From: Verrucomicrobiota bacterium
GTDB taxonomy: Bacteria > Verrucomicrobiota > Verrucomicrobiia > Palsa-1439
Direction: 5' to 3'
Assembly (NCBI GenBank): GCA_037127585.1
Contig: JBAXYB010000004.1
Location: 4,022 to 68,021 of the forward strand
Length of the DNA: 64,000 bases
Shown: positions 1-64,000 of the stretch, one piece after another
Layout of the letters: each line of letters opens with the position of its first letter
How positions within the stretch are numbered: the stretch's first letter is position 1
Program-made: the position numbers and the translations under genes
The notes under the pieces: model-generated
What the model was told of the DNA's origin: nothing
Databases searched by the model: none
Seen by the model: the letters and a program-made list of their open reading frames with translations, nothing else

Positions 1-572
1 GGCGTCAGCTTCGTCCGGCTTGACTGGCGTGGCAGCAGTCGCCGCGATGGCCGGCTCGACGCGGCGAGTCCGCGGCCGCGCTGGCGCGACGACGCGCACC
101 AGATCGTCGTAGTACAAGAATTCATCGCAATTGCTGATGAACAGATCCGCGGTGGAATTCTTCACGCCGACGCCAATGACTTTTTTCGCGTTCTCGCGCA
201 GTTTGCTCACCAAGGGCGAAAAATCAGAGTCGCCGCTGACGATGACGAATGTGTCGACGTGGCCTTTCGTGTAACACAGGTCGAGCGCGTCCACGACCAT
301 GCGGATGTCGGCGGAGTTCTTCCCCGATTGGCGCAAGTGAGGAATCTCGATGAGTTCAAACGCCGCCTCGTGCAAGTCGCGTTTGAAAACCTTGTACCGG
401 TCGAAGTCGCAGTACGCTTTCTTGACCACAATGTGGCCCTTGAGCAAAAGGCGTTCGAGGACTTTTTGCACGTTGAAGTTCGGGTAATGCGCGTCGTGGG
501 CGCCGAGCGCGATATTTTCAAGATCGAGAAATACCGCCATCGTTGCGTCGGAAGTTTGGGTACTCATGTTGG
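1..572 (-). CDS. NYN/LabA-like domain protein (3' end outside the window)
   Basis: Reverse-strand translation from the ATG at 572 reads MSTQTSDATMAVFLDLENIALGAHD...VVKKAYCDFDRYK...IVSGDSDFSPLV, which carries NYN/LabA-type motifs (DxENI, SGDSDF). The ORF runs off the window edge, which is why it is missing from the supplied ORF track. Confidence 0.6.
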
Positions 573-651
573 TGCGAGTGTATGCAAGCCCCCGCCCAAA
601 AGCAACGGCAGCGCGCTTGCACCCCGGACCCCGAATCCGTACCCTCCCAGC

Positions 652-1563
652 ATGCAAGCCATCCGTGTCCACCAATTCGGCGCGCCTGCCGTTCTGAAAT
701 TTGAAACCGTCCCGGACCTGCAACCGTCTGCCGGCCAAGTCCTCGTCCGCCTGCACGCTGTGGGCGTCAACCCAGTCGACACCTACATCCGCTCCGGCAA
801 CTACGGCGCGCTCCCGCCCCTGCCCTACACCCCGGGCAGCGACGCCGCCGGCACCACCGCCGATGGGCGACGCGTCTACCTCAGCGGCAGCCTGACCGGC
901 ACGTATGCCGAGTTCGCCCTTTGCGAACCGCGGCACCTGCATCCATTACCGGAAAGAATTTCCTTCGCCCAAGGCGCGGCGCTCGGCGTCCCGTACGCGA
1001 CCGCTTACCGGGCCTTGTTTCAAAAAGCGCGCGTCGCGCCGGGCGAAACCGTCTTAATCCACGGCGCGAGCGGTGGCGTCGGTCTGGCCGCGGTGCAGTT
1101 AGGGGTAAAACACGGTTGCCGGGTCATTGGCACTGCCGGCTCGGAACGCGGCTTGGCATTGATCCGCGACCAAGGCGCGCATCAGGTCCTCGACCATCGG
1201 CAACCGGATTACCTCGCCGGCGTGCAAGCCGACGTAATTCTGGAAATGCTGGCCAACGTGAATCTCGCCAAAGATTTCACCGCGTTGGCGAACAATGGCC
1301 GGATCGTCATCATCGGCAACCGCGGCTCAATTGAAATCAACCCGCGCGAAATCATGCGCCGGGAAGCCGTCGTGAACGGCGTCCTCCTCTTTGCCGCCAC
1401 GCCCGAAGAACTGGCCGTCAGCCACGCCGCCATCACCACCGGTCTTGCCAACGGCACCTTACGCCCCATCGTCGCCAAACAATTACCCTTGGCCGATGCG
1501 CCGACGGCACACGAAGCCGTGCTGAAACCCGGTGCTGCCGGTAAGATTATCTTACTGCCGTGA
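652..1563 (+). CDS. qor: NADPH:quinone oxidoreductase (zeta-crystallin / MDR family)
   Basis: MQAIRVHQFGAPAVLKFETVPDLQP...HAVGVNPVDTYIRSG...LIHGASGGVGLAAVQL. This is a medium-chain dehydrogenase/reductase fold with an AxxGxxG nucleotide-binding motif. Confidence 0.75.
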   Translation: MQAIRVHQFGAPAVLKFETVPDLQPSAGQVLVRLHAVGVNPVDTYIRSGNYGALPPLPYTPGSDAAGTTADGRRVYLSGSLTGTYAEFALCEPRHLHPLPERISFAQGAALGVPYATAYRALFQKARVAPGETVLIHGASGGVGLAAVQLGVKHGCRVIGTAGSERGLALIRDQGAHQVLDHRQPDYLAGVQADVILEMLANVNLAKDFTALANNGRIVIIGNRGSIEINPREIMRREAVVNGVLLFAATPEELAVSHAAITTGLANGTLRPIVAKQLPLADAPTAHEAVLKPGAAGKIILLP

Positions 1564-1616
1564 CCGCGACGACCGTCATACTTGCAATCAACCTTCCCCG
1601 CGACTAGACTCTGCCC

Positions 1617-1850
1617 ATGACGCGGATCGTCAAACAACATGCGGTGGTGCAACAAGACGGCGTGCTCGAAATCCACTCGCCCGATCTGCCGGCGGGTGCC
1701 GAAGCGGAGGTCACGGTGCACCTGCACACCCCCCGCCCGACCAACGGCCACACCATGAGCCAATATATCGGGCGAGGCACCGGTCTGTACGCGACGGCCA
1801 CGGAAGTTGACAGCTACATCCGGGAGTTGCGAGCGGAATGGCCACGCTAG
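1617..1850 (+). CDS. putative antitoxin partnering the downstream PIN toxin (VapB-like)
   Basis: A 77-aa ORF overlaps the following PIN-domain gene by 13 nt. A -35/-10-like ttgcaa...tagact lies upstream at about 1577-1607. The call rests on size and operon context only. Confidence 0.5.
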   Translation: MTRIVKQHAVVQQDGVLEIHSPDLPAGAEAEVTVHLHTPRPTNGHTMSQYIGRGTGLYATATEVDSYIRELRAEWPR

Positions 1851-2281
1851 ACTTGCCGGCCGGCTCGCGCGTCTATCTCGACGCCAACATCTTCATCTAC
1901 GCTGTCGAACGCATCCCACCCTATGATTCCCTTTTGCGCCCGCTATTTACTCGCTTCGACCGCGACGAACTCGATCCAGTAACCAGTCAACTCACCTTGG
2001 CCGAAGTCTTGGTGAAGCCCATCCAAGTTAACTCCGTGGCGGATAAGGAAGCCTATCTATCCTTGTTGGCCACTGACGGCCCGCTCGAAGTTGTTCCGGT
2101 AGATCGAGACATTCTTATTGCCGCCGCCACGCTCCGCGCCCAACGTAAGATTCTGCTCGCGGACGCCATCCACGTCGCCACCGCCGTCGAATATGACTGC
2201 AACTATTTTCTGACCAATGACCAGCGGCTCAAACTATTGCCCGACGTTCAGGTTCTCCTCCTCAGCGACTACACGCCGTAG
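1838..2281 (+). CDS. vapC: PIN-domain toxin (VapC family)
   Basis: The N-terminus reads YLDANIFIY and the protein is about 147 aa with the conserved acidic residues of a PIN domain. It is translationally coupled to the upstream small ORF. Confidence 0.7.
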   Translation: MATLDLPAGSRVYLDANIFIYAVERIPPYDSLLRPLFTRFDRDELDPVTSQLTLAEVLVKPIQVNSVADKEAYLSLLATDGPLEVVPVDRDILIAAATLRAQRKILLADAIHVATAVEYDCNYFLTNDQRLKLLPDVQVLLLSDYTP

Positions 2282-2476
2282 AACTTCGCCCGCGTGGTCG
2301 GCCCGCCGGTGATGACGTTGACCGTGCAGAAGAAGAACCCCAAAGCCGTGACCTTGTACACGAAGATGGGTTTCCAGATCATCCGTGAACAACCGCGGGC
2401 GGAAGACGGCGAACCGGAATTACTACATGGAGCGGCGTGTCCGTTAGCTGGCAACGAAATGGTAAGATCGTATTGA
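2282..2476 (+). pseudogene. remnant of a GNAT acetyltransferase C-terminus
   Basis: The frame immediately after the vapC stop reads NFARVVGPPVMTLTVQKKNPKAVTLYTKMGFQIIREQ. This is a GNAT C-terminal motif (xxNxxAxxLYxKxGF) with no N-terminal acetyl-CoA-binding half. Confidence 0.4.
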
Positions 2477-2514
2477 TTCCGTGACGTGAAGCACATCGTC
2501 TTGCTCGGTGCTTT

Positions 2515-3246
2515 TCATTTTGGCTTCTGGGTGTTGTCCGGCGGTGCTTGTTGCATTGCTTTAACAGTCATGGGCGCAGTTTTCGACATTCCATTGAGCG
2601 TCTCGATGGCCAATACAAGAGCCAGTTTGTGGTCGATTGCTGAGGCTACCATCTTCAGAATCTCCGCCAAGCTCTCAGTCGCTACCCTCAAGCATCTTGT
2701 CTTGTCCTCACGGATTGGAGAAAGAATCTCATCAACACGAACTCTCGTTTCATACCCCACACGCAATGGGGGAATAAAAGGGAAATGGTCTTTATCAACC
2801 GACAACGGGACTTTTCCCCAATCGGCAGGATTCCCCACCCGAGCCGCATATTGCTTGAACACTTGGGACAACACCGGGAAGTCTTCGTCAGTATAAACGC
2901 GGGCATCCAATCGCCCGCGGAGTACGCCCACAATCGAATTCGTCGGGACCTGCTCGACGCTTACGTCCGAAACATCACCACAAATCAATTCGTTTACCTT
3001 CGTGGAGAAGACTCGTGATCCGGGGGCAAGCTCATGATCTCGCAGAGGAAAATCTCCAGCAGCGTCAATACACCGCTCTGCCACAATGGTTGCAGCGGCG
3101 CTAATCGCATCCTCAACTCTAATGCGACCGTTTTGGTCGCGGAGAATGCCGAGAATAAGGTCGACCAATTTCTGACGCAAAGGCGAATCAATCGACTCCG
3201 ACGGTTTACCACCGGAGCCTTTGCGGAAGCTGTCAAAAATACTCAT
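2515..3246 (-). CDS. hypothetical protein (orphan, lies in the low-GC islet)
   Basis: A 243-aa ORF from the ATG at 3246 (MSIFDSFRKGSGGKPSE...). I recognise no motif. Local GC is about 45-50%, against more than 60% in the flanks. Confidence 0.45.
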   Translation of the reverse strand: MSIFDSFRKGSGGKPSESIDSPLRQKLVDLILGILRDQNGRIRVEDAISAAATIVAERCIDAAGDFPLRDHELAPGSRVFSTKVNELICGDVSDVSVEQVPTNSIVGVLRGRLDARVYTDEDFPVLSQVFKQYAARVGNPADWGKVPLSVDKDHFPFIPPLRVGYETRVRVDEILSPIREDKTRCLRVATESLAEILKMVASAIDHKLALVLAIETLNGMSKTAPMTVKAMQQAPPDNTQKPK

Positions 3247-3327
3247 GACATCACGATCCGCCGCGCCTGCTGCTGGGCGAGCAGGCACAACTCGGCGGCT
3301 TTGAACACGTGCGTTTGCGTCATGATG

Positions 3328-3729
3328 TCAGCCCCGGTAGGTGGCGTACGACGTCGGCGTTTCCCAGAGGCGGACTTCGACTACCGGCAGGCCTTCCGTC
3401 CGCGCGTGGTCGTAGATGAGTTTGGCGATGTTCTCCGCGGTCGGATTCTCCTCCATCACGACGTAGAGTTCGCCACTCTGTTGGAGCGTCGGCAACAGTG
3501 GGTCGGCTTTGTTGAGGAGCATCCGGTGATCGAGAGTGTCGTCAATCCATGCTTTCAGGATGCGTTTGATGTCGGCGAAATCGACAACCATGCCGCGCGC
3601 GTCGAGCTGGGCGGATTCGATGTCGATTTCGACGCGACCATTGTGGCCATGGAGGTGTTTGCACTGGCCGTCGTAGTTGAGGAGCCGGTGACCGTAACAG
3701 AAATCAATGTGTTTGGTGACTTTGAACAT
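3328..3729 (-). CDS. queD: 6-carboxy-5,6,7,8-tetrahydropterin synthase / 6-pyruvoyl-tetrahydropterin synthase (QueD/PTPS family)
   Basis: MFKVTKHIDFCYGHRLLNYDGQCKHLHGHNGRVEI contains the CxxHRL...HGHN zinc/catalytic signature of the PTPS family. Confidence 0.8.
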   Translation of the reverse strand: MFKVTKHIDFCYGHRLLNYDGQCKHLHGHNGRVEIDIESAQLDARGMVVDFADIKRILKAWIDDTLDHRMLLNKADPLLPTLQQSGELYVVMEENPTAENIAKLIYDHARTEGLPVVEVRLWETPTSYATYRG

Positions 3730-3776
3730 AGCGATGGGAGTGTAACCGCCAAGCCACCAAGAACGCCAAGAATTTC

Positions 3777-4511
3777 TCAGTTACCGGCAATCAGTCGTCC
3801 ACCGTCCACCATCAACGTGTGCCCGGTGATGAAGTCGCTGCCTTCGATGAGGAACAACACCGAGTTGACGATGTCCTGCGGCGAGCCGAGGCGTTTGACG
3901 ACGGTGGCTTGGATAACTTGCCGGGTCTGTTGAGGGGTAAAATCCTCCGGCAAGAGGACGGGGCCGGGAGCGATGGCGTTGACTTGGACCCGCGGGGCGA
4001 GTTCTTTCGCGAGCGCTTTGGTCAGGCAAATGATGCCGGCTTTCGAGACAAGGTAGGGCAAATAATGTTGATAGGGACGGACGGCGGCCCAATCGGCGAA
4101 AAGGATGATCTTGCCGGGGCGTTTCATTTGTTTGCCGACTTCGAGGGAAAACAGAAACGGGCCCTTGAGGTTCGCGTCGATGTGAAAATCCCAATCGGCT
4201 TCCGTCAGCTTCGCGAACGGGGTGCGTTCGTAGACGGCGGCACTGGCGACGAGGATGTCGATATGACCAAAATACCGGCGGGCTTTGGCAACCGCAGCCG
4301 CGACTTGCCGGGCTTTGGCTTGGTCGGCTTTCACGGCCAACGCATCGACGCCGAGTGCTTTGATTTCAGCAACAACTTGCCGGGCTTCGGCGGCGGAGGT
4401 GTTGTAGTGGACGATAATATTGGCACCGCGCTTCGCGAGGGCGAGGGCGATTTCGCGGCCGATGCGTTTACCGGCGCCAGTGACCAATGCAGTTTTACCG
4501 GTGAGTTTCAT
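3777..4511 (-). CDS. SDR-family oxidoreductase (pteridine-reductase-like)
   Basis: The N-terminus LVTGAGKRIGREIA is a TGxxxRIG motif typical of the PTR1/FolM subgroup of SDRs, with a YxxxK catalytic motif (YLVSK). It is adjacent to the PTPS-family gene. Confidence 0.7.
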   Translation of the reverse strand: MKLTGKTALVTGAGKRIGREIALALAKRGANIIVHYNTSAAEARQVVAEIKALGVDALAVKADQAKARQVAAAVAKARRYFGHIDILVASAAVYERTPFAKLTEADWDFHIDANLKGPFLFSLEVGKQMKRPGKIILFADWAAVRPYQHYLPYLVSKAGIICLTKALAKELAPRVQVNAIAPGPVLLPEDFTPQQTRQVIQATVVKRLGSPQDIVNSVLFLIEGSDFITGHTLMVDGGRLIAGN

Positions 4512-4528
4512 GTTGCGACTCTAACATA

Positions 4529-4554
4529 TTTTAACGCTTTTAACGGTTTTAACG
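4529..4554. promoter_or_regulatory. three tandem TTTTAACG repeats at 9-bp spacing in a divergent promoter region
   Basis: ttttaacgc ttttaacgg ttttaacgt lies between the SDR gene start (4511, minus strand) and the secreted-protein gene start (4574, plus strand). Confidence 0.4.
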
Positions 4555-4573
4555 TTTCGCTATAGTCCGCGCC

Positions 4574-4942
4574 ATGAAAGTCAAAGCTCTTGCGGTAGTG
4601 TTCCTCATGTTCGCCGCCATGGCGCACGCCGACAACGCCACGCTGATGGAAAGCTCCAACAACGACCAGCCACCCAGCGGGCACAACGCGCTCCGCAAAC
4701 TCGGGCGTGGTTTTTCCAATCTGTTATTCGGCATTGCCGAAGTCCCCAACCAGGTCACCAAGACAACCGCCGAAAAAGGCGGCGCTGCCGGCGTGACGTA
4801 TGGCTTTGGCAAGGGCCTCGTCCGCTGGCTCTGTCGCGAAGTCGTGGGCGTGTATGAGATCGTCACCTTCCCCATCCCGGCGCCGCGCTACTACAAGCCG
4901 GTCATGCGACCCGAGTTCCCAAATGAAGATTACGAACCGTAG
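4574..4942 (+). CDS. small secreted hypothetical protein
   Basis: An N-terminal signal peptide (MKVKALAVVFLMFAAMAHA) precedes a 122-aa protein with no assignable domain. Confidence 0.5.
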   Translation: MKVKALAVVFLMFAAMAHADNATLMESSNNDQPPSGHNALRKLGRGFSNLLFGIAEVPNQVTKTTAEKGGAAGVTYGFGKGLVRWLCREVVGVYEIVTFPIPAPRYYKPVMRPEFPNEDYEP

Positions 4943-5705
4943 CCTCTTGACCGCGGTCCTGCTGGGTGTAGTGGCGTCCGTCCCGAACGCAGTCTTTGCC
5001 GCCGAGACGGCGGACGCTACACCAATTGTTGCCGGCGATGCGGCCCTCGCTAAATTTGAACTCGACGATGCGATCAGCGCGTACCGGCTCGCACTGAGCC
5101 AGAAACCCTACGACTACGAAGCGTCGTGGAAACTGGCGCGCGCACTCCTCGACAAGAGCACGCTGACCAAAGATCTCACGACACAAAAGTCGTTGATCAC
5201 CCAAGGCGAAGTCCTCGCGCGCCGTGCTGTGCAATCGAATCCATCCGACTCGAAAGGCCATCTCTACTTGTCCATCGCCGTCGGCAAGCTCGCGTTGTTC
5301 GAGGGCGGCAAACGCAAAATCGAACTCTCGAAGGAAGTGAAAACCGAAGCCGAGAAAGCCATCGAGTTGAACGTGCAGGAGGACGGCGCCTACCATGTGC
5401 TGGGCATCTGGCATCGCGAGATGGCCACGCTGAATTTCATCCTGAAGAACTTCGCCGAATTCTTCTATGGCGACTTCCCGCCGGCCTCGCTGGCCGAGGC
5501 GGAGAAGAACTTACGCAAAGCCACGGAACTCGTGCCGACGGCCGTCATCCACAAAGTCGAACTCGGCATCACGTTGCGCATCGCCAGAAAACCCACCGAA
5601 GCGAAAACGATTCTGGAAGACGCACTGAAAATGCCGAAGACGTGGGTGACCGACGACTACTACAAAGCGCTGGCCACCGAGAACCTCGCCCGCCTCAAAA
5701 AGTAG
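4923..5705 (+). CDS. secreted helical-repeat (TPR-like) hypothetical protein
   Basis: The ATG at 4923 opens MKITNRSLLTAVLLGVVASVPNAVFA, a signal peptide, followed by helical repeats. It overlaps the previous gene by 20 nt. Confidence 0.5.
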   Translation: MKITNRSLLTAVLLGVVASVPNAVFAAETADATPIVAGDAALAKFELDDAISAYRLALSQKPYDYEASWKLARALLDKSTLTKDLTTQKSLITQGEVLARRAVQSNPSDSKGHLYLSIAVGKLALFEGGKRKIELSKEVKTEAEKAIELNVQEDGAYHVLGIWHREMATLNFILKNFAEFFYGDFPPASLAEAEKNLRKATELVPTAVIHKVELGITLRIARKPTEAKTILEDALKMPKTWVTDDYYKALATENLARLKK

Positions 5706-5708
5706 GCC

Positions 5709-7037
5709 ATGCCGGCAGTGCCCAATCAGGTCCTGAGCGTCTCCGAACTGACCCGCCGCATCAAAGGTCTGCTCGAAGGCCAGTTCTCTTCACTCTGGGT
5801 CGAAGGCGAAATCTCCAACTTTGCCACCGCGCCGTCGGGTCACTGTTACTTCACGCTCAAGGACGCCAACGCCCAACTCTCCGCCGTCATGTTTCGCGGC
5901 GTCGCCGGCAAGCTGAACTTCAACGTCGCCGATGGCCAACAAGTCCTCGCCCGCGGCGAGATCAGCGTTTACGAACGCCGCGGCCAATATCAAATCATCG
6001 TCACGCAACTCCAGCCGAAGGGCCTCGGCGCGTTGCAGCTCGCGTTCGAGCAACTCAAACAGAAACTTGCCGCCGAAGGTTTGTTCGATCCCGCCCGCAA
6101 GAAACCCTTACCGGTTTTGCCGCAACGCATCGGCGTGGTCACCTCGCCGACCGGCGCGGCCATCCGGGATTTCCTCAACATCCTCAACCGCAGGTACCCG
6201 AACCGGCATGTCATCATCAACCCGGTCCGAGTCCAAGGCGACGGCGCGGCTCAGGAAATCGCTGCCGCCATCGACCAGTTCAACGCGCTCGACCTCGTTG
6301 ATGTCATCGTCATCACGCGCGGCGGCGGGTCGCTCGAAGATTTGTGGGCGTTCAACGAGGAAGTTGTCGCGCGCGCCATTGCCCGGTCGCGCCTCCCGAC
6401 GATCTCGGCGGTCGGCCACGAAATTGATTTCACCATTGCCGACTTCGTAGCCGACCTCCGCGCGCCGACGCCCAGCGCCGCCGCCGAGTTGGTCGTCCGC
6501 GCGAAGGAGGAGTTCATCGCCGAGCTCCGGCAACTGCAACAACGGCTCGATAAAGATTTGCGTTGGCGCGTCAGCGAAGCGCGGCGCCGGCTGGCCGATT
6601 GCGTCCTGCGACAGCCGGGCGAACTGGTCCGGCAGTACCAACAGCGCGTCGATGATCTCGATCACCGCTTGGAGCACGCCACCGGTAACATTCTCGGAAC
6701 GCAACGCCACCGGCTCAAGACCGCGACCGGCACGTTGAAGTTGCTCACGCCGCAGACCTTTGTCCGGCAACTCCGCCACCGCGTCGACGCCCACGAGCAG
6801 CGGCTGACGACGGAGTTGGCGCGGCACCGGCAAGCGATCCGGCATCGCCTCGGCTCGTTGACCGGCAAGTTGGAGTTGCTCAGCCCCAAGTCCACCCTCG
6901 CCCGTGGCTACAGCATCACCCGCACAGCGGACGGCAAGATCGTGAAAACCGTGAGAACCGTGAAACCGGGACTGCCGGTCCGGACGCTGGTGACCGATGG
7001 CGAGTTTGATTCGGTCGTTTCACGTCGGTCGGAGTAG
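5709..7037 (+). CDS. xseA: exodeoxyribonuclease VII large subunit
   Basis: The N-terminal OB fold (LSVSELTRRIKGLLEGQFSSLWVEGEISNF) and the protein length of about 440 aa match XseA. Confidence 0.85.
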   Translation: MPAVPNQVLSVSELTRRIKGLLEGQFSSLWVEGEISNFATAPSGHCYFTLKDANAQLSAVMFRGVAGKLNFNVADGQQVLARGEISVYERRGQYQIIVTQLQPKGLGALQLAFEQLKQKLAAEGLFDPARKKPLPVLPQRIGVVTSPTGAAIRDFLNILNRRYPNRHVIINPVRVQGDGAAQEIAAAIDQFNALDLVDVIVITRGGGSLEDLWAFNEEVVARAIARSRLPTISAVGHEIDFTIADFVADLRAPTPSAAAELVVRAKEEFIAELRQLQQRLDKDLRWRVSEARRRLADCVLRQPGELVRQYQQRVDDLDHRLEHATGNILGTQRHRLKTATGTLKLLTPQTFVRQLRHRVDAHEQRLTTELARHRQAIRHRLGSLTGKLELLSPKSTLARGYSITRTADGKIVKTVRTVKPGLPVRTLVTDGEFDSVVSRRSE

Positions 7038-7077
7038 CCGCGAGCGCCAGCGAGTGGATTCCGTGGCTCGCAGCTAC
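7034..7077. repeat. REP-like hairpin (GTAGCCGCGAGC...GCTCGCAGCTAC) overlapping the xseA stop codon
   Basis: A 12-nt stem with a 20-nt loop whose 5' GTAG coincides with the xseA TAG stop. The motif is related to the copies at 22051 and 53416. Confidence 0.5.
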
Positions 7078-7150
7078 AGCGCGATTTGCGAAATAGCTCT
7101 GCCGGGAGAGGGTTTTGCGCTAGAGTGCCCGGCTCTGAAAGACTTACCCT

Positions 7151-8908
7151 ATGACACCTAAATTATTCTCTGAACTCGGCCTATCGGCTGAACTGCTGAA
7201 AGCCATCGATAAACTCGGGTTCGAGCAGGCGTCGCCCATTCAGGCGGCAGCGATACCGGTGTTGATGCAGGGGCACGATATCGTGGGGCAATCGCAGACG
7301 GGCTCCGGCAAGACGGCGGCGTTTGCGGTGCCGGCGATTGAGAAGATCGACGCGACGGTGCGCACGGTGCAGGTGCTGATTCTGTGTCCGACGCGGGAAC
7401 TGGCGGTGCAGGTGTCGGAAGAGGTCCACAAGCTGGCGGAGTTCAAGCGCGGCGTCCGTGCGTTGCCGGTGTATGGCGGACAGTCGTACGAGCGACAGTT
7501 TCAGGGATTGAAACAGGGCGTGCAGATCGTGATCGGGACGCCGGGGCGCGTGATGGATCATATGCGGCGCGGGACTCTCCGTCTGGATGCGCTGAAGATG
7601 GTGATTCTCGACGAAGCCGATGTGATGTTGGACATGGGGTTTCGTGATGACATCGAGATTATTCTCAAGGGCACACCGGCGGAACGACAGACTGTTTTCT
7701 TTTCGGCGACGATGCCGCCGGCGATTCAGCAGTTGATCAAGAAGTACGCGCGCACGCCGCAGAACGTCCGCATCGAGGAGAAGACGATGACGGTGTCGAC
7801 GGTCGAGCAGATCTATTACGAGATCGACCGGCGCTTCAAAGTGGAATTGCTGACGCGGCTCATCGACATTCACGATTTCAAACTCGGCATCATCTTCTGC
7901 AACACGAAACGGACGGTGGACGACCTCGTCACGCACTTGAACGCACAGGGCTATTCAGCGGAGGGCTTGCACGGCGACATGAATCAGGCGGTGCGCGACC
8001 GGGTGATGAACAAGTTCCGCAAGTCGGGGCTCGAATTTCTCGTGGCCACCGACATCGCCGCGCGCGGCATCGACGTGGACGACGTTCAGGTAGTGTTCAA
8101 CTACGACTTGCCGTACGACTCGGAAGATTATCTCCACCGGATCGGTCGAACCGGCCGCGCGGGTCGGAGCGGACAGGCGATCGCGTTCGTGTCAGGCCGG
8201 GAAGTCTATGCGATCCAGCACATCGAACGGTTCACCCGCACGCGGATGAAGCGCGGCAAACCGCCGACGATCGAGGAAGTGGACGAAGCGCGCGCGAATG
8301 TGTTCCTGAACAAACTGCGCGTCACGTTGCAGAGCGGTAAATTCATCCGGCAAGATCACTTTATCGAGCGGCTCTTGGAAGAAGGTTTTACCACGACCGA
8401 CATCGCCTCGGCCTTGCTGCATCATCTGGCCGGCGGCGAAACTCCCGCCACACCAGCTCCCGGCAAACCCAGCTTGAAAAAAGACCGCCGGGAGGGCGAG
8501 GCTCCCGCCGAGCCGCGGCCCGTTACTAAACTCGCGTCTGCTCCGGCAGCCATCGTCAAACCAACTCCGCCGGCCTCCAAGCCGGTTCATCACCCGGCCA
8601 TCCCTCGCCCGCCGGCCGCGAGACCCAGCGACCCGCGCCCCGGTCAGGCACCGCCCCACAGCCGGCGGACGCCCGCCCACCAAACCCGGCTCTTCCTTAG
8701 TGTCGGCGAAGAAATGGGCATGACCCCCGGCCATGTCGTCGGCGCCATTCTCGGCGAAACTGGCTTGAACCCGGACGCCATCGGCACAGTGGATATCCGG
8801 GCCCGGCATCTGTTTGTGGACGTCGCCACCGAACACGCCGCGCTGGTGGTCAAGAAGCTCAATCGCACCCGCATCAAAGGCCATCCGCTGAAAGCTAAAT
8901 TGGCGTGA
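7151..8908 (+). CDS. deaD: DEAD-box ATP-dependent RNA helicase (DeaD/CsdA-like with a C-terminal DbpA-type RNA-binding domain)
   Basis: The Q-motif region, Walker A (GSGKT), DEAD, SAT and HRIGRTGRAG motifs are all present, followed by a C-terminal extension. Confidence 0.85.
   Translation: MTPKLFSELGLSAELLKAIDKLGFEQASPIQAAAIPVLMQGHDIVGQSQTGSGKTAAFAVPAIEKIDATVRTVQVLILCPTRELAVQVSEEVHKLAEFKRGVRALPVYGGQSYERQFQGLKQGVQIVIGTPGRVMDHMRRGTLRLDALKMVILDEADVMLDMGFRDDIEIILKGTPAERQTVFFSATMPPAIQQLIKKYARTPQNVRIEEKTMTVSTVEQIYYEIDRRFKVELLTRLIDIHDFKLGIIFCNTKRTVDDLVTHLNAQGYSAEGLHGDMNQAVRDRVMNKFRKSGLEFLVATDIAARGIDVDDVQVVFNYDLPYDSEDYLHRIGRTGRAGRSGQAIAFVSGREVYAIQHIERFTRTRMKRGKPPTIEEVDEARANVFLNKLRVTLQSGKFIRQDHFIERLLEEGFTTTDIASALLHHLAGGETPATPAPGKPSLKKDRREGEAPAEPRPVTKLASAPAAIVKPTPPASKPVHHPAIPRPPAARPSDPRPGQAPPHSRRTPAHQTRLFLSVGEEMGMTPGHVVGAILGETGLNPDAIGTVDIRARHLFVDVATEHAALVVKKLNRTRIKGHPLKAKLA
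8488..8518. repeat. family-A palindrome half-site (CCGGGAGGGCGAGGCTCCCGCCGAGCCGCGG) in-frame inside deaD
   Basis: 30 of 31 nt are identical to the left arm of the intergenic palindrome at 38802. It is translated as REGEAPAEPR in the DeaD C-terminal linker. Confidence 0.6.
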
Positions 8909-8967
8909 GCGGGCAAGTTGCGCGCTTGCTACCGTCTCCAGCCCTGTGGTAACGTCCGCCCCGAAAT

Positions 8968-9261
8968 TTGATGAAACCCAGTAAGAAAACCGCCAACCCC
9001 AACGAGCCGAGCTTCGAGCAAGCTGTCGAACGACTCGAAAAGATCGTCGCCGATATGGAGAGCGCGGAATTACCGTTGGAAGATGTTCTGAAACGCTACG
9101 AAGACGGCACGAGCCTCGTGCGGTTCTGTGCGCAGAAACTCGACGAGGCGGAGAAAAAGATCGAACTGTTGCAGAAGAAGGCCGACGGCTCGGTCACGCT
9201 GAAACCATTTGAACCGGAATCCCCGGCCGAAGACGACGACAAAGAAGCCAAGCTGTTTTAA
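8968..9261 (+). CDS. xseB: exodeoxyribonuclease VII small subunit
   Basis: SFEQAVERLEKIVADMESAELPLEDVLKRYEDGTSLVRFCAQKLDEAEKKIELL is the characteristic XseB helix pair. Confidence 0.8.
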   Translation: MMKPSKKTANPNEPSFEQAVERLEKIVADMESAELPLEDVLKRYEDGTSLVRFCAQKLDEAEKKIELLQKKADGSVTLKPFEPESPAEDDDKEAKLF

Positions 9262-9273
9262 GGAGAATGAACG

Positions 9274-11211
9274 ATGGGACGCTATCTCGAAATGATCAAT
9301 TCGCCTTCCGATGTGAAACTGCTGACGCAGGATCAACTCGGCACCCTCGCGCAGGAGATCCGCGATGAATTGGTTAATGTTCTCGCCAAGTCCGGCGGTC
9401 ACCTCGGCCCGAACCTCGGCGTCGTGGAACTCACCATCGCGATGCACAAGGTTTTTAGTTCCCCAAAAGATAAATTCGTCTGGGACGTGAGCCACCAAGT
9501 CTACGTCCACAAACTGCTGACCGGCCGCCGCAAAGATTTCTCCAAGATTCGTCAGACCGGCGGGCCGATGGGTTTCGCACTCCGGGAAGAAAGCCCCCAC
9601 GATTGTTTCGGCGCGGGTCATGCCGGCACGGCGTTGTCCGCGGCGCTCGGCATGGCGACCGCCCGCGACCACAGCGGCACCGACGAACAAGTCGTCGCGG
9701 TGATTGGTGACGCAGCCCTGACCTGCGGCGTCACGTTCGAAGCGCTCAACAACATCAAGCACTCCACGAAGCGTCTCATCGTCGTCCTCAACGACAACGA
9801 ATGGAGCATCGCCAAAAACGTCGGCGCGATCTCCGATTACCTCAACAAAATCGTCACCAACCCCCGGTATGCGGCCGCACACAAGAAATGGGAGTCGTTC
9901 CTGAACCGGCTCGGACCGGACATCGTGAAGATCGAGCACAAGGTCGAGGAAGCCTTCAAGAGTTTGCTCGTGCCCAGCGTGCTCTTCGAAGAATTCGGCC
10001 TCCGTTACATCGGCCCGATGGATGGCCACAATTTACCGAAGCTCATCGAGACGCTCGAATGGGCCAAGAAGCAGACCACGCCCATACTCCTCCATATTCA
10101 GACCGTCAAAGGCAAAGGCTACGAGAAAGCGCTCGAAGACCCGCAGACGTTTCACGGCACCGGCCCGTTCGATGTCAACACCGGCAAAGGCCCGGCCAAG
10201 AAGGACGGCACCCCGCCGAATTACCAGGATGTTTTCGGCGAAGCGATGGTGCGCTTCTGCGAAGTGAATAGCAAACTTGTCGGTATTACCGGCGCCATGC
10301 CCACCGGCACGGGCTTGATCAAATTGCAGAAAGCCAAACCCGACCGATATTTCGATGTCGGCATCGCCGAAGAACACGCCGTGATCTTCGCCGCCGGCAT
10401 GGCCACCATGGGCTACAAGCCGGTCTGCGCCATTTACTCGACGTTCCTCCAACGCGCCTACGATTGCATCATCCACGATGTCGCCCTGCAAAATCTCGAC
10501 GTCATCTTCTGCATGGATCGCGCGAGCCTTTCCGCTAACGATGGCCCGACCCATCACGGTTTGTTCGACATCGCCTATGGTCGTTGCATTCCCGGCGCGA
10601 CACTGATGTCGCCGAAGGATGAAGACGAACTCTGCGACATGATGTGGACGGCGCTCCAGCATCACGGCCCAATCATGATCCGGTATCCCCGCGGTACCGG
10701 CGAAGGCGTTCCGATCAAAGCCAAGCCGGGCATCCTCCCCATCGGCAAGGCCGAAGTCCTGCAACACGGCACCGATGTCGCCATCATTTTCTACGGCGCC
10801 ATGCAAAAGATGGCGAAAGAAACCGCCGCCGCGTTACAAGCCGAAGGCAAATCCGTTGCGATCATCAACGCCCGTTTCGCCAAACCGATCGACCGCGACA
10901 TGCTCGAAAAATATGGCCACATCGCCAAAGTCGTCTGCACGCTCGAAGACCACGTGCTGATGGGCGGGTTCGGCAGCGCCGTCATGGAAACCCTCGGCGA
11001 CATGCACATCACCACCCCGGTCGTCCGCGTCGCCTGGCCGGACAAATTCATCGAACACGCCTCCACGCCAAAGGATTTGCAGGACAAATATAACGTCAAC
11101 TCCGCGACCGCCATCACCAAGATCAAAGACGCGCTCGCGCATGTGGCCCAGCTGACCGATCAACCCCAAAAGTTCCGCGTCCTCGGCGCAGTCGATGCGC
11201 GCACGGCTTGA
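9274..11211 (+). CDS. dxs: 1-deoxy-D-xylulose-5-phosphate synthase
   Basis: The TPP-binding GHxG...GDG...NDN motifs are present, the protein is 645 aa, and the N-terminus (INSPSDVKLLT..L..LA.EIR) is typical of Dxs. Confidence 0.9.
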   Translation: MGRYLEMINSPSDVKLLTQDQLGTLAQEIRDELVNVLAKSGGHLGPNLGVVELTIAMHKVFSSPKDKFVWDVSHQVYVHKLLTGRRKDFSKIRQTGGPMGFALREESPHDCFGAGHAGTALSAALGMATARDHSGTDEQVVAVIGDAALTCGVTFEALNNIKHSTKRLIVVLNDNEWSIAKNVGAISDYLNKIVTNPRYAAAHKKWESFLNRLGPDIVKIEHKVEEAFKSLLVPSVLFEEFGLRYIGPMDGHNLPKLIETLEWAKKQTTPILLHIQTVKGKGYEKALEDPQTFHGTGPFDVNTGKGPAKKDGTPPNYQDVFGEAMVRFCEVNSKLVGITGAMPTGTGLIKLQKAKPDRYFDVGIAEEHAVIFAAGMATMGYKPVCAIYSTFLQRAYDCIIHDVALQNLDVIFCMDRASLSANDGPTHHGLFDIAYGRCIPGATLMSPKDEDELCDMMWTALQHHGPIMIRYPRGTGEGVPIKAKPGILPIGKAEVLQHGTDVAIIFYGAMQKMAKETAAALQAEGKSVAIINARFAKPIDRDMLEKYGHIAKVVCTLEDHVLMGGFGSAVMETLGDMHITTPVVRVAWPDKFIEHASTPKDLQDKYNVNSATAITKIKDALAHVAQLTDQPQKFRVLGAVDARTA

Positions 11212-11911
11212 TATCGCCCTCTTCGACCGCGGCCTAACCGACAGCCGCGAGAAGGCCAAACGCCTGATCCTGGCCGGGGCCGTTCGCATCAACGGCCAGG
11301 TTGCCGGCAAACCCAGCGACATGGTTGCCGACGACGCCGTTCTCACCGTCGCCGCCGCCGAGAAATACGTCAGCCGTGGCGGCCACAAACTCGAAGCCGC
11401 ACTCGACGCATTCCATATCGATTGCGACGGCAAGACCTGCGCGGATCTGGGCGCCTCGACCGGCGGTTTTACCGACTGCCTCCTCCAACGCGGGGCCGCC
11501 GTCATCCATGCCGTGGACGTTGGCAAAGGCCAACTCGCCTGGAAACTCCGGCAAGACAAACGTGTCCTGATCCACGACGAAGTGAACGCGCGAAGTTATA
11601 CCGGCGAACTAGTCGATATCGTCACCATCGACGTCTCGTTCATCTCCCTCACCAAAGTCCTACCGGCGGCGGCGCAACTGCTCCGACCGGGCGGTCACCT
11701 CGTCGCGCTCATCAAACCACAATTCGAAGCCGGCCGCCGTGATGTCGGCAAAGGCGGCGTCGTGCGCGACCCGGTCGTTCACGAACGCGTGCAATCCGAG
11801 GTGAAAGAATTCGGCCTCGGCCTCGGTCTGCGGTTGCTTGGCATCGTCGAATCGCCTATTCTTGGGCCGGCAGGAAACAAAGAATTCCTCATCGGCTTTC
11901 AGAAACCGTGA
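11195..11911 (+). CDS. tlyA: TlyA-family rRNA 2'-O-methyltransferase (hemolysin A)
   Basis: An S4-like N-terminus (RLDIALFDRGLTDSREKAKRLILAGAVRING) is followed by an FtsJ-type methyltransferase motif (DLGASTGGFTD). Confidence 0.8.
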   Translation: MRARLDIALFDRGLTDSREKAKRLILAGAVRINGQVAGKPSDMVADDAVLTVAAAEKYVSRGGHKLEAALDAFHIDCDGKTCADLGASTGGFTDCLLQRGAAVIHAVDVGKGQLAWKLRQDKRVLIHDEVNARSYTGELVDIVTIDVSFISLTKVLPAAAQLLRPGGHLVALIKPQFEAGRRDVGKGGVVRDPVVHERVQSEVKEFGLGLGLRLLGIVESPILGPAGNKEFLIGFQKP

Positions 11912-12777
11912 AACCAAAAGTCATCGGCATCGCCGCCAATATCGGCAAGCCCGAGTCGCGCGACCGGCTCGTCGAGTTGCTCGCCCTCCTCGGCGCCGCC
12001 AAAATCACTACCTTGCTGGAACAGGAAGCCGCCGCGCTCGCCGGTCACCCGAATGACGCACACCCGCTGCGCGAGATTGGCCAGAAGGCTGACTTGGTGA
12101 TTGTGCTCGGTGGCGATGGGACAATTTTGCGCGTGGCCCGCGAACTCGACGGTGCCGACATCCCCATACTCGGCATCAACCTCGGCAATCTCGGCTTCCT
12201 CACCAGTGGCCGGTGCGATGACTTGCCGGCAGCGACGCAACAACTGCTGGCCGGGGATTTTGAAATCAGCGAACGGTTCGCGCTCGAAACCACCCTCCTC
12301 CGACAAGGCCAACACGTCGAAACCCACCGGGCGCTTAATGATGCCGTGGTTTCGCGTGGCGCATCTTCGCGAATAGTTCGGTTGCGTGTGTCGATTGATG
12401 GCGCGCTGTTGACAGAGTACGTGTGTGACGGCATGATTTTCGCCACGCCCACCGGTTCGACCGCGTATTCGTTAAGTGCCGGTGGGCCAATTTTGTTACC
12501 GCAAGCGCGGGCGTGCATCATCACCCCGATTTGCGCGCATGCACTGAGCAACCGGCCCATCGTGGCGGGGGAAGACTCCGTGGTGCGCTGCCTGGTCGCG
12601 AGCGCGGCAGGCGAATTGCTATTAACGATTGACGGCCAAGTGCAGATGCGGATGCAAGTCGGCGATGAAGTCGAAGTGCGCCGGTCGGCGCGCGCGGTGC
12701 GGTTGGCCACGTTCCAAGGCCAAACCTATTTCGAAGTATTGCGACAAAAACTTAAGTGGAGCGGTGCGAATGTCTAA
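11908..12777 (+). CDS. nadK: NAD+ kinase
   Basis: The GGDGT motif (LVIVLGGDGTILRVAREL) and the NE/D short motif are present, in a protein of about 290 aa. Confidence 0.85.
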   Translation: MKPKVIGIAANIGKPESRDRLVELLALLGAAKITTLLEQEAAALAGHPNDAHPLREIGQKADLVIVLGGDGTILRVARELDGADIPILGINLGNLGFLTSGRCDDLPAATQQLLAGDFEISERFALETTLLRQGQHVETHRALNDAVVSRGASSRIVRLRVSIDGALLTEYVCDGMIFATPTGSTAYSLSAGGPILLPQARACIITPICAHALSNRPIVAGEDSVVRCLVASAAGELLLTIDGQVQMRMQVGDEVEVRRSARAVRLATFQGQTYFEVLRQKLKWSGANV

Positions 12778-13237
12778 AATCAACAAAGTGGCCGGCCTCT
12801 TGCGCGCCGACCGAATCAACCTCAACATCCAAAGCCGGCAAAAGACCGCGGCCTTGCGCGAAGTCGCCGAACAACTGGGCCGAACCGGCTGCGTCGTCAA
12901 CTTCGACTCATTTTTTCAAGAGATTCTCGAACGCGAACGCGTCAGCAACACCGCGCTCGGGCATGATGTGGCGATTCCGCACGCCCGCACCGAGCAATGC
13001 CGGGAGATCCTCATCGCTGTTGGCCGCAATACGAACGGCATCGACTTCGAGGCCACCGACGGCCAGCCGGTCCGCCTGATTTTCATGATCGGCACCCCCA
13101 AACAGATGGTGACCGACTACCTCCGCGTCGTCGGCAACCTCGCCCGTCTACTCCGGCAAGACGCGCTCCGGCAAAGTCTCCTCGACGCCCCCGACGCCAC
13201 GACCTTCATCAAGCTCATCGACCAAGCCGAAGGCTGA
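12770..13237 (+). CDS. ptsN: PTS EIIA(Ntr)-type regulatory protein (PtsN-like)
   Basis: The ATG at 12770 overlaps the nadK stop. The active-site His context ALGHDVAIPHAR matches a PTS_EIIA_2 fold. Confidence 0.7.
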   Translation: MSKINKVAGLLRADRINLNIQSRQKTAALREVAEQLGRTGCVVNFDSFFQEILERERVSNTALGHDVAIPHARTEQCREILIAVGRNTNGIDFEATDGQPVRLIFMIGTPKQMVTDYLRVVGNLARLLRQDALRQSLLDAPDATTFIKLIDQAEG

Positions 13238-13337
13238 TGCCGGCGGCGCGCATCTGTGAATGTGGGAGCGGCCTCAGCGCCGCGGGTCGGGCCGAACACG
13301 GCGCTGAGCGCCGTGGCTACATCGGAATCCGCGATTG

Positions 13338-13404
13338 GTAGGGACGCCGCGCCGCGGCGTCCGCGATCATCAATATCTCGGCGCTCGTGGCGCGAGCGCC
13401 CTAC
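13338..13404. repeat. REPIN-like inverted doublet (GTAG + GC-rich hairpin) in the ptsN-cimA spacer
   Basis: The left arm GTAGGGACGCCGCGCCGCGGCGTCC pairs with a right arm that ends ...GCGCCCTAC. Confidence 0.45.
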
Positions 13405-13459
13405 CATTCGCAACCGCAGCATTGACGCTGGCGCGGCTTGTCTTTAGTCTCTGCCCCCG

Positions 13460-15037
13460 ATGAATAAGACGGTTGCCATCTACGACACGACGCTGCGGGA
13501 CGGGACGCAGGCGGAAGGGATCTCGTTTTCAAGCGCGGATAAGATCCGCATTGCGGAACGCCTCGATGCGTTTGGCGTGAATTACATCGAAGGCGGCTGG
13601 CCGGGGTCGAATCCGAAGGACATGGAGTTTTTTGTCGAGGCGGCGAAACGCAAATTTAAGACGGCCCGGATCGCGGCGTTCGGCAGCACCCGCCGGGCAA
13701 ATACGAAATGCGCGGACGATAAACAGATCGCGACGTTGCTCGCAGCCAATACTCCGGTGGTGACGATGGTCGGGAAGACGTGGTCGTTGCATGTTCGCGA
13801 GGTGATCCGTACGACGCCCGAGGAAAACGTGGCGATGGTCAGCGATTCGATCCGGTATTTCAAGGGACTCGGCAAGGAAGTCATCTATGACGCCGAACAT
13901 TTCTTTGACGGCTATAAAGACGATCCCCGGTATTCGTTGGCAACGTTGACGGCGGCGCAGGCGGCTGGCGTGGACATGGTGGTGCTCTGCGATACGAACG
14001 GCGGGACGATGCCGGGCGAGATCGCGCGGGTGACCAGCGAGGTGCGGAAGGCGTTGAACTGCGCGGTCGGGATTCATACGCATAACGACAGCGGTTGCGG
14101 CGTGGCCAACGCATTGGCGGCGGTGGAAGCCGGCGCGACCCAGGTCCAAGGCACGATGAACGGCTACGGCGAACGCACCGGTAACTGCAACTTGATTACC
14201 GTCATGCCGTGTCTCGTTTACAAGATGGGCTATACCTGCATCGCGCCGGAGCAGCTCCGGCATTTGCGGGAGCTGGCCAATTTCATCGACGATCTCGCGA
14301 ATGTGCGGCCGGACATCCGGCAACCGTTCGTCGGCTCGACGGCGTTCGCGCACAAAGGCGGCATCCACGTGAACGCCATCGAGAAAGTCGCGCGCAGTTA
14401 CGAACACATCGAGCCGGAGCTTGTCGGCAATCAACGCCGCGTTTTGGTCAGCGATCTCAGCGGGCGCAGTAACATCATGCTGAAGGCGCACGAGATGGGC
14501 ATCGACCTCAGCAAGGATACCGCCGAGGTGCGGGAGATTCTCGCCCAGCTCAAGCAATTGGAACACGGCGGCTACGAATTCGAAGCGGCGGACGCGAGCT
14601 TTCATATTCTGATCCAGAAATTACTCAAGAAGCACAAGCCGTTCTTCAAGCTGCTCGGCTACCGGGTCATCATGGATCGGCCGGCCGGTGACGGGAAATA
14701 TAGCGTCGAAGCGAGCGTGAAACTCGATGTGAACGGCGAGTCGATCCACACGGTGGCGGAAGGTGACGGCCCGGTCAACGCGCTCGATAACGCATTGCGC
14801 AGCGCGCTCACGAACTTTTATCCATCCATCCAGTCGGTGCGTCTCATCGACTACAAAGTGCGCATCCTCGAAAGCGGGACCGGCACGGCCGCCAAGACGC
14901 GGGTGATGATCGAATCCACCGACGGCACCAGTATCTGGGGCACGGTCGGCGTTGACGACAACATCATCGAAGCAAGTTGGGAAGCCCTTGTCGACTCCGT
15001 CGAATACAAGCTGTTCAAGGACGAGCAGCGCAAGTAA
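13460..15037 (+). CDS. cimA: (R)-citramalate synthase / 2-isopropylmalate-synthase-family enzyme
   Basis: MNKTVAIYDTTLRDGTQAEGISFS is a DRE-TIM barrel N-terminus. At 525 aa with the HxH metal site and a C-terminal LeuA-type regulatory domain, the protein matches the CimA subgroup. Confidence 0.8.
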   Translation: MNKTVAIYDTTLRDGTQAEGISFSSADKIRIAERLDAFGVNYIEGGWPGSNPKDMEFFVEAAKRKFKTARIAAFGSTRRANTKCADDKQIATLLAANTPVVTMVGKTWSLHVREVIRTTPEENVAMVSDSIRYFKGLGKEVIYDAEHFFDGYKDDPRYSLATLTAAQAAGVDMVVLCDTNGGTMPGEIARVTSEVRKALNCAVGIHTHNDSGCGVANALAAVEAGATQVQGTMNGYGERTGNCNLITVMPCLVYKMGYTCIAPEQLRHLRELANFIDDLANVRPDIRQPFVGSTAFAHKGGIHVNAIEKVARSYEHIEPELVGNQRRVLVSDLSGRSNIMLKAHEMGIDLSKDTAEVREILAQLKQLEHGGYEFEAADASFHILIQKLLKKHKPFFKLLGYRVIMDRPAGDGKYSVEASVKLDVNGESIHTVAEGDGPVNALDNALRSALTNFYPSIQSVRLIDYKVRILESGTGTAAKTRVMIESTDGTSIWGTVGVDDNIIEASWEALVDSVEYKLFKDEQRK

Positions 15038-15055
15038 CCCGCCCCGAAGCCCAGC

Positions 15056-16030
15056 ATGCGAATACTCATATTGATCCTCAGCGGTATGTTGTGTGCCATG
15101 CCGGTGGCGCTCGGCGAAGTGACCACCGTCGGCTCAGGGACCGTCGTCACCCTTAACGAGGAGAACGACAAGTACGTCACCCCCTCGACAGACAAGCATT
15201 ACACGCAAGGCTTGCACGTTACGATTCTCTGGCCGGATGAATGCGCGCTATTCTGGATGCGCCCGATGACGTGGTTGCCGGATTTTGACGTGGCCAACCC
15301 GATCCACAAATACGGCTTCACCTTCGGCCAAAACATCTATACGCCGATCGACATTCAAACGAACGCTCTGGTTACCGACGACCGGCCCTATGCCGGCTGG
15401 TTATATGCCGGCCTCATCCGCGAAAACCGTGGCACATTTGCCGGCGGCATCCCGGTGCTTGACCATCTTGAAGTTGACGCCGGAATCATTGGCTCGTGGT
15501 CGGAGGCGGACAACATCCAAATCTGGTTTCATGGCCTCATCCACGTCGAACGCCCCAAAGGCTGGCACCATCAGCTCAACAACGAACCGGGCTTGCTGCT
15601 GAACTTCGACCGGAAGTTTCTCCTCTGGGATTCCGCCGCTCCCGGCGACGACTTTCACGCCCAGATGCTCCCGCACGTCGGCATCAATCTCGGCAACGTC
15701 GACACCTCGGCGACCATCGGCACGATGTTCCGTCTCGGGTACAATTTCCCGAACGAATTCGCAACAAACTCGCCCGCCGGTTGGGGCTGGTACCTTTTCA
15801 GCAGTATCGATTGCCACGCGGTTGCCTACACCGAATTTCTCGATGGCAACATGTACCACGCGAGTCACAGCGTCGACAAAGAACCCGTCTACGCGCAATT
15901 CCGCGCCGGCCTCGCACTCATCTTGCGCCGTGTCGAAATCAGCTACACCTACAACTACCTGTCGAAACAGTTTGATCAACAGGACAAATACGACGCGTAC
16001 GCCTCACTCAATCTCATTTACCGTTTCTGA
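15056..16030 (+). CDS. outer-membrane LpxR-family (DUF2219) protein, a putative lipid A 3'-O-deacylase
   Basis: A signal peptide is followed by the DDRPYAGWLY, FLDGN...SHSVDK.P and C-terminal ...YRF motifs. From memory these match the LpxR family. Confidence 0.5.
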   Translation: MRILILILSGMLCAMPVALGEVTTVGSGTVVTLNEENDKYVTPSTDKHYTQGLHVTILWPDECALFWMRPMTWLPDFDVANPIHKYGFTFGQNIYTPIDIQTNALVTDDRPYAGWLYAGLIRENRGTFAGGIPVLDHLEVDAGIIGSWSEADNIQIWFHGLIHVERPKGWHHQLNNEPGLLLNFDRKFLLWDSAAPGDDFHAQMLPHVGINLGNVDTSATIGTMFRLGYNFPNEFATNSPAGWGWYLFSSIDCHAVAYTEFLDGNMYHASHSVDKEPVYAQFRAGLALILRRVEISYTYNYLSKQFDQQDKYDAYASLNLIYRF

Positions 16031-16898
16031 GCCGCTGATAAACTTCGTCCAGCGCCGCCGCGTTACCGGCCAGTAACGCCGACTCCAGCATCACCCAATA
16101 GACTTCCCCGCGCGACACCTTAACCCGCCCAGCCGGGTTCACGCGCAACCGGGCCAGCGTCTTCAACCCAATCCAAATTGGCCACACACACGCCAACCGC
16201 AACCGCTTCTGATCCGCCGGTATCGCCAACGTGTACCGCCACCCGGCATCGAGATGCTCCGCCGCCTGGTCGAGACCGGCCGCGACATCGGTCACATATT
16301 GCCGCCCGCGCCGCTGATCCTCGGCGACGTCGCGCAGAATATTGACGAGCTGCAATCCCTTGCCGAACCGAATCCCGTCCACCACGCTCAACGCCGCCAA
16401 GCCCGGCAAGTGTGCCTGACACATCTTCGTCCAAAACTCCCCCACGCACCCGGCCACCATGTACGTGTAGCGATCCAATTCATCGTCGTTTAGCGGCGGA
16501 CCGGGAAAACGTTCGAGATCAAAAATCTGTCCCCCGATGATGGTGTGCAACAGCTCCCGGATCCGGCGTTGGTCTTCGACCGCGAATGTGGCGAGACAAT
16601 CAAACACTGCCGGCAGGCGTTTCAGCAATTCCGCTTCGGCGGGCGTCGCTTCCGCGACGCCAATTTGTTCCACCACCGGTCGCGCGGAAATGCGACCCGC
16701 CGACAACTCGCGCAAAACCGCAATGCGCTCCGGCTGCGCCGTCTGCTCGGCATCCGCAATTGTGTCCGTCGCCCGTGCGAGCAAGTACGCCACCGAAATC
16801 TGCGGCCGAATCGCCGCCGGCAAGACGCGCAGCGTGAGATAAAACGACCGGGATACCTGCTTGAGCAGGGGGCCGAGGAGTTGGGCGTCCGAGGTCAC
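16014..16898 (-). CDS. squalene/phytoene-synthase-family enzyme (HpnC/HpnD-like, hopanoid pathway)
   Basis: SRSFYLTLRVLP and YCYMVAG-like (YTYMVAGCVGE) motifs, plus a DxxxD-type region, are characteristic of trans-isoprenyl diphosphate synthases of the SQS/PSY class. Confidence 0.7.
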   Translation of the reverse strand: MTSDAQLLGPLLKQVSRSFYLTLRVLPAAIRPQISVAYLLARATDTIADAEQTAQPERIAVLRELSAGRISARPVVEQIGVAEATPAEAELLKRLPAVFDCLATFAVEDQRRIRELLHTIIGGQIFDLERFPGPPLNDDELDRYTYMVAGCVGEFWTKMCQAHLPGLAALSVVDGIRFGKGLQLVNILRDVAEDQRRGRQYVTDVAAGLDQAAEHLDAGWRYTLAIPADQKRLRLACVWPIWIGLKTLARLRVNPAGRVKVSRGEVYWVMLESALLAGNAAALDEVYQRLRNGK

Positions 16899-16976
16899 GC
16901 GCGCAGTGTAGAAGAACCATTCCCGTTAGCAAAGCGCGTTTGTAGTGAGCCTGCAAAGCGGCACGGGTTTGGTGGT

Positions 16977-17039
16977 GTGGGAGCGGCGTCCCCGCCGCGA
17001 CCGGGTCGGCAAAAATCGCGGCGGGGACGCCGCTCCCAC
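16977..17039. repeat. REPIN: two identical 24-nt units (GTGGGAGCGGCGTCCCCGCCGCGA) in inverted orientation with a 15-nt spacer
   Basis: The doublet is a perfect inverted repeat at 16977-17000 and 17016-17039, lying in the divergent region between the hpn-like gene and metH. Confidence 0.6.
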
Positions 17040-17109
17040 AACGACTGTTGGTTCGTTACCTCCCTTGCCCAATGTCACCGCCGCTGCTATTGTCACCGCC
17101 GGCAACCCC

Positions 17110-20100
17110 ATGAGCACCGACCGCACTCAATTACTTTTTGACGCCCTAAACCAAAGCATTCTCGTGCTCGACGGCGCGATGGGAACGATGATCCAGAATC
17201 GCGACCTGACCGCCGCCGACTTCGGCGGACCGGCACTCGAAGGTTGCAACGAAAACCTCGTACTCACCCGCCCCGATGTCATTCGCGATATCCACCGGCA
17301 ATACTACGCCGCCGGCGCGCACATCGTCGAAACGAACACCTTCGGCGCGACGCCACTCGTGCTCGCGGAGTACGGTTTGCAGGACAAATGCCGGGAGATC
17401 AATGTCGCCGCCGCCCGGCTGGCTCGGGAAGCAGCCATCGAGTTCAACGGTTTCGTGGCCGGCTCAATCGGGCCAACGACAAAAGCCATCACCGTGACCG
17501 GCGGCGTGACGTTTCAGCAACTGGTTGAGAATTTCCATGCCCAAGCCCTCGGATTGATCGAAGGCGGCGCCGATCTGTTGCTCGTGGAAACTTGTCAGGA
17601 CACGCGCAACATCAAAGCCGCGCTCATTGGCATCGCCCAGACCGGCAGCAAGATTCCCGTGATGGTCTCCGGGACGATTGAGCCGATGGGCACGATGCTG
17701 GCCGGGCAGGCGGCGGAAGCGTTGGTCGCCTCGTTGCAGCATGTGGAACTGTTGGCCATCGGCTTGAACTGCGCGACCGGCCCGGAGTTCATGACCGATC
17801 ACATTCGGACCATTCATCAGATGACGAACGCGCGCGTGTCGTGTTACCCGAACGCCGGTCTGCCCAACGAGGAAGGTTTGTACCTCGAAACGCCAACCTC
17901 GCTCGCGACGGCGCTGGAGCGGTTCGTCAAGAACGGCTGGCTCAATATCATCGGCGGCTGCTGCGGGACGACACCGGCTCACATCAAAGCCATCGCGGAG
18001 ATGGTTGCCGGCAAGGAACCGCGCCGGCATCGCGGAGAACGGAAATCATGGTACAGCGGCATCGAATTGGTCGAAGCCAGCGACGACACCCGGCCGTTGA
18101 TCGTCGGCGAACGGACCAACGAAGTCGGCTCGCGCGCGTTCAAGCGACTCATCACGGAAGAAAAGTTCGAGGAAGCCAGCGAGATTGCTCGGGCGCAGGT
18201 CAAGCACGGCGCGCACATCATCGATATCAACCTCGAAAACACCGACCGGGACGAGTTGCTGGACATCGACCGGTTCTACGAGAAGGTCATTCACAAAGTC
18301 AAAGCGCCGATCATGATCGACTCGACCAACCCAAAGTCTGTCGAGCGCGCCCTCACCTATTGCCAAGGCAAGAGCATCATCAACTCGATCAACTTCGAGG
18401 ATGGCGAGGAGAAGTTTAACCACATCCTCCCCCTCGTACACCGGTACGGCGCCGCGGTGATCATCGGTTCGATCGACGAAGACAAATTGCAGGCGCAAGC
18501 CATCACCCGCGAACGCAAACTCGCCATCGCCCAACGCGCGCACAAGTATTGCATCGAACACGGCATCCCGGAAGAAGACCTCATTTTCGACCCGCTCGTT
18601 TTCCCCTGCGCGACTGGCGACGAGAATTATATTGGCAGCGCCGTCGAGACGATCGAAGGCGTGCGGCTCATCAAAGAAAACTTGCCGCGCTGCAAAACTG
18701 TCCTCGGCGTCAGCAACGTCAGCTTCGGTTTACCGGCAGCCGCCCGCGAAGTCATCAATTCAGTCTTCCTCTATCATTGTTCCCGTGCCGGCCTTGACCT
18801 CGCCATCGTCAACGCCGAGAAACTGGAACGTTACCCGAGCATCCCCGACGTCGAAAAGAAGCTCACGGAAGATTTACTCCACAACTATCCACCCGCCGGC
18901 ATGGACGCGCCAAAGGATTACCGGCAGCAGACCAAGGAACAACGCGCCGCGATCAACCAGCATCACATCGCCGCCATCAGCGAACACTTCCGCGGCGCGG
19001 AGAGTCGCGTAAAGAAGAAGACCTCCGATTTGCCGCTCGATGGCCGGCTCGCCAATTACATTCTCGAAGGCACGAAGGAAGGGCTCATCCCCGACCTTGA
19101 CCTGAAACGCGCAGAAGGCGCGACCCCGCTCGACATCATCAACGGCCCGCTCATGGACGGCATGAAAGAAGTCGGCCGGTTGTTCAACGCCAACGAACTG
19201 ATCGTCGCCGAAGTCCTCCAATCCGCCGAAGCGATGAAGGCCGCCGTCAACCACCTCGAACAGTTCATGGAAAAGAAGTCGGACTCGACCAAGGGCAAAG
19301 TCCTGCTCGCCACCGTCAAAGGCGACGTGCATGACATTGGCAAGAACCTCGTCGAAATCATTCTCTCGAACAACGGCTTCCACGTCATCAATCTCGGCAT
19401 CAAAGTTCCGCCCGAAGATTTGATCAAGGCGTACAAGGAACACCAGCCCGACGCCATCGGCTTGAGTGGCTTGCTCGTCAAGAGCGCCCAGCAAATGGTC
19501 ATCACCGCCGGTGACCTCAAACAAGCCGGCATCACCGTCCCGATGCTCGTCGGCGGCGCAGCGTTGAGCGACAAATTCACCCGCAACCGGATTGCGCCGA
19601 GCTACGAACAAGTCGTCATCTACTGCAAAGACGCCATGACCGGCTTGGCGATGATGAATAACCTGATGGACCCGGCCCAGCGCGAAAAAGTCGTCGAAGC
19701 CCACAAGCCGGTCGCCGTCGCTGTTGTCGAACCCGAAGCGGAGGAATTCCCCGAAACCACGCACCGCAGCATCCGCATCCACGAGGAGCTGCCATTACCC
19801 GTGCCCTACCCCGACCGGAAAGTGCGCGACGTTCCCCAGCTCCGCGAGATTTGGGAATACATCAATCCGCAGATGCTCTACGTCCGGCATCTCGGCTTCA
19901 AAACCAACTACGAGAAAGCCCTCGCCGCTCGTGACCCAAAAGCGCTGGAGCTTTACAACCTCGTCGAAGAAGTCAAAGTCGAAGCCGCGAAGTTCATGAA
20001 AGTGAAAGCCGTCTGGCAATTCTTCGAGGCGGAGGTGGATGGTAACAGCATCAAGCTGTTTTCGCCGCCGCGCCCACTCGCCGCCGCGCCCATTCATGTG

Positions 20101-20589
20101 TTTAACTTCCACCGGCAACGCAAACCTGACGGGCTGTGTTTGGCCGACTACATCAATGCCCCACATGATTCCGTGGCGATGTTCGTCGTCGGTGCCGGCA
20201 CCGGCATCCGGCAACGCGCCGAGGAATACAAAGCGCAAGGTGAATACCTCAAGTCCCACGCGCTCCAAGCCCTCGCCATCGAGACCGCTGAAGGTTGTGC
20301 TGAGTGGTTGCACCGGCGCATCCGGGAAGACTGGGGTTTCCCAGACCCCGCCGACATGACGATGCTCAACCGGTTCACGACCAAATACCGGGGCCGCCGC
20401 TACAGCTTCGGCTACCCGGCCTGCCCCGCGCTCGAAGACCAAGCCGGCATCTGGAAGCTGCTCAAGCCGGAAGAGATTGGAGTTCAACTCACGGAAGGTT
20501 TCATGATGGACCCGGAAGCATCGGTAAGCGCTTTGGTATTCCACCACACCGATTGCGCGTACTTTGGGGTTGGCGATACCGGAGAGTAG
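17110..20589 (+). CDS. metH: cobalamin-dependent methionine synthase
   Basis: The 1160-aa protein from MSTDRTQLLFDALNQSILVLDGAMGTMIQ carries Hcy-binding, pterin-binding, B12-binding (DVHDIGKN) and AdoMet reactivation domains. Confidence 0.9.
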   Translation: MSTDRTQLLFDALNQSILVLDGAMGTMIQNRDLTAADFGGPALEGCNENLVLTRPDVIRDIHRQYYAAGAHIVETNTFGATPLVLAEYGLQDKCREINVAAARLAREAAIEFNGFVAGSIGPTTKAITVTGGVTFQQLVENFHAQALGLIEGGADLLLVETCQDTRNIKAALIGIAQTGSKIPVMVSGTIEPMGTMLAGQAAEALVASLQHVELLAIGLNCATGPEFMTDHIRTIHQMTNARVSCYPNAGLPNEEGLYLETPTSLATALERFVKNGWLNIIGGCCGTTPAHIKAIAEMVAGKEPRRHRGERKSWYSGIELVEASDDTRPLIVGERTNEVGSRAFKRLITEEKFEEASEIARAQVKHGAHIIDINLENTDRDELLDIDRFYEKVIHKVKAPIMIDSTNPKSVERALTYCQGKSIINSINFEDGEEKFNHILPLVHRYGAAVIIGSIDEDKLQAQAITRERKLAIAQRAHKYCIEHGIPEEDLIFDPLVFPCATGDENYIGSAVETIEGVRLIKENLPRCKTVLGVSNVSFGLPAAAREVINSVFLYHCSRAGLDLAIVNAEKLERYPSIPDVEKKLTEDLLHNYPPAGMDAPKDYRQQTKEQRAAINQHHIAAISEHFRGAESRVKKKTSDLPLDGRLANYILEGTKEGLIPDLDLKRAEGATPLDIINGPLMDGMKEVGRLFNANELIVAEVLQSAEAMKAAVNHLEQFMEKKSDSTKGKVLLATVKGDVHDIGKNLVEIILSNNGFHVINLGIKVPPEDLIKAYKEHQPDAIGLSGLLVKSAQQMVITAGDLKQAGITVPMLVGGAALSDKFTRNRIAPSYEQVVIYCKDAMTGLAMMNNLMDPAQREKVVEAHKPVAVAVVEPEAEEFPETTHRSIRIHEELPLPVPYPDRKVRDVPQLREIWEYINPQMLYVRHLGFKTNYEKALAARDPKALELYNLVEEVKVEAAKFMKVKAVWQFFEAEVDGNSIKLFSPPRPLAAAPIHVFNFHRQRKPDGLCLADYINAPHDSVAMFVVGAGTGIRQRAEEYKAQGEYLKSHALQALAIETAEGCAEWLHRRIREDWGFPDPADMTMLNRFTTKYRGRRYSFGYPACPALEDQAGIWKLLKPEEIGVQLTEGFMMDPEASVSALVFHHTDCAYFGVGDTGE

Positions 20590-20803
20590 ATGTCCAAGTA
20601 TTGCGAGCTCTGACAGGTCTTGGTAGGATGTTGGTCGATGAATCTGCACCTCGACGAAACGATCCGCCGCAGACGCCCGATGAACGCGTCGAGACGTTGA
20701 TGGCTGCACTACGGGAGGTCGAAGCGCGCGGAATGTGGCCGAGGATTGATCGCAAAGCTAAGGAGCAGCGCATTATTCAGGGCCTTCATGCTGCTCGGAT
20801 TGC

Positions 20804-21001
20804 CCGGAAGAAATCGGCGTGCAGTTGACCGAAGGATTCATACTGAACCCGGGAATCGAGCGACGAGGGCAGTAGCGAGATGACGTTGTGTCGTTTCAAC
20901 GCCCGAAGGGTGTTGCGCGCGGGAGCGAGCAACATCAACCCAGCGTCAGCGCACTCGTGTTTCACCACCCCGATTGCGCGTACTTCGGCGTCGAGACGTA
21001 A
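20804..21001 (+). pseudogene. degenerate second copy of the metH 3' end
   Basis: It reads CCGGAAGAAATCGGCGTGCAGTTGACCGAAGGATTCAT...GTGTTTCACCACCCCGATTGCGCGTACTTCGGCGTCGAGACGTAA. This parallels the metH terminus (EEIGVQLTEGFMMDP...VFHHTDCAYFGVGDTGE*) with an internal indel of about 100 bp. Confidence 0.6.
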
Positions 21002-21041
21002 CGGAATAAACCACAGAGGCACAGGGGTCGCAGAGTCGTTG

Positions 21042-21066
21042 GTAGGGACGGCTCGCCGAGCCGTCC
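21042..21066. repeat. single REP unit (GTAGGGACGGCTCGCCGAGCCGTCC)
   Basis: GTAG is followed by a perfect 10-nt hairpin, about 55 bp upstream of the TA operon. Confidence 0.5.
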
Positions 21067-21119
21067 GCTCTGGCAGACTCAATCTTGATTACCGGGCCAC
21101 AGCCAGTTAATCTATCGAC

Positions 21120-21302
21120 ATGGCTACGGCAAACATCAAGGCTGACTTGAAAGAGATTGCGGAGCACTTACCGGTGACGTCTTCCTACACGGATGCGATG
21201 TACGAGTTGTCCTTTCGCATGAAGATTACCCACGCGAAGCAGGCCGCCAATGAAGGCCGGGTTATCCCTCACGCGGAAGTGAAGCGAGGATTTCACCTAT
21301 GA
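21120..21302 (+). CDS. small antitoxin-like protein, a diverged member of the same family as the next gene
   Basis: The 60-aa ORF overlaps the next ORF by 4 nt. Its C-terminus (...EGRVIPHAEVKRGF) resembles the conserved C-terminus of putative addiction-module antitoxins. Confidence 0.35.
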   Translation: MATANIKADLKEIAEHLPVTSSYTDAMYELSFRMKITHAKQAANEGRVIPHAEVKRGFHL

Positions 21303-21532
21303 GCAAATCGGAGATTCTGAGCGAATTGCCGAACCTCAGCGCCAAGGAACGACGGGAGATTCTCGACAGTCTCTTGCAGCTTGAGGGCGCAGGCTGGCTG
21401 GATGCGGCTGATCTCACCGACGAAGAACGCCAACTCATCGAATCCCGTCTCGAAGCTCATCGCCAGAATCCTGACGCTGCCATCCCATGGGAAGACGTCG
21501 AAGCGAAACTGATCGCACGCTTCGGCAAATGA
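21299..21532 (+). CDS. type II antitoxin (putative addiction module component family)
   Basis: MSKSEILSELPNLSAKERREILDSLLQL...AAIPWEDVEAKLIARFGK matches the pattern of unstable-antitoxin families. The ORF overlaps the ParE gene by 4 nt. Confidence 0.6.
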   Translation: MSKSEILSELPNLSAKERREILDSLLQLEGAGWLDAADLTDEERQLIESRLEAHRQNPDAAIPWEDVEAKLIARFGK

Positions 21533-21840
21533 GCTACCGGCTCAACGCCCGTCCTGAAGTTTCTCCAGACATTCTCGAGGCCGCCGATTGGTACGAACGT
21601 CAGCAACCGGACTTGGGCGCGGACTTTGTCCGTGAAGTCCGACACAGTATCCAATCACTGCGCGTCAATCCCTTGCTGTACCGGATTCGACATGCAAAAT
21701 GGCGCGTCCGGTGGGTACTACTCCATCGCTTCCCGTATCAAATTGTCTTCGTCGTCGATGGTGAACTGATTACGATTCTTGCCGTGATGCACGCCAAGCG
21801 ACATGACCGCCACTGGCGTGAACGAGCGAAAGCCGGATGA
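21529..21840 (+). CDS. parE: ParE/RelE-family toxin
   Basis: The ATG at 21529 opens MSYRLNARPEVSPDILEAADWYERQQPDLGADFVREV...YRIRHAKWRVRWVLLHRFPYQIVFVVDGELITILAVMHAKR, a ParE fold pattern. Confidence 0.65.
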   Translation: MSYRLNARPEVSPDILEAADWYERQQPDLGADFVREVRHSIQSLRVNPLLYRIRHAKWRVRWVLLHRFPYQIVFVVDGELITILAVMHAKRHDRHWRERAKAG

Positions 21841-21890
21841 GCCGCCTCCGAATATTTCTTAAGCGCTTGCCCCGAATCCTTTTCGGGGTC

Positions 21891-21953
21891 AGCGCGCTGG
21901 TGTTCCATCACACGGATTGCAACTATTTTGGCGTGGGTGATGTAGGCGATTAA
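21891..21953 (+). pseudogene. third copy of the metH 3' end (SALVFHHTDCNYFGVGDVGD*)
   Basis: It is nearly identical at the peptide level to the metH terminus SALVFHHTDCAYFGVGDTGE*, and sits immediately after the parE stop. Confidence 0.65.
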
Positions 21954-22028
21954 GATAGGCACGGGCTTGTGCCAACTGAAGTTTTCACAATCAGTCTAAT
22001 TTCTTCATGTGCGAGGCGATCTTGCATA

Positions 22029-22139
22029 GTGTCCTAATCTGGACCGACGTTGTAGCCGAAGCGTGAGCTTCGGGCGTCAGCATGCGAATCCCGAAGCTCA
22101 CGCTTCGGCTACAGGAAAGGCTGGGAGAAATTAGGACAC
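22029..22139. repeat. nested REPIN: two identical units (TGTAGCCGAAGCGTGAGCTTCGGG) inverted, inside an outer GTGTCCTAAT/ATTAGGACAC inverted repeat
   Basis: The inner arms lie at 22051-22074 and 22090-22113, and the outer arms at 22029-22038 and 22130-22139. Confidence 0.6.
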
Positions 22140-22183
22140 CACCGGGAGTTGCAATCGAAGTTCCCGACCACTAAAGTCCACGC

Positions 22184-22666
22184 ATGAAACTGAATCTGCT
22201 CTCGTTCACTACTTCCCTGGCTTTCTGCCTGATCGTCCTGACTTCGGCGTGCGCGAAGAGTGACGAGGCTTCGAATTCGAACGCACCGGCGCAAGCGCCG
22301 GCCAAAACTGAGCCGGCCAAACCGGCGACGGAGGTTAAGGTGACCGAGTTGAAAACTGAAGAGATCAAGGTCGGGACCGGCGCAGAAGCCGTGGCCGGCA
22401 AGACTGTGTCGGTGCATTACACCGGCTGGCTGGTGGACGGGACGAAGTTTGATTCGTCGAAAGATCGCGGGCAGCCGTTTAGTTTCCCGCTCGGCGGCGG
22501 GCGGGTCATCAAAGGTTGGGATCAAGGCGTGGCCGGCATGAAAGTCGGCGGGACGCGCAAGCTCACCATCCCGGCCAGCCTCGGCTACGGCGACCGGGGT
22601 GCTGGCGGCATTATTCCTCCCGGCGCGACGCTGGTATTCGAGGTCGAGTTACTCGGCGTGAATTGA
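22184..22666 (+). CDS. FKBP-type peptidyl-prolyl cis-trans isomerase, likely a lipoprotein
   Basis: Lipobox LTSAC; FKBP motifs [14 protein letters not shown] and [27 protein letters not shown]. Confidence 0.8.
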
Positions 22667-22673
22667 ACCGGCG

Positions 22674-23573
22674 TTAGACTTCCGTCGCGACCCAGTGACC
22701 GGGTTCGGCTTCCCGCCAATCAACCGGCTTGTCTTGAACGCGGCGCCGCGCTTCTTCTGGCGAAATATCATCGAGCACAATCCGTTGCCGGCGCCGGGCG
22801 GGGTCGATGTCCGGGACCGCCGACAGTAACGCTTGCGTGTAACGATGCAGCGGGTTCGAGTAAATCTGCTCGGCACTGGCTTCCTCGACGATTTTGCCAA
22901 AATACATCACCAGCACGCGGTCGCTGATGTGTTCGACAACCGCTAAGTCGTGCGCCACGAAAAGATAAGTGAGCTTGAATTTTTCCTGGAGGTCTTGCAG
23001 GAGATTGATGATCTGCGCTTGGACGCTGACGTCGAGCGCACTCACCGGCTCGTCGCAGACGATGAACTTCGGTTGCACCGCCAATGCGCGGGCAATGCCG
23101 ATGCGTTGACGCTGGCCGCCGCTGAACTCATGCGGATACCGGCGCGCGTGCTCGGGGGCGAGGCCGACCGACTTCAACAAGTCAGCAACCCGGTCGCGCT
23201 CTTCCGCTTTGCCGGTGCAGAGTTTGTGAATGCGGAGCGGTTCGGCGATGATGTTGCCGACGGTCATGCGCGGGTTGAGCGAACCGTACGGGTCTTGGAA
23301 AATCATCTGCGCTTGCCGGCGAAAGGCGCGCATGTCGGTGATGGGTTGACCGGCAAATTGGACTTCGCCGGCAGTCGGTTCGATCAACTGGAGGATTGTG
23401 CGCCCGAGGGTTGTTTTGCCGCAGCCAGACTCGCCAACCAGACCGACGCACTCGCCTTCATTGATGGCGAACGACACGCCGTCGACTGCTCGCACCCAGC
23501 CGACCGGACGTTGCAGGATGCCGGCTTTGATGGGGAAATGCGTCTTGAGATCTTTGACTTGGACGAGGCTCAC
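22674..23573 (-). CDS. oppF: oligopeptide/dipeptide ABC transporter ATP-binding protein (OppF-type)
   Basis: Walker [10 protein letters not shown], the LSGGQRQR signature, and the C-terminal oligopeptide-ABC extension are present. A GTG start overlaps the oppD stop. Confidence 0.8.
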
Positions 23574-24520
23574 AGTTTCTCCCAGTAGGGACAGCGAACG
23601 TTGTCGATTAACTGCGGCTCGGGGTCGCGCGAGCAATCCGGTTGGACGCGGTCGCAGCGCGGGGCGAATTTGCAGCCCGCCGGTAGACGCGCAGCGCTCG
23701 GGACTGTGCCCGGGATGGATTGCAGCCGGGCAGCGCGTTCGCCGAGACGTGGAATGGAACGCATCAGTGCGGCGGTGTAGGGATGGCGGGGATTCTTGAG
23801 CAGTTCGGCAGATGGTGATTGTTCGACGACGCGGCCGGCGTACATGACGCAGACGTTGTCGGCAATGTCGCCCACGATGCCGAGGTTGTGGGTGATGAGC
23901 AGGATGCTCATGCCGATCTCGCGTTTCAGATCTCTGAGCAAGTCGAGAATCTGCGCTTGAATGGTCACGTCGAGCGCGGTGGTCGGTTCGTCGGCGACGA
24001 GCAAGGCCGGGTTGCAGGCGAGGCCCATCGCGATCATGACGCGTTGTTGCATGCCGCCGCTGAGTTGATGCGGGTAATCGCGCAGTCGCCGCTCGGGGTC
24101 CGGGATGCGGACGAGTTTCAAAAGGCGGACGACTTCGGCATCGGTTGCGGCCTCGGGCCGGTGGAGTTGGAGTACTTCCTTGATTTGATAGCCGATGCGG
24201 AAGACCGGGTTGAGCGAGGTGGCCGGCTCTTGAAAGATGTAGGAGATCTTCGCGCCGCGAATCGCGCGCAGCCGGTGTTTGTCCATCTTCAAAACGTCTT
24301 CACCGTCGAGGAGGACTTCGCCGCCTTTGTAAACGCCGGGCGGTGTGGCGACCAGTTTACCGAGCGCCAAGGCCGTCACGCTTTTGCCGCAACCGGATTC
24401 GCCGACGAGCGCGAGGGTCTCGCCTTTCTTGATCGCGAACGAAACGCCGTCGACAGCGCGGACTTCGCCTTCGTCGGTGAAGAAGCTGATTTGTAAGTTT
24501 TTGACTTCGAGCAGGCTCAT
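23570..24520 (-). CDS. oppD: oligopeptide/dipeptide ABC transporter ATP-binding protein (OppD-type)
   Basis: The N-terminus is [13 protein letters not shown], with Walker [10 protein letters not shown] and the LSGGMQQR signature. Confidence 0.8.
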
Positions 24521-25464
24521 TTGGTTTCCGCTGTTCGGAGTTTGGGGTCGAGGGCGTCGCGCAGGGCGTCGCCGAACAGGTTCAAGGCGAGCACGAGAAA
24601 GAACATGGCGGCGGTCGCGCCGGCCAGTTCCCACCAGTTCCCGAGCCAGAGGCGTTGTTTGGAGTCGTTGATGATCGCGCCCCAGCTCGGTTCGTTGGCG
24701 ATCCCGACGCCGAGGTAACTGAGCACGGCTTCGGTCAGAATCAAGCCCGGGAAGCGCAACGAGAAGTTGATGATGATCAAGTGCGCGACGTTGGGCGCGA
24801 TGTGCCGGAACATGATGGCGGTATCACTCACGCCGAGTGACCGGGCCGCGAGGACATACTGGCGTTCCCGGTGTTTCATGTATTCGGCGCGAATGAGCCG
24901 GCACAAGCCAACCCAGCCGGTAAAGCCCATGCCGACGCAGACGGCGAAGAGACCGCTGTCGACATACCGGGTGATGAATTGAAAGATTTCGTTGCGGTCA
25001 ACGGCGCTGCGCACCACGTAGGCGATGGCCATGATGAGCAGGATGCCGGGGACGGAGTCCACCACGGAGTAGAGATAAACGACGACCGTATCTACCTTCC
25101 GGCCAAAGTAGCCGGCCACGGCGCCGAGCGCGAAGCCGAGCGGGATGACGATGAACGACGTCAGCAGTCCGATCTCAAATGCGATGCGCGTGCCTTGGAT
25201 GATCTGGCTCAGATTGTCGCGACCGGCGAAGTTGGTGCCGAGGGGGTGCGCCGGCGACGGCGGGTGGTTGCGAATGTCGTAGTTGGATTCTTTGTACTGG
25301 GGCGTGACACCGCGCAGGCGGGCGTTCCAGAACGTTACTTCGGCATACATCCAGACAGCCGTATACGCGGCCAAGATCGCGAGACAGAGCAACGCGAGTT
25401 TGTTGCGGCGCAGTTGCCGCCAGGCGATGGACCACAAACCGGGATTGTTGGTTGCGTCGCTCAT
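24517..25464 (-). CDS. oppC: ABC transporter permease (OppC-type)
   Basis: A multi-pass membrane protein with the EAA-like motif region of the BPD_transp_1 family. The start is uncertain, either 25464 (MSDATNN) or 25491. Confidence 0.75.
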
Positions 25465-26405
25465 TTGAGTCGGATGCGCGGATCGGCCCACGTGTAGGCG
25501 ATGTCGGTGGCGAGGTTGGCGACAACAAAGATGACCGAGCCGATGAAGGTGGTGGCGAAGATCACGTCTTCGTCGCCATTGAAGAGGGCATTGACGGTGA
25601 GCCGCCCGAGACCGGGAATGCCGAAGAAGTTTTCGAGCAGCAATGCGCCGGTATAGAGGAACGGGATGGCGACGATGACGTTGGTGAGGATCGGGATCAT
25701 GGCGTTGCGCAGGACATGCCGGAACAGGACGGTCCGCCCCGAAACGCCTTTGGCGCGGGCGGTGCGGACGTAATCCTGGTTCATCTCATCGAGCATCACC
25801 GTGCGGTAGAAGCGGACGCTGCCGCCGACTCCCGCGACGACGCCGATCAGCACCGGCAACACCAAGTATTGTGGGCCTTCAAATCCCCAGACTGGGAAGA
25901 GCCGCCATTCACTGGCGAGCCAGAATTGCGCGACCATGATGTAGACGAGCGAACTGATGCTCATCGCCATGACGGCGAGAACGACCAGGCTCCGGTCAAT
26001 CCATGCGTTCCGGTAATACGCCGCCAACAGCGCGAGCACAATCGCCAGCACCGTCTCGATGACGAACAGCGGCGTGGTGACACAGAGCGACGGCAGCAGT
26101 CCTTCGCGCAGCATGGTGCTGACGCGTTGTTTGGTGGTGATGGATTCGCCGAAATCAAGCCGCACCAGTTGGCCGCAGAGCCGCGGGAATTGGGCGTCGA
26201 ACGGATTGGAGAGATTCAGGAAGAGCGGTTTGTCGTAGCCGCGTTCTTTGCTGATCTGAGCGATACGGGCGGGAGTGGCATTCTTGCCGGCGATGCGGTA
26301 GGCGGGGTTGCCGCCGATGACGCGGAAGAGGAAGAACGTGATGAGCAGGACGCCGAGCGTGATTGGAATCACGGAAACTAGCCGGCGGATGATGTAGGCA
26401 ACCAT
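25461..26405 (-). CDS. oppB: ABC transporter permease (OppB-type)
   Basis: The N-terminus MVAYIIRRLVSVIPITLGVLLITFFLF is the canonical OppB/DppB form. Confidence 0.8.
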   Translation of the reverse strand: MVAYIIRRLVSVIPITLGVLLITFFLFRVIGGNPAYRIAGKNATPARIAQISKERGYDKPLFLNLSNPFDAQFPRLCGQLVRLDFGESITTKQRVSTMLREGLLPSLCVTTPLFVIETVLAIVLALLAAYYRNAWIDRSLVVLAVMAMSISSLVYIMVAQFWLASEWRLFPVWGFEGPQYLVLPVLIGVVAGVGGSVRFYRTVMLDEMNQDYVRTARAKGVSGRTVLFRHVLRNAMIPILTNVIVAIPFLYTGALLLENFFGIPGLGRLTVNALFNGDEDVIFATTFIGSVIFVVANLATDIAYTWADPRIRLK

Positions 26406-26411
26406 GGTCGT

Positions 26412-28154
26412 TCAGTGCGGCAAGACTTTGTAATACTTCCAGTTGGCGTATGGGAAGGCGTGTTGTTTGTAGTTCTGAAACCACGGCTGAAATAATCCAT
26501 AGGACAGCGGGTATGTCATCAACGCCCATACGCAGTCGTCGACCACGATGTCAGCCATTTTTTCGTAAAGCGCGGTGCGTTCGGGGGAATCCGGCATGGA
26601 CACGATTTGATCGTAGAGTTTGTCGAAGGCCGGATTTTGGTAATTGGTGGCGTTGACGCCGGGGCATTTGTTGGGGCCGTAGAAAAGTTGGAGGAGATTT
26701 TGCGCGTCCGGATAGTCGATCACCCAAACGGCCCAGAAGATCTGCGTTTCGCCTTCGTGTTCGCGACGGAGGTATTCGGAGCCGGCCAGTTGTTGGACGA
26801 CAAGATCGACGCCGATGGCGCGGAGTTGTTCGGTGTAGAAATCCGCTGCTTGCCGGACATCGGTGCTGCCGGCGCCGGGCATGATCATCGTGAGTCGCAA
26901 TTGCCGGCCTTGGTCATCCTTGCCGCCGGGGTAACCGGCTTCGGCCAAGAGTTGCTTGGCGCGAGCGAGATTGAATTGGTAGGGATACGGCTTGGCGACG
27001 TGACCGGCGATGCCGGGCGGGATTGGCGAAGTGGCGGGAGTGTGGCGGTTGTTGGTAATGACTTCGACGTAACGCGGCACATTGACGGCGGTGGCGAATG
27101 CTTGCCGGAGTTTCTTATTCTTGCCGACGACCGGGTCGAGCATGTTGAAACCGAGATAGTAGATGTCGAGCAGCGGCGCTTTCAGGAGGCGGATGCCGCG
27201 CTGTTTGAGCGTATCCGTCAGTTCGAGTTGCGGGTCGATGACTTTCTCGAAGTAATCTTTGTTGATGCCGGCGGAGAACAATTGGCCGCCGAGAAACATC
27301 TGCCACGTCGTGTAATACTCGCGAATGTCGTACTCCACGATCCGGTCCACCAAGGGCAACGGCTTACCGGCATCGGCCAGCAGTCCCGCCGCCCGGTCGT
27401 TCGCGTCGCCGGTGTCTGGGTATGTCTGGCCGCTGAAAGTCGGATTGCGTTCGAACTCGATCCGGTAATTGCGCCGCCAGGCTTTCAGGCGGAACGGGCC
27501 GGTGCCGACCGGGTGATTGCGGAATTCCGCCCCGTAGAAATCCACCGCTTCGCGCGGCAAGACGAACGTGTACTGCATCGTCAGCACCCAGAGAAGTTGC
27601 GGATAGGGCCGGTGGAGTTTGATCTGGAGCGTGTATTTGTCGAGCGCTTGAAAGCCGGGAATCGGGTCGCTGTAGTCCACGGCGGCCTTCGCATCTGCCC
27701 ACTTTTTGACCCAATCTTCCGCACCGAGGACGTGGTTGACGAACAGCCAGTCGCCCGCCGATTGCAGGCGCGGATTCAACACGCGTTTCCAGGAGTAGAC
27801 GAAATCGTCGGCGGTCACCTCGCGTCCCTTGCCGCCGGGGAAACACTTGTCGTCCGGGAAACGCACGCCGGGTTTAAGCTTGAAGGTGTACGTCAGGCCG
27901 TCCGCCGCAACTTCCGGCATGGCCGCGGCCAACCTTGGGATGACATGATACGGGCGATCCAAATAAGAATACTCAAGCAACCCTTCGTAGACCCGCCCCA
28001 CTTGGTCAGCGGACTCCACGTCGTTGGCGTCCACCGGGTCGAAACCCTTGAAGTCACCCCCGGTGCCATACAGCACCGTCTCCGCCGCGCCGCCGGCCGC
28101 CGATGCCAGCGTCGTTAAGACGACGAGCGCAAGCACGCAGCGGCGAGCTGTCAT
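26412..28154 (-). CDS. oppA: ABC transporter substrate-binding protein, family 5 (peptide/nickel type)
   Basis: A signal peptide precedes a periplasmic solute-binding protein of about 560 aa, encoded at the head of the permease/ATPase genes. Confidence 0.8.
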   Translation of the reverse strand: MTARRCVLALVVLTTLASAAGGAAETVLYGTGGDFKGFDPVDANDVESADQVGRVYEGLLEYSYLDRPYHVIPRLAAAMPEVAADGLTYTFKLKPGVRFPDDKCFPGGKGREVTADDFVYSWKRVLNPRLQSAGDWLFVNHVLGAEDWVKKWADAKAAVDYSDPIPGFQALDKYTLQIKLHRPYPQLLWVLTMQYTFVLPREAVDFYGAEFRNHPVGTGPFRLKAWRRNYRIEFERNPTFSGQTYPDTGDANDRAAGLLADAGKPLPLVDRIVEYDIREYYTTWQMFLGGQLFSAGINKDYFEKVIDPQLELTDTLKQRGIRLLKAPLLDIYYLGFNMLDPVVGKNKKLRQAFATAVNVPRYVEVITNNRHTPATSPIPPGIAGHVAKPYPYQFNLARAKQLLAEAGYPGGKDDQGRQLRLTMIMPGAGSTDVRQAADFYTEQLRAIGVDLVVQQLAGSEYLRREHEGETQIFWAVWVIDYPDAQNLLQLFYGPNKCPGVNATNYQNPAFDKLYDQIVSMPDSPERTALYEKMADIVVDDCVWALMTYPLSYGLFQPWFQNYKQHAFPYANWKYYKVLPH

Positions 28155-28546
28155 TTTTCAGGAGCAGGGGCGGGTTGCGGCGTAGCAGCCGGCAGGGCTG
28201 GCGCAATGGGGGCGGCCGTGCCGGAGTTCGGCATCGGGAACGCCGGCGCACTCGCCGGGGCGACGGGAGCATTCTTAATCGCCTTCTCCATCAACGACTC
28301 ATTGCCGCTGCGCCGGGAATGCAGCACCGCCAAAATCAACGTCGTCCCCAGCATGATCGACGCGCACCAGATCGTGATCCGCACCAGGGCTGTGGTCGTA
28401 CCGGCGCCGAAGACGGACTCGGTCATCCCGCCGCCGAAGGCCGCGCCGACACCTTGGTCTTGCGACTTTTGCATCAAGACCAACACAATTAAAATCAGCG
28501 CCACGATCACGTGGACGGTTGTCAATAATCCAATCAATATGTTCAT
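28151..28546 (-). CDS. secG: preprotein translocase subunit SecG
   Basis: MNILIGLLTTVHVIVALILIVLVLMQ...GGG is a SecG transmembrane pair with the Gly-rich loop. The gene is downstream of tpiA as in many bacteria. Confidence 0.75.
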   Translation of the reverse strand: MNILIGLLTTVHVIVALILIVLVLMQKSQDQGVGAAFGGGMTESVFGAGTTTALVRITIWCASIMLGTTLILAVLHSRRSGNESLMEKAIKNAPVAPASAPAFPMPNSGTAAPIAPALPAATPQPAPAPEK

Positions 28547-28579
28547 ATTTTTTCTTAATCCTAATCTTACTCCTACTCT

Positions 28580-29344
28580 TTACGCTGCTGCTGCTTTCAC
28601 GATTGCCGAGAAATCCGCGGCTTTCAACGCCGCCCCGCCCACCAGCGCACCGTCGATGTCCGGCTGGCTGAGCAACTCCTTCGCATTATCCGGCTTCACG
28701 CTACCACCGTATTGAATGCGAACTTTTTCTGCCGCATCGCCGAAAAGTTCCTTCAACAACTGACGGATCAACGCATGCACTTCTTGCGCTTGCGCCGGGG
28801 ACGCTGTTTTACCGGTGCCGATGGCCCAGACCGGTTCGTAGGCGATGACGGTGGCGAGAATATCATCTTTACTGAATCCGGCAAGGCTGCCGCGCACCTG
28901 CCCGGCCACCACGGCTTCCGTCTGACCGGCTTCGCGGTCGGCCAACATCTCGCCGACGCAGACAATGGGGTGCAATCCGTTGGCCAACGCCGCTTTCGCG
29001 CGCTTGTTCACGCCGGCATCGGTCTCGCCGAAGAACTGCCGGCGTTCGCTGTGACCGACAATGGCGTACCGGACGCCGTGCTCTTTGAGCATGGCCGGCG
29101 CAATCTCGCCGGTAAACGCGCCTTCTTTTTCCCAGTGAACGTTCTGCGAACCGAGCTGAATGTTCGAGCCGGCAATTGCCGCGTTGATAGCCGGTAAGGA
29201 GATAGCGGTCGGGCAGACGACAATTTCGGCTTTGGTGATGCCGGCAACTTCCGCTTTGAGGGCGTTGACGAGCGCGACGCCTTCGGCGGACGTCTTATAC
29301 ATCTTCCAGTTACCGGCGATGATGGGTTTACGATTGGTATTCAT
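28580..29344 (-). CDS. tpiA: triosephosphate isomerase
   Basis: AGNWKMY, the catalytic His region GHSERR, and [11 protein letters not shown] are all present. Confidence 0.9.
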
Positions 29345-30546
29345 TTGTCAGATAGCGCCGCCACGCCGGGAAGAACTTTGCCTTCGAGGAATTCCAGCGA
29401 TGCGCCGCCGCCGGTACTCATGAAACTCATTTCTTTCGCGAGACCGGCAGCCTTCACAGCCTTCGCGCTGTCGCCGCCGCCGATGATGGTGGTCGCGCCG
29501 TTCTTGGTCGCTTGCGCGACGGCTTTGGCGATTTCAAATGTGCCTTTGGCGAAATCCGGGATCTCGAACACGCCCATCGGGCCGTTCCAGACGATGGTCT
29601 TGGCCTTGGCGATTTCCTTTTTGTAGGTCTCGATCGTCGCGGCGCCGATGTCCACGCCTTCCCAACCGTCCTCGATGCTCGGGCCATCGGTGTTGCGAGT
29701 GGGCGCGCCGGCTTTGAATTCGGTGGTCTGGAGTTGGTCTTCCGGCAGGAAGAACTTTTTGCCCTTGGCTTTTTCGAGGAGCGATTTGGCGAGGTCGATC
29801 TTGTCGTGTTCGCACAGCGACTTACCGACGCTGTAGCCTTGCGCTTTGCGGAACGTGTACGCCATCGCGCCGCCGATTAGAATGACGTCGGCAATGTTGA
29901 GGAGGTTTTCGATGACTTTGATTTTGTCAGAAACTTTCGCGCCGCCGAGGATGCAGAGGAGCGGACGGGCTGGATTGGAGATGACGCCGCCGAGATACTT
30001 GAGTTCTTTCTCCATGAGAAAGCCGGCCGCTGCTTTGCCGCCGCGCTTCTTGACGATCTCCGCGACCGCTGCGGTTGAAGCGTGGGCGCGATGCGCGGTG
30101 CCGAACGCGTCGTTGACGTAGATGTCCACGTTGGCCGCCAGTTTCTCGGCGAACCCGGCATCGTTCTTTTCTTCTTCGGCGTAGAACCGGAGGTTCTCCA
30201 ACAACAGAATGTCACCGGGCTGGAGGATGGCTTTGGTCTTCTCGACCTTGTCGCCAATGCAATCGTCCACGAACGCGACCGGCCGGGCCAGAAGTTCGGC
30301 CAGCCGTTGGGCGCAGGGGCGCAGCGACTGCTTAGGATCGCGCTTGCCTTTGGGGCGACCGAGGTGCGAACCGAGGATGACACGCGCGCCGTTCTGCCAA
30401 AGGTATTCGAGCGTCGGGACAGTCGCTTTGATGCGCTTGTCGTCGGTGATCGCGCCGGCATCGTCGAGCGGCACGTTGTAGTCGACGCGGACAAAGAACG
30501 TCTTGCCGCGGAAATCTTTTACGTCATGTAATGATAGCTTCGCCAT
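29341..30546 (-). CDS. pgk: phosphoglycerate kinase
   Basis: RVDYNVPLD, the N-terminal domain motifs, GGGA...NGPMGVFE, and the length of about 400 aa match Pgk. Confidence 0.9.
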
Positions 30547-30629
30547 AGTAATTAGCTCCGGTCACAAACGAGGTCTGGGGAGAGTAGCGATTCAGGCCCG
30601 GCAGTCAATGGAAAAGCCGCGCGCGGCGA

Positions 30630-31001
30630 CTAGTCGTTGAGCCACGCCCGAGCGGCGGGCTCATCCGCAAAGAATTGCAACTGCAACGGGTGCAACTGCA
30701 CATCCTTCAACACGAATTCCACCATCATGCGTTTGAAACCCGACGGAATCACCACCGCCCATTTCTTGAGAGCATTCGGGGCCTGCGCGGTCATTTCCAA
30801 CAGACGTTTGGCATCCGGCAATTCACTCATGAGCGGCCCGCCGGCATCGGCCGCAACGGTGGTGAGCGTTTTGAGCGTGGGTTTGTAGCGGGGGTCGCGG
30901 TAGACCTCGGCGATATGCTGCTCCAAATCCGCGCAAGAATTTGAACCACTGATCTGCACCAAAATTAGTCCCTGCCCTTCGTCAATCGTGTACTCGATCA
31001 T
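30630..31001 (-). CDS. hypothetical protein (possibly STAS/SpoIIAA-like)
   Basis: A 123-aa ORF with no confident motif. It lies divergent from potA. Confidence 0.4.
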   Translation of the reverse strand: MIEYTIDEGQGLILVQISGSNSCADLEQHIAEVYRDPRYKPTLKTLTTVAADAGGPLMSELPDAKRLLEMTAQAPNALKKWAVVIPSGFKRMMVEFVLKDVQLHPLQLQFFADEPAARAWLND

Positions 31002-31137
31002 GCCGGCCTTTCTAGCCGCGCCCGCCGGTCAACGTCAAGCTTCCGGTCCGACACCGCGAGCGGCTCAAAAATTATTGTCGCGCGGCCGGTGGCTTCTGTT
31101 ATCTTCAGACGTCACACAGTTCCGGCCCGAGTGCATC

Positions 31138-32217
31138 ATGGCAACACAGACCCCTGCGATTGAAGTGGAGAATCTGGTGCGGCAGTTCGGCGATATGTTA
31201 GCGCTGGACCACGTCAGCGTCAGTATCCGGAAAGGCGAATTTTTCTCCCTGCTCGGCCCGTCGGGCTGCGGCAAGACCACCCTGCTCCGCTGCATCGGCG
31301 GCCTCGACATCCCGGATGACGGCGTGATTCGCATTGGCGGCACCGATGCGAAGGAGATCCCGGCGCACAAACGGCCCGTTAACACTGTCTTTCAATCGTA
31401 CGCGCTGTTCCCCCATTTGAGTGTGCGCGACAACATCGCGTTCGGCTTGCGCATGAAAAAGGTGGCAAAGCCGGAGATTGAAGACCGGGTCAAGCGCGTC
31501 CTCGACATGGTCCAGATCACCCAATTGGCCGACCGTAAACCCGGCCAGCTCTCCGGCGGTCAGAAACAACGCGTCGCCCTCGCCCGCGCCATCGTCAACG
31601 AGCCGAGCGTGCTCCTGCTTGATGAGCCGCTCGGCGCGCTCGACATGAAACTGCGGAAGGAGCTGCAGATCGAGTTATTGGCGCTGCAACGGCGGCTGGG
31701 CATCACCTTTATCTATGTGACGCACGATCAGGAAGAGGCGTTGGTGATGAGCGACCGGATCGCCGTCATGCGCGCTGGCAAAATTGAGCAAATGGGCGAA
31801 GCCGAAGCCATCTACGAACATCCGCACACCCGGTACGTCAGCACCTTCCTGGGTTCGTGCAATCTAATCGACGCAACGGTCCGGCAACGCACGGCGACCG
31901 GGGCGCTCGTGCAAAGTGCAGTCGGTGAACTGCGCGTGGAAGCAACCATCCCGGCCCGCGATAAATTCACGCTCGCCATCCGCCCGGAGAAAGTCACGTT
32001 GTGCGCGCCGAGCGAGTGCGCCGGTGAGAATCGCATCAAAGTTAAAGTGGCTGAAGTCATTTATATCGGCTCGGAAACGCATTATGTCCTGAAGGCCGGT
32101 GAGCAGACGCTCTCGGCGGAAACGATGAACGTCAAAGTCGGCCGCCAAGGTTTTGATATCGGCCAGGAGGCAATTGTGTATTTGCCGGCGGCCGGTCTGT
32201 TGGTGTTGGATGATTAA
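31138..32217 (+). CDS. potA: spermidine/putrescine ABC transporter ATP-binding protein
   Basis: Walker A GPSGCGKTT, the LSGGQKQRVALARA signature, and a C-terminal TOBE/MOP-like domain are present. Confidence 0.85.
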   Translation: MATQTPAIEVENLVRQFGDMLALDHVSVSIRKGEFFSLLGPSGCGKTTLLRCIGGLDIPDDGVIRIGGTDAKEIPAHKRPVNTVFQSYALFPHLSVRDNIAFGLRMKKVAKPEIEDRVKRVLDMVQITQLADRKPGQLSGGQKQRVALARAIVNEPSVLLLDEPLGALDMKLRKELQIELLALQRRLGITFIYVTHDQEEALVMSDRIAVMRAGKIEQMGEAEAIYEHPHTRYVSTFLGSCNLIDATVRQRTATGALVQSAVGELRVEATIPARDKFTLAIRPEKVTLCAPSECAGENRIKVKVAEVIYIGSETHYVLKAGEQTLSAETMNVKVGRQGFDIGQEAIVYLPAAGLLVLDD

Positions 32218-32367
32218 ATTGAGACAGCGATTGGAGAAGGCGGCAGTTTGTAGGGCGCGATGCCCCGTGTCGTTTCGGAGTATCGCGCCGCGAGGAGAGT
32301 CCAGCAATGATCACGGCGCGATACCTAAACGACAGGCATCGCGCCCTACAATTAGCGCGCTTGCCGC

Positions 32368-33288
32368 ATGAAATCTTCCCGCCCAGGCGAAGTTCGATTC
32401 GGCGAGCAACTCAGCGCGCGGGGGCAACTGTACCGGTCGGCCACGACCAGCGGGCCGAGCATCGTGTGGGTCACGATTTTTCTGTTGCTGCCATTGGTGG
32501 GGATTGGCGTCATCAGCTTTCTGTCGCGCGGCGAATCCGGCGGGTACGAGCTACCGTTTACCTTTACTAACTACACGCGCTTTGCCGGTTGGGGTTTTTT
32601 TGGGTATGACATTTTGTATCCGCAGATCATTCTGCGCAGCATCGTGCTCGGCACCGGTACGGCGGCGCTCTGTACGTTGGCGGCATTGCCGCTGGCGTTT
32701 TTTATCGCGGCGTTACCGGGCCGGTACAAGAATCTGGCTCTGACACTCGTCTTGATTCCGTTTTGGACGAACCTCTTGATCCGCACGTACGCGTGGCAGA
32801 TTTTGCTCGCGCCGGAAAGCCCGATCACGTGGGTGGCGACCAAGCTGCATTTGATCGCCGCCGACGCACCGCTGTATCCGAGCGAGTTCGCGATTTATAT
32901 CGGCATGGTTTGCGATTATCTGCCGTTCCTTGTGTTGCCGTTGTATTCGTCGGTGGAGAAGATCGACTGGAGCATTGCCGAAGCGGCGAGCGATTTGGGG
33001 GCGGATGGGAAACGCGTGTTCTGGCATGCCATTTTGCCGCAGGTGATGCCGGGGTTGGTGGCGGGCGTGATTCTGGTGTTGATACCGGCGATGGGGCAGT
33101 TTGTGATCCCGGATTTGTTGGGCGGGGCGAAGACCGTGATGCTGGGGAATGCCATCCAGCAACAGTTTGGGCCGAGCCGGGATTGGCCGTTTGGGTCGGC
33201 GATCGCGTTTCTGGGAATGGCCGTGGTGCTGGTGAGCCTGTGGTTTTACGCGCGGTATGCCGGCGAGAAAGGCGGTGACATCTTATGA
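32368..33288 (+). CDS. potB: spermidine/putrescine ABC transporter permease
   Basis: A six-TM permease with the EAA motif region (AEAASDLGA). The true start may lie downstream of 32368. Confidence 0.75.
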   Translation: MKSSRPGEVRFGEQLSARGQLYRSATTSGPSIVWVTIFLLLPLVGIGVISFLSRGESGGYELPFTFTNYTRFAGWGFFGYDILYPQIILRSIVLGTGTAALCTLAALPLAFFIAALPGRYKNLALTLVLIPFWTNLLIRTYAWQILLAPESPITWVATKLHLIAADAPLYPSEFAIYIGMVCDYLPFLVLPLYSSVEKIDWSIAEAASDLGADGKRVFWHAILPQVMPGLVAGVILVLIPAMGQFVIPDLLGGAKTVMLGNAIQQQFGPSRDWPFGSAIAFLGMAVVLVSLWFYARYAGEKGGDIL

Positions 33289-34085
33289 GAAAGGTGTCGC
33301 TGCCGCTGTGGTTGCTGGCCGGGTTTCTGTACGTGTTCATGTACGCGCCGATCGTGGTGGTGATCGTCTTTTCGTTCAATGCCGCAAAACACGGGGGGCC
33401 GTGGACGGGGTTTACCACGGAATGGTACGCGAAGTTGCTCGACAGCCCGGATAAGCTCAAGGCCACGGAGAACACTGCCATCTTGGCGTTCGCGAGCACA
33501 ATCCTGGCGACGGTGCTCGGGACGATGTTGGGCTACGGCCTGAGCCGGTATTGGTTTCCGGGGAAGAAACTTTTTTCGCTCATGATGTATATTCCGGTCG
33601 TGATCCCGGACATTGTGATGGCGGTGGCGATGTTGTCATTTTACGCGTTGGTGCGAGATTGGCTTGGGCTGTTTGAACTGGGCATGACGACGATGATCAT
33701 CGCGCATATTACGTTTCAGATTCCGTTCGTCGCCATTGTGGTGCGGTCGCGGCTGGCTGGGATGGACCCGGCCATCGAGGAAGCGGCGCATGACTTGGGT
33801 GCGAGTTCGTGGCAGACGTTTTGGAATGTGACGTTCCCGCTGATGCTGCCGGGGGTGTTGGCGGGGGCGATGTTGGCTTTTACATTGAGTCTCGACGATT
33901 TTGTGGTTAGCTTCTTCACAACAGGACCCGGAGCGACGACATTGCCAATTCTGATTTACTCGTCGGTCAAACGCGGCATTACGCCGGACATCAACGCGTT
34001 GTCCACGTTGATCGTGCTGGCGTCCGTCATCGGAACCATCGGCGTGACGCTGTTGCAGCGTCCCGCCAAACACTCAGGAGGTTGA
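33285..34085 (+). CDS. potC: spermidine/putrescine ABC transporter permease
   Basis: A PotC-like permease (EEAAHDLGAS) that overlaps the potB stop. Confidence 0.8.
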   Translation: MRKVSLPLWLLAGFLYVFMYAPIVVVIVFSFNAAKHGGPWTGFTTEWYAKLLDSPDKLKATENTAILAFASTILATVLGTMLGYGLSRYWFPGKKLFSLMMYIPVVIPDIVMAVAMLSFYALVRDWLGLFELGMTTMIIAHITFQIPFVAIVVRSRLAGMDPAIEEAAHDLGASSWQTFWNVTFPLMLPGVLAGAMLAFTLSLDDFVVSFFTTGPGATTLPILIYSSVKRGITPDINALSTLIVLASVIGTIGVTLLQRPAKHSGG

Positions 34086-34086
34086 T

Positions 34087-35121
34087 ATGTTACAGCGTCT
34101 CGCCGTGATTGCGGTTGCGCTCTCGCTGACAGTTTCAGCGTGGGCTGCGAAGAACAAACTCAACGTGTACATCTGGAGCGAGTACATCGACCCGAAGATC
34201 ATCGAGCAGTTCTCGAAGGAATTCGACTGCGAGGTGACGGTCGATCTCTACGAAGACAACGAGAGCATGATGGCCAAACTCCAAGGCGGCGGCACCTCGC
34301 TCTACGACATCGTCGTCCCCTCGGACTACATCATCCCGGCGTTGATCAAAAACAGCTTACTCGCGCCGTTGCGGAAAGAAAACGTTCCAAACATGAAGAA
34401 CCTCGATCCCCAGTTCGCCGGCCGCGAATATGATGCCGGCAACAAATACACCGCGCCATACCAATGGGGTACCGTCGGCCTCTACGTCCGTCGAAAACCC
34501 GGCGAAACCATCGACGAAACGTGGGGCATCATCTTCGACCCGAAGAAATCCATCGGCTCGTTCCTGATTATTGACGACGCCCGGGCCGCCATCGGTGCCG
34601 CGCTCAAGTACAAGGGCTACAGCCTCAACACCACCGACAAGAAGCAACTGAAGGAAGCGCGCGATGTGCTTATCGAAGCCAAGAAGCGTTCCCTCGGCTT
34701 CGAAGGCGGCGTCGGCATCAAGAACAAGGTCCTCGCCAAAGTCTGCCGCGTCGGCATGGTCTACAACGGTGACGCCGTCCGTGGCACGAAGGAAGACAAG
34801 GACACCTATTACTTCGTCCCGCGCGAAGGCACCGAAATCTGGCTCGATAACCTCGCCATCCCGGCGAAAGCCCCGAATCGCGACATGGCCGAGAAGTTCA
34901 TCAACTACATCCTCGACGCGAAGATCGGCGCCCAACTCTCGAACTTCAATCAGTACCCCACGCCCAACCTAGCCGCCAAAGAGCTCATCAATCCGGCCGA
35001 TCTCAAGAACACTGCCATCTACCCCAGCGCGGAGCAGATGAAGACGCTGGAGTTCGTCAAAGACCTCGGCTCGAAGACCGGCTGGTACGACGAACTCTGG
35101 ACCGGTATCAAATCCAAATAA
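34087..35121 (+). CDS. potD: spermidine/putrescine-binding periplasmic protein
   Basis: A signal peptide precedes an SBP_bac_1 fold. LNVYIWSEYIDP is the typical PotD/PotF N-terminal motif. Confidence 0.8.
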   Translation: MLQRLAVIAVALSLTVSAWAAKNKLNVYIWSEYIDPKIIEQFSKEFDCEVTVDLYEDNESMMAKLQGGGTSLYDIVVPSDYIIPALIKNSLLAPLRKENVPNMKNLDPQFAGREYDAGNKYTAPYQWGTVGLYVRRKPGETIDETWGIIFDPKKSIGSFLIIDDARAAIGAALKYKGYSLNTTDKKQLKEARDVLIEAKKRSLGFEGGVGIKNKVLAKVCRVGMVYNGDAVRGTKEDKDTYYFVPREGTEIWLDNLAIPAKAPNRDMAEKFINYILDAKIGAQLSNFNQYPTPNLAAKELINPADLKNTAIYPSAEQMKTLEFVKDLGSKTGWYDELWTGIKSK

Positions 35122-35143
35122 TCACCCCCACGTCAGGAGCGAT

Positions 35144-36493
35144 ATGCCTCAAGACCTCACCGCGGCGCACAAGAAATCTGCCTACGTCCTCGATCTGATC
35201 AGCAAAAAAGAACTCTCGCTCGCCGAACGCAAACGCGTCATCAAAGAGTCCGTCAAGTATTGGGCCGACCACGTCAACGCCGGCTTCCTCAAATACCGGA
35301 AATCCGTCAGCACCGACTACACCGCCGTCGAATGGTCCGACGAAGGCGCATGCTTCAAAGACATCAACGGCAAAGAATTCATCGACATGCTCGGCGGCTT
35401 CGGCATCTACGTCACCGGCCACCGCCACCCGAAAGTCCTGAAAGCCGTCCTCGACCAACTCAAACGCCAAGGCATCCACTCCCAAGAACTCATCGACCCG
35501 CTCCGTACCTACCTCGCCCACCTCGTCGCACTCATCACGCCGGGCGATCTTCAATTCGCCTTCCTCACCAACAGCGGCACCGAGTCCATCGAAGGCTGCC
35601 TCAAAATGGCCGTGGCCACTACCGGCCGCCACAAATTCATCGGCATGCTCGGAGGTTTCCACGGCAAGAGCATGGGCTCGCTCGGCGGCACCTCGAAAGC
35701 CATCTTCCGCGAACCATTCCTCCCGCTCCAAAACTGGACCCACGTCCCGTTCGGCGACGTTGACTCCCTCAAGATGATCATGGCCAGTTGCGATTTTAGT
35801 GGCGACCGCGTCGCTGCCGTCGTCATCGAACCCATCCAAGGCGAAGGCGGCATCAACGTCGCCCCGCCCGGCTTCCTCGCCGCCGCCCGCGAACTCTGCG
35901 ACAAATACGGCGCCATGCTCGTGTTCGACGAAATCCAATGCGGCATGGGCCGCACCGGCAAAATGTTCTACTGCGAACACGACGGCGTCGTCCCCGACCT
36001 CATGGCACTCGGCAAAGGCTTCGGTGGCGGCGTCATGCCCATCGGCGCGACCGTCGGCACCCCGAAGACCTGGGAAAAATACATCGAGAACCCATTCCTC
36101 CACACCACCACTTTCGGCGGCAACCCCGTTTGCTGCGCTGCCGCCATCGCCACCATCAACGTCCTCCTCGAAGAAGACTTGCCGGCGCAAGCCGCCAAGA
36201 AAGGCGATTACCTCCTCAAAAACATCAACGCCCTCGCCAAGAAATACTCAAAGGTCTTGAAACTCTGCCGCGGCAAAGGCCTCATGCTCGGCATGGAATT
36301 CACCAACGACGAACTCGGCTACGAAGTCGCCAAAAACCTTTTCGCCCGGCAAATCCTCATCAGCGGCACCTACATCAACGCCCGCGTCCTCCGCATCGAA
36401 CCGCCGCTCGTCATCCCGCAAGCCCAACTCGACCGGTTCCTCGAAATGCTCGAAGAATCGCTCAAGCAAGTTTACAAAGCCCACAAACTCTGA
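35144..36493 (+). CDS. class-III PLP aminotransferase, likely putrescine:2-oxoglutarate aminotransferase
   Basis: FDEIQCGMGRTGKMF (PLP-lysine context) and an LGKGFGGG-type motif are present in a 449-aa protein. It lies immediately downstream of potABCD, so the putrescine specificity is inferred from context. Confidence 0.65.
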   Translation: MPQDLTAAHKKSAYVLDLISKKELSLAERKRVIKESVKYWADHVNAGFLKYRKSVSTDYTAVEWSDEGACFKDINGKEFIDMLGGFGIYVTGHRHPKVLKAVLDQLKRQGIHSQELIDPLRTYLAHLVALITPGDLQFAFLTNSGTESIEGCLKMAVATTGRHKFIGMLGGFHGKSMGSLGGTSKAIFREPFLPLQNWTHVPFGDVDSLKMIMASCDFSGDRVAAVVIEPIQGEGGINVAPPGFLAAARELCDKYGAMLVFDEIQCGMGRTGKMFYCEHDGVVPDLMALGKGFGGGVMPIGATVGTPKTWEKYIENPFLHTTTFGGNPVCCAAAIATINVLLEEDLPAQAAKKGDYLLKNINALAKKYSKVLKLCRGKGLMLGMEFTNDELGYEVAKNLFARQILISGTYINARVLRIEPPLVIPQAQLDRFLEMLEESLKQVYKAHKL

Positions 36494-36496
36494 CGC

Positions 36497-36661
36497 GTGC
36501 AACCCTTCGCCGCCATCGACTGTCCGCACTGTGGCGAAAAATTCACGCTCGCCATTGACCCTAGCGAAGACGACGCGGAGTTTGTCATCGACTGTGAAAT
36601 TTGTTGCCGGCCGATGACGGTTACTGTCCACGACGGAGAAGTCCATGCCGTTGCCGATTGA
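36497..36661 (+). CDS. CPXCG-type zinc-ribbon small protein (54 aa), absent from the supplied ORF track
   Basis: A GTG start 3 nt after the aminotransferase stop opens VQPFAAIDCPHCGEKFTLAIDPSEDDAEFVIDCEICCRPMTVTVHDGEVHAVAD*, with CPHCG and CEICC motifs. Confidence 0.5.
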   Translation: MQPFAAIDCPHCGEKFTLAIDPSEDDAEFVIDCEICCRPMTVTVHDGEVHAVAD

Positions 36662-36720
36662 ACAAGCCTCCTACTGGCTCGCCACCCGGCCACCCCCGAA
36701 TCCGTCCCGCTAACCGGCAC
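36660..36720 (+). repeat. displaced partial copy of the 5' end of the downstream FAD-oxidoreductase gene; left direct repeat of TA cassette 2
   Basis: GAACAAGCCTCCTACTGGCTCGCCACCCGGCC-CCCCGAATCCGTCCCGCT compares with 37382-37440, which reads GAACAAGCCTCCTACTGGCTCGCCACCCGGCCTCCCCATGAATCCGTCCCGCT. The identity is about 90% and the left copy is frame-shifted. Confidence 0.65.
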
Positions 36721-36757
36721 CCTTCGCGCCAATAATCCTATTTCGGAGTCCCGTCGT

Positions 36758-37048
36758 TTACGTCAGCCGCTGTCTGATCCAAGTCGGATTCCGGCGGCAG
36801 TCCAGTACGGCATTGACGTGAACAGTGTCGCCGGTCACGGTGTAGTAGATGGCAAATGGAAAACGCTTGGATAGGCAGCGCTGCTGGCCGAAAACGATTG
36901 AGTGAATGCCAGCATACAGTTGCAGCGAATCGATGTCGGAAAACAGGCAGTCAAGAAAGTAGTTACCAAGACCAAGTTCTTGTTTCTCGTAGAAACAGAA
37001 ACCGTCAATCAGGTCGTGCCGCGCATCGTCGTGAATCTCAACTCTCAC
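36758..37048 (-). CDS. parE: ParE/RelE-family toxin
   Basis: MRVEIHDDARHDLIDGFCFYEKQELGLGNYFLDCLFSDIDSLQLYAGIHSIVFGQQ...YYTVTGDTVHVNAVLDCRR matches the ParE pattern (...Y.....I.V.RVLH..RD). Confidence 0.65.
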   Translation of the reverse strand: MRVEIHDDARHDLIDGFCFYEKQELGLGNYFLDCLFSDIDSLQLYAGIHSIVFGQQRCLSKRFPFAIYYTVTGDTVHVNAVLDCRRNPTWIRQRLT

Positions 37049-37260
37049 GACACTTGGCGGCGGAGGTCAACCTTGGCCGATTCCCACGAGGTGTATCCCG
37101 CCTTGCCTTCGGCGACCCGGTTCTGTCGCTGCTCCAGCACTTCCTTGTGCCATGCCGGAGATTCGACGGCTTCGGGTGTGCGCGATAAGTCCTCCCACAA
37201 GGCTTCCATCGCGGCGAGCTTCTCTGCCAGAGTCATTTCTTTCAACGCCAGCGTTGTCAT
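37045..37260 (-). CDS. type II antitoxin (putative addiction-module component)
   Basis: The ATG at 37260 opens MTTLALKEMTLAEKLAAMEALWEDLS...SWESAKVDLRRQVS. A 4-nt overlap links it to the toxin gene. Confidence 0.55.
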   Translation of the reverse strand: MTTLALKEMTLAEKLAAMEALWEDLSRTPEAVESPAWHKEVLEQRQNRVAEGKAGYTSWESAKVDLRRQVS

Positions 37261-37369
37261 GGCCAAACTATACCGTGGCCGGCCGGAATTGCCAATCTGA
37301 ACGTCCCGACATGAATAAAAAGTTATTACGCCGCGCCTCACTCCATCCTGGCTGTGCTAAACTGTTCCC

Positions 37370-38746
37370 GTGCGCCCCATCGAACAAGCCTCCTACTGGC
37401 TCGCCACCCGGCCTCCCCATGAATCCGTCCCGCTGACCGGCGACCGCAACGCCGACATCGTCATCATCGGTGGCGGCTTTACCGGCCTCTGGACCGCTGT
37501 GGCTCTCAACCAACTCGCACCGGCCGCCACCATCATCCTCCTCGAACGCGCCTGTCTCGGCTACGGCGGCAGCGGTCGCAATGCCGGCCAAGTCAGCGGC
37601 GGCATCGACCACTCCCACCAAAAAGCCATCGCCCATTTCGGACTCGACGAAGCCCGGCGCATGGCGACACTCGGACTCCAAAACCTCGACGAGATCGGCC
37701 AATTCTTCCGGCACCACAAACTCGACTGCGATTTTGCGCGCACCGGCCAACTCTTCGTCGCCCTCACGCCCGCGCAAGTGGAAGACGCCCGCGCCGCCGT
37801 GGCCGCCGCCACGCAAGTCGGTATTGCCGACGCGCGCGTGCTCACCGCCGACGAAACTCGCGCCGAACTGAACAGCCCCCTCTACTGCGGCGGCGCCATT
37901 GACCCAACCTGGGGCATCGTCAACCCCATCAAAATCGTCGACGGCATTCGCCAAGTTATGACCACTGCCGGCGTGAAAATCTTCGAGCGCACGCCGGTCA
38001 CTGCCATCGACCCGACCGGCCCCAAAGTCCGCGTCAAAACTCTGACCGGCACCGTTGTGGCAGACAAAGTCATCCTCGCCACCAACGCCTACTCACACCA
38101 CCTCATCCCGCGGCTCCTGCGCCGGTACATCCCGCTCTACGACTACGTCCTCGTCAGCGAACCCCTCACCCCCGCCCAACTCGCCGCGATCGGCTGGCAA
38201 CGCCGGCAAGCCGTCGTCGACGGTCGCACCTTCTTCAACTATTACCGGCTCACCGCCGACAACCGGATCCTCTGGGGCACCAGCGAAGCCCGGTATTACT
38301 CCGGCAATCGCGTCGACGAATCTTGCGACCACTCCGAAACCCACTACGCCGCGCTGCGCGCCAGCTTCACTCGGCATTTCCCCCAACTGGCCGGCTTGCA
38401 ATGGCCCTACGCCTGGGGTGGTCCGATCGCCTCGACGACCCGGCTCACCCCATTCTTTGGGTCACTGGCTGGTGGCCGCATTCACTATGGCTTGGGCTAT
38501 ACCGGTCTCGGCATCGCCAACTCCCATCTCGCCGGCAAGATTCTCGCCCATCAAACCCTCGGCATCCCCAGTCCCCTCCTCGACCTCGCACTAGTCCGCC
38601 ACCAACCGCTCCTCTACCCACCCGAACCAATCCGCACGTGGGCCGTGAACATCATCACCCGTTCCCTGCGCCGCGTGGATGCCGGCGCGAAGCCCAACGC
38701 CTTGTTGCGAGCCCTCGATCTGCTCGGAATCGGCTTCTCGAGCTAG
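37370..38746 (+). CDS. FAD-dependent oxidoreductase (DAO family; gamma-glutamylputrescine-oxidase/PuuB-like)
   Basis: The N-terminal Rossmann motif is DIVIIGGGFTGLWTA, in a 458-aa protein. It lies next to the putrescine uptake and aminotransferase genes. Confidence 0.65.
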   Translation: MRPIEQASYWLATRPPHESVPLTGDRNADIVIIGGGFTGLWTAVALNQLAPAATIILLERACLGYGGSGRNAGQVSGGIDHSHQKAIAHFGLDEARRMATLGLQNLDEIGQFFRHHKLDCDFARTGQLFVALTPAQVEDARAAVAAATQVGIADARVLTADETRAELNSPLYCGGAIDPTWGIVNPIKIVDGIRQVMTTAGVKIFERTPVTAIDPTGPKVRVKTLTGTVVADKVILATNAYSHHLIPRLLRRYIPLYDYVLVSEPLTPAQLAAIGWQRRQAVVDGRTFFNYYRLTADNRILWGTSEARYYSGNRVDESCDHSETHYAALRASFTRHFPQLAGLQWPYAWGGPIASTTRLTPFFGSLAGGRIHYGLGYTGLGIANSHLAGKILAHQTLGIPSPLLDLALVRHQPLLYPPEPIRTWAVNIITRSLRRVDAGAKPNALLRALDLLGIGFSS

Positions 38747-38801
38747 GATGAAACTGCGCAGCCCGGCTAAGAACCCATCCCAAAACGTCCCGATCCATTT
38801 T

Positions 38802-38879
38802 CCGGGAGGGCGAGGCTCCCGCCGAGCCGTGGGGTGACGTGGCTCGGCGGGAGCCTCGCCCTCCCCCGGTTTTGGGATC
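38802..38879. repeat. family-A palindrome (CCGGGAGGGCGAGGCTCCCGCCGAGCCG - 10-nt loop - reverse complement)
   Basis: The arms are near-perfect 28-nt sequences, and the flanks (cccaaaac...gatcc / ggttttgggatcgg) are themselves partly complementary. Confidence 0.65.
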
Positions 38880-39011
38880 GGCTCTAAGCCGTCGCCACGA
38901 TGCGTTCCATCGCAGCTTCTTGCTGCTCGATGGATTCAACAAGCCGAAACTGGGTCCGCGCCCGGTCGAGGTTGTGCCCGTCCCGATGCGTCTTGAAATA
39001 CGTGTCACCGT

Positions 39012-39953
39012 TCAAGAAATCCGCCAGAAGCGAATCCCGATTTCAAAAGTGATCAGTTTACCGGAAAAGACCAGCTGCCGGCGTTCAGCCGGCGTGAGAA
39101 ACTCACCGGCCGTGCTGAGATAGCCCCGCACGAGTGCCTCGAACAACGGAAATTGCATTTTGACCTTTGTCAGATCACGTTCGTCTTCCTTGCTCGGGCT
39201 GGTGGTGGTGCGAACCATGTCGCCGAAATCATAGAGCACCAACCCCGGCATCACCGTGTCGAGATCAATGACGCAGATCCCCTTGCCCGTCGCATCGTCG
39301 AGCATGACGTTGTTGAATTTCGTGTCGTTGTGCGTGATGCGTTCCGGCAACCCGGCTTCAATCAAGACCGGCGTGATCGCCTTCCGCCGAAGGGCAAATT
39401 CGATTTCGGGTTTCGCCAGCGCGGCGCGATTGGCCACGTCCGCCGCGATGGCCGTCTCCAACGCCGCGAACCGTTTCGGCGTGTGGTGGAAATCGGGAAT
39501 GGTGTCGTGCAACCGCGGCGCCGGTAAGTCCGCGAGCTGCTGTTGAAACTGGCCAAAAGCGCGCGCGGCTTGGTACGCTTGCTGGGGTTGCTCAACCGCA
39601 TCGTAGGTGTGAGCGCGGTCGATGAATTGGTACGCGCGCCAGTGGTTGCCGGCTTCGTCGCAATAAAAGATCTGCCCGGCGCGTGCCGGCACGAGGGTGA
39701 GCGCCCGGTCGCTGCCGTTGGTGAGTTTAGTGCGCAGATGATCGGTGACGCGCTGGATGTTTTCCATCACGGCCACCGGGTTCTTAAAGACGGCGTGATT
39801 GATGCGCTGGAGAATGTACTGCCCACCGGCACAGGTCACGCGGTAGGTGTCGTTGATGTGGCCGCTGCCGTACGGTTCGGATGTGACCATCGCACCGGCA
39901 AACTGAAATTGCCGGCTGATGGCGTGAACATCGTGGGGTGGATTCTTGTGCAT
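39012..39953 (-). CDS. phosphotransferase-family protein (APH/choline-kinase-like fold)
   Basis: Brenner-like motif HNDTKFNNVML and a D-x-D region (IDLDTV) are present. The substrate is unknown. Confidence 0.5.
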   Translation of the reverse strand: MHKNPPHDVHAISRQFQFAGAMVTSEPYGSGHINDTYRVTCAGGQYILQRINHAVFKNPVAVMENIQRVTDHLRTKLTNGSDRALTLVPARAGQIFYCDEAGNHWRAYQFIDRAHTYDAVEQPQQAYQAARAFGQFQQQLADLPAPRLHDTIPDFHHTPKRFAALETAIAADVANRAALAKPEIEFALRRKAITPVLIEAGLPERITHNDTKFNNVMLDDATGKGICVIDLDTVMPGLVLYDFGDMVRTTTSPSKEDERDLTKVKMQFPLFEALVRGYLSTAGEFLTPAERRQLVFSGKLITFEIGIRFWRIS

Positions 39954-40059
39954 GGCCTCGACCGGGGCGCAGTGTGGCCGGCGCCGGCAACTCTGTCAAG
40001 TCGGCGACGTATTCCGCCCCACGTTGACTTGCCGGCGGCTGAAGTTTATAACCGCTCGC

Positions 40060-40533
40060 ATGGAACAGCTTTGGGCACCGTGGCGGATTCGGTACATTCT
40101 CGGGGAACGGGAGACCGGTTGTTTTTTCTGTAAAAGTTCGCAATCCGCTGCGGACGCCAAGAATCTGGTCCTCATCCGCGCGAAGACCAGCTTCGTGATG
40201 CTCAACGCTTATCCGTACAACGCCGGCCACTTGCTGGTTGCGCCCTATAAGCATACCGGCGAGTTGAGCGAGTTGGCGGAGTCGGAGTTGAACGAGATGA
40301 CCGGGCTGATTGTGCGGTGCAAGGAATTGCTGACGCGCGCGATGAAACCGCAAGGCTTCAACATCGGCCTCAATCTCGGCAAGACCGCCGGCGCGGGCGT
40401 GCTCGACCATGTCCATTGGCACATTGTCCCGCGGTGGGACGGCGACGTGAATTTCATGCCGGTCACGGCGGACACGCGCGTGGTGCCGCAGGCGCTCGAC
40501 GAATTGTACACCGCGTTGATGAAACACGTCTGA
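40060..40533 (+). CDS. HIT-family (histidine triad) protein
   Basis: CFFC... and the histidine triad region HVHWHIVPRW are present. Confidence 0.8.
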   Translation: MEQLWAPWRIRYILGERETGCFFCKSSQSAADAKNLVLIRAKTSFVMLNAYPYNAGHLLVAPYKHTGELSELAESELNEMTGLIVRCKELLTRAMKPQGFNIGLNLGKTAGAGVLDHVHWHIVPRWDGDVNFMPVTADTRVVPQALDELYTALMKHV

Positions 40534-40574
40534 GCCGTTGCGCACTTTGGCCGCGCGGTTTATAGTGCCCCCCA

Positions 40575-41219
40575 ATGAACCTCCCAGATCAAGTGGCCGT
40601 GTTTCCGTTGCCGAATACAATTCTGTTTCCCCGCGTGATGTTGCCGCTCTACATCTTTGAGCCCCGCTACCGGCAACTCTTAGCAGACGCCCTTGCCGGC
40701 GAACGTTTGGTGACAGTCGCCCTTCGGCAACCCACGGGACAACCGGCGCAACTGGCCGGCGTCGGCCTGATTCGGACCAGCCTCCTGCGGCCGGACGGCA
40801 CATCGACATTAGTTCTCGAGGGCGTCGCGCGGGTGCGAATCACCGAGTACGTTCAGATGAAGCCCTACCGGATCGCGCGGGTGACGCCGTGCGAAAGTTT
40901 CTCGCCAGCCCCACCGGCGCGGGAGGAATTGCAGGACATCGTCCGCCGGCTCGCCAAGGTGCGGGCAAAATTTGGGGCGCGGCTCCCGAAGTCGATGCTC
41001 GCCACCTTGCTTGCCGAAGAAGATGCGGATTACCTGACCGATCTGGTGAGCAACACGCTCATCGACGATTGCCAGGTGAAACAGCGCCTCCTCGAAACGC
41101 TGAATGTCAACGAGCGCGTCGACCGGCTGGTCGCGGAGTTACAACGCCAACTCCACCAGTTCGAGCTCTGGCGCAAACTGCAAGGCGACCTCCCCAACGA
41201 TCATGTCGGCAGAAATTGA
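40575..41219 (+). CDS. LON N-terminal (substrate-binding) domain protein
   Basis: VFPLPNTILFPRVMLPLYIFEPRYRQLL is the hallmark opening of the LON_substr_bdg domain. Confidence 0.7.
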   Translation: MNLPDQVAVFPLPNTILFPRVMLPLYIFEPRYRQLLADALAGERLVTVALRQPTGQPAQLAGVGLIRTSLLRPDGTSTLVLEGVARVRITEYVQMKPYRIARVTPCESFSPAPPAREELQDIVRRLAKVRAKFGARLPKSMLATLLAEEDADYLTDLVSNTLIDDCQVKQRLLETLNVNERVDRLVAELQRQLHQFELWRKLQGDLPNDHVGRN

Positions 41220-41904
41220 ACCGACTGCGACAGCGCCAACGCTGAACAATCTGAGCGCTGCGGCACTCGCCCAGTTGGTCTTGGGTTTGTATTTTCTATT
41301 TAGCGGCCTGCTGATGCTGGTCGCGGCGCTGACGGAATCATTCGTGGCCACGGCGCTGCGCCCGCTCTCAGTCATCCTCATTGGGGCTGGCGGTTTGGGG
41401 ATGGCGACCGGCGCCTGGCGGTTACACCGCGTGACCGGCTTGGGCGAGGCGTGGCGGAAACGGACCCGGGACTTATTAATCGCAACCGTGTTAGCGGCCT
41501 ACCTGAGCTTGTTCTTTATTCTGTGGCGGCAACTGCCGACGAACGGCTACCTGCTGGCGCATGCGCTGGCTTTTTTTGCGCTCGTGCTGGTCACGGTGTG
41601 CCTCCTCTGTCTGCCGGTCCGAGTGCTCGCGCACGCGGCGGACCGACCGGGCTTGGCAGTGCAAGCCGGGGCGTTTGGGACCGTGGCGCTGGTGTTACTG
41701 GTGCCGCCGTTTGGATTGATCGCGCAGCGGATGATCGAGGCGTTGCGGGAAGGAGTCGATCCGTTTGCGCTCCTTCAATTTTGGGTCGCGCACACCGCGG
41801 TTTGGATCACAATGGTTATGCTGGTGCCGTTTTCATTAACGCTCTCCTTGCTCTGGTCGACAAAAGATTTAGTGCTCGACCACCTCAACGCGCGCGCCGA
41901 TTGA
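41203..41904 (+). CDS. hypothetical integral membrane protein
   Basis: Several hydrophobic helices follow the ATG at 41203, and I recognise no domain. Confidence 0.45.
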   Translation: MSAEIEPTATAPTLNNLSAAALAQLVLGLYFLFSGLLMLVAALTESFVATALRPLSVILIGAGGLGMATGAWRLHRVTGLGEAWRKRTRDLLIATVLAAYLSLFFILWRQLPTNGYLLAHALAFFALVLVTVCLLCLPVRVLAHAADRPGLAVQAGAFGTVALVLLVPPFGLIAQRMIEALREGVDPFALLQFWVAHTAVWITMVMLVPFSLTLSLLWSTKDLVLDHLNARAD

Positions 41905-41907
41905 CCG

Positions 41908-42615
41908 TCACGCCTCCGGGAAGCTGACGATCACGCGGCCTTTTTTCCGGACGAGAAGCCGGTCGAAGACCAGCATCCGCAGACTTTTCGCCACAGTGAC
42001 CGGCGGACTGACCGGCTCGACGCGGCCCTGCCGGATCGATGCAAAGATTGCCGGCACCGTCGGCGCGGCATCCACCCGCGTAAAATGCTGGCCAAACATC
42101 CACAACGCGTGCGCGTCCGAATTAGCAATCAGCGGTTTGCCGTGTTGCGCGGCGAACCGGCGGGCGCGGTTGTTGAACGCGTCAAACCAAGTGAAATGCA
42201 TCCCGGCAATCTCGATGGCGTCGAAGAGATCCAGGTTGCGCTCCAGTTCCCGCCCGAGACAACAGCCCTTCGGATAAAACGGATGCGGTGCGATCACGAG
42301 CAATTCCGCCCCCCGTTCGCGCCGGTAGGCCCGCAAATCGGCATACGTCTTCAGCCGGTCAACATCCCGCGGCGGAATATTGAAGAGCAGCACATCGCGC
42401 CCGGCGAAACTCCACTCAACCGCCTGGATCAGCAATAAACCTTTGGCGCGCGCGTAATCGAAAACGCGTTCGTCATCGAACACTTTTCGGTGCAGCGTGA
42501 TTGCGATCGCAGCAAACTCCAACGCCACGGCCTTGTCGATTAACTGCGTCGCCGTGTACGGCAAGCCGTCGAACGGGTCGTCGCCCGTGTGCATATGGAG
42601 ATCGATCTTAATCAT
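41908..42615 (-). CDS. PHP-domain (polymerase/histidinol-phosphatase-like) metal-dependent phosphoesterase
   Basis: MIKIDLHMHT carries the HxH motif at the N-terminus, and downstream His/Asp residues (NSDAH) are present. Confidence 0.7.
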   Translation of the reverse strand: MIKIDLHMHTGDDPFDGLPYTATQLIDKAVALEFAAIAITLHRKVFDDERVFDYARAKGLLLIQAVEWSFAGRDVLLFNIPPRDVDRLKTYADLRAYRRERGAELLVIAPHPFYPKGCCLGRELERNLDLFDAIEIAGMHFTWFDAFNNRARRFAAQHGKPLIANSDAHALWMFGQHFTRVDAAPTVPAIFASIRQGRVEPVSPPVTVAKSLRMLVFDRLLVRKKGRVIVSFPEA

Positions 42616-45602
42616 GTCACGTTCACCACGTCGCCGGTGCGGAGGAAGAAGACGAGCAGTTCTTCGACCGCGATGCCGGCGGTTTTGTTCAGCGCCTCAC
42701 GGTAGGCGCGCAGTTGAGCCTGATATTGCAACGCCTCTTGCGTCACATCGGTTTTGTAATCCACGAGCACCCACCGGCTCTGCTCGCGAAACAGTAAATC
42801 AATTCGGCCTTCCAACGTTCCATCGGCAAACGGCAACTCCCGGTAAACCTCATCCGCCTGACCAGCGCGGGTGAGCAACGGCGAACGGAGCGCGCGTTCG
42901 ACCCACGTCTTGGCGTCATCAGTCAAACCGGTTGCGTCCAATCGTTCCAACGCCGCGTGAACGAGCGTTCCGATTTCCATCGCCCGTTCGCGCGCAACCC
43001 CGGTCGGCTCGTCTTCCGCCTCAAGCTTCGACGGACTCACGCGCAACGCCGACTTCCCAGCTCGCTCCAACAACGCCGTGCGCTCCGCCTGCCAGGCCGC
43101 GCGGTTGAACGTTCGGACATCCGCCGCCGCCGGTTCGCCCACAACCACCGCCGGCAAGTCGCCGATAATTTCCACCACGGCACTCTCGCCCAGCTCGAAG
43201 CCGCGCTTCAAGAGGTCAAGCCGCTCACCTTTTTCGGCAAACCACGGGATGATCAGTTGCCGGCGCGCGCGGGTGGCCGCCACGTAGAGCAACCGGATTT
43301 CCTCGGCTTCATCGCGCAAGTCTTGCTCGCCAACTGCCGGTTCAAAACCGGTGGTCTTGCAGCCGGCAAAGCGCAACTGGAAATTCTGCGCTGCCCGATC
43401 CGGCACAAGTCGCGCGCCGCTGTCGCTGGATTTACCGGCCAGATCGGCGAGAATCACGACTGGAAATTCGAGACCCTTCGATTTGTGCATCGAGAGCAAT
43501 TGCACGGCCGGCGCTTGATCTTCGTGGGCCGGTGCGGGTTCTTCGTCCATCCCGGCCATGACGGTCTGGCGGAGTTGCCGGACGAAGCCGCGCAAGGAAC
43601 GGATGCCGGCAGCTTCGACTTGCCGGGCCAGTTCGAGTGCTTTGAGCAGATTCGCGACGCTGGCTTGACCGTCGGCGCTGACGGAGAAACAGGCCTGACA
43701 GAGATGCGTCCGCGCGAAGACTTGTTCGACGAAACCGGCCACGGAGAATTGATGCCGGGCATCGTGGAGTTCGCGCAGGAGGCGGAAGGTCGGGTTGTCG
43801 GCGCGCAAGTAACTCAGGCCACCGGCTTCGTTGGCGAGAAGGATTTGCTCGTCGCTCCAACCAAACAACGGCGACCGGAGAACGGCAATGAGATTGAGTT
43901 TGTCGTTCGGATTGTCGAGGCAACACAAGAGCGCGATCAAGGTCTGAATCTCTTGCCGTTGATAGTAACCACGACCGCCGATGATGCGAAACGGAACGCT
44001 GGTTTCGAGGAAGACTTCGGCAAACACTTCCACGCCGGTAAAACTTCGGAAGAGCAATGCGACATCGTTCCAGGGGATCTGCTGGCGGTGGAGATACCGA
44101 GCGATGGCGGTGGCTTCGGCACGACGGGCGGCGTCGATGGATTGTTTTTCGGGGATTGATGCCGGCCGCAAGAGCGTGATCTTGCCGGCGGCCGGGTGCG
44201 AGGCTTCGAGTTCGATGTAGTGCGGTTGATAGCTGGTCGGCTGAAACATCTTGGCGAAGACTGAATTTACCCAGTCGATGATGTTGGCCTGGCTGCGGAA
44301 GTTGCGCTGGAACTGGACGACTTGGCCGGTCGCCCCCAACTGCTGCCGCGTGCCGGCGTACATCTCGATGTCGGCCCGCCGAAAACCGTAGATGCTTTGT
44401 TTGGGATCGCCAACGATGAAGAGTTTTCCCGGTGTGTCGCCGCCGAGAGCGAGGACGATTTCGTTTTGGACCGGGTCGGTATCCTGAAATTCATCAACAA
44501 GAAGGAACTTGTACCGGTCTTGGAACTCCTGGCGGATGGCTGGCCCGCGCAGGAGGTCGCGCGTTTGTTCCAAGAGATCATCGAAGTCGAGCACGGCTTG
44601 GGAGTTTTTATATTGCTGAAAATGACCGACAAAGCCGGTCAGCCAGCCGGCCAGTTCCACCAGAAAGTTGTGTTCAGTGGCCGCGGTGTAATCGGCGATG
44701 ACGGCTTTGAGTTCTTTGATAGTCGCTTTGGTTTCGATGAATACCGCGGGCGAATCGAAATCGGCTTTGCGTTTTGGCTCGGAAAGTTCGACCGCGGAGA
44801 GCAACGCCGCCGCGCGCTCGGCCGAGGCAGTCGCCAGTTGCGGCAGGACATCGAGAAAGGATTTCACTCGTTGATAGAAGGTCTCGGCCGGCGCGACGTT
44901 GTGTTTGAGGCACCGCTCCAAGACTGGTGCTGCCGCTTCGAGTTCCCGGCGGATCGATTGCGGGTCGGCCGGGCACAGCGCCGGCCACGGTTGGTCGGTG
45001 AGCCGTGACCGCTGCTCTATCAACAGCGTCGCGAGCTCTTTGAGTTGGGGGATTCCGATCTCGCGCATCAAGGCCTGACGCAACGCAGCGGGATTTTTCG
45101 TCAGTTCGGATTCCAGCCAATTCGCCCACGCTTCATCGAGGAGCAATTGCTGCTGCAAATTATCGGCGACCGCAAACTGCGGATCGAGGCGCGCTTCGAC
45201 GGGCCGCTCGCGCAAAAGCGACGCGCAGAACGAATGAATCGTCGTAATGGGGGCGCGTTCCAAATCGCTGAGAGCTTGCCGGAGTGCGGCGCCGGTCACT
45301 TTCTTTTCCAGTTCTTCGCGCAGCCGCAACTTCAACTCCCCCGCCGCTTTCTCGGTAAATGTGATCGCGACATTCTCGTAAAGCCGCGCCCGGCCACTGG
45401 TCACCGCCGTCAGGATGCGCGCGACCAATGCCGTGGTCTTGCCGGTGCCGGCGGCAGCTTCGACGAAGAATGTCGTGTCGAGTTGCGTCGCGGTGGCGCG
45501 GCGCGCTTCTTGATCGATGGGAGGGCGAAGCTCCGGCTGAGCCGCCGGGGGCATGGCTCGCCGGGAGGCTCGCCCTCCCAACGACTCGCGTTCAGGACTC
45601 AT
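42612..45602 (-). CDS. addA: UvrD-like helicase with a C-terminal PD-(D/E)xK nuclease (AddA/RecB-like)
   Basis: Walker A is AGTGKTT, and helicase motifs, a C-terminal nuclease domain, and a stop/start overlap with the upstream addB-like gene are all present. Confidence 0.75.
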   Translation of the reverse strand: MSPERESLGGRASRRAMPPAAQPELRPPIDQEARRATATQLDTTFFVEAAAGTGKTTALVARILTAVTSGRARLYENVAITFTEKAAGELKLRLREELEKKVTGAALRQALSDLERAPITTIHSFCASLLRERPVEARLDPQFAVADNLQQQLLLDEAWANWLESELTKNPAALRQALMREIGIPQLKELATLLIEQRSRLTDQPWPALCPADPQSIRRELEAAAPVLERCLKHNVAPAETFYQRVKSFLDVLPQLATASAERAAALLSAVELSEPKRKADFDSPAVFIETKATIKELKAVIADYTAATEHNFLVELAGWLTGFVGHFQQYKNSQAVLDFDDLLEQTRDLLRGPAIRQEFQDRYKFLLVDEFQDTDPVQNEIVLALGGDTPGKLFIVGDPKQSIYGFRRADIEMYAGTRQQLGATGQVVQFQRNFRSQANIIDWVNSVFAKMFQPTSYQPHYIELEASHPAAGKITLLRPASIPEKQSIDAARRAEATAIARYLHRQQIPWNDVALLFRSFTGVEVFAEVFLETSVPFRIIGGRGYYQRQEIQTLIALLCCLDNPNDKLNLIAVLRSPLFGWSDEQILLANEAGGLSYLRADNPTFRLLRELHDARHQFSVAGFVEQVFARTHLCQACFSVSADGQASVANLLKALELARQVEAAGIRSLRGFVRQLRQTVMAGMDEEPAPAHEDQAPAVQLLSMHKSKGLEFPVVILADLAGKSSDSGARLVPDRAAQNFQLRFAGCKTTGFEPAVGEQDLRDEAEEIRLLYVAATRARRQLIIPWFAEKGERLDLLKRGFELGESAVVEIIGDLPAVVVGEPAAADVRTFNRAAWQAERTALLERAGKSALRVSPSKLEAEDEPTGVARERAMEIGTLVHAALERLDATGLTDDAKTWVERALRSPLLTRAGQADEVYRELPFADGTLEGRIDLLFREQSRWVLVDYKTDVTQEALQYQAQLRAYREALNKTAGIAVEELLVFFLRTGDVVNVT
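45519..45579. repeat. family-A palindrome inside the first 30 codons of addA
   Basis: GGGAGGGCGAAGCTCCGGCTGAGCC...GGCTCGCCGGGAGGCTCGCCCTCCC, translated as part of MSPERESLGGRASRRAMPPAAQPELRPP. Confidence 0.6.
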
Positions 45603-48421
45603 GCCACGGTCTCCTTGATGTGCTGGAACGCACCGAGACGTTCGTCGCCGGTCTTCCGCTCGGTCAGTTTCAGGACGCCGTTGCCACAGATGGGACGGAA
45701 ATCACAATTCCGGCAATTCTCCACCGTAGCGTGTTGCGCGAAGACGCCGTCCCGAATCATGTCGGACGCCGTCTGCAAGAGCCCGGTCAACTCCGCGCGC
45801 CGGTCGTCGAGCGCGGCGTGCGAGAATTTCACCGCGCGGTAACCACCGCGCATCGTGAAGTAGAGGTAACTCGCGTCGTCAACCGTCACGCCCGGCAGGA
45901 GTTGTTCGGCGGCCAGCAGATAGAGCGGCAACTGCAACGTCTCGCCGGCGGCCAGCGAATTATTCTTTAAACCGCGCGGCAGCTTGCCGGCTTTGTAGTC
46001 GAGAACGCGCGCGTGGTGGCCGGTGGTCGAGAAATCAATCCGGTCGATCTTGCCGCGGAGTCGGACCGGCGGCGCGACGACCAGATCTTTGAATTCCTTC
46101 TCGAATTCGCGGGGCTGCCACTCGTCACTTAGCCGGCGCTGTTCGCGGGCCACAAACGCGGTGACTTCGTGCCGGATGATCTCCTTTTTGATTTCCCAAA
46201 CCGTCGGATAGCCGGTGACTCCGGTGCGGGCGAACTCTTGGAATTGTTCATCAATCACCGCCAACGTTCCCCGCCGGTAATAGTCCTCCAAAATTGCGTG
46301 GTACAGCGACCCGAGATCGAGCGCGTCGATGACGATCGTGGCCTCTGGTTCTTCCCACTTCTCGACGCCGAGCACGTGCTGCTGGAAATAGGCGAACGGA
46401 CATTGGAAGAACTTTTCCAGCGAGGTCGCACTGATGACGAGTTTCTCCAGACCGAACCGGTCGCGGAGGAGTTTGAGCGCGGCGGGGTCGGCAATGACGC
46501 CATCATACCGGGTCAGGCGCGACTCACGCCACCGGGTTTTCTCCGCCGCAACACCTCCGGCTACCACGGGCAATGTTTGCGCGAGATATTGGTCGCGGTC
46601 GGCGGCGTGGTGTAAGGCGACGAGGTCGAACTCGCGTTCGTCCACAGCTTCGACATCGTCCCGGAACGCAGCGAGCGGCACGACTTGACACGGCATCGAT
46701 TTGAAATCCGTGGCGCCGGTCGCTTCGAGCAGTAACGACGACGGGACGCGGGGTCGAGCCGTACCGGCATCGAGGCGCGGGAAACTCAGGATGAGTTGGT
46801 CGCGCGCGACGCGACAGGTCAGATCGAACAGTAAGCGCTCTTCGTCGTGGCCGTGGCGTTTTAAAGGGAGCGCGGCGCTGAGTTGTTGGCGCTCGTCGTC
46901 GAGCAAGAGTGGGTCTTCGCGGATGACGCGAGGGAAACTCTTTTCGACAAGTCCGAGCAACACGACAAAATCAAAGCTCAAGCCGCGCGCGCCCATGACA
47001 TCGCTGACAAAGACGTTACCGGCTTGGAATCGTTCGGTTTGGTCGGTCGCGGCTTCGAGCGCTTTTTGACTGAACTCGGTGAACAACGGTAAGTCCACCG
47101 GTAGTTCCAGCGCGTCGAGTTCCGTGAGAGCTTCGATGGCGCCGATGACTTTGGCGTGGGTGCCGCCGAGTTGGCGGAAAGCGTTGAGCGTGGTTGTAAC
47201 CAACTCGCGCCAGGTGTTGTGCCGGGGTAACGCTTCGGTGGCGGCAAAGAGGTCGTCGATAAACCGGCGGAGTGATTCGTCGCCTTGGAGCCGGTCGTGC
47301 CATTGGGATTTTCCGCTGACGATCCCGAGGCGGACGGTCTGGGCGTCCCAGTGGGAATTCGGGCCGATGTGGCAGGCGAGTTCCATAACGGCGGCACGAC
47401 TGAAGTCAGACCGGATGGCGGCGAGGAGGAGCAACAGCAATTTGGCGTCGTGCTGTTCGGTGAGCGGCCGGCCACCACGGAAGAAGGCGCGGATGCCGAG
47501 TTGCGGAAGTGTGTCGCGGAGGATGGCGTCGTATTGGTCGCGCGACCGGCAGAGGATGGCGCAATCGTTGAAGGTCTTGCCGGGATTGGCGCGGAGGTAG
47601 GCGAAGATGGCGCGGACGGCTTCGCGGACTTCGGCGGTTTCGCCGGGGCAGGAGACGACTTGAGGGGGCGAAACGGTGAATGGGGGAGCGGGCGAAACGA
47701 CTTGATAGCCGAGCGATTTGAACCACGCGAGGAGCGGTTGGGAGTAGTCGTCGTGTTCGGTGGCGGGGAAGAAAATGGCGGACGGAGCGAGCGCGGCGAT
47801 GAATTGCTTCTGCGTCGCATTGAGGTCGTAGAAGCCGTAGAGGAAAAGTTCGCAGTTCTGGGTTCGCGGTTCGGGGTTGAGGAAGTTGTGCTCGGCGAGC
47901 CAGGCCCGGTAAGTCGTGTAGGCGGCGGCGAGCTCACGAAGCTTGGGGGTTGTGCCGGCGAGTTTGGTCAGGCCGGCTTCTTGGAGATCGGTGAAGGTGT
48001 TGCGCAACGCGGTGGCGAAGCCGGTCGTATGGCTGACCGGCGCAAAGTACCCATCCGCCGGTAAGGCGTGGGCGAGTTGCCGGCAGAGGAGTTCGAGGGC
48101 CAATGGCGGTGGGACTGTCGCCGGGCGCATCAGGTCATTGAGGGTTTGGAAGTCGACGTTGACGTGGGGGGCGAGTTTGCGGCGGAGGGCGAGACCGAGT
48201 AAATGCGTCGGGACGATGACGGTGACTGGCGCGAGTGGGCGCCGGGCTTGCAGGCGCGCCGCGAGCGCGGCTTCGAGCGTGGGCTGAAATGCGCCGAGAT
48301 GGATTTGGCGTGGCGTCGGCGCGGAAAAGTTGTTAGTCCTAGACACGTTGATGAAAATTTTGCCGAAGTATATCACACGGCAGTTGGCGACCACGCTGTT
48401 TTTCACGCTCGGCGTGTTCAC
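45599..48421 (-). CDS. addB: AddB-like PD-(D/E)xK nuclease subunit with a C-terminal Fe-S cysteine cluster
   Basis: The C-terminus (...ENCRNCDFRPICG) is typical of AddB. The 4-nt ATGA overlap with addA suggests translational coupling. The true N-terminus is uncertain. Confidence 0.65.
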   Translation of the reverse strand: MNTPSVKNSVVANCRVIYFGKIFINVSRTNNFSAPTPRQIHLGAFQPTLEAALAARLQARRPLAPVTVIVPTHLLGLALRRKLAPHVNVDFQTLNDLMRPATVPPPLALELLCRQLAHALPADGYFAPVSHTTGFATALRNTFTDLQEAGLTKLAGTTPKLRELAAAYTTYRAWLAEHNFLNPEPRTQNCELFLYGFYDLNATQKQFIAALAPSAIFFPATEHDDYSQPLLAWFKSLGYQVVSPAPPFTVSPPQVVSCPGETAEVREAVRAIFAYLRANPGKTFNDCAILCRSRDQYDAILRDTLPQLGIRAFFRGGRPLTEQHDAKLLLLLLAAIRSDFSRAAVMELACHIGPNSHWDAQTVRLGIVSGKSQWHDRLQGDESLRRFIDDLFAATEALPRHNTWRELVTTTLNAFRQLGGTHAKVIGAIEALTELDALELPVDLPLFTEFSQKALEAATDQTERFQAGNVFVSDVMGARGLSFDFVVLLGLVEKSFPRVIREDPLLLDDERQQLSAALPLKRHGHDEERLLFDLTCRVARDQLILSFPRLDAGTARPRVPSSLLLEATGATDFKSMPCQVVPLAAFRDDVEAVDEREFDLVALHHAADRDQYLAQTLPVVAGGVAAEKTRWRESRLTRYDGVIADPAALKLLRDRFGLEKLVISATSLEKFFQCPFAYFQQHVLGVEKWEEPEATIVIDALDLGSLYHAILEDYYRRGTLAVIDEQFQEFARTGVTGYPTVWEIKKEIIRHEVTAFVAREQRRLSDEWQPREFEKEFKDLVVAPPVRLRGKIDRIDFSTTGHHARVLDYKAGKLPRGLKNNSLAAGETLQLPLYLLAAEQLLPGVTVDDASYLYFTMRGGYRAVKFSHAALDDRRAELTGLLQTASDMIRDGVFAQHATVENCRNCDFRPICGNGVLKLTERKTGDERLGAFQHIKETVA

Positions 48422-49463
48422 GTTTGTGTTGTTGCTGGGGCGCGTGCTGAAGCAGCTCAGCGATCTGCTCGTGAACCGGCAAGTCGGGCTGGATGTCGTG
48501 GCGTGGTTTCTGGCGTTGTTGATGCCCAGCGTGATGAGCTTTTCGTTGCCGATGGCAATGCTGGCGTCAGTTTTGTTGGTGTTCGGGCGGATGAGCGCGG
48601 ATAGCGAGTTGACCGCGATGCGGGCCAGCGGGATAGGCCTCGGGCGGGTGGCGGCACCGGTGATTATTCTTTCGCTGTTGATGGGGGCGTTTTGTTTTTA
48701 CGTGAATACGGAACTGGCGCCGCTGTGCCGGTTTAAGTTTCGGACGTTGTTTCTGCAATTGAGCACGGAGAATCCGATGGCGTTGTTGGAGGAAGGGGCA
48801 TACATCAAAGACTTCCCGGGGTATGTCATCTACGTCGGCCGAAAACACGCCGACCATGTCGAGGATGTGTTGCTCTACACGCTCGACGATAAAGGCAACG
48901 TTGTCTCCAGCCTCCGCGCCCAACGCGGCACAGTGACCGGCAAAGCGGCCGAACGTAAGTTACTGCTCGACCTTTACGATGTGCGCGGCGATCTACACGA
49001 CCAGAGCGATCCGACCAACGTGCACAAGATCAGCCCCGGGACGACGGCGAACCACTACCCAATCGAATTAGATGTGTCGCAAGCGATCCGGCTGGCGCGG
49101 TCGGCGCGGACGTTGACGGATTTATTATTCAGCGAATTGCGCGACGAGATTGCCCGGTTGCGTAGTATCGGCATTTATCCGGCCGCGGCGCTGATGGAAG
49201 CACACCAGCGCGTCGCGTCGGCGGTCGCGTGCGTGGCGTTCACGTTGATCGGGATTCCGCTCGGCATCAAGGCGAGCCGGCGCGAAACGTCCATCGGGAT
49301 CGCGTTGAGTCTCGGGCTGGCGTCGATTTATTATTTGATGCTGGTTCTGGCGAGCACGCTGCGCAGCAAGCCGTACTTGTTTCCAGAGGCGATTCTCTGG
49401 ACACCGAATCTCATCTTTGAAGTGCTCGGCGTGTGGTTGCTCTGGCGTGTTAGTCGCGTGTAG
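48351..49463 (+). CDS. LptF/LptG-family lipopolysaccharide export permease (YjgP/YjgQ)
   Basis: The MKILPKYITRQ start and six-TM arrangement with a periplasmic beta-jellyroll region fit the LptF/G family. Confidence 0.65.
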   Translation: MKILPKYITRQLATTLFFTLGVFTFVLLLGRVLKQLSDLLVNRQVGLDVVAWFLALLMPSVMSFSLPMAMLASVLLVFGRMSADSELTAMRASGIGLGRVAAPVIILSLLMGAFCFYVNTELAPLCRFKFRTLFLQLSTENPMALLEEGAYIKDFPGYVIYVGRKHADHVEDVLLYTLDDKGNVVSSLRAQRGTVTGKAAERKLLLDLYDVRGDLHDQSDPTNVHKISPGTTANHYPIELDVSQAIRLARSARTLTDLLFSELRDEIARLRSIGIYPAAALMEAHQRVASAVACVAFTLIGIPLGIKASRRETSIGIALSLGLASIYYLMLVLASTLRSKPYLFPEAILWTPNLIFEVLGVWLLWRVSRV

Positions 49464-49616
49464 TGCTCCCCGCTTGATGCCGCTTACCGGCTGTGGCACA
49501 ATCCGAACGGGTCAAGCGTGGAGAACTAGCGACTGAGTTCACCTAAAGCATATCTTGTAAAGATTGAGCCGGAAGGTTTCGAGAGTGATCGGTGGGCGAT
49601 CACCGACAAACCGCTC

Positions 49617-49844
49617 ATGATCGGCCGCAGTAAAGACGCCGGGGTACCGCTGCTGAGTCGGAAAGTCTCCCGCGTCCAATGCCTGATCGCCCTCCAACGC
49701 GATGGCTCGTACATTCTGGTGGATCTTCATTCAACCAACGGCACGCGCGTGAATGACCGGTTGCTTCTGGGAAAAGAGGCCGTGCTCCAAGTGTACGACC
49801 GGATCGCCATCGGCGACGCGCAGTTTATCTTCAAAATGCTCTAA
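49617..49844 (+). CDS. FHA-domain protein (short; start uncertain)
   Basis: RSKDAGVPLLSRKVSRVQCLIALQRDGSYILVDLHSTNGTRVNDR matches FHA core motifs (G-R...S-x-x-H...N-G-T). The ORF stays open upstream to 49532 but offers only CTG or ATT as candidate starts there. Confidence 0.5.
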   Translation: MIGRSKDAGVPLLSRKVSRVQCLIALQRDGSYILVDLHSTNGTRVNDRLLLGKEAVLQVYDRIAIGDAQFIFKML

Positions 49845-49869
49845 ACCAATGCCGGTATCGGAAACCGGC

Positions 49870-50346
49870 TTACGCCTTAAAGATTGCGGCGGTGAATCCG
49901 AGAATCACGCCCGCGACGTTGTGACTGTTTAATTTGGCGAAATTGATCCGCAGCGTTTCATCGGCCAGATACTCCGTGTGTTCCGTGACGACGCGCACGG
50001 TGCGGCCATCTTTTGAAACCAAGAAGGCCAGCTTTGGCGCCAGCAGTCCGGCAACGCTCGTCGCGCCTGCTTTTGGCAGCACCGTCAGTTCGAGGCTGGC
50101 GCAGTACTCGGTGGGATTCTCGTCGGCGGCCTGGTCTTCAACGATCTGGACGCGACAGCGATCGGCTAAGACCGCTTTCACTTCCTCACACGCTGGGCGG
50201 ACGATTTCCCGCAGCAGTTCCCGGTGTTTGTTCCGCTGCTGTTGGGCCTGATCCGTATGGCGATCCGCTTCAGCCCGACCTTTGGCCCGCGCCTGGTCAT
50301 ACGATGCCAATTGGGCGTGAAGTTGCGTGACAATATTGGTCCTCAT
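49870..50346 (-). CDS. hypothetical protein
   Basis: A 158-aa ORF with a coiled-coil-like N-terminus and no recognisable motif. Confidence 0.4.
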   Translation of the reverse strand: MRTNIVTQLHAQLASYDQARAKGRAEADRHTDQAQQQRNKHRELLREIVRPACEEVKAVLADRCRVQIVEDQAADENPTEYCASLELTVLPKAGATSVAGLLAPKLAFLVSKDGRTVRVVTEHTEYLADETLRINFAKLNSHNVAGVILGFTAAIFKA

Positions 50347-50381
50347 GGCACTTACCTACAAACTAGCTGCCACCATGCCAA

Positions 50382-51404
50382 CTAGCCGGCCAGCGTTCGC
50401 CCCATGACTTCGACCAACGGCCGAATCGCAGCCATTAATTGCGCGAATTGCTCGGGCTTGAGTTGCTGGCCGCCGTCACTCAGCGCGGTGGCCGGATCGG
50501 GATGAACTTCAACCAACAAACCGTCAGCACCAACCGCCACCGCCGCCCGCGCCAACGGGATGATCATGTCGGCGCGACCGGCCGCATGACTCGGATCGAC
50601 GAAGACCGGCAAGTGCGTCTCCTTCTTCGCCACGGCGACCGCCGACAAGTCGAGCGTGTTCCGGCACGCAGTCTCGAACGTGCGGATGCCGCGTTCACAG
50701 AGAATGACCTGATTGTTGCCATGCACGCAGATGTACTCGGCGGCCAACAGCCATTCGTCCACCAGACCGGAAACACCCCGCTTCAACAGAATCGGCTTAC
50801 CGGCGGCGGCGGCGGCGGCGAGGAGGGGAATATTTTGGGCGTTGCGCGCGCCAATCTGGAGCACGTCGGCATAGCTCGCCACCAATTCGACATCTAGCGG
50901 ACTCATCACTTCGGTCACGATGGGCAAGCCGGTCACAGCTCGCGCTTCTTTCAACATCTCCAGCGCCGGTTGGCCGAGTCCCTGGAAGTCATACGGTGAG
51001 GTGCGCGGCTTGAATGCGCCACCGCGGAAGAGCGTCGCGCCGGAGGCCTTGACGGTTTTGGCGGTCGCGATGGTTTGGTCCGCTGTTTCGACGGAACACG
51101 GGCCGGCCACAACGTGAAATGCTTTGCCACCGAGTTTGAGTCCCGCCACATCAATAACCGTGTCGTGGGCCTGGTATTGCCGGCTGACGAGCTTGTATTT
51201 CTTTTGCACCCGCGTGACGGATTCGACTTGCGGGTAAACGATGAGCGATTCGAGGGTGTGATGGTTGCGTTCGTCGCCGACGCAGGCGACGATGGTGCGT
51301 TCGACGCCGCGAATCAGTCTCGGCTCGTACTCGAATTTCTTAACGGCATCACAGACTTGCTGGATTTCGGTTTCGTTGCTGCCAATTTTGAGGACGATAA
51401 TCAC
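50382..51404 (-). CDS. 3-deoxy-7-phosphoheptulonate (DAHP) synthase, type I-beta with an N-terminal regulatory domain
   Basis: A KDSA/AroG-like TIM barrel follows a roughly 80-aa ferredoxin-like N-terminal extension. Motifs include GPCSVE, GARN (GARNAQN) and the C-terminal metal-site residues. Confidence 0.75.
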
Positions 51405-51440
51405 ACAGAGGATGTAGCAACCGGTCGGAGGAAAGTCAAA

Positions 51441-52784
51441 CTAGCCGGCGGCGACCGCGCCGAAATAGCCGTCCCAGGCGATGTCGACGATTTCTTTGCT
51501 CAGGCGAAGTTTCTCGCGGTTATAGCGGCAGACTTCCATGGCGCGGTCGATGAGGTCGCGGGGTTCGCAGGCTTTTGGCTCGCGGTTTTCTTTGCCGTAC
51601 CGGATTTCGAGGTGCGCCAGGATTGTCGGGTCAACAGTTAGCCCATGCCGGCGCGCGTACCGGATGAAGATATCGGCGTACGTCTGCGGACTCGGCGCCA
51701 TGACGTGGATCCGGTAGCCCATGCGCCGCAGGAACGCTTCGTCGGCAAGATCGGAGACCGTCAGATTGGTGGCGAACACGATGACTTGCTCGAAGGGCAC
51801 TTGGAATTTTTTGCCGTTGTTAAGCGTCAGATAGTCGATCCGACTTTCGAGCGGAATGATCCACCGATTGAGCAACGCTTCCGGCGAGCAGCGTTGCCGG
51901 CCGAGATCGTCCACGACCAAGACGCCGCCGTTGGATTTCAACTGGAACGGCGCTTCGTAGTACCGGTGCGCGGGTGAGTTCGCGAGATCCATGCTCTCGA
52001 TGGTGAGTTCGCCACCGACGACGACGAGGGGCGGCTTGATCTTGACCCACCGGCGGTCGTAATCGGTTTCCTCTATCTTGCAGGCTTCGTGGGTGTGCGG
52101 GTCGAACAACCGAATGACTTGACCGTCGACTTCGATGGCGTAGGGAATCCAAATGTTGCCGTCGATCGCATCGACGAGAGCGCGGGCGATGGCGGTCTTG
52201 CCGTTACCGGATGGACCGCTCAGAAACAGACTGCGACCGGAGCTGGCGACCAAGCCCAGCACTTGTTTGACGCCATCGTTGAGAACGAGTTCGCCCATCG
52301 CGTTGTCGAGATCGCTGCGCGCGGAAGGCGGGCGGGCTTGCACTTGCTTGGAGAGCCGGTCGGAGTACGCATCCAGCGAGACCGGCGCGGGGCCGACGTA
52401 GCTATTCGAAGCGGAGACGCGCGCGTATTCAGTCCACCCGCGTTCGAGCATCGCGTACCGGTGATTGTGGGAACCGACCACGCCTTTAATCTCGACGAAT
52501 TTGTCGCGCGTGAGTTTTTGCAACACCGCGTCGGTAATCATCAAGCCGAGATGCAAACGCGTGGCCACATCGGAAGCCGTTGAATTCGGGTCAACCGCCA
52601 TCGCCTTCAACACTAGTTCGCCCAGAAACCCGGACGAAATGCCAAGCTCCTCGATCGTCATCGGCATCGGCGGCTTGAACGAGTGTCCGTCGTCCACCAG
52701 CAACGACGTCGTCGCCGCCGATTTAAGATGCGGCGTGAAGCTGACGACCTTTTTGGTGTTATCGGTATTGGCTAGGGCGATCAT
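51441..52784 (-). CDS. AAA+ family ATPase of unknown function
   Basis: Walker A in the middle of the protein (LSGPSGNGKTAIARAL) and Walker-B-like VLVVDDLGRQ are present. I cannot place it in a subfamily. Confidence 0.5.
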   Translation of the reverse strand: MIALANTDNTKKVVSFTPHLKSAATTSLLVDDGHSFKPPMPMTIEELGISSGFLGELVLKAMAVDPNSTASDVATRLHLGLMITDAVLQKLTRDKFVEIKGVVGSHNHRYAMLERGWTEYARVSASNSYVGPAPVSLDAYSDRLSKQVQARPPSARSDLDNAMGELVLNDGVKQVLGLVASSGRSLFLSGPSGNGKTAIARALVDAIDGNIWIPYAIEVDGQVIRLFDPHTHEACKIEETDYDRRWVKIKPPLVVVGGELTIESMDLANSPAHRYYEAPFQLKSNGGVLVVDDLGRQRCSPEALLNRWIIPLESRIDYLTLNNGKKFQVPFEQVIVFATNLTVSDLADEAFLRRMGYRIHVMAPSPQTYADIFIRYARRHGLTVDPTILAHLEIRYGKENREPKACEPRDLIDRAMEVCRYNREKLRLSKEIVDIAWDGYFGAVAAG

Positions 52785-52872
52785 TGTTTAATAATCCGAT
52801 TCAAAAATAGCGGCTTCCATGCCAGTCGGCTAATCCTTGCAACGCTGCCGGCTTTTTCCTAAAGTGCCCGGC

Positions 52873-53397
52873 ATGACAACGCGCTTATTGACAAGGGTTT
52901 TGGTGATTTCCACCCTGCTCGCCTGCCTCCCGGCGGCGCCGGCAGCCGATCAAACCATCAATCAAAACTTGGGAGTCATGGACGAGAAAGTCAATCGACT
53001 CAACGCCCAGATGGAAGACTTGCTGGTCCGCTACCAGGCAATGCAAAAGGACATGGACTTGATTCGTGGCGAACTCCAAGAATTTCGCCGCGCCGGCGGT
53101 GGCGTCTCGCAAGCCGACCTGAAAGCACTTGACGACCGCATCCAAGCCGTCGACACCGCCCGGAAAAATGACCGGCAAGCCATCATCGATCAACTCGCCA
53201 AAGAACTCGCCGGCGCCGGTAAGCCCGCCGGCAAGACACCGCCAGCGGCTGACGGGAAAGAGCATGTCGTACTAAAAGGCGAATACCTCGCCACGATTGC
53301 GCGCAAGTATGGCGTGTCAGTCGCCGACTTGAAGAAGGCGAATAATCTGACCGGCGACGACATCAAGGTCGGGCAGAAGTTGACGATCCCGAAGTAA
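52873..53397 (+). CDS. secreted LysM-domain protein with a coiled-coil region
   Basis: A signal peptide, a coiled coil, and a C-terminal LysM (HVVLKGEYLATIARKYGVSVADLKKANNLTGDDIKVGQKLTIP) are present. Confidence 0.65.
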   Translation: MTTRLLTRVLVISTLLACLPAAPAADQTINQNLGVMDEKVNRLNAQMEDLLVRYQAMQKDMDLIRGELQEFRRAGGGVSQADLKALDDRIQAVDTARKNDRQAIIDQLAKELAGAGKPAGKTPPAADGKEHVVLKGEYLATIARKYGVSVADLKKANNLTGDDIKVGQKLTIPK

Positions 53398-53415
53398 TCG
53401 CAACAGGATCGCCAT

Positions 53416-53490
53416 TGTAGCCGCGAGCCTGCTCGCGGCCCCACGGAATGCGCCAGTCCACAGTGAACCGCGAGCAGGCTCGCGGCTACA
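53416..53490. repeat. REPIN: two identical units (TGTAGCCGCGAGCCTGCTCGCGG) in inverted orientation, between convergent genes
   Basis: The arms are perfect 23-nt sequences at 53416-53438 and 53468-53490. Each arm is itself a small hairpin (CCGCGAGC..GCTCGCGG). Confidence 0.65.
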
Positions 53491-53513
53491 AAACCGAATT
53501 TCAAAACGCGCTC

Positions 53514-56500
53514 TCAGGCTTTTTCGGGCCGGTTGCTGTCCCAGACGATCGCCTTCTGCGGGGCGCTCTTCCGTTGCGAATCACCGCCCCCGCCCCACTG
53601 TCGCTGCCCAGCCGGCTTGGCGGTCATCTTCTCGGTATCCACCTTCAACCACACCGTTTCCTCGCCCGCCAACGTTTCGAGCGCGTCCACCAGTTCGGCC
53701 GACGGCGTCACCGCGAATTGATCGTGCGGTTCGAGAAACAAGAGTTGGCCATCCGGGTACATGAAGCAAAACATCACCGGCACGCCGCCGGTATGGGCGT
53801 TCAACAGATCCCGAATCTGCAGCAACGTAGCCTCGTTGGCCGCCGTGGTTGAAAGCCGGATGTGCATGGCCTTGGTGAACCGCTTGGGGACGTCGGTCAA
53901 TGGGATAACTTGATCCGCAAATATTTTCGGTTTGTCCTCGCGCAGATTCACCACGCCGGTAACAAAGACGGGCGCGTCCGCTTTCAAATGGATCGCACAC
54001 TTCGCATACGCCTCCGGGAAGACGAGCACCTCCACCGCGCCATCGAGATCTTCGAGCGTCAGGATCGCCATCGGCTTGCCTTGCTTGGTCAACCGCGGCT
54101 GGAGTTTACTCACAAGACCGCCGATGCGCGTGGCTTGGCCGTCCTGCAATTGAAGCAACTGCGTCGTCGACGCGAGTTCGTACCGGCGCAGAATCTCCGC
54201 GTACTGACTCAACGGATGGCCGGTCACGTAGAACCCGAGCAATTCTTTTTCGAAGCCCAACATCTCACTCTGCGTCCACTCCACCGCTGGCGGCTGACCG
54301 GCGGTTTGCTTGCGGGCATTGACCGGCGCGACGTCAAAGAGCGCGGCCTGCCCGCGATCCTTGTCGCGCTGGACAGTGGCGGCGCGATTGATTTGGTAAT
54401 CGATCTCGGCGAACACCTGGGCGCGCGCCGGGTTGATGGCGTCGAATGCGCCGCATTTGATGAGACACTCGATGACCTTGCGATTGACGACATGCATGTC
54501 GATCCGGTCACAGTAATTGGCAAGCGAGGTGAACGGCCCGCCCTTCCCGCGCACATCGATGATGTTCTGCACGGCGATCTCGCCCACGTTTTTAATCGCG
54601 GCCATGCCGAAACGGATTGCCTTAGTAGCGCGGGCGTCCCGCCCGTCTCCCCCAGCCGACGACACGGGCGGGACGCCCGCGCTACTGGTTACGGTGAACC
54701 GCACGCCGCTCTCATTCACATCCGGCGGCAAGACTTCGATCTTCATGTGCCGGCATTCGTTGATGAAGAGCTGAATCTTCTCCGTGTTCGCCAGTTCGTT
54801 CGATAACGACGCCGCCATGAACTCGACCGGGTAGTTCGCCTTCAAGTACGCCGTCTGATACGCGACCACGGCGTAGGCGGCACTATGCGATTTGTTAAAT
54901 CCGTAACCGGCAAACTTCGCCAGCGTATCGAAAATTCCTTCGGCTTTGGCTTTCGGGATTTTATGCGTGTCCGCGCAGCCTTTGATGAACGTGGCGCGCT
55001 GCTTCTCCATCTCCTCCAGCTTTTTCTTCCCCATCGCGCGCCGCAAAATATCCGCGCCCCCGAGCGTGTACCCGGCCAGCGCGTTCGCCGCCTGCATGAC
55101 CTGCTCCTGGTACACAAAAATGCCATACGTCTCTTTGAGAATCGTCTCCAGCGCCGGGTGGTCGTAGACAACTTTCACCTTGCCATGTTTGCGAGCAATG
55201 TAGTCGTCGATGAACTGCATCGGCCCCGGCCGGTAGAGCGCGATGAGCGCGTTGATGACCTCAATCGAATCAATCCCAATGCGCCGGCACAAGTCGCGCA
55301 TCCCGCCGGATTCCAATTGAAACACGCCGATGGTGTTCGCCTTCATCAGCAGGTCGAACGTCTTTTGATCGTTGAGCGGAATCTTCTCCATGTCAACGCG
55401 CGTCCCGGTGGTCTGCTCAATCAGATCGAGGCAATCCTTGATCACCGTCAACGTCTTCAACCCGAGGAAATCCATCTTCAACACGCCGAGATCGCCGAGC
55501 GGATTCATCGAGTACTGCGTGACGATGTCAGTCTCATTCGTGCCGGTCGTCAGCGGCACGATATTCGTCAACGGCTCCGCGCCGATGACCACGCCGGCCG
55601 CGTGCGTGGATGCGTTGCGCGCGATGCCTTCGAGCGCCTTGCCGTTGTCGATGATGCGCCGGACGATGTCCTCCGTATTGTAGGCCGTCTTGAGCTCGGG
55701 GTTCATCTCCAACGCCTTCTCCAGCGTCATACCGAGATCCGGCGGAATCATCTTTGCGATCCGGTCACACTCGGTATAACCCAGCCCCAGCACACGCCCC
55801 ACATCCCGCACCACCATCTTCGCGCCGAGCGTACCGAACGTGATGATCTGCGCGACGTGATCCGACCCGTACTTCTGCCGGACATACTCAATGACTTCCG
55901 GTCGGCGGTTGTAACAAAAGTCCATGTCGATATCCGGCGGCGACACGCGTTCGGGATTGAGAAACCGCTCAAAGAACAACCCATACCGGAGCGGGTCGAT
56001 ATCCGTGATCTTCAACGCATACGCCACCAGACTACCGGCCGCACTGCCGCGCCCCGGCCCCACCGGGATGCCATGCGTCCGCGCGAAATTCACAAAATCC
56101 CAGACGATCAAGAAATAGCTCGTGAACCCCTGCTTCGCGATGACATCCAGCTCGCGTTCGACCCGCGCGTGGATTTCGTTCGACGGCGAGCTGCCATACC
56201 GCTCGCGCACCCCGGCTTCGGTGAGTTGCCGGAGATACTGGTTCCGCTCGACACCAACCGGCGGGTGATAGACCGGAAAACGCAGCTTGCCGAACTCGAA
56301 TTTGAAACTGCATTTCTCCGCGACTTCGAGCGTGTTCGTGACCGCCTCCGGCACCTCGGCGAACAGCGTGTGCATTTCCTCCGGCGACCGCAGGAAAAAC
56401 TGCTCCGGCGCATACCGCATCCGCTTCTCGTCGCTGACCAACGCCTGCGTCTGCAAACAGATCAAACAATCGTGCGCTTCCCAATCACCGCGTTTGACAT

Positions 56501-57134
56501 AATGCACGTCGTTCGTGGCGACGGTCGCCAACTTGAATTCCTTCGCCCACTTGAGCAACTGCCGGTTGGCGACTTGCTGTTCCGGTATGCCGTGGTTTTG
56601 CAGTTCGATGTAAAAATCCCCCGGCGCAAAAATCTGCCGGTAATCATCCAGCGCCGCTTTCGCCTGTTCAACCTGCTCGTTGATGATCTTGTTCGGCACC
56701 TCGCCCTTGAGACACGAAGTGAAGCCGATCAACCCTTTCGAGTGTTGCGCGAGAATTTCCTTATCGATGCGCGGCTTGTAGTAGAAGCCTTCGAGATGCG
56801 CCATCGTGACCAGCTTGATGAGATTCTTGTACCCGGTCTCATCCTTCGCCAGCAGCACCAAATGATACGCCGCATCTCGAGCACTCCCGGCCTTCTTCTC
56901 CAACCGCGACCCCGGCGCGATATACGTCTCGCACCCGATGATTGGTTTCAGTCCCTTCGCTGATGCGGCCTGATAGAACTCGACCGCCCCGAACATCCCG
57001 CCATGATCCGTCATCGCAATTGCCGGCATCCCGTACTCGTGGGCTTTGGCGATCACATCGTCCACACGGCACGCCCCGTCGAGCATGCTGTACTCGGTGT
57101 GCAAATGCAGATGGACAAAGTCGGAGTGTTTCAT
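53514..57134 (-). CDS. dnaE: DNA polymerase III alpha subunit
   Basis: The N-terminal PHP domain (FVHLHLHTEYSMLDGA), the polymerase core, HhH and OB domains are present in a 1206-aa protein. Confidence 0.9.
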   Translation of the reverse strand: MKHSDFVHLHLHTEYSMLDGACRVDDVIAKAHEYGMPAIAMTDHGGMFGAVEFYQAASAKGLKPIIGCETYIAPGSRLEKKAGSARDAAYHLVLLAKDETGYKNLIKLVTMAHLEGFYYKPRIDKEILAQHSKGLIGFTSCLKGEVPNKIINEQVEQAKAALDDYRQIFAPGDFYIELQNHGIPEQQVANRQLLKWAKEFKLATVATNDVHYVKRGDWEAHDCLICLQTQALVSDEKRMRYAPEQFFLRSPEEMHTLFAEVPEAVTNTLEVAEKCSFKFEFGKLRFPVYHPPVGVERNQYLRQLTEAGVRERYGSSPSNEIHARVERELDVIAKQGFTSYFLIVWDFVNFARTHGIPVGPGRGSAAGSLVAYALKITDIDPLRYGLFFERFLNPERVSPPDIDMDFCYNRRPEVIEYVRQKYGSDHVAQIITFGTLGAKMVVRDVGRVLGLGYTECDRIAKMIPPDLGMTLEKALEMNPELKTAYNTEDIVRRIIDNGKALEGIARNASTHAAGVVIGAEPLTNIVPLTTGTNETDIVTQYSMNPLGDLGVLKMDFLGLKTLTVIKDCLDLIEQTTGTRVDMEKIPLNDQKTFDLLMKANTIGVFQLESGGMRDLCRRIGIDSIEVINALIALYRPGPMQFIDDYIARKHGKVKVVYDHPALETILKETYGIFVYQEQVMQAANALAGYTLGGADILRRAMGKKKLEEMEKQRATFIKGCADTHKIPKAKAEGIFDTLAKFAGYGFNKSHSAAYAVVAYQTAYLKANYPVEFMAASLSNELANTEKIQLFINECRHMKIEVLPPDVNESGVRFTVTSSAGVPPVSSAGGDGRDARATKAIRFGMAAIKNVGEIAVQNIIDVRGKGGPFTSLANYCDRIDMHVVNRKVIECLIKCGAFDAINPARAQVFAEIDYQINRAATVQRDKDRGQAALFDVAPVNARKQTAGQPPAVEWTQSEMLGFEKELLGFYVTGHPLSQYAEILRRYELASTTQLLQLQDGQATRIGGLVSKLQPRLTKQGKPMAILTLEDLDGAVEVLVFPEAYAKCAIHLKADAPVFVTGVVNLREDKPKIFADQVIPLTDVPKRFTKAMHIRLSTTAANEATLLQIRDLLNAHTGGVPVMFCFMYPDGQLLFLEPHDQFAVTPSAELVDALETLAGEETVWLKVDTEKMTAKPAGQRQWGGGGDSQRKSAPQKAIVWDSNRPEKA
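54625..54685. repeat. REPIN (two identical GTAGCGCGGGCGTCCCGCCCG units inverted, 19-nt spacer) embedded in-frame within dnaE
   Basis: The doublet is a perfect inverted repeat, translated as approximately SSAGVPPVSSAGGDGRDARATK between the conserved PPDVNESGVRF and AIRFGMAAIKNVGE segments of DnaE. Confidence 0.65.
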
Positions 57135-57152
57135 GAACTCGTGCCGGTGACT

Positions 57153-57407
57153 CTACCGCAAGATGAGAAAGATGAACAACCCCAACATCGCCGCCGCCAC
57201 CACCCAAATCCAAACTTGCCGGCTCGATGGCTTGCCGACACCTTCCCGGCGTTTCCAGTCTTCGTAATCAAAATCGGCCGGATCTTCCTCGTGAATGGTA
57301 TCGTCCGCCCACCCGGTCTTCTCGTCTGCACCGCAAGCCGGGCAGGCTTTAGCCCCCGCCGGCACGTCTTCTCCACAGTTCGGGCAACTGAACTCCTCGT
57401 CAGGCAT
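57153..57407 (-). CDS. zinc-ribbon small membrane protein
   Basis: MPDEEFSCPNCGEDVPAGAKACPACGAD has two CxxC pairs, followed by an acidic linker and a C-terminal transmembrane helix. Confidence 0.5.
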   Translation of the reverse strand: MPDEEFSCPNCGEDVPAGAKACPACGADEKTGWADDTIHEEDPADFDYEDWKRREGVGKPSSRQVWIWVVAAAMLGLFIFLILR

Positions 57408-58833
57408 GGCCGAACAACTCATCCACGCGTTTCTTCACCGCGCCATCCATCTTAATGATCGGCGGCCAGGGGCGTGTCTCCGCCTCGCCCGGCCACTTGT
57501 GCGTCGCATCAAAACCCAGCTTACTCCCCAGCCCCATTGTCGGCGTCGAGTGATCAAGCACATCGGCGGGGCCTTTGGTGAAAATGATGTCGCGCTGTGG
57601 GTCGACGTTCGCGGTCAGCCGGAACATCACCTCACTCAGGTTGTGGACATTCACATCTTCGTCCACGACCACGATCATCTTCGTGAACATCATCTGCCCC
57701 ATGCCCCACAACCCGTGCATCACCTTCATCGCATGATACGGAAACTGTTTCTTGATCGAGACCACCACCAGATTGTGGAACGCCCCCTCCGCCGGCAACG
57801 CGAGGTCCACGATCTCGTTGAACGTCATCTTAAACACCGGCAGAAAGATCCGGACGCTCGCCGTCCCCATGTAGAAATCTTCCATCGGCGGAATGCCGAC
57901 GATGGTGCTCGGATAAATCGCATCCTTCTTCGCCGTGATGCGTTCGATATGAAACTTCGGATAAGGCTCCGGCAACGTGTAATACCCGGTGTGATCACCG
58001 AACGGCCCTTCGAGATCGAGTTTCTCCTCGGGATCGACGTAGCCTTCCAACACAAAATCGCAATCCGCCGGCACTTCGAGATCGTTCGTCTGACACTTCA
58101 CCATCGCGACTGATTTCTTCCGGAGAAAACCGGCCAGCATCATCTCATCAATCCCATCCGGCATCGGGGCTGTCGCCGCAAACGTGTAAACCGGGTCGCC
58201 CCCCAGCGCGACAGTGACCGGCATCCGTTTCTTCAACTCCACATACCGGCGCCAATGCCGCGCCCCGGTCTTGTGCAGTTGCCAATGCATGAACGTGGTC
58301 CGCTCATCGATGACTTGCATCCGGTACGTCCCGACGTTGCGCGCCCCGGTATCCGGATCCCGCGTGATGACCAACGGCAGCGTGATGAACCGCCCCGCAT
58401 CCTGCGGCCAACATTTCTGAATCGGTATTTCGCTGAGACCGCGTAACTCCGTGGTCGGAGCGGCGTCCCCGCCGCGACCGGGTTTGGCATGCCGAAGTTT
58501 CAAGGCCGTCCCCAACAACGCCACCGTCTCCTTGAACGAGGTCGGCGGCTTGGCCTTCAAGAGCGATTCGAGTTCGCCGGCAATCTCCTCGACCGAGTCC
58601 ACCCCAAGCGCCATCGCCATCCGCTTTGTCGACCCGTAGCCATTGATCAACAGCGGAAACTTCGCGCCCTTGCACTTCTCAAACAACAACGCCTTCCCGC
58701 CGCCCGGTAACTTCATTTCCCGGTCCGCAATCTCCGTGATTTCAAAGACGGGATCGACTTCGATGGTGATCCGCTTCAACTCACCGGTGGCGTCGAGCTT
58801 TGAGACAAAATCGCGCAAGGAATCGTAGGCCAT
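57400..58833 (-). CDS. UbiD-family (prenylated-FMN-dependent) decarboxylase
   Basis: The N-terminus MAYDSLRDFVSKLDATGELKRI and a protein of about 480 aa match the UbiD fold. Confidence 0.8.
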   Translation of the reverse strand: MAYDSLRDFVSKLDATGELKRITIEVDPVFEITEIADREMKLPGGGKALLFEKCKGAKFPLLINGYGSTKRMAMALGVDSVEEIAGELESLLKAKPPTSFKETVALLGTALKLRHAKPGRGGDAAPTTELRGLSEIPIQKCWPQDAGRFITLPLVITRDPDTGARNVGTYRMQVIDERTTFMHWQLHKTGARHWRRYVELKKRMPVTVALGGDPVYTFAATAPMPDGIDEMMLAGFLRKKSVAMVKCQTNDLEVPADCDFVLEGYVDPEEKLDLEGPFGDHTGYYTLPEPYPKFHIERITAKKDAIYPSTIVGIPPMEDFYMGTASVRIFLPVFKMTFNEIVDLALPAEGAFHNLVVVSIKKQFPYHAMKVMHGLWGMGQMMFTKMIVVVDEDVNVHNLSEVMFRLTANVDPQRDIIFTKGPADVLDHSTPTMGLGSKLGFDATHKWPGEAETRPWPPIIKMDGAVKKRVDELFGHA

Positions 58834-58859
58834 GCGTCGACTGATACCAAAAAGCCGGC

Positions 58860-58916
58860 GTAGGAGCGACATTCTTGTCGCGATCGTCCTGGTCGCGGCA
58901 GGAATGCCGCTCCTAC
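58860..58916. repeat. REPIN with two slightly diverged units (GTAGGAGCGACATTCTTGTCGC / GTAGGAGCGGCATTCCTGCCGC)
   Basis: The inverted doublet lies between the queC stop and the ubiD start. The differences between arms are compensatory and keep each hairpin intact. Confidence 0.55.
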
Positions 58917-58919
58917 AAA

Positions 58920-59531
58920 TTAGGCGCAGGTCTCGAACGCCCGCGCTCGTTCGGCGCACTTGTTACAGCGACCACACGCCCGACCGCCGCGTGGCGCGAC
59001 ACAGGAGAAAGTCAGGTGCAACGGCAAACCACGACCGCGGCGGATCACCTGCGCCTTCGCGAGCGACCGGAAGGGAGCGATGACTTTCAACTGGCAGTTC
59101 AGCGCGTTACCGGCGAGGCGGGCGAAGTCGCGGAAGAATTTCGGGGTCGCATCCGGGAAGGGATTGTGGCCGAGCGAGCCGATGGCGATGACCGGGATCT
59201 TATTCAGCGCGCAGAAGACCGCGGCTTTCGAGAGCAACATGAGGTTGCGGCCCGGGAGATACATCTTTTCGTCGGCGGTTTTCGCGCCGGGGACGTTTTT
59301 GCCAGTGAGGCTCCAGTGGTTGCCATAATCGACCGGCGAGTTGAGGACGGTGAGCGGACCGGCGTGAATGGCGCGGAGATACCGGCGGAGATGGCGGAGT
59401 TCCGCGGTTTCCCATATCAAGCCATGCCGGATGAAGACTGGATAAACGCGCCGGTGGCGGTGCGCCAACTCGGCCAACATCACGCAGCTATCGAGGCCAC
59501 CGCTGACGAGGGCGCAGACGGTACTTTTCAT
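58920..59531 (-). CDS. queC: 7-cyano-7-deazaguanine synthase
   Basis: The PP-loop is CALVSGGLDS, and the C-terminal zinc cysteines are CGRCNKC. Confidence 0.85.
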   Translation of the reverse strand: MKSTVCALVSGGLDSCVMLAELAHRHRRVYPVFIRHGLIWETAELRHLRRYLRAIHAGPLTVLNSPVDYGNHWSLTGKNVPGAKTADEKMYLPGRNLMLLSKAAVFCALNKIPVIAIGSLGHNPFPDATPKFFRDFARLAGNALNCQLKVIAPFRSLAKAQVIRRGRGLPLHLTFSCVAPRGGRACGRCNKCAERARAFETCA

Positions 59532-59565
59532 TTCATTCGCGACCGGTCGCGATTACAAATCGCTC

Positions 59566-59847
59566 CTACATGGACTGCCGGATCGTCTCTTTCTCAGCTT
59601 CGAGTTTGTCGCGGAGGCGGGCGACGCCGACGCGGAGATTCTCGGCTAACTTCTGCGCGTCTTCCGCTTTGCCGGCAGTGCGGGCGGTGGCGATCTTCGG
59701 GGTGAGGTCGAGTTCGACCTCGGCGATTTTGGCTTTGTAGATGCGCTCCAGTTCCGCGAGCTTTTCTTTTTGCGCGGCGGTGAGTTTCGCGGCGGATTTT
59801 CCGCCGGTGCGTTCGAGGGCGAGCTCCCAAGAGGATTTAAGGGCCAT
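59566..59847 (-). CDS. hypothetical protein (helical, 93 aa)
   Basis: The ATG at 59847 overlaps the upstream Rieske gene stop (ATGA). Confidence 0.4.
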   Translation of the reverse strand: MALKSSWELALERTGGKSAAKLTAAQKEKLAELERIYKAKIAEVELDLTPKIATARTAGKAEDAQKLAENLRVGVARLRDKLEAEKETIRQSM

Positions 59848-60152
59848 CAGATTTTCACTTTCACGTCGTTGCCTTCGATGACGACATCGAACCGGTCCAC
59901 TTTCGCCGTCGGGATGACGGGCGATTGGCCGGTGGTGCAGTCGAATCGCCAGCCGTGCCACGGGCAGGTGACGACGCAGCCGTCGAGCATGCCTTCGCTC
60001 AGCGGACCGCCGCGATGCGGGCAGACGTTGTCGATGGCGTGCAGCTTCCCGTCGATGTTGAAGAGCGCAAGTTCGCGCTCGCCGGCGACGACGGTTTTGC
60101 CTTCACCGGGCTTGAGGTCGGAGGTCTCGGCTACTTTGATAAGGTCACTCAT
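59847..60152 (-). CDS. Rieske [2Fe-2S] domain protein (NirD-like small subunit)
   Basis: CPHRGGPLSEG...CPWHGWRF shows the Rieske CxH...CxxH ligands, in a protein of about 100 aa. Confidence 0.7.
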   Translation of the reverse strand: MSDLIKVAETSDLKPGEGKTVVAGERELALFNIDGKLHAIDNVCPHRGGPLSEGMLDGCVVTCPWHGWRFDCTTGQSPVIPTAKVDRFDVVIEGNDVKVKI

Positions 60153-60167
60153 GGTATTGTTTGTGGC

Positions 60168-60737
60168 ATGGATTCGGAACGGTTTCAAGACGCGATTACC
60201 CGCATCGACGCCGCCAACGCCGGTGACCCGCAGGGCGGCGCGTTGCCCTACTCGCAACACGTCTCGGCGTGGGTCGTGAAACTCGCGCCCGCCGCCAGCG
60301 AACCGCTCCGGCTCGCCGCGCGGGCCCAGCACATTTGCCGGTGGTTGAGTCCACGTGATTCATATCCACCCGGTCGGATCGGGTACTTGAAATGGCGCGA
60401 GGATTTGAAACAGTTTCACGCCAGGAAAGCCGGGGAGATTCTCCGGGAAGTCGGTTACGACCCGAATACGATTGACCGCGTCCAACATCTGATTTGCAAA
60501 CGCAATTTCCCACGCGACGAGGAGGGCCGGGTGTTGGAGGACGCGTTGTGTCTGACGTTTTTGGAGATACAGTTCGCTGAGACTACAGCCAAGACCGGGA
60601 ATGACAAGATGGTCGAAATCCTCCGCAAAACTTGGCGCAAGATGACGCCAGCGGCGCAGGCGTTGGCCGGGACGTTGCCGCTGACCGATGCCCAGCGCGC
60701 CCTGCTCGAACAAGCGCTCACGCCGCAAGCTCCGTAA
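60168..60737 (+). CDS. hypothetical protein (DUF4202-like)
   Basis: A 189-aa ORF from the ATG at 60168. The family assignment is from memory and is low confidence. Confidence 0.4.
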   Translation: MDSERFQDAITRIDAANAGDPQGGALPYSQHVSAWVVKLAPAASEPLRLAARAQHICRWLSPRDSYPPGRIGYLKWREDLKQFHARKAGEILREVGYDPNTIDRVQHLICKRNFPRDEEGRVLEDALCLTFLEIQFAETTAKTGNDKMVEILRKTWRKMTPAAQALAGTLPLTDAQRALLEQALTPQAP

Positions 60738-60985
60738 TTTACTGGGCGGGCCGTTCAGTCTTGTCTGGTCGTGGTGATAAACTTTCTTACCGGTGCGAAT
60801 TTTCGGTAACCAATCTTCAACTTGGCGGATTTGTCAAAGGTAACCGATGCTTTTGTTCATCAGTCGGTTAGCGCACAGTGAGCAGCGGTTGTCGATTGAC
60901 AAGACGGGGGTGGCGCAGCATCTTGGCTTGTCGAGTGCTATTGATGAGTATGAGAAATACCAAAACCACGTAGGAGAATAAGATC

Positions 60986-61492
60986 ATGAACATCATCAAG
61001 CTGATTCAGAAGCGCTTCCTCGGGAAAAGTGTGTCGACCCGGCGCGGGCAGTCGATGGTGGAGTTCGCGATAGTGGCCCCGCTGTTCTTCTTGATGGTCT
61101 TTGGAATCATCGATATTGGGCGGGTCATTTTCTCCCAAATCACCCTGCAAAATGCGATGCGCCAAGCCGGCCGATTCGCGGTCACCGGCAACCGCCTCAC
61201 CGACCCGGTCACACTGCAGCCGATGTCGCGCGTGAATTCCATTATCGAAACCGCCAAGAAAGCAGCCGTCGGACTTGACGTCACGAATATTCAGATCAGC
61301 AGCGCCGCCGGCGGCAACTCCGGGGCGGCTCGGGCGGGCGGCCCGCGCGATGTGGTGACGATCTCCATGACCTCCAATTTGAAGTTGATCACTCCGATGA
61401 TTGGGCGGTTTTTTGGTGCGAGTGGCATTTATACGTTTACGGTGAAAACCACCTTCTTGAACGAACCCTTTGCATCAACCCAAACGTCGTAG
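60986..61492 (+). CDS. TadE/TadG-like pilus assembly protein
   Basis: The N-terminal RRGQSMVEFAIVAPLFFLMVFGIIDIGR is the TadE-like motif. Confidence 0.65.
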   Translation: MNIIKLIQKRFLGKSVSTRRGQSMVEFAIVAPLFFLMVFGIIDIGRVIFSQITLQNAMRQAGRFAVTGNRLTDPVTLQPMSRVNSIIETAKKAAVGLDVTNIQISSAAGGNSGAARAGGPRDVVTISMTSNLKLITPMIGRFFGASGIYTFTVKTTFLNEPFASTQTS

Positions 61493-61504
61493 TAATTTTC
61501 ACTA

Positions 61505-62047
61505 ATGCCGACCCTGCAACATATCCGCCAGCGATTGACCCGGTTTCTCCGACACGGCGAGTCCGGGCAAGCGTTTATTGAGTTAGCCTTCGTCGTCATG
61601 ATGCTGGCGGTCTTGCTGTTTGGACTCATCGACTTTGGCCGCTTTCTTTACGAACGCCAGATCGTGGTGAACCTGTCTCGCGAAGGCGCGAACCTCGTTT
61701 TGCGGAACACCGCGGTGACCAATGCCGCCACCGCGGTCATGAACTCAGCCAGTCCCTTGAAGATGGCCACGCAGGGCCGGTTGATCATGAGCACAGTCAC
61801 GAATAGCAACGGGGTTCGGCGCGTCACCAGTCAGTATGCGACCGGCGGATTGGCCAGTGGCTCGGCCAGCAAACTCGGGGTTCTCAACGCTGTCGCCACC
61901 ATGCCGGCAACAACCACGGTTATTCCGGCCGCTGGCAAAGTGTTATACGTCACGGAAGTCTATTACAAATTCACGCCCATCACGCCGGTCGGGAAACTGC
62001 TCCAACTAGCCGCCCCATCCAATCTCTATGACGTGGCGTATTTCTAA
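61505..62047 (+). CDS. TadE-like protein
   Basis: GESGQAFIELAFVVMMLAVLLFGLIDFGRFLYER is the TadE-like N-terminal helix. Confidence 0.65.
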   Translation: MPTLQHIRQRLTRFLRHGESGQAFIELAFVVMMLAVLLFGLIDFGRFLYERQIVVNLSREGANLVLRNTAVTNAATAVMNSASPLKMATQGRLIMSTVTNSNGVRRVTSQYATGGLASGSASKLGVLNAVATMPATTTVIPAAGKVLYVTEVYYKFTPITPVGKLLQLAAPSNLYDVAYF

Positions 62048-62063
62048 TTCCTGGAGACAACCA

Positions 62064-63314
62064 ATGAAACTCACCCGCCCCCGCCCCGCTCGCAGCTCAC
62101 GCCAGGACGGCCAATCGATGGTGATGTTCGTGTTTTTTCTAGTGGTCTTGATCTTGTTCACGGGCCTCGGCATCGACCTCGGGTTCGCCTACATCACCAA
62201 AGCCAATCTCTCAAAAGCCGTTGACGCCGCTTGTTTGGAAGGGATGCTCAACGCCAATCAAGGCACTGTCACCGCGACGGCGATTGCCCAAAGCGTCTTC
62301 GCCGCCAATTACGGCCGCCCCGGCCGCGATACCGGGACCGTGACGCCGAACATCGTCATGAGTTTCAGCCCGCTCGGCCACCGGCTCGTCACCGTCGATG
62401 CGACGGCCCAGATCAACACCTTTTTCATCCGCATCTTACCGACCTGGAAACGCCTCAGCGTCAAAGCCAACGCCCAAGCCCAGCAACGCCGGCTCATCAT
62501 GTCACTGGTGCTGGATCGTTCGGGGTCGATGATTAATGACCGTGGTGCTAATGTTCTCCCGCAGGCAGTCACCAATTTCGTCGGCTATTTCGATGATGCA
62601 AACGATTACGTCTCCATGAACAGTTTCTCGACGTGGGGACGAACGGATGTGACGATCCGTCAGAACTTCAAATCCTCCATCACCGCGACTGCTAACGTTT
62701 GGATGGCGAACTTGAATGCAAACTTTAGTGGCAATACCTGCTCCGAGCAAGGGTTCACAAATGGACTGGCCCAAAACCAAAGCATCGTTGTCGCTCCCGG
62801 TGACGATGTCATCAAAGCGATTATCTTCTTCACCGATGGTTTGGCAAACGGGTTTAAGTACACGCTCAATTGTGGACCGAGAAACATTTCCAATTCGAAT
62901 GGTGGGAGACCAACGATCACTGACCCACTCACCGGAGCAGTGAATAGTAACGGCTGCACCGTTCCTTCCACAATCCCGTCGATCGACCCGTCGTACACCG
63001 GGAAGGCAAACATCAACACCGTGAGTTGCGGCGATATGCATGATGAAGCCGAAGCTCGCGCTGTGGCACTTGCCAGACAGGCGCGGGCACTTGGAAACAT
63101 CGTTTATTGCGTTGGTCTGGGGAATGGTTTTTCGGAATGCTCACGGCCGGCCCTCAATCCCGACTTTCTTAAGGACATGGCCAATACCACTGACAGTCCG
63201 CACTACGACCCAACTCAGCCCGTCGGCCTCTCCCTCGTCGCCGACGACCCCAGCGACGTCCAACCCCTCTTCGACCAGATTCGCGCCGACATTCTGTTGC
63301 GCCTCACGCAATAA
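62064..63314 (+). CDS. Tad-pilus-associated von Willebrand factor A domain protein (TadG-like)
   Basis: The N-terminal TadG-like segment (GQSMVMFVFFLVVLILFTGLGIDLG) is followed by a vWA MIDAS motif, LVLDRSGSM. Confidence 0.65.
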   Translation: MKLTRPRPARSSRQDGQSMVMFVFFLVVLILFTGLGIDLGFAYITKANLSKAVDAACLEGMLNANQGTVTATAIAQSVFAANYGRPGRDTGTVTPNIVMSFSPLGHRLVTVDATAQINTFFIRILPTWKRLSVKANAQAQQRRLIMSLVLDRSGSMINDRGANVLPQAVTNFVGYFDDANDYVSMNSFSTWGRTDVTIRQNFKSSITATANVWMANLNANFSGNTCSEQGFTNGLAQNQSIVVAPGDDVIKAIIFFTDGLANGFKYTLNCGPRNISNSNGGRPTITDPLTGAVNSNGCTVPSTIPSIDPSYTGKANINTVSCGDMHDEAEARAVALARQARALGNIVYCVGLGNGFSECSRPALNPDFLKDMANTTDSPHYDPTQPVGLSLVADDPSDVQPLFDQIRADILLRLTQ

Positions 63315-63334
63315 CAGTCATCCTCGCCGTTGAT

Positions 63335-63386
63335 GGGAGGGCGAGCCTCCCGGCGAGCCGCGGCTCGACTGGAACCTCGCCCTCCC
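63335..63386. repeat. family-A palindrome (partly deleted copy) downstream of the TadG-like gene
   Basis: GGGAGGGCGAGCCTCCCGGCGAGCCGCGGCTCG...CCTCGCCCTCCC. Confidence 0.5.
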
Positions 63387-63452
63387 GAGTTCCTCTCACT
63401 GGACCGCATTGCCGGTTTTACTAATCGCGCGAATCGCGGTAGTCTCGCCGCC

Positions 63453-64000
63453 GTGAAAGTCAGCACCAAACTCAGTACCGCTTTTTGCTTGGCGGCGGTC
63501 TTTCTCCTCGTCGTGGAAATCGCCGCAGTCATCGTTGTCGACCGGCTGAACTCGATTCTGGCCGCCACTAATCACGCCAATCTCCAAGCCGGCCAAGTCG
63601 CCGAAGCCCTCCAAGCCTACCGGCTCGCGCCGCAACGCCGCGCGGATCTTGGGGCGCGCCTCGATGATTTGGAACGGCTGGCCCGCACCCCGGCCGAGAA
63701 CGACCTGATCACCAAGGCCCGGCAAGGGTTGACCACCGGCCAGCCCATGGTCGCCCTCGAAGAACTCGGCACACTGTATCGGCAAGCCATCTTCAAGAAT
63801 TCCACCCGCCTCCAAACCATCCATCACTGGACGACGATCGGCCTGATTGTAATCATGCTCGACAGCGTTCTCTTGTTCGTCGGCCTGACGTGGCTCGTGC
63901 GCCGGTGGCTGCTCCGGCCTTTGGGTTTCATGAATCACGGCGTGGCCGCGCTGGCCGCCGTCGATTTAGCGCGCCAAGTCTCGCCCATCGGCGACGAAGA
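63453..64000 (+). CDS. membrane sensor protein, N-terminal part (likely HAMP-containing histidine kinase or chemoreceptor; continues beyond the window)
   Basis: The open frame runs from the GTG at 63453. One transmembrane helix is followed by a periplasmic segment, a second helix (IGLIVIMLDSVLLFVGLTWLV), and then RRWLLRPLGFMNHGVAALAA, a HAMP-like segment. Confidence 0.4.
   Translation, partial: MKVSTKLSTAFCLAAVFLLVVEIAAVIVVDRLNSILAATNHANLQAGQVAEALQAYRLAPQRRADLGARLDDLERLARTPAENDLITKARQGLTTGQPMVALEELGTLYRQAIFKNSTRLQTIHHWTTIGLIVIMLDSVLLFVGLTWLVRRWLLRPLGFMNHGVAALAAVDLARQVSPIGDE

What the first reader, a model, noticed from the sequence alone, without database searches (positions are those of the whole stretch)
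7034..58916. GTAG/GTGG-prefixed REP and REPIN family scattered through the window
At least eight loci carry a GT(A/G)G tetranucleotide followed by a GC-rich short hairpin. Most form inverted doublets with spacers of 15-30 nt. The loci are 7034-7077, 13338-13404, 16977-17039, 21042-21066, 22051-22113 (nested inside a larger inverted repeat), 53416-53490, 54625-54685 and 58860-58916. Unit sequences differ between loci, but the two arms within a locus are identical or show compensatory changes, as expected for REPINs replicated as hairpins. Several copies abut stop codons: the xseA TAG is the GTAG of 7034, and 58916 ends 4 nt before the queC stop. Eight copies in 64 kb implies hundreds genome-wide and an active or recently active RAYT (IS200/IS605-like TnpA-REP) system.
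Basis: partly seen in the sequence, partly recalled or inferred. Interest (0 to 1): 0.6.

Follow-up and report, generated by a model that had tools for sequence, protein, structure and literature searches.

The report
GTAG-tagged REP/REPIN repeats, one inside dnaE
The window, from an uncultured Verrucomicrobiota genome, is dotted with ordinary short palindromic "GTAG" repeats (REPs, mostly as inverted pairs) of a well-described mobile family, and one pair sits in frame inside the essential DNA polymerase gene dnaE.

Summary
All eight loci carry GT(A/G)G followed by a GC-rich hairpin. Six are clear head-out inverted doublets, 21042 is a singlet, and 7034 is a decayed palindrome. I found two more loci (13262-13320, 32250-32349). 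A strict scan gives 17 units against 3.3±1.5 in shuffles.

They belong to the GTAG-tagged REP superfamily (Di Nocera 2013), which was already reported as abundant in the verrucomicrobium Opitutus terrae. The window's exact or near-exact units flank RAYT (HuH-Y1 transposase) genes in other genomes. They are absent from the same gene junctions in close relatives, and they lack terminator T-tracts. The source is a Verrucomicrobiota MAG whose other contigs I could not reach, so the genome-wide copy number and a resident RAYT remain untested.

It encodes 21 residues at a β-hairpin tip. Of 83 verrucomicrobial DnaE homologues, 17 carry an insert at this turn. The eight insert-bearing genes read as DNA (window included) show at least three sequence types. 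The inserts are scattered on the tree (at least 13 gains or losses).

Verdict: a new member of a known kind. The recurrent dnaE site is the only mildly novel part.

The parts
7034..7077 (.). Weak or decayed REPIN-like palindrome. It has GTAGCCGCGAGC / GCTCGCAGCTAC arms (the head of the 53417 type) around a 20-nt non-palindromic core. Its GTAG supplies the xseA TAG stop. It lies between xseA and a DEAD-box helicase gene on the same strand.
   Evidence: (z -1.8)
13262..13320 (.). Additional head-out heterodimer: GTGGGAGCGGCCTCAGCGCCGCG ... (rc) GTAGCCACGGCGCTCAGCGCCGTG. It lies just after the PTS EIIA-like gene, whose stop is at 13237.
   Evidence: (z -2.9)
13338..13404 (.). Head-out heterodimer of two GTAGGG units: GTAGGGACGCCGCGCCGCGGCGTCC / (rc) GTAGGGCGCTCGCGCCACGAGCGCC. 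It lies upstream of a leuA-like gene (13460). The left unit is 1 nt from units that flank RAYT genes in L140, L141, L143 and L161.
   Evidence: (z -5.3)
16977..17039 (.). Perfect head-out REPIN of unit GTGGGAGCGGCGTCCCCGCCGCGA (type T3, like Pseudomonas GTAG-1). It lies between divergent genes: the SQS/PSY gene start at 16898 and the metH start at 17110.
   Evidence: (z -10.2)
21042..21066 (+). Single REP unit GTAGGGACGGCTCGCCGAGCCGTCC, downstream of metH. It is identical to RAYT-adjacent units in L158 and L179 and to a unit in a Verrucomicrobiia MAG (L110).
   Evidence: (z -4.0)
22051..22113 (.). Perfect head-out REPIN of unit GTAGCCGAAGCGTGAGCTTCGGG, between a ParE-like gene and an FKBP gene. 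It is nested in an outer 10-nt inverted repeat (22029-22038 / 22130-22139). The 22-nt core of the unit recurs exactly in verrucomicrobial locus L010 (23-nt unit: 1 mismatch).
   Evidence: (z -12.8)
32250..32349 (.). Additional 100-nt palindrome with GTAGGGCGCGATGCC heads and long-loop units. It lies between an ABC-transporter ATPase gene and a permease gene.
   Evidence: (z -10.3)
53416..53490 (.). Perfect head-out REPIN of unit GTAGCCGCGAGCCTGCTCGCGG, between the convergent 3' ends of the LysM gene (53397) and dnaE (53514). Four of seven relatives have only 3-7 nt at this junction. The other three (48-75 nt) lack this element; L008 and L010 carry different palindromes or hairpins.
   Evidence: (z -9.0)
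54625..54685 (.). Head-out REPIN of unit GTAGCGCGGGCGTCCCGCCCG (type T4, which equals O. terrae GTAG-19). It lies in frame inside dnaE and encodes residues 817-837, TSSAGVPPVSSAGGDGRDARA.
   Evidence: (z -9.1)
58860..58916 (.). Head-out heterodimer GTAGGAGCGACATTCTTGTCGCGA / (rc) GTAGGAGCGGCATTCCTGCCGCGA. Each unit keeps its own stem through an A-T versus G-C swap. It lies between the QueC-like gene's stop (58920) and the start of the UbiD-family decarboxylase gene (58833), both on the minus strand.
   Evidence: (z -7.3)
53514..57134 (-). dnaE (DNA polymerase III alpha), an intact 1206-aa ORF with all domains. It is the host of the intragenic REPIN.
   Evidence: (P0001 100% identical, annotated by NCBI)

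Best explanation
The loci are members of the GTAG-tagged REP superfamily. These are short non-autonomous palindromic elements, here mostly arranged as head-out inverted doublets (REPINs, or HH dimers).

By analogy with studied systems, a REP-associated tyrosine transposase (RAYT, an HuH-Y1 enzyme of the IS200/IS605 lineage) recognises the single-stranded hairpin plus the unpaired GTAG. It cuts and rejoins ssDNA, so the doublet is copied or moved as one unit. That explains why the two arms of a locus match each other while different loci differ.

Several sequence subfamilies coexist in this Verrucomicrobiota genome:
- a GTAGGG type
- a GTAGCCG type
- a GT(A/G)GGAGCG type
- GTAGCGCGGGCG, which equals O. 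terrae GTAG-19

Most copies landed in short spacers after genes. One landed in frame in a surface β-hairpin turn of DnaE and is tolerated as a 21-residue loop.

Shown here: the anatomy, the enrichment over chance, the gene context, the absence from orthologous sites, and the recurrence of the same units beside RAYT genes elsewhere.
Inferred: mobilisation by a RAYT in this genome, the copy number, and any secondary role such as mRNA 3'-end protection.
For: Anatomy and enrichment:
- 17 tagged hairpins against 3.3±1.5 in shuffles.
- Perfect or near-perfect 24-26 nt arms.
- Folding z-scores down to -12.8.

Family identity:
- PMC3733652 defines GTAG REPs by a 5' GTAG/GTRG tag, 5-13 bp stems, predominant HH dimers, a TAG often serving as a stop codon, and abundance in O. 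terrae.
- The dnaE insert's peptides (..GVPPV....GRDARAT) match the GTAG-19 peptides in that paper's Additional file 3.

RAYT link:
- The exact 22-mer GTRGGAGCGGCGTCCCCGCCGC occurs in at least 119 genome stretches.
- It flanks RAYT ORFs in L029, L077, L080 and L031.
- 57 of 80 metagenomic RAYT loci have GT[AG]G hairpins within 350 nt. These include exact or 1-mismatch copies of the window's 21042 and 13338 units and a close relative of the dnaE unit in L203.
- A RAYT related to O. terrae Oter_2468 is flanked by GTAGGG REPs in L132.

Insertion polymorphism:
- The dnaE|LysM junction is 3-7 nt in L002, L003, L005 and L007 but 116 nt with the REPIN here. The queC|ubiD REPIN is absent in L002 and L010.

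Not an assembly artefact:
- A second assembly record (L001, ENA) matches the window over 15,882 nt with 1 mismatch.
Against: - No RAYT gene was found in the window or in about 0.34 Mb of related verrucomicrobial DNA.
- The source genome could not be counted.
- Each subfamily has only one or two loci in the window.
- 7034 and 13262 are degenerate. A decaying rather than active population is therefore possible.
- The taxonomy of the metagenomic RAYT loci that carry the exact units is unknown.
- No experiment bears on mobility or function.
Confidence: 0.82

Rival explanations
1. Relic population. The elements are genuine GTAG REPs, but the genome no longer has a cognate RAYT. The copies are inherited vertically, slowly decay, and persist only where they are harmless or useful, for example as mRNA 3' hairpins.
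For: - There are degenerate copies at 7034 and 13262.
- Many subfamilies are present with one or two copies each.
- No RAYT was found in any verrucomicrobial DNA held.
- PMC3733652 notes that REPtrons are missing in some REP-bearing strains.
- The dnaE insert is shared with relatives at 73-84% DnaE identity, so at least that copy is old.
Against: - Four doublets have 96-100% identical arms.
- The intergenic copies are absent at orthologous junctions of relatives with 84-87% DnaE identity. This points to recent insertion.
- The sampled DNA is only a small fraction of any genome, so missing a single-copy RAYT is expected.
Confidence: 0.15
2. The hairpins are host-encoded functional structures, such as Rho-independent terminators or regulatory and stabilising RNA hairpins. 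On this reading they are not mobile elements.
For: - Seven of ten loci lie between same-strand genes and one between convergent genes, often within a few nt of a stop codon.
- One unit (17018-17033, minus strand) is followed by TTTTT.
Against: - Nine of ten loci lack a T-tract.
- Terminator-like sites are no more frequent than in shuffles: 28 vs 23.6±5 and 17 vs 13.2±3.6.
- No Rfam family matches.
- One copy is inside a coding frame and one lies between divergent genes.
- The same sequences occur beside transposase genes in unrelated phyla.
- They are absent at orthologous junctions in relatives.
Confidence: 0.03
3. The dnaE segment is an old lineage-specific loop of DnaE that merely resembles a REPIN. 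It is not an inserted element.
For: - Related inserts with the same junctions occur in DnaEs of 73-84% identity.
- In the related L002 locus the dnaE copy is the only GTAG element in 23.6 kb.
Against: - It has GTAG...CTAC ends and 25/26 complementary arms.
- Its unit recurs outside genes in L110 and, in a close variant, beside a RAYT in L203.
- The nearest homologues, P0002 and P0003 (87% identity), and 66 of 83 homologues in all, have a plain 4-residue turn.
- Other homologues carry different GTAG REPIN types at the same turn.
Confidence: 0.04

Closest known systems
GTAG-tagged REP superfamily (Di Nocera, De Gregorio & Rocco 2013, BMC Genomics 14:522; PMC3733652), especially Opitutus terrae GTAG-19 and the Pseudomonas-type GTAG-1
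   Same: - Unpaired 5' GTAG/GTGG tag, 6-9 bp GC stems and 2-5 nt loops.
- HH dimers predominate, and heterodimers occur.
- The TAG of the tag is used as a stop codon.
- Location is mostly after genes.
- Several families coexist in one genome.
- Intragenic copies occur in replication and repair genes of a verrucomicrobium.
- The dnaE insert encodes the GTAG-19 peptide signatures GVPPV and GRDARAT.
   Different: - The host is a different, uncultured Verrucomicrobiota lineage.
- The subfamily sequences are partly new.
- The paper lists dnaE2, uvrA, ligase and helicases in O. terrae, but not replicative dnaE. It does not report repeated use of one loop across many species.
REPIN-RAYT systems of Pseudomonas fluorescens and E. 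coli (Bertels & Rainey 2011, PMC3116915; Nunvar 2010, PMC2817692; Messing 2012, PMC3479197)
   Same: - Two inverted REPs form one long hairpin.
- The arms of a doublet match each other.
- The GTAG tetranucleotide is needed for RAYT recognition.
- The window's 16977 unit flanks RAYT genes that end ...NPLRAGLV..YPHWDAVWL, like the Pseudomonas RAYTs.
   Different: - No resident RAYT or within-genome sequence population could be examined here.
- There are more subfamilies per kilobase than in the textbook cases.
- The phylum is outside Proteobacteria.
SMAG elements of Stenotrophomonas maltophilia (GTAG families 6-9 in PMC3733652)
   Same: GTAG-headed 22-25 nt palindromes, several subfamilies, and singles and dimers.
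   Different: Different stem sequences and a different host. SMAGs number in the thousands per genome, whereas the copy number here is unknown.
Rickettsia palindromic elements inserted in frame in genes (RPEs; cited in PMC3733652, which also lists a CGTC-4 REP in R. conorii dnaE, RC1211 residues 853-861)
   Same: A palindromic repeat sits in frame in an intact essential gene, adds a short peptide at a permissive site, and is absent from orthologues.
   Different: Those elements carry a CGTC tag and are not linked to a transposase. Whether the R. conorii site is the same DnaE loop was not tested.

Membership tests
GTAG REP superfamily | Unpaired GTAG (or GTRG) tetranucleotide at one end of the unit | tested here: met
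   All units start with GTAG or GTGG. In unit folds the tag is left unpaired (21042).
GTAG REP superfamily | Short GC-rich stem-loop (stem 5-13 bp, loop 2-20 nt) | tested here: met
   Stems are 6-9 bp and loops 2-5 nt. The 32250 element has about 20-nt loops.
GTAG REP superfamily | Many copies per genome | not testable with these tools
   There are 10 loci, about 19 units, in 64 kb. The types recur in other verrucomicrobial MAGs.
GTAG REP superfamily | Mostly extragenic, preferentially between same-strand or convergent genes and close to 3' ends | tested here: met
   Seven loci lie between same-strand genes, one between convergent genes, one between divergent genes, and one is intragenic.
GTAG REP superfamily | Association of the unit type with RAYT genes (REPtron) | tested here: met
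   The association is met in other genomes. The 16977 unit is exact beside RAYTs in L029, L031, L077 and L080. The 21042 unit is exact in L158 and L179. The 13338 unit is 1 mismatch away in L140, L141, L143 and L161. It could not be tested in the source genome.
REPIN (Bertels & Rainey) | Two REPs in inverted orientation with a short spacer, able to form one long hairpin | tested here: met
   There are eight doublets. Unit-to-unit spacers are about 9-29 nt in the six short-loop doublets. The whole-element folds range from -21 to -41 kcal/mol as ssDNA.
REPIN (Bertels & Rainey) | Doublets over-represented relative to singlets; a within-genome sequence population around a master sequence | tested here: inconclusive
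   The window has 8 doublets and 1 singlet, which is too small a sample. No genome-wide population was available.
REPIN (Bertels & Rainey) | A (usually single-copy) RAYT in the same genome flanked by the same REPs | not testable with these tools
   No RAYT lies in the window or in the related DNA held. The other contigs of the MAG could not be reached.
Rho-independent terminator | GC hairpin followed directly by a T/U run | tested here: not met
   Only 1 of 10 loci overlaps a terminator-like site. Such sites are not enriched over shuffles.
In-frame intragenic palindromic insertion (intragenic REP / RPE-like) | The host ORF stays intact, the segment is absent from close orthologues, and the site is structurally permissive | tested here: met
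   - The 1206-aa dnaE has all domains.
- The segment aligns to a gap in Thermus DnaE.
- It is absent in P0002 and P0003 (87% identity) and in 66 of 83 homologues.
- The AF2 model of the fragment shows pLDDT below 50 only for the inserted residues, between two retained strands.

The most novel reading that the evidence does not exclude
One β-hairpin turn of the replicative polymerase DnaE (RFTV-x | K-A-IRFG) may be a preferred landing site for GTAG REPINs across Verrucomicrobiota.

The supporting observations are:
- 17 of 83 homologues carry 10-32 extra residues at this turn.
- In the eight insert-bearing genes read as DNA (window included), the inserts are GTAG/GTGG REPINs, or their decayed remains, of at least three sequence types.
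- The T4 inserts of the window, L002 and L005, and the L008 and L009 types, share the right junction C(T/C)AC-N-(A/C)A(A/G)-GCN-ATC.
- The inserts are scattered on the DnaE tree, with at least 13 state changes.
- The two arms co-vary between orthologous inserts (GTAG/CTAC to GTGG/CCAC; CG/CG to AA/TT).

This pattern goes beyond passive tolerance of insertions. It would point to one of three things: target-site choice by the REPIN/RAYT machinery, replacement of a resident REPIN by other family members, or an adopted role for the loop on the polymerase.
Probability: 0.25. Interest if true: 0.6.

Novelty: new member of a known kind. Interest (0 to 1): 0.38.

Why it matters
For the finding as given, little changes. 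It adds an uncultured Verrucomicrobiota lineage to the hosts of GTAG REPs. It also shows that identical REP units, down to a 22-mer, are shared with Proteobacteria, where they flank RAYT genes. This is useful for annotating such MAGs. Gene callers extend ORFs through these repeats, as happened here with the first-ATG ORFs for metH and the UbiD-family gene.

The dnaE copy is the more useful part. It gives a natural series of filled, empty, decayed and differently filled alleles of one site in an essential gene. From that series, REPIN insertion junctions, turnover and arm co-evolution can be read directly. It also flags a permissive loop in Pol III alpha.

Tried and rejected
- Exact-protein look-up of xseA found nothing. 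The dnaE product did give the source.
- A protein search with four proteobacterial RAYTs returned only RAYTs with proteobacterial names, or no names, in the top 120.
- The look-up of O. terrae Oter_2468's locus failed. Its relative P0259 was used instead.
- Local HMM and phmmer searches of all ORFs of at least 80 aa in the DNA held when they were run (window plus loci L001-L129, about 1.08 Mb) found RAYTs only in four proteobacterial loci.
- Terminator reading: rejected.
- Known RNA families and tRNAs: none in the window.
- Scan hits at 4999-5020 and 11513-11534 lie inside coding regions, have no partner, and fall within the chance expectation of about 3. I treat them as noise.
- I considered that the apparent in-ORF positions of the 16977 and 58860 copies were real. 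They are artefacts of taking the first start codon: metH starts at 17110 and the UbiD-family gene at 58833.
- I tried to derive the empty dnaE site of L003 from the filled allele by precise excision. It differs by one codon and by frame, so neither precise excision nor simple insertion is demonstrated.
Full report
**What is in the sequence.**
- The window is 59.6% G+C.
- At each of the eight coordinates given there is a GTAG or GTGG followed by a GC-rich hairpin.
- An inverted-repeat search ranks these loci at the top. Arm complementarity is 25/25 at 16977-17039, 24/24 at 22051-22113, 24/24 at 53416-53490, 25/26 at 54625-54685 and 21/24 at 58860-58916. 13338-13404 is a pair of two different GTAGGG hairpins.
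- A strict scan (GT[AG]G, 0-3 nt, a perfect 6-10 bp stem of at least 60% GC, a 2-6 nt loop) finds 17 units. Shuffled sequence gives 3.3±1.5, with a maximum of 7.
- Folded as single strands, nine of ten loci beat all 200 shuffles, with z-scores from -2.9 to -12.8.
- 7034-7077 does not (z -1.8). It keeps only the 12-nt heads GTAGC(C/T)GCGAGC and looks decayed.
One is a second doublet at 13262-13320, so the EIIA|leuA spacer holds four units. The other is a 100-nt palindrome with GTAGGG heads at 32250-32349.
- All doublets have the tags on the outside.

**Source and gene context.**
- The DnaE encoded at 53514-57134 (minus strand) is 100% identical to a protein that NCBI annotates in a 'MAG: Verrucomicrobiota bacterium' on a 69,795-bp contig.
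- A second assembly record (ENA ERZ4222710, locus L001) matches window 43514-59395 with one mismatch. The repeats are therefore not artefacts of a single assembly.
- Gene calls and family scans place seven loci between same-strand genes, one between convergent genes (LysM|dnaE), one between divergent genes (SQS/PSY | metH, which starts at 17110) and one inside a gene.
- The TAG stop of xseA (TIGR00237) is the TAG of the GTAG at 7034.
- The 58860 REPIN ends 3 nt from the stop of the QueC-like gene. It lies upstream of the UbiD-family gene, whose start is at 58833.
- Only one unit is followed by a T-run. Terminator-like sites are no more common than in shuffles.
- No Rfam family or tRNA is present.

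**What they are.**
The anatomy is that of the GTAG-tagged REP superfamily of Di Nocera et al. 2013 (PMC3733652). That paper describes:
- an unpaired GTAG/GTRG tag, stems of 5-13 bp, and HH dimers as the predominant form;
- heterodimers, and tags that supply TAG stop codons;
- several families per genome, and families shared by distant taxa;
- REPs inserted within other palindromes;
- Opitutus terrae (Verrucomicrobia) as 'highly enriched in GTAG repeats'.

I tested the link to RAYT transposases directly.
The hosts are Gamma-, Beta- and Deltaproteobacteria, a Nitrospiraceae MAG and at least 10 Verrucomicrobiota MAGs.
- Searching all ORFs of those stretches with E. coli RayT finds HuH-Y1 RAYT genes in L029, L077, L080 and L031. 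Each is flanked by, or adjacent to, this very unit.
- The O. terrae RAYT printed in the paper (Oter_2468) is protein P0241. It has 24 relatives.
- One relative (L132) is flanked by GTAGGG REPs in inverted orientation.
- A metagenome scan with an alignment of these RAYTs gave 80 loci. Of these, 57 have GT[AG]G hairpins within 350 nt.
- Among them are exact copies of the window's 21042 unit (L158, L179) and 1-mismatch copies of the 13338 unit (L140, L141, L143, L161). L203 carries GTGGCGCGGGCG..CGCCCGCG, a close relative of the dnaE unit.
- The 53417 unit (exact), the 21042 unit (exact) and the 54625 unit (1 mismatch) recur outside genes in one Verrucomicrobiia MAG (L110). The 22-nt core of the 22052 unit recurs exactly in L010 (1 mismatch over 23 nt).

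**Evidence of insertion.**
- At the convergent dnaE|LysM junction, relatives L002, L003, L005 and L007 have 3-7 nt. The window has 116 nt, of which 75 are the REPIN.
- L008 and L010 have different palindromes at that junction.
- The queC|ubiD REPIN is absent in L002 and L010.
- L002 comes from a MAG whose DnaE is 84% identical. It has no other GTAG element in 23.6 kb, although the same MAG has 16977-type copies elsewhere (L059, L122, L125).
- REP density therefore differs among related genomes, from 0.04 to 0.7 units per kb.
- Extrapolating the window's 0.3 units per kb to 'hundreds genome-wide' is plausible but unverified.

**The copy inside dnaE.**
- The 1206-aa ORF has the full Pol III alpha domain set. 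Pfam's HHH_6 match spans 109 residues for 89 model positions.
- Against Thermus aquaticus DnaE, a block of about 18-21 residues around 817-837 aligns to a gap, between ...FkV and ..IlFGL.
- In codons, the REPIN reads A-GTAGCGCGGGCGTCCCGCCCG-(spacer)-CGGGCGGGACGCCCGCGCTAC-T. This translates to TSSAGVPPVSSAGGDGRDARA.
- These peptides are the signatures listed for O. terrae GTAG-19 intragenic REPs: GTGVPPV and HGRDARAT.
- An AlphaFold model of residues 700-1000 keeps the two strands of the hairpin (fragment E115-118 and E139-142; neighbouring pLDDT 84-95). It gives pLDDT below 50 only for fragment residues 121-136, which lie within the insert. This fits a tolerated surface loop.

**Distribution of the dnaE insert.**
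- Of 83 verrucomicrobial DnaE homologues, 17 have 10-32 extra residues at exactly this turn. The other 66, including the two closest (P0002 and P0003, 87% identity), have a 4-residue turn.
- At the DNA level the inserts are GTAG/GTGG REPINs of different types.
  - The T4 type is found in the window, L002, L005 (right arm decayed) and L006.
  - GTAGCGCAAGCTTCCAGCTTGCG is found in L008, with decayed relatives in L007 and L010.
  - GTGGGACAGGCGTCTCGCCTGTC is found in L009.
- On a neighbour-joining tree built without the insert columns, the inserted alleles form 15 separate clades. Parsimony needs at least 13 changes from an uninserted root.
- Between the window and L002 the two arms differ by mirrored changes: GTAG/CTAC to GTGG/CCAC, and CG/CG to AA/TT.
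- This pattern fits three readings: separate insertions of symmetric REPIN variants, replacement of a resident copy, or correction within the hairpin. My data cannot separate them.
- The empty site of L003 cannot be derived from the filled allele by clean excision.

**How it most likely works.**
- Shown: tagged hairpin doublets that are far more frequent than chance, are polymorphic between relatives, and are identical in sequence to units that flank RAYT genes.
- Established elsewhere (PMC3479197, PMC3116915, PMC2817692): RAYTs bind the REP hairpin and the GTAG and cleave ssDNA, and REPINs behave as the replicating unit.
- Inferred here: a RAYT encoded elsewhere in this genome, or lost recently, mobilised these copies. 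Insertions survive where they are harmless, such as spacers after genes or an exposed loop of DnaE. Some may secondarily protect mRNA 3' ends.
- The main rival is a relic population without a resident RAYT. I give it 0.15.
- The terminator-only reading and the 'native loop' reading are poorly supported.

**Novelty.**
- The family, its presence in Verrucomicrobia, its intragenic copies and their bias toward replication and repair genes are all published (PMC3733652). That paper includes dnaE2 in O. terrae and dnaE in Rickettsia conorii.
- The finding is therefore a new member of a known kind.
- I did not find repeated use of one DnaE turn by several REPIN types across many uncultured Verrucomicrobiota described anywhere. 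That paper notes only that REPs in Xanthomonas recB lie at about the same site.
- This is the one part worth following up.

Noticed in passing
window 38804-38865, 45519-45579, 63335-63386, 8490-8514: A second palindromic repeat family without a GTAG tag: GGGAGGGCGAG(G/C)CTCCCG(G/C)CGAGCC. There are three inverted doublets and one single unit. Two doublets lie between convergent genes. The 38804 doublet is nested in an outer 23-nt inverted repeat (38764-38786 / 38869-38891), giving a 141-nt hairpin of -95.8 kcal/mol.
   Followed up: partly
window 8490-8514 (inside the DEAD-box helicase gene 7151-8908): The single unit of the second family is in frame in the linker between the DeaD dimerisation domain and the DbpA domain. 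It encodes REGEAPAEPRP. This is another intragenic palindromic repeat, here in an RNA helicase.
   Followed up: partly
window 45519-45579 (AddA-like helicase-nuclease, start 45602, minus strand): A doublet of the second family makes up most of a 27-residue N-terminal extension (MSPERESLGGRASRRAMPPAAQPELRPP). The nearest relative (L003, 92% identical in this stretch) lacks it. An internal ATG in the element's loop could be the true start.
   Followed up: partly
window 22029-22038 and 22130-22139: A perfect 10-nt inverted repeat, GTGTCCTAAT / ATTAGGACAC, brackets the 22051 REPIN upstream of the FKBP gene. It occurs nowhere else in the window. It may be a split operator-like site or part of a composite element.
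   Followed up: partly
loci L011-L129 (genome-contig scan): The exact 22-nt unit GTRGGAGCGGCGTCCCCGCCGC is shared by genomes of at least four phyla. For example, there are 19 stretches in one Thiohalocapsa MAG, and hits in Pseudoxanthomonas, Methyloversatilis, Desulfosarcina, Nitrospiraceae and at least 10 Verrucomicrobiota MAGs. This suggests either horizontal spread of a REP-RAYT pair or strong constraint on the REP sequence.
   Followed up: partly
L110 (JBEKFI010000039.1 8001-16000, Verrucomicrobiia MAG SPRUCE 226): There are 18 GTAG units of at least five types in 8 kb, packed into a few spacers. They include exact copies of the window's 53417 and 21042 units and a 1-mismatch copy of the dnaE unit outside genes.
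   Followed up: partly
L010 5119-5253 (GCA_037024555.1, upstream of queC): A BIME-like cluster: a GTAGGAGCGACCTCCCGGTCGC unit followed by three tandem copies of (rc) GTAGGAGCGGCGTCCCCGCCGC spaced 35 nt apart.
   Followed up: no
PMC3733652 Additional file 3 (R. conorii RC1211): Rickettsia conorii dnaE carries a CGTC-4 REP at residues 853-861 of 1181. Whether this is the same β-hairpin turn as in the verrucomicrobial DnaEs was not checked.
   Followed up: no
window 21487-21840: A ParE-toxin-like ORF lies between two of the REP loci (21042 and 22051), in the metH-FKBP spacer region. A partner antitoxin was not looked for.
   Followed up: no

Follow-up and report, generated by a model that had tools for sequence, protein, structure and literature searches.

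GTAG-tagged REPs (repetitive extragenic palindromes), BIMEs and REPINs occur with RAYT transposases (Di Nocera et al. 2013, PMC3733652; Bertels and Rainey 2011, PMC3116915). Tail-to-tail REP dimers have variable spacers (PMC3733652), and in-frame REPs have been described in recBCD, uvrABCD, dnaE, pseudouridine synthase and RNA helicase genes, including those of the verrucomicrobium Opitutus terrae (PMC3733652; PMC6006769). The usual picture is that REP/RAYT pairs are lineage-specific and vertically inherited. Another group, the class 3 REP-like sequences, flanks class 3 TnpA-Y1 (HUH-Y1) genes in Planctomycetes, Acidobacteria and Proteobacteria (Quentin et al. 2018, PMC6006769). The foot tetranucleotide of these repeats is CnGA. 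Table S1 of the same paper includes the repeats CCGAG-CCGC-GA-CC-GTAA-GG-GA-GCGG and CACGAG-CCG-GAA-GC-GTGA-GC-GA-CGG, and a class 3 repeat was reported to be almost identical between Legionella and Solibacter.

The window analyzed here, a 64-kb stretch of verrucomicrobial DNA, contains a dispersed repeat whose unit is a 25–27-nt arm, GGGAGGGCGAGGCTCCCGCCGAGCC. In the window, arms occur alone or in tail-to-tail pairs whose spacers, 2–12 nt long, are unrelated. It has the anatomy of a REP and most resembles the class 3 REP-like sequences. Shared with these are a 5' foot of five unpaired nucleotides that ends in GAG, a 3–4 bp stem, a GA/GA internal loop, a 2–3 bp stem and a tetraloop, as well as the lack of a GT[AG]G foot, an energetically weak fold, the capacity for a high copy number per genome, and an overlapping range of hosts (Planctomycetes, Acidobacteria and Proteobacteria). 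Copies of the published class 3 type also form tail-to-tail pairs, as seen in the planctomycete loci L070 and L005. Within the window, a structural search for the class 3 design (foot/stem/GA/stem/tetraloop) returned this arm family alone. However, the arm has the foot GGGA(G) in place of CnGA(G), such that only GAG is common to it and the feet CCGAG, CAGAG and ACGAG. The stem and loop sequences also differ, a regular-expression search located no class 3 gene next to an arm copy, and the arm is present in Verrucomicrobiota too.

The other described systems are less similar in design. GTAG-tagged REPs resemble the arm in being short stem-loop units found as singles, inverted dimers and clusters, with tail-to-tail dimers of variable spacer; they are often found downstream of genes and in convergent intergenic regions, and have in-frame copies within recBCD-type, dnaE, pseudouridine synthase and RNA helicase genes. 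In contrast to these REPs, the arm has no GTAG or GTGG foot, and its sequence is not lineage-specific. A REPIN copied as one unit would conserve its spacer, whereas the spacer of the arm pairs is not conserved. Rickettsia palindromic elements (RPEs) are likewise palindromic repeats lying in frame in genes that stay functional (cited in PMC3733652). They are ~100–150 nt long, AT-rich, confined to Rickettsia and copied whole. The TIR repeats around TIRYT genes (Di Nocera et al. 2013) are G-rich inverted repeats tied to RAYT-like genes, and they form moderately abundant dimer and cluster families, including in Acidobacteria; however, their published motif, GGGGWSAS, does not match GGGAGGGC.

Copies in the window and fold of the arm

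The window was searched with a 26-mer core, allowing up to three mismatches. The search yielded seven arms at four sites, where none is expected by chance, and 100 shuffles gave no match. The matches are 8490–8515 (+, no mismatches), 38804–38829 (+, none), 38840–38865 (−, one), 45519–45544 (+, three), 45554–45579 (−, three), 63335–63360 (+, two) and 63361–63386 (−, three). The repeat that a preliminary description had placed at four positions is therefore real, and it is genuinely a second palindromic family lacking the GTAG prefix. No GTAG is present, and in 56 of 63 copies the arm is preceded by C or T.

Two of the four sites are intergenic pairs, both flanked by the 3' ends of convergent genes. 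The first is a perfect tail-to-tail pair between a DAO oxidoreductase gene (37370–38746, +) and an APH kinase gene (39012–39953, −). Its left arm (38804–38828, +) is followed by a 12-nt spacer, GTGGGGTGACGT (38829–38840), which has no counterpart in the other copies, and by an inverted right arm (38841–38865, −; 25 nt, 100% complementary). As DNA, this pair folds with −39.9 kcal/mol (z = −9.3), and it is enclosed by an outer, locus-specific palindrome (38764–38891) with arms at 38764–38786 and 38869–38891 that are 87% complementary. The second pair lies between a TadE/G-like gene (62028–63314, +) and a gene at 63396–63938 (−). It comprises a left arm (63335–63359, +), a short spacer and a right arm (63362–63386, −) that is the most diverged copy, with three mismatches. 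The preliminary description took the element to be ~78 nt long and the copy at 63335–63386 to be partly deleted. Neither proposal holds, because the bases of 38802–38879 beyond the arms are absent from the other copies, leaving the 25–27-nt arm as the unit, and because both arms at 63335 are full length, the spacer alone being short (2 nt).

A single arm is predicted to form a stem-loop with foot GGGAG, stem GGC, tandem GA, stem GGC and loop TCCY. Over 25 nt the structure is .....(((..(((....)))..))), with the foot unpaired and a tandem G-A/A-G internal loop separating the two 3-bp stems, and 93.5% of the cells are paired. The predicted folding energy is −4.7 kcal/mol, no better than that of shuffles. 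The arm is weak on energy alone, and the case for the single-arm fold rests on covariation. Within single arms, pair 11–20 changes from GC to AT 22 times and pair 12–19 from GC to CG 21 times, and a CG to TA change is seen at pair 8–23. Compensatory double-change cells number 22, versus 3.9 in shuffles, a value reached by none of 500 shuffles. Controls in which the register is slid collapse, and the GA/GA positions are almost without variation. Arms carrying covarying changes are mostly paired with canonical arms. A changed arm opposite a canonical one breaks the long inter-arm hairpin and keeps the intra-arm fold, and these data support selection on the single arm.

Copies within addA and deaD

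The remaining two sites are in coding sequence, and the gene identities given in the preliminary description are confirmed by domain content. The gene at 42612–45602 (−) encodes an AddA-type UvrD helicase-nuclease, and that at 45599–48421 (−) encodes its AddB-type partner. Directly after the addA start (ATG, 45602–45600) is an extra in-frame segment of 81 nt (45518–45598, −), which encodes SPERESLGGRASRRAMPPAAQPELRPP. Read on the minus strand, it consists of 19 unique nucleotides (45598–45580), an arm, an 11-nt spacer, an arm and 1 nt. The arm variants are GGGAGGGCGAGCCTCCCGGCGAGCC (45555–45579, −), corresponding to addA codons 8–16, and GGGAGGGCGAAGCTCCGGCTGAGCC (45519–45543, +), corresponding to codons 20–28. 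The 81-nt segment is missing from three relatives that are 73–75% identical (L120, L121 and L122), in which the junction GGCATGA|TCGAC is uninterrupted. In the window, addA has the AAGGAG Shine-Dalgarno sequence and an ATGA stop/start overlap in common with these relatives, and no ATG, GTG or TTG occurs between the repeat and the conserved LDTTFFVEAAAGTGKT motif; judged from these sequence features, the addA repeat is almost certainly translated. The first 27 codons of AddA are repeat-derived. The 19 unique bases have no second occurrence in the window or in any retrieved locus, and they could be an older N-terminal extension that is not part of the insertion.

The gene at 7151–8908 (+) encodes a DEAD-box helicase with DeaD_dimer and DbpA domains. 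It contains a single arm (8488–8515, +; core 8490–8514) that is identical to 38802–38829 at 28 of 28 positions. Over the longer interval 8488–8518, the previously noted identity of 30 of 31 bases with 38802–38832 is confirmed, with 28 consecutive identical bases. The interval reads RREGEAPAEPRP in the DeaD frame, and the arm itself is translated as REGEAPAEP in the hypervariable, Pro/Ala-rich linker that joins the DeaD_dimer domain to the DbpA domain. Approximately nine codons of DeaD are repeat-derived. A comparison of DeaD tails, as the preliminary description had proposed, shows that the peptide is absent from relatives and that the linker is hypervariable in all of them. An empty site for the deaD arm could not be assigned, the linker DNA being unalignable even with an 84% identical relative.

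The presence of the family both between genes and in real coding sequence is thus borne out, and several of the conclusions first drawn from it need revision. The translated motif was said to recur in different proteins. However, the addA and deaD copies use different reading frames and so do not give a common peptide within the window. Coding copies were also held to distinguish the family from typical intergenic repeats, but in-frame REPs are known (PMC3733652, PMC6006769). Reports of REPs within repair, replication and RNA-helicase genes date from 2013, so their placement in coding sequence is no novelty. The arm contains no stop codon in any of its six frames, so inserts of 27, 63 or 81 nt keep a reading frame open.

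Copies in other genomes

The arm family is abundant in other genomes. A census of 149 elements comprises 60 simple tail-to-tail pairs, 74 single arms and some same-strand arrays. Among 64 tail-to-tail pairs, spacers range from 2 to 79 nt and share no common sequence; their sequence and length vary even inside one genome. The bases that flank pairs are complementary (Y on the left, R on the right) and are not direct repeats. This extension of the palindrome into the flanks generally involves just the first 1–3 bases, and ~16% of pairs are nested in larger local palindromes, as compared to 0.9% of shuffled flank pairs.

When a crude ORF test was applied to these other genomes, ~24 of the 149 elements lie inside ORFs and ~84% were placed outside. 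The elements checked inside ORFs are in linkers, loops or termini, and the earlier statement that such repeats are not being purged from coding DNA is therefore overstated; survival of tolerated in-frame insertions would give this placement. Arms were found in real genes for MnmE, a PMT_2 glycosyltransferase, an RluA-type pseudouridine synthase, a DAO oxidoreductase, a fucosidase and a Calx-beta protein, with one arm sequence being read in different frames in different proteins.

Empty sites in relatives show that the arm is gained at new positions. In the acidobacterial locus L036, the queA-nuoA spacer carries a pair that is lacking in the 83% identical relative L140, and no arm was found in 47 kb of DNA from relatives of the window. 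The neighbors of the arm are unrelated: clustering of ORFs within 1.2 kb of arms gave no gene family in more than 9 of 254 loci. Approximately 1% of copies would be expected to lie beside an HUH-Y1 gene, and the search for one covered 140 and then 254 loci. Regular expressions, which by themselves are a weak test, detected no HUH/Y-motif ORF in the window or in the 254 arm loci (1.69 Mb), and no ORF with the class 3 motifs NHVH and YV[VI]xEQ in any arm locus. A full-text literature search for the arm strings returned only chance matches in unrelated papers, and the strings and the peptides they encode are missing from the supplements of two key REP papers.

The identical 25-mer occurs in Verrucomicrobiota, in Planctomycetota, which account for most loci, and in Acidobacteriota (L036, checked via QueA homologs). 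Record titles of arm matches name other phyla as well. The sequence is unchanged across backgrounds of 45–73% GC and is not species- or genus-specific. The same 25-mer in several phyla is the unexpected part of these results and is unusual. Tentatively, the arm may be a REP kept identical in Verrucomicrobiota, Planctomycetota and Acidobacteriota, and possibly in Proteobacteria, Nitrospirota, Armatimonadota and others, through either a horizontally moving HUH-Y1 system or a conserved host factor. In the latter version, which shares this tentative standing, the factor might recognize the GGGAG foot and the GA/GA hairpin. Either version, if true, would contradict the view of REP and REPIN populations as lineage-specific and vertically inherited only, and would point to an undescribed repeat system that is very widespread among soil and freshwater bacteria and also introduces short peptide inserts into housekeeping proteins. 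One 25-mer that is invariant across phyla offers a tractable test of horizontal REP movement versus a conserved reader protein.

Proposed mobilization and alternative explanations

Our preferred reading, to which we assign a probability of roughly 0.6, is that the arm is a REP-type dispersed repeat copied in trans by a sequence-specific enzyme of the HUH-Y1, RAYT kind, with class 3 as the best fit. In this mechanism, copies would be made and kept uniform by an enzyme that acts in trans on single-stranded DNA. The likeliest enzyme would be an HUH-Y1 nuclease/transposase of the RAYT kind, and class 3 is the best-fitting subtype because its published flanking repeats have the same foot/stem/GA/stem/tetraloop design. 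Because no associated transposase gene was found, this mobilizing enzyme is a candidate only. The arm is found on its own, in tail-to-tail inverted pairs whose spacers are arbitrary, and in small arrays, and in-frame inserts would persist where the protein tolerates added residues, as at the very N-terminus of AddA and in the disordered DeaD linker. The coding copies are most readily interpreted as tolerated passengers rather than as functional protein modules. Counting against a REP mobilized by an HUH-Y1 enzyme are the failure of the regular-expression test, weak as it is, to find such a gene, a GGGAG foot that is neither GT[AG]G nor CnGA, the weak single-arm energy, the same 25-mer in several phyla, the 19 unique bases in the addA segment, and the failure to recover an empty site for deaD. 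The arm also provides class 3 HUH-Y1 enzymes with a candidate substrate family. For annotation, such repeats can yield false or real N-terminal extensions in many PVC (Planctomycetes-Verrucomicrobia-Chlamydiae) genomes.

The arm could instead be a host-selected site, in which a conserved host protein binds it as an RNA or DNA hairpin, for example in mRNA 3'-end protection, termination or chromosome organization, with transposase copying secondary or absent. An invariant sequence over phyla and GC contents, intra-arm covariation indicative of a selected structure, the nesting of some pairs in larger palindromes, the position of both intergenic copies of the window at the 3' ends of convergent genes, and the lack of a detected transposase are all consistent with such a site. 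However, Rfam covariance models gave no match at gathering score across the whole 64-kb window, and terminator prediction found no terminator-like site at the 38804 or 63335 pair, the former being followed by TTTT only. Single arms in genes lie in both orientations (4 sense and 8 antisense to the gene in the 149-element list), close relatives lack copies at the same loci, and copies in coding regions are hard to reconcile with a site-specific role. We therefore consider a host-selected site unlikely.

It is far less probable that the arms are the terminal inverted repeats of a miniature inverted-repeat transposable element (MITE), cut and pasted by a DDE transposase from a full-length insertion sequence. 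Two inverted 25-nt arms, dispersed copies with unrelated flanks, and presence/absence differences among relatives would be expected of a MITE, but a target-site duplication is absent: the flanks are complementary, and the addA junction ATGA|TCGA shows none. Moreover, neither internal sequence nor length is conserved, even within a genome, about half of the sites have one arm only, the covariation is intra-arm, which terminal inverted repeats would not need, and no full-length element with such ends was seen in the 1.69 Mb of arm loci.

Chance or convergent matches in biased Pro/Ala/Glu-rich linkers, which the preliminary description had raised for the coding copies and to which the composition and hypervariability of the DeaD linker lend some color, are already refuted by the 28 consecutive bases shared by deaD and the intergenic copy, by the 0 of 100 matching shuffles, by relatives that lack both the deaD peptide and its DNA, by an addA copy that is a full inverted pair within an 81-nt segment missing in relatives, and by the reading of one arm in different frames in different proteins.

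Matches on candidate vehicles of transfer are few. No arm match was obtained in 72,556 plasmids, and matches among 2.9 million viral contigs were confined to 15 stretches. Two arm pairs at L133 frame no obvious mobile gene. Genes lying between arm pairs that are 250–2500 nt apart are ordinary-looking, and the one in L002 appears from its sequence to be glyoxalase-type.

Anatomy and fold of the repeat

A search of the window (G+C 59.6%) for the core GGGAGGGCGAGGCTCCCGCCGAGCCG, allowing up to three mismatches, returned seven matches, versus none across 100 shuffles, and a chance origin of the copies is excluded. The matches comprise a single arm, the hairpin-forming unit of the family, inside deaD (8490-8515) and three inverted pairs, one inside addA (45519-45544/45554-45579) and two between convergent genes (38804-38829/38840-38865 and 63335-63360/63361-63386). 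A preliminary description had placed a palindromic family at these sites, and all seven matches lie there; that observation holds, and the repeats form a genuine family. The 78-nt unit it proposed gives way to a smaller one: a sensitive BLAST search with the 78-nt "full copy" recovers the same sites only, and the part they have in common is the arms alone. Pfam matches identify DeaD (7151-8908, +), AddA (42612-45602, −), AddB (45599-48421, −), and DnaE (53514-57134, −), and the close homologs of DeaD and AddA are all verrucomicrobial; proteins identical to both are already deposited, and the window belongs to a Verrucomicrobiota metagenome-assembled genome.

Scans with the 25-mer, with G or C allowed at positions 12 and 19, found at least 119 stretches in one genome per species and at least 120 in metagenomes. 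Among the loci in the matches listed, conservation covers the 25-nt arm, a preceding pyrimidine, and usually a following G. A census of 149 elements among these matches contains 74 single arms and 60 simple tail-to-tail pairs; an earlier count gave 64 tail-to-tail pairs among the matches listed, with the GGGAG ends outward and the GAGCC ends inward. Their spacers range from 2 to 79 nt and have no common sequence, even where a single contig carries two pairs separated by 2.7 kb. Spacer length is roughly clade-typical (about 20, 28, or 31-32 nt), the pairs in the window having 12, 11, and 2 nt. A few sites hold same-strand arrays with short fixed linkers, closed by one inverted arm (L049 103-220, L163 3437-3566, L197 16-157, and L114 3170-3308, all loci from other genomes or metagenomes), with periods of 27/33, 35, 39, and 30 nt, respectively. 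The L049 periods are multiples of three, and a repetitive peptide (…EGEAPAEPRE…) could thus be encoded. The arms are dispersed beside unrelated genes, the most frequent neighboring gene family occurring in at most 9 of 254 loci.

Each arm consists of a foot (GGGAG), a stem (GGC), GA, a second stem (GGC), a loop (TCC(C/T)), and the returning GCC, GA, and GCC. The arm is under internal structural constraint. Positions 11 and 20 covary from G-C to A-T in 22 arms, positions 12 and 19 from G-C to C-G in 21 arms, and covariation is also seen between positions 8 and 23, while positions 9-10 and 21-22 remain G-A/G-A. With all four combinations at 12/19 allowed by the search pattern, the pairing ones occur 232 and 21 times, C/C once, and G/G never. 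When the structure .....(((..(((....)))..))) is imposed on 56 distinct arms, 93.5% of cells are paired; 22 compensatory cells are observed versus 3.9 in column shuffles, none of 500 shuffles reaches 22, and the signal collapses when the partners are slid as a control. Paired arms build a long, highly stable hairpin; as DNA, that of the 38804 pair has an energy of −39.9 kcal/mol (z = −9.3). However, arms with double changes usually have a canonical partner, so the duplex between arms is broken at two places and the fold within the arm is kept. Judging by this variation, the selected object is likely to be the single arm.

Copies within proteins

The arms persist in frame in proteins. All 60 AddA homologs inspected start with M-x(0-7)-[IV]D..AR..A..LDTTFFVEAAAGTGKT, the four closest with MID. 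In three relatives (73-75% protein identity), the DNA at the addA start reads ...AAGGAGACCGTGGCATGA|TCGAC..., whereas addA of the window has exactly 81 additional bases between ATGA and TCGA (45518-45598), consisting of 19 unique bases, an arm, an 11-nt spacer, an arm, and one base. Because the Shine-Dalgarno-like AAGGAG and the ATGA overlap of the addB stop and addA start are conserved with the relatives, and because the stretch from the repeat to the conserved motif contains no ATG, GTG, or TTG, the distal arm, at least, is almost certainly translated, as most likely are all 27 extra residues. In the predicted centroid fold of the mRNA, the hairpin begins about 20 nt past the AUG, leaving the ribosome-binding site free. 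The 19 bases between the start codon and the repeat (GTCCTGAACGCGAGTCGTT, 45580-45598, −) encode SPERES and were not found in the relatives, elsewhere in the window, or in the loci examined; they may have arrived with the repeat or belong to an older extension.

The deaD arm encodes residues 447-455, in the segment linking the DeaD_dimer domain to the DbpA domain, where all DeaD relatives have a Pro/Ala-rich stretch of variable sequence and length. The peptide REGEAPAEP occurs in none of the relatives compared, and no clean empty site was found, the linker DNA of an 84% identical relative being unalignable. A 28-base identity indicates that the deaD arm and the intergenic 38804 copy have a common origin.

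For other genomes, a crude criterion (no stop in the frame, and coding-like GC3 on either flank) places 24 of the 149 elements among the matches listed inside ORFs. Pfam-confirmed genes holding arms encode MnmE, a PMT_2 glycosyltransferase, an RluA-type pseudouridine synthase, a DAO oxidoreductase, and a fucosidase, and an arm also occupies the tail region of a giant protein of Calx-beta type. In three ORFs (SNF2 helicase, creatininase, and CHASE2 cyclase), the Pfam match is only downstream of the repeat, and translation may truly begin after the repeat. Each of the arm's six reading frames is in use, with a stop codon in none, and intragenic single arms run either sense or antisense to the gene. 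Presence in coding sequence had been taken to distinguish this family; it is instead documented REP behavior. In-frame examples include recBCD, uvrABCD, dnaE, dnaE2, pseudouridine synthases, and RNA helicases of the verrucomicrobium Opitutus terrae (PMC3733652), and in-frame REPs occur even within RAYT genes (PMC6006769).

Gain, spread, and possible mechanism

Copies have been gained relative to relatives lacking them. At the acidobacterial locus L036, an arm pair occupies the queA-nuoA spacer, and an 83% identical relative (L140) lacks it; no arms were found in the 47 kb examined from genomes related to that of the window. An IS701-family transposase gene (L036 5946-7160, −) lies 2.8 kb from this pair; its ends are unlike the arm, and the proximity is taken to be coincidental. 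Among the matches listed, the loci belong mostly to Planctomycetota, from all major orders, followed by Verrucomicrobiota. Record titles of others name Acidobacteriota, Binatia, Nitrospirales, Ignavibacteria, Hydrogenedentota, Chthonomonas, Alcaligenaceae, and Alphaproteobacteria, and in several of the bins so titled, arms occur on two or three contigs of 50-220 kb. These labels follow the submitters' taxonomy; in the one non-PVC case checked, the nearest named homologs of L036 QueA, encoded beside the arm pair, are from Acidobacteria and Terriglobia. Local G+C spans 45% to 73%. Viral contigs seldom contain the arm (15 stretches), and it was not found in plasmids.

REPs occur as singles, clusters, and inverted dimers, the tail-to-tail dimers having variable spacers (Di Nocera et al., PMC3733652), and the arm resembles them in its unpaired 5′ foot, imperfect hairpin, and organization; its foot differs from that of GT[AG]G REPs. 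The closest published design is that of the REP-like sequences flanking class 3 TnpA-Y1 genes, CCGAG-CCGC-GA-CC-GTAA-GG-GA-GCGG in Legionella and Solibacter and CACGAG-CCG-GAA-GC-GTGA-GC-GA-CGG in Planctopirus (Table S1 of Quentin et al., PMC6006769), which share the foot/stem/GA/stem/tetraloop plan of the arm. Class 3 hosts are Planctomycetes, Acidobacteria, and Proteobacteria, with about 600 copies in Solibacter. When the window was searched for structures of this plan, only the GGGAG family, as we also call the arms, was returned. On this basis, we file it as a new REP family of class 3 design, its foot lacking CnGA and no adjacent Y1 gene having been found near the arms. A single-strand-specific HUH-Y1 enzyme would recognize the foot and hairpin and make new copies; pairs would form by insertion of arms beside existing arms or by copying as dimers. 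A motif-based search found no Y1-like ORF in 1.69 Mb around arms, which is weak evidence, as only about 1% of copies are expected beside the gene. The REPIN/RAYT literature describes lineage-specific, vertically inherited repeats; in contrast, the 25-mer of the arm is identical across phyla, and the class 3 repeat is likewise nearly the same in one gammaproteobacterium and one acidobacterium (PMC6006769). The feature deserving further attention is this one arm sequence in several phyla, no enzyme gene having been found around its copies.

This invariance would also suit a host function, such as a protein-binding hairpin at gene 3′ ends, as would two further features: in the window, both intergenic copies are flanked by convergent genes, and about 16% of pairs sit within larger local palindromes (versus 0.9% of shuffled flank pairs). 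However, the intergenic copies have no terminator features, no Rfam family matches in the window, and relatives do without copies of the arm; host function is still a serious rival, at a probability of roughly one in five. The nested pairs might have arisen when arms inserted into hairpins already present, or a longer stem might have been selected locally. The 38804 pair is enclosed in this way (palindrome arms 38764-38786 and 38869-38891), with similar nesting in L036, L079, L112, L061, and L093; the enclosing palindromes are locus-specific, often with A/T runs. An origin as a MITE is unlikely, given the lack of target duplication, the unconserved interior, and the frequency of single arms.

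Other REP-like pairs

The planctomycete loci L070 (5758-5831) and L005 (7672-7734) carry tail-to-tail pairs near the published class 3 type (CCGTACCGCGACCGTCAGGGAGCGG; GGCGAGCCGGGAGCGTGAGCGACCGG) as well as the GGGAG family; related families thus coexist in one genome. In the window, a GTAG-type hairpin pair (AGTAGCGCGGGCGTCCCGCCCG..., 54624-54686, −) is a real in-frame insert of ~21 residues, TSSAGVPPVSSAGGDGRDARAT, in the HHH_6 domain of dnaE, flanked by ...RFTV and KAIRFGMAAIK; in the Pfam match, 89 profile positions are spread over 109 residues. Inside the longest metH ORF (16945-20589), at its start, lies a perfect 25-nt hairpin pair (TGTGGGAGCGGCGTCCCCGCCGCGA, 16976-17040, +). Since no Pfam domain starts before residue 73, the likely true start is M56 (MSTDRTQLLF...), and the pair lies ahead of it, probably in the noncoding 5′ untranslated region. 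Three more perfect GTAG-type pairs occur at 22051-22113 (TGTAGCCGAAGCGTGAGCTTCGGG), 32248-32351 (TTGTAGGGCGCGATGCC), and 53415-53491 (TTGTAGCCGCGAGCCTGCTCGCGG); their differing stems imply at least six distinct REP-like families in the 64-kb window.

Follow-up and report, generated by a model that had tools for sequence, protein, structure and literature searches.

In type VI secretion system (T6SS) effector-immunity arrays and in the orphan modules of Rhs and CDI loci, a conserved upstream gene serves as the anchor, and each incoming module brings a new 3' end for this gene together with its linked gene or genes. The previous 3' end and the gene linked to it move downstream and are retained, the order runs from newest to oldest, and the junctions are irregular with no integrase involved. 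For the T6SS effector-immunity arrays and Rhs orphans, a homologous anchor combined with an illegitimate join (homology-facilitated illegitimate recombination) was proposed (PMC5361080). Such one-arm recombination allows foreign DNA lying beside a conserved gene to be captured (PMC5361080, PMC2884548). The mechanisms by which chromosomal toxin-antitoxin (TA) modules move were called poorly characterised in a 2026 study (PMC13617665). The locus described here belongs to a soil Verrucomicrobium and has displaced metH ends stacked 3' of its methionine synthase gene; it resembles the Rhs/CDI/T6SS arrays in all of these respects. The interval between metH and fkbP is, on balance, probably an accretion array produced by serial terminal displacement, that is, by a homologous anchor and an illegitimate join.

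The functional metH gene, an open reading frame for cobalamin-dependent methionine synthase whose Pfam domains were assigned from an identical gene, occupies 16945-20589 (+) of the window (the whole 64-kb stretch of DNA that was analysed). The fkbP gene, which encodes an FKBP-type prolyl isomerase (22184-22666, +; FKBP_C, Pfam E 2e-37), forms the right-hand border, itself conserved, of this variable spot, and the distance from metH to fkbP is 0.9-4 kb in many related loci. Pairwise identity and nhmmer reveal three copies of the metH end, an intact terminus and two further copies, essentially where the first-pass annotation had placed them. Copy 1 is the repeat region formed by the terminal ~22-41 codons of functional metH (20467-20589, +) and represents the newest, "replacement" end. 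Copy 2 had been described as degenerate; instead, it consists of two metH pieces parted by an 88-nt insert. The upstream piece (20802-20852, +; nhmmer E 1e-8) contains the codons PEEIGVQLTEGFILNP and corresponds to metH positions of about -123 to -75, and the downstream piece (20941-21001, +; nhmmer E 6e-11) ends in SVSALVFHHPDCAYFGVET with the stop codon at 20999-21001. Copy 3 (21886-21953, +; nhmmer E 1e-11) begins at metH position -66 and reads VSALVFHHTDCNYFGVGDVGD up to its stop codon. Compared with copy 1, copy 2 has a nucleotide identity of 76-81% and copy 3 one of 73-77%. With a profile of Verrucomicrobiia metH ends, the extra copies give nhmmer E values of 1e-8 to 1e-11, and no other match below 0.4 is present in the 64-kb window.

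The 88-nt insertion element within copy 2 (20853-20940, +) recurs in the metH locus L002 (blastn 92% identity, 50-nt core; related loci are designated by L numbers), where it also interrupts a displaced metH fragment, at a different place. In both loci the insertion is at GG^AAGC and a target duplication is absent; the element has no match in Rfam. Two other public assemblies, L161 and L162, have the same arrangement with 100% identity over 2 kb, which indicates that the array is not an assembly artefact. Neither an empty site nor an intermediate was found within the species, a point against the displacement explanation given below.

A comparison of functional and displaced metH copies reveals 23/16/158 differences at codon positions 1/2/3, so that 80% of the 197 differences are at third positions, and the displaced copies have kept their reading frames and stop codons. 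Within the window, copy 1 differs from the upstream piece of copy 2 by 3/0/9, from the downstream piece by 2/0/8, and from copy 3 by 3/2/13 differences at the respective positions. The third-position bias indicates that the copies derive from metH genes that were functional in different lineages and did not arise by local duplication. The proposal that foreign DNA was inserted repeatedly and left them behind as replacement and displaced gene ends is therefore upheld: the similarity among the copies is significant, and simple local tandem duplication is contradicted by the codon-position pattern. Local duplication in a wider sense, in which a long target duplication or template switching copies the gene end and is followed by divergence in place or by allelic replacement of the functional copy, is very unlikely, since decay in place cannot give such a bias with intact frames. 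Additionally, the units match functional arrangements of other genomes, and the minimal loci L012 and L100 contain no second copy of the intervening sequence.

The synonymous sites bear on the order of the copies. In the terminal 22 codons of the window metH, the synonymous identity to relatives is unusually low (0.28-0.50); it is mostly 0.31-0.59 in codons -41 to -22 and about 0.55-0.65 in the rest of the gene. At synonymous sites, copy 1 resembles the clade least and the distal copy 3 resembles it most, and the codon usage of copy 3 is the most clade-typical among the three. Copy 3 is thus probably the oldest, native metH end.

Each cassette has remained linked to the metH end that precedes it, and both units in the window are found adjoining a functional metH in other genomes. 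Copies 1 and 2 are 214 bp apart, and the interval holds the cargo remnant of unit 1 (20590-20801, +), made up of a spacer and, at about 20640-20790, a pseudogene of a 60-aa ORF (tblastn 59% identity, E 3e-15). In L033 and L006, this ORF opens a two-gene cassette, of which L033 has an intact version, and the metH end, the spacer and the ORF are colinear in the alignment of window copy 1 with these two loci. In the window, the gene is frameshifted by a 10-nt deletion and the second cassette gene is missing; the donor side of unit 1 stops inside a cassette gene.

Unit 2 begins with a spacer (21002-21119, +) in which alignment reveals an inserted repeat block, together with a GTAG-type hairpin (21046-21073; fold z = -2.8) that had been noted ahead of the operon and is real. 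The flanking spacer is colinear with that between the functional metH and the antitoxin gene of L007, L083 and L098. It is followed by an orphan antitoxin-like gene of 60 aa (21120-21302, +) without a Pfam match, the homologues of which (64-72% identity) lie directly after the metH stop in L007 and L098 and are followed by a ParE toxin. This usual ParE partner is absent from the window, and the stop of the orphan gene overlaps the next start (ATGA). The next two genes encode an Unstab_antitox-family antitoxin (PF09720; 21299-21532, +; Pfam E 1.3e-6) and a ParE-family toxin (PF05016; 21529-21840, +; Pfam E 1.8e-9). The genes are small and adjacent with ATGA overlaps, and both Pfam matches are above the curated cut-offs; by sequence, 21299-21840 is a type II toxin-antitoxin module, ParE with an Unstab_antitox-family antitoxin, with predicted toxicity and addiction. 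Pfam and the homologues thus bear out the earlier description of an operon of two antitoxin-like ORFs and a ParE toxin between copies 2 and 3, and also the view that one cargo was retained and the other largely lost, with the ParE cassette intact and unit 1 a frameshifted remnant.

The arrangement recurs in related genomes. One to three extra metH ends are present in 11 of ~32 Verrucomicrobiia-type metH loci (the window, L001, L002, L007, L011, L012, L014/L096, L033, L086, L089 and L100), which supports the proposal that the metH 3' end is a recurrent insertion hotspot. Most of the extra ends flank differing TA modules (BrnT, HicAB, MazF, VapBC and ParE), and TA-type two-gene cassettes make up 8 of the 11 repeat-flanked cargo segments. 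The cargo between copies is BrnT in L001, ParE in L007, HicA/HicB in L014 and PemK/MazF in L086, and the triple array of L089 holds RHH+PIN and then PemK in two successive units. Where a locus has just one metH end, it mostly contains larger genes, some of them defence-like (TIR, Mrr). The cassettes are 0.03-1.5 kb in length and occur in both orientations. Since relatives share the pattern with different cassettes, the array records how cassettes join a chromosome, apparently with no dedicated integrase. The displaced fragments start at ~11 positions (-234, -222, -220, -155, -123, -117, -112, -70, -66, -58 and -51), and some junctions recur across genomes with different cargo (window/L012, L033/L100 and L014/L011).

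An insert flanked by direct repeats of a gene end, next to a gene that has been restored, bears the classic signature of site-specific integration, which the first-pass annotation had favoured. According to this explanation, a tyrosine or serine recombinase, trans-acting or since lost, acted at an attB site in the metH 3' end, and the copies are attL/attR-type sequences. The position of the newest unit nearest the gene, as in tandem island accretion, and the junctions shared between genomes despite different cargo also fit. However, no single crossover or core position is shared across independent insertions, as the ~11 fragment starts reveal, and a donor side cut off inside a gene and the small size of the cassettes also speak against it. 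A heuristic motif scan of the window and 37 related loci with flanks of up to 10 kb gave spurious matches only and no plausible recombinase. Pfam likewise finds no recombinase domain in 30 cargo ORFs from 16 loci or in the window cassette. Six metH-end peptide patterns have 0 matches in 2.9 million viral contigs, the collection covered by this search. Moreover, the same architecture occurs at two unrelated genes, in one case at a 5' end. Site-specific integration is therefore unlikely.

The first of these two genes is located in the window itself (36654-37441), where a displaced 5' end, a TA cassette and a functional 5' end follow one another. For an FAD oxidoreductase gene, the displaced 5' end (36654-36719) is 91% identical over 66 nt, as a direct repeat, to the functional 5' end (37376-37441) inside the gene at 37370-38746, and it retains its ATG, which overlaps the stop region of an upstream CPXCG gene. 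The cassette between the repeats encodes a TA toxin (36758-37048, -) and an Unstab_antitox protein (37045-37257, -; Pfam E 9e-15). A decayed hairpin copy is present at the junction of this second TA locus. In L004/L085, repeats of the fkbP 3' end flank DUF4160/DUF2442. The occurrence at another gene's 5' end and at the fkbP 3' end indicates that the architecture is not specific to metH. In these two cases the repeats are 91-97% identical, with too few differences to show a foreign origin; the L004 fkbP repeat (97% identity) has two differences, both non-synonymous. This fkbP case and an internal 113-nt metH piece of L014 (97% identical) resemble recent local copies, and repeats of about 66-72 nt recur at three genes, which are the observations in favour of local duplication. 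As the main process at metH, local duplication is refuted by the codon-position test, and it is possible for the two high-identity cases.

For the metH array, the preferred explanation is serial terminal displacement, with a mobile unit consisting of the terminal part of metH, a spacer and a small cassette. The donor would be another lineage that carries this cassette directly after metH. The incoming DNA would pair with the resident metH, its anchor, and undergo ordinary homologous recombination, and its non-homologous far end would then join illegitimately within the terminal 50-240 nt of the resident gene. The imported end would complete metH, and the resident end and the content downstream of it would be shifted one step away. 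From youngest to oldest, the array would then consist of copy 1 with the cassette remnant; copy 2 with the orphan antitoxin and the antitoxin/ParE pair; copy 3; and finally fkbP. A finished structure could also spread between genomes by plain two-sided homologous recombination. The features in accordance with such displacement are the replaced terminus of the anchor, the old termini kept with the genes that follow them, and junctions that are irregular at the donor side as well as at the recipient side. Recombination between the direct repeats that surround a cargo normally eliminates these repeats. They may persist here because the cargo is addictive and loss of the TA module would kill the cell, and the same addiction may explain why additions would survive better than replacements.

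The fragment lengths, which are only 51-234 nt, count against this displacement, as they would also fit single-crossover circles that need a minimal length of homology. In a Campbell-type scheme of this kind, recombination between donor repeats yields non-replicating circles of a gene-terminus fragment and a cassette, which enter the recipient gene end by a single RecA-dependent crossover. The repeats are all above a plausible minimal length for homologous pairing, no recombinase is required, and the flanking of cassettes always by direct repeats of one terminus, 3' or 5', is accounted for. Nevertheless, this scheme is improbable: no circular form is known, transformation DNA enters as linear single strands, and both the origin of the first repeat-flanked copy and the truncated cassette at the unit 1 junction in the window are left unexplained.

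A further observation against displacement concerns a hairpin family that abuts the start of displaced fragments. In the window, the hairpin CCCCGAATCCTTTTCGGGG (core 21870-21888, extended stem 21863-21895; fold -13.9 kcal/mol, z = -4.4) lies 29 nt past the ParE stop and is joined directly to copy 3, and the junction in L012 is identical. Among 12 distinct occurrences of CCCCGAATCCTTTTCGGGG-type hairpins in ~0.55 Mb, 7 touch displaced metH fragments, and these contacts represent five independent junctions at several metH positions. This adjacency is not predicted by purely random illegitimate joining and may reflect a structure-directed step. In hairpin-directed insertion, a structure-specific enzyme, such as a resolvase-like enzyme or a REP-associated HUH transposase, would use as its site the CCCCGAATCCTTTTCGGGG-type hairpin with which the units end distally, and would fuse the ends of cassettes to the termini of genes. 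The decayed hairpin at the second TA junction and the palindromes reported at both empty and occupied TA sites in Photorhabdus (PMC13617665) are compatible with it, as is a repeat-flanked ORF in L011, which is REP-associated-transposase-like by sequence appearance only. However, the hairpin is present at only about half of the junctions, and CCCCGAATCCTTTTCGGGG-type hairpins also occur away from junctions (L010, L014 and L084). In L100, a displaced fragment contains a 23-nt hairpin unit that is flanked by metH sequence on either side, and this unit can therefore be a secondary insertion. The hairpin is also located where a terminator would be expected, and palindrome-anchored secondary deletions would yield the same adjacency. 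Insertion directed by the hairpin is thus quite unlikely. Equally doubtful is the broader idea of a dedicated structure-directed system that mobilises TA cassettes, with the hairpin marking the distal end and a trans-acting enzyme fusing the unit to the termini of conserved genes; if true, it would amount to integron-like TA arrays without an integron integrase, in which the host gene end acts as a homing arm. The gap between copy 3 and fkbP additionally contains two REP-like units as a pair (22051-22113; fold z = -8.1), which form a perfect inverted repeat of 24 nt and have GTAG heads.

Together with its relatives, the locus provides a natural series of at least a dozen insertions that took place independently, in each of which both junctions are preserved and the donor arrangement can be identified in other genomes. 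The series indicates that the last codons of a conserved neighbour gene can act as a vehicle on which TA cassettes spread and that the cassettes can pile into ordered arrays, a recombinase of their own not having been found in the cassettes. It also suggests a possible reason for the growth of arrays and the persistence of orphan antitoxins, namely that the replacement or deletion of an addictive cassette would be lethal and an addition would not. If the process is general, short displaced gene ends could be used across whole genomes as markers to date and trace gene gain driven by recombination in uncultured bacteria.

Integrative elements at the 3' ends of tRNA, tmRNA and protein genes share with the metH array the restoration of the gene by the element, the flanking gene-end repeats and the tandem accretion at one site. 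The metH array differs in its varied crossover positions, its inserts of 0.03-1.5 kb, the lack of a detected recombinase, its arbitrary donor ends and the involvement of a 5' end elsewhere. Chromosomal integrons, which are often rich in TA modules, likewise consist of ordered small cassettes between repeats with the newest proximal, and their TA cassettes are thought to stabilise the array, a role comparable to that considered for the metH array. However, the head of the metH array is metH itself, an intI motif, attI and attC were not found, fragments of a host gene act as the separators, the hairpins lack the GTTRRRY box, and the cassettes have their own promoters and occur in both orientations. 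In comparison with the Rhs/CDI and T6SS arrays, the anchor is a housekeeping gene and the imported end encodes the same amino acids: the displaced ends specify the conserved C-terminus of MetH, whereas the 3' end in Rhs/CDI loci is a variable, polymorphic toxin domain. As cargo there is an independent type II TA operon, which may lie in either orientation, in place of an immunity gene matched to the displaced tip, and the selective logic would be addiction instead of kin immunity. Homology-facilitated illegitimate recombination in Acinetobacter, Pseudomonas stutzeri and Streptococcus pneumoniae has the same combination of one homologous arm and one illegitimate joint, and it is known from laboratory crosses, usually with deletion of recipient DNA. 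In the metH array, the joint lies upstream of the end of the anchor, and recipient sequence is therefore duplicated, not deleted.

When the window is searched with a profile built from the terminal 225 nt of metH in related genomes, three extra metH 3'-end pieces, each oriented as metH is, come up with E values of 1e-8 to 1e-11 in the 1.6-kb gap between metH (16945-20589, plus strand) and fkbP (22184-22666, plus strand). No other site in the 64-kb window falls below E = 0.4 with this profile, and the three serial copies of the metH 3' end, intact terminus included, that were proposed in the first-pass annotation are thus confirmed. The pieces at 20802-20852 (encoding PEEIGVQLTEGFILNP) and 20941-21001 (encoding ..SVSALVFHHPDCAYFGVET and the stop) are the upstream and downstream parts of copy 2, and the piece at 21886-21953 (encoding VSALVFHHTDCNYFGVGDVGD and the stop) is copy 3. 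Copy 2 had been read as degenerate; its existence stands, but it is split by an inserted element of 88 nt (20853-20940) rather than decayed. The same element (11741-11821) interrupts a displaced metH fragment at a different position in L002, one of the related loci retrieved for comparison, and in both cases the insertion point is GG^AAGC without target duplication. Just two copies are present in the 2.3 Mb examined, and the element may be a small non-autonomous insertion element.

Three overlapping small genes lie between copies 2 and 3, encoding a 60-aa product without a Pfam match, an Unstab_antitox antitoxin and a ParE toxin. To find empty or variant sites within the species, FkbP and ParE were looked up exactly. 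FkbP gave two contigs from other public assemblies (behind them, SRR12676966 and ERZ4222710), both with a metH-fkbP arrangement 100% identical to that of the window, and ParE gave no called protein on record. In an Rfam scan of 20300-22400 with E values up to 10, only chance miRNA and snoRNA matches on palindromes are obtained, which indicates that neither the repeats nor the 88-nt insert belongs to a known RNA family. Between copy 3 and fkbP, an inverted repeat (22051-22113, fold z = -8.1) has perfect 24-nt arms with GTAG heads, 15 nt apart, and looks like a pair of REP units.

A codon-by-codon comparison of functional and displaced copies yields 23, 16 and 158 differences at codon positions 1, 2 and 3, respectively, and the displaced copies retain their reading frames and terminal stop codons. 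In the related locus L007, for example, the functional and displaced ends differ at 43 sites over 73 codons, and 69 amino acids are identical. The decay of a fragment in place spreads changes evenly over the three codon positions; the third-position bias and the intact frames therefore indicate that the copies diverged inside working metH genes of different lineages. Judged from these sequences, the copies come from different lineages and have been brought together recently. A simple local tandem duplication, by which the extra copies would have arisen from the resident gene itself, is contradicted by this distribution, and the earlier proposal that each element brought a replacement gene end is upheld.

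The synonymous identity of the functional end in the window to all relatives is unusually low, at 0.28-0.50 in the last 22 codons and mostly 0.31-0.59 in codons -41 to -22, compared with about 0.55-0.65 in the rest of the gene. Of the three copies, the distal one, copy 3, is the most typical of the clade in its codons. Synonymous identity and codon typicality, each covering few codons, agree and fit an order in which the proximal end would be the newest and the distal end the oldest. A sliding comparison of metH with its closest relatives, L081 (89% amino acid identity) and L082 (87%), shows no sharp breakpoint at this degree of divergence, which is too great for one to appear, and nearest-neighbour comparison, using 48-66 nt per copy, too little for such an assignment, does not place the three copies in particular lineages.

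Each metH end is linked to the cassette behind it. Behind copy 1, the next 214 bp are what is left of a 60-aa ORF, frameshifted and with a 10-nt deletion. In L033 and L006 the counterpart of this ORF is the first gene after functional metH, across a homologous spacer, and in L033 a 155-aa partner gene comes next. Likewise, L007, L083 and L098 have a homologue of the 60-aa gene behind copy 2 as the first gene after functional metH, again with a homologous spacer between, and in L007 and L098 a ParE toxin gene comes next. The window therefore stacks two units, of metH end, spacer and small cassette, that exist separately as active arrangements in other genomes. In the first unit the donor sequence ends within the cassette, and in the second the first antitoxin has no toxin of its own and is followed by another antitoxin/ParE pair.

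The comparison covers 80 genome and 80 metagenome loci chosen as encoding the closest MetH C-termini, of which the best matches are Verrucomicrobiia metagenome-assembled genomes from peat and soil. Extra metH ends are present in the window and in L001, L002, L007, L011, L012, L014 (identical to L096), L033, L086, L089 and L100, with two apiece in L011 and L089. The suggestion of a recurrent hotspot is thus substantiated: about 11 of approximately 32 non-redundant Verrucomicrobiia-type loci carry extra ends, and one comparable case, L052, is found among approximately 125 loci of other phyla. In this Acidobacterium (a Ca. Acidiferrum genome), a 2.8-kb insert lies between two copies of a repeat (10682-10914 and 13694-13925, 79% identical) made up of the terminal ~70 nt of metH and ~165 nt of the sequence downstream, and the distal metH part is frameshifted.

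The cargo between metH-end copies is mostly a two-gene toxin-antitoxin (TA) cassette that varies among genomes: BrnT with a small partner gene (L001), the 60-aa antitoxin gene with ParE (L007), HicA/HicB (L014) and PemK/MazF with a 62-aa partner (L086). Of the 11 cargo segments with repeats on both sides, eight are two-gene cassettes of TA type. The gene fkbP lies 0.9-4 kb 3' of metH in many related loci, and where only a single metH end is present, the interval holds other cargo, with genes for a TIR protein, an Mrr-type nuclease, a RelE/HTH pair and several unknown proteins; larger genes predominate at these single-end loci. The metH-fkbP interval is therefore variable within the clade. Among the relatives, the array is clearest at 7256-9068 of L089, where metH is followed by RHH and PIN genes, a metH end (from -155 relative to the stop), PemK with a 62-aa partner, another metH end (from -117) and a DndB-like gene. 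Minimal forms without cargo occur at L012 10814-10908, L100 937-1131 and L011 10814-10935, in which the functional stop and the displaced end are separated by 30, 57 and 67 nt, respectively, of hairpin or REP-like sequence. In L014, a 113-nt internal metH piece (about -540 to -428, with a low-complexity in-frame insert) is present at 10353-10465 and, 3' of the displaced end, at 11675-11787 with 97% identity, which suggests a further, more recent rearrangement.

The same architecture is found at other genes. In the window itself, the 5' end of an FAD oxidoreductase gene occurs twice (36654-36719 and 37376-37441, about 66 nt, 91% identical), and between the two copies a ParE-like/Unstab_antitox cassette lies on the minus strand (36758-37257); the 96-aa gene in its toxin position has no Pfam match and reads as ParE-like. 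The displaced 5' copy retains the original ATG, overlapping the stop region of an upstream CPXCG zinc-ribbon gene, and a new GTG serves as the present start of the working gene. A third gene with this architecture is fkbP itself: in L004 (4966-5628; L085, 13669-14331), 67 nt of its 3' end are present twice, with 97% identity, on either side of an oppositely oriented DUF4160/DUF2442 pair. A gene-terminus duplication of like kind is seen in L135 at a UvrD-like helicase gene, where two copies of 266 nt from its 5' end (6439-6704 and 8508-8770, 98.5% identical) enclose two putatively non-TA genes. In L011 (4272-5063), direct repeats of 67 nt with 87% identity enclose a 218-aa ORF that is, by eye, a candidate REP-associated (IS200-like) transposase.

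The first-pass annotation attributed the metH copies to repeated integrase-type, site-specific integration into the gene end, with the ParE cassette as cargo. This reading is not favoured and is not sustained by the junctions: the displaced fragments start at -234, -222, -220, -155, -123, -117, -112, -70, -66, -58 and -51 relative to the stop rather than at a single position. Only three junctions are common to more than one genome (window/L012, L033/L100 and L014/L011), and these look inherited. None of the scanned cargo ORFs contains a recombinase domain, and motifs of tyrosine and serine recombinases, sought across the window and 37 related loci including flanks by a heuristic weaker than a full Pfam profile search of every window ORF, give spurious matches only. 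Additionally, a scan of the window reveals no tRNA or tmRNA gene, and hence no classical integrase target, a scan of viral contigs for the metH end gives no match, and the involvement of the FAD oxidoreductase 5' end and the fkbP 3' end argues against specificity for metH.

One family of REP-like hairpins (CCCCGAATCCTTTTCGGGG with a variant; consensus CCCCGAAT[CT]CTTTTCGGGG and variants, often with TTTA just before) shows strong enrichment at the 5' border of displaced gene ends. Members lie at 21870-21888 in the window and at L001 4338, L012 10829, L086 11491, L100 978 and 1043, L033 11413, L010 2485, L014 11881, L084 7078 and L090 4490. Seven of 12 distinct occurrences touch displaced metH fragments, representing five independent junctions at several metH positions, and a real role of the hairpin in junction formation is possible. 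The adjacency may also reflect palindrome-anchored secondary deletions that trim the fragments, or a REP-like element with a target preference. The family is also present elsewhere in related genomes, in most loci it occupies the expected terminator site of the last gene of the unit, and in L100 a 23-nt hairpin unit lies inside the displaced metH fragment, which indicates that the hairpin can insert secondarily. In the window, the ParE stop codon overlaps (ATGA) the start of a 38-codon ORF (21837-21953) that continues across the hairpin into copy 3; this ORF is probably fortuitous since the frame is not conserved in L100. A coding or regulatory role of the displaced fragments was rejected, as the frame is not kept at the L100 hairpin and fragment extents differ. 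Palindromes at both empty and occupied TA sites are described in a Photorhabdus study, which calls TA integration mechanisms poorly characterised (PMC13617665); together with the hairpin enrichment, they raise the idea of structure-directed mobilisation, to which we assign a low probability.

The feature is real, recurrent and informative, and we are confident that units of gene end plus cassette were imported serially. For the recombination route, a homologous anchor in metH with an irregular second join seems to us slightly better than an even prospect. By this route, metH would serve as the anchor for incoming DNA, the joint would fall inside the last 50-240 nt of the resident gene, and metH would be completed by the imported end, with the resident end kept one step downstream. 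After the founding event, the structure could be passed on by ordinary two-sided homologous recombination. Direct repeats around a cargo normally recombine and delete it. Addiction may explain their persistence here: deletion of a TA pair would be counter-selected, and additions that keep the resident antitoxin would survive better than replacements, which is consistent with the predominance of TA-type cargo between repeats and of larger genes at single-end loci.

The anatomy of the metH array matches the terminal displacement known from Rhs, CDI and T6SS effector-immunity loci, in which incoming DNA pairs with the resident gene through a conserved stretch at its upstream side, and its non-homologous end is attached at an irregular joint (PMC5361080). 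Displacement arrays themselves are thus known; the metH array differs, and is new, in that its anchor is a housekeeping gene and its cargo consists of type II TA cassettes.
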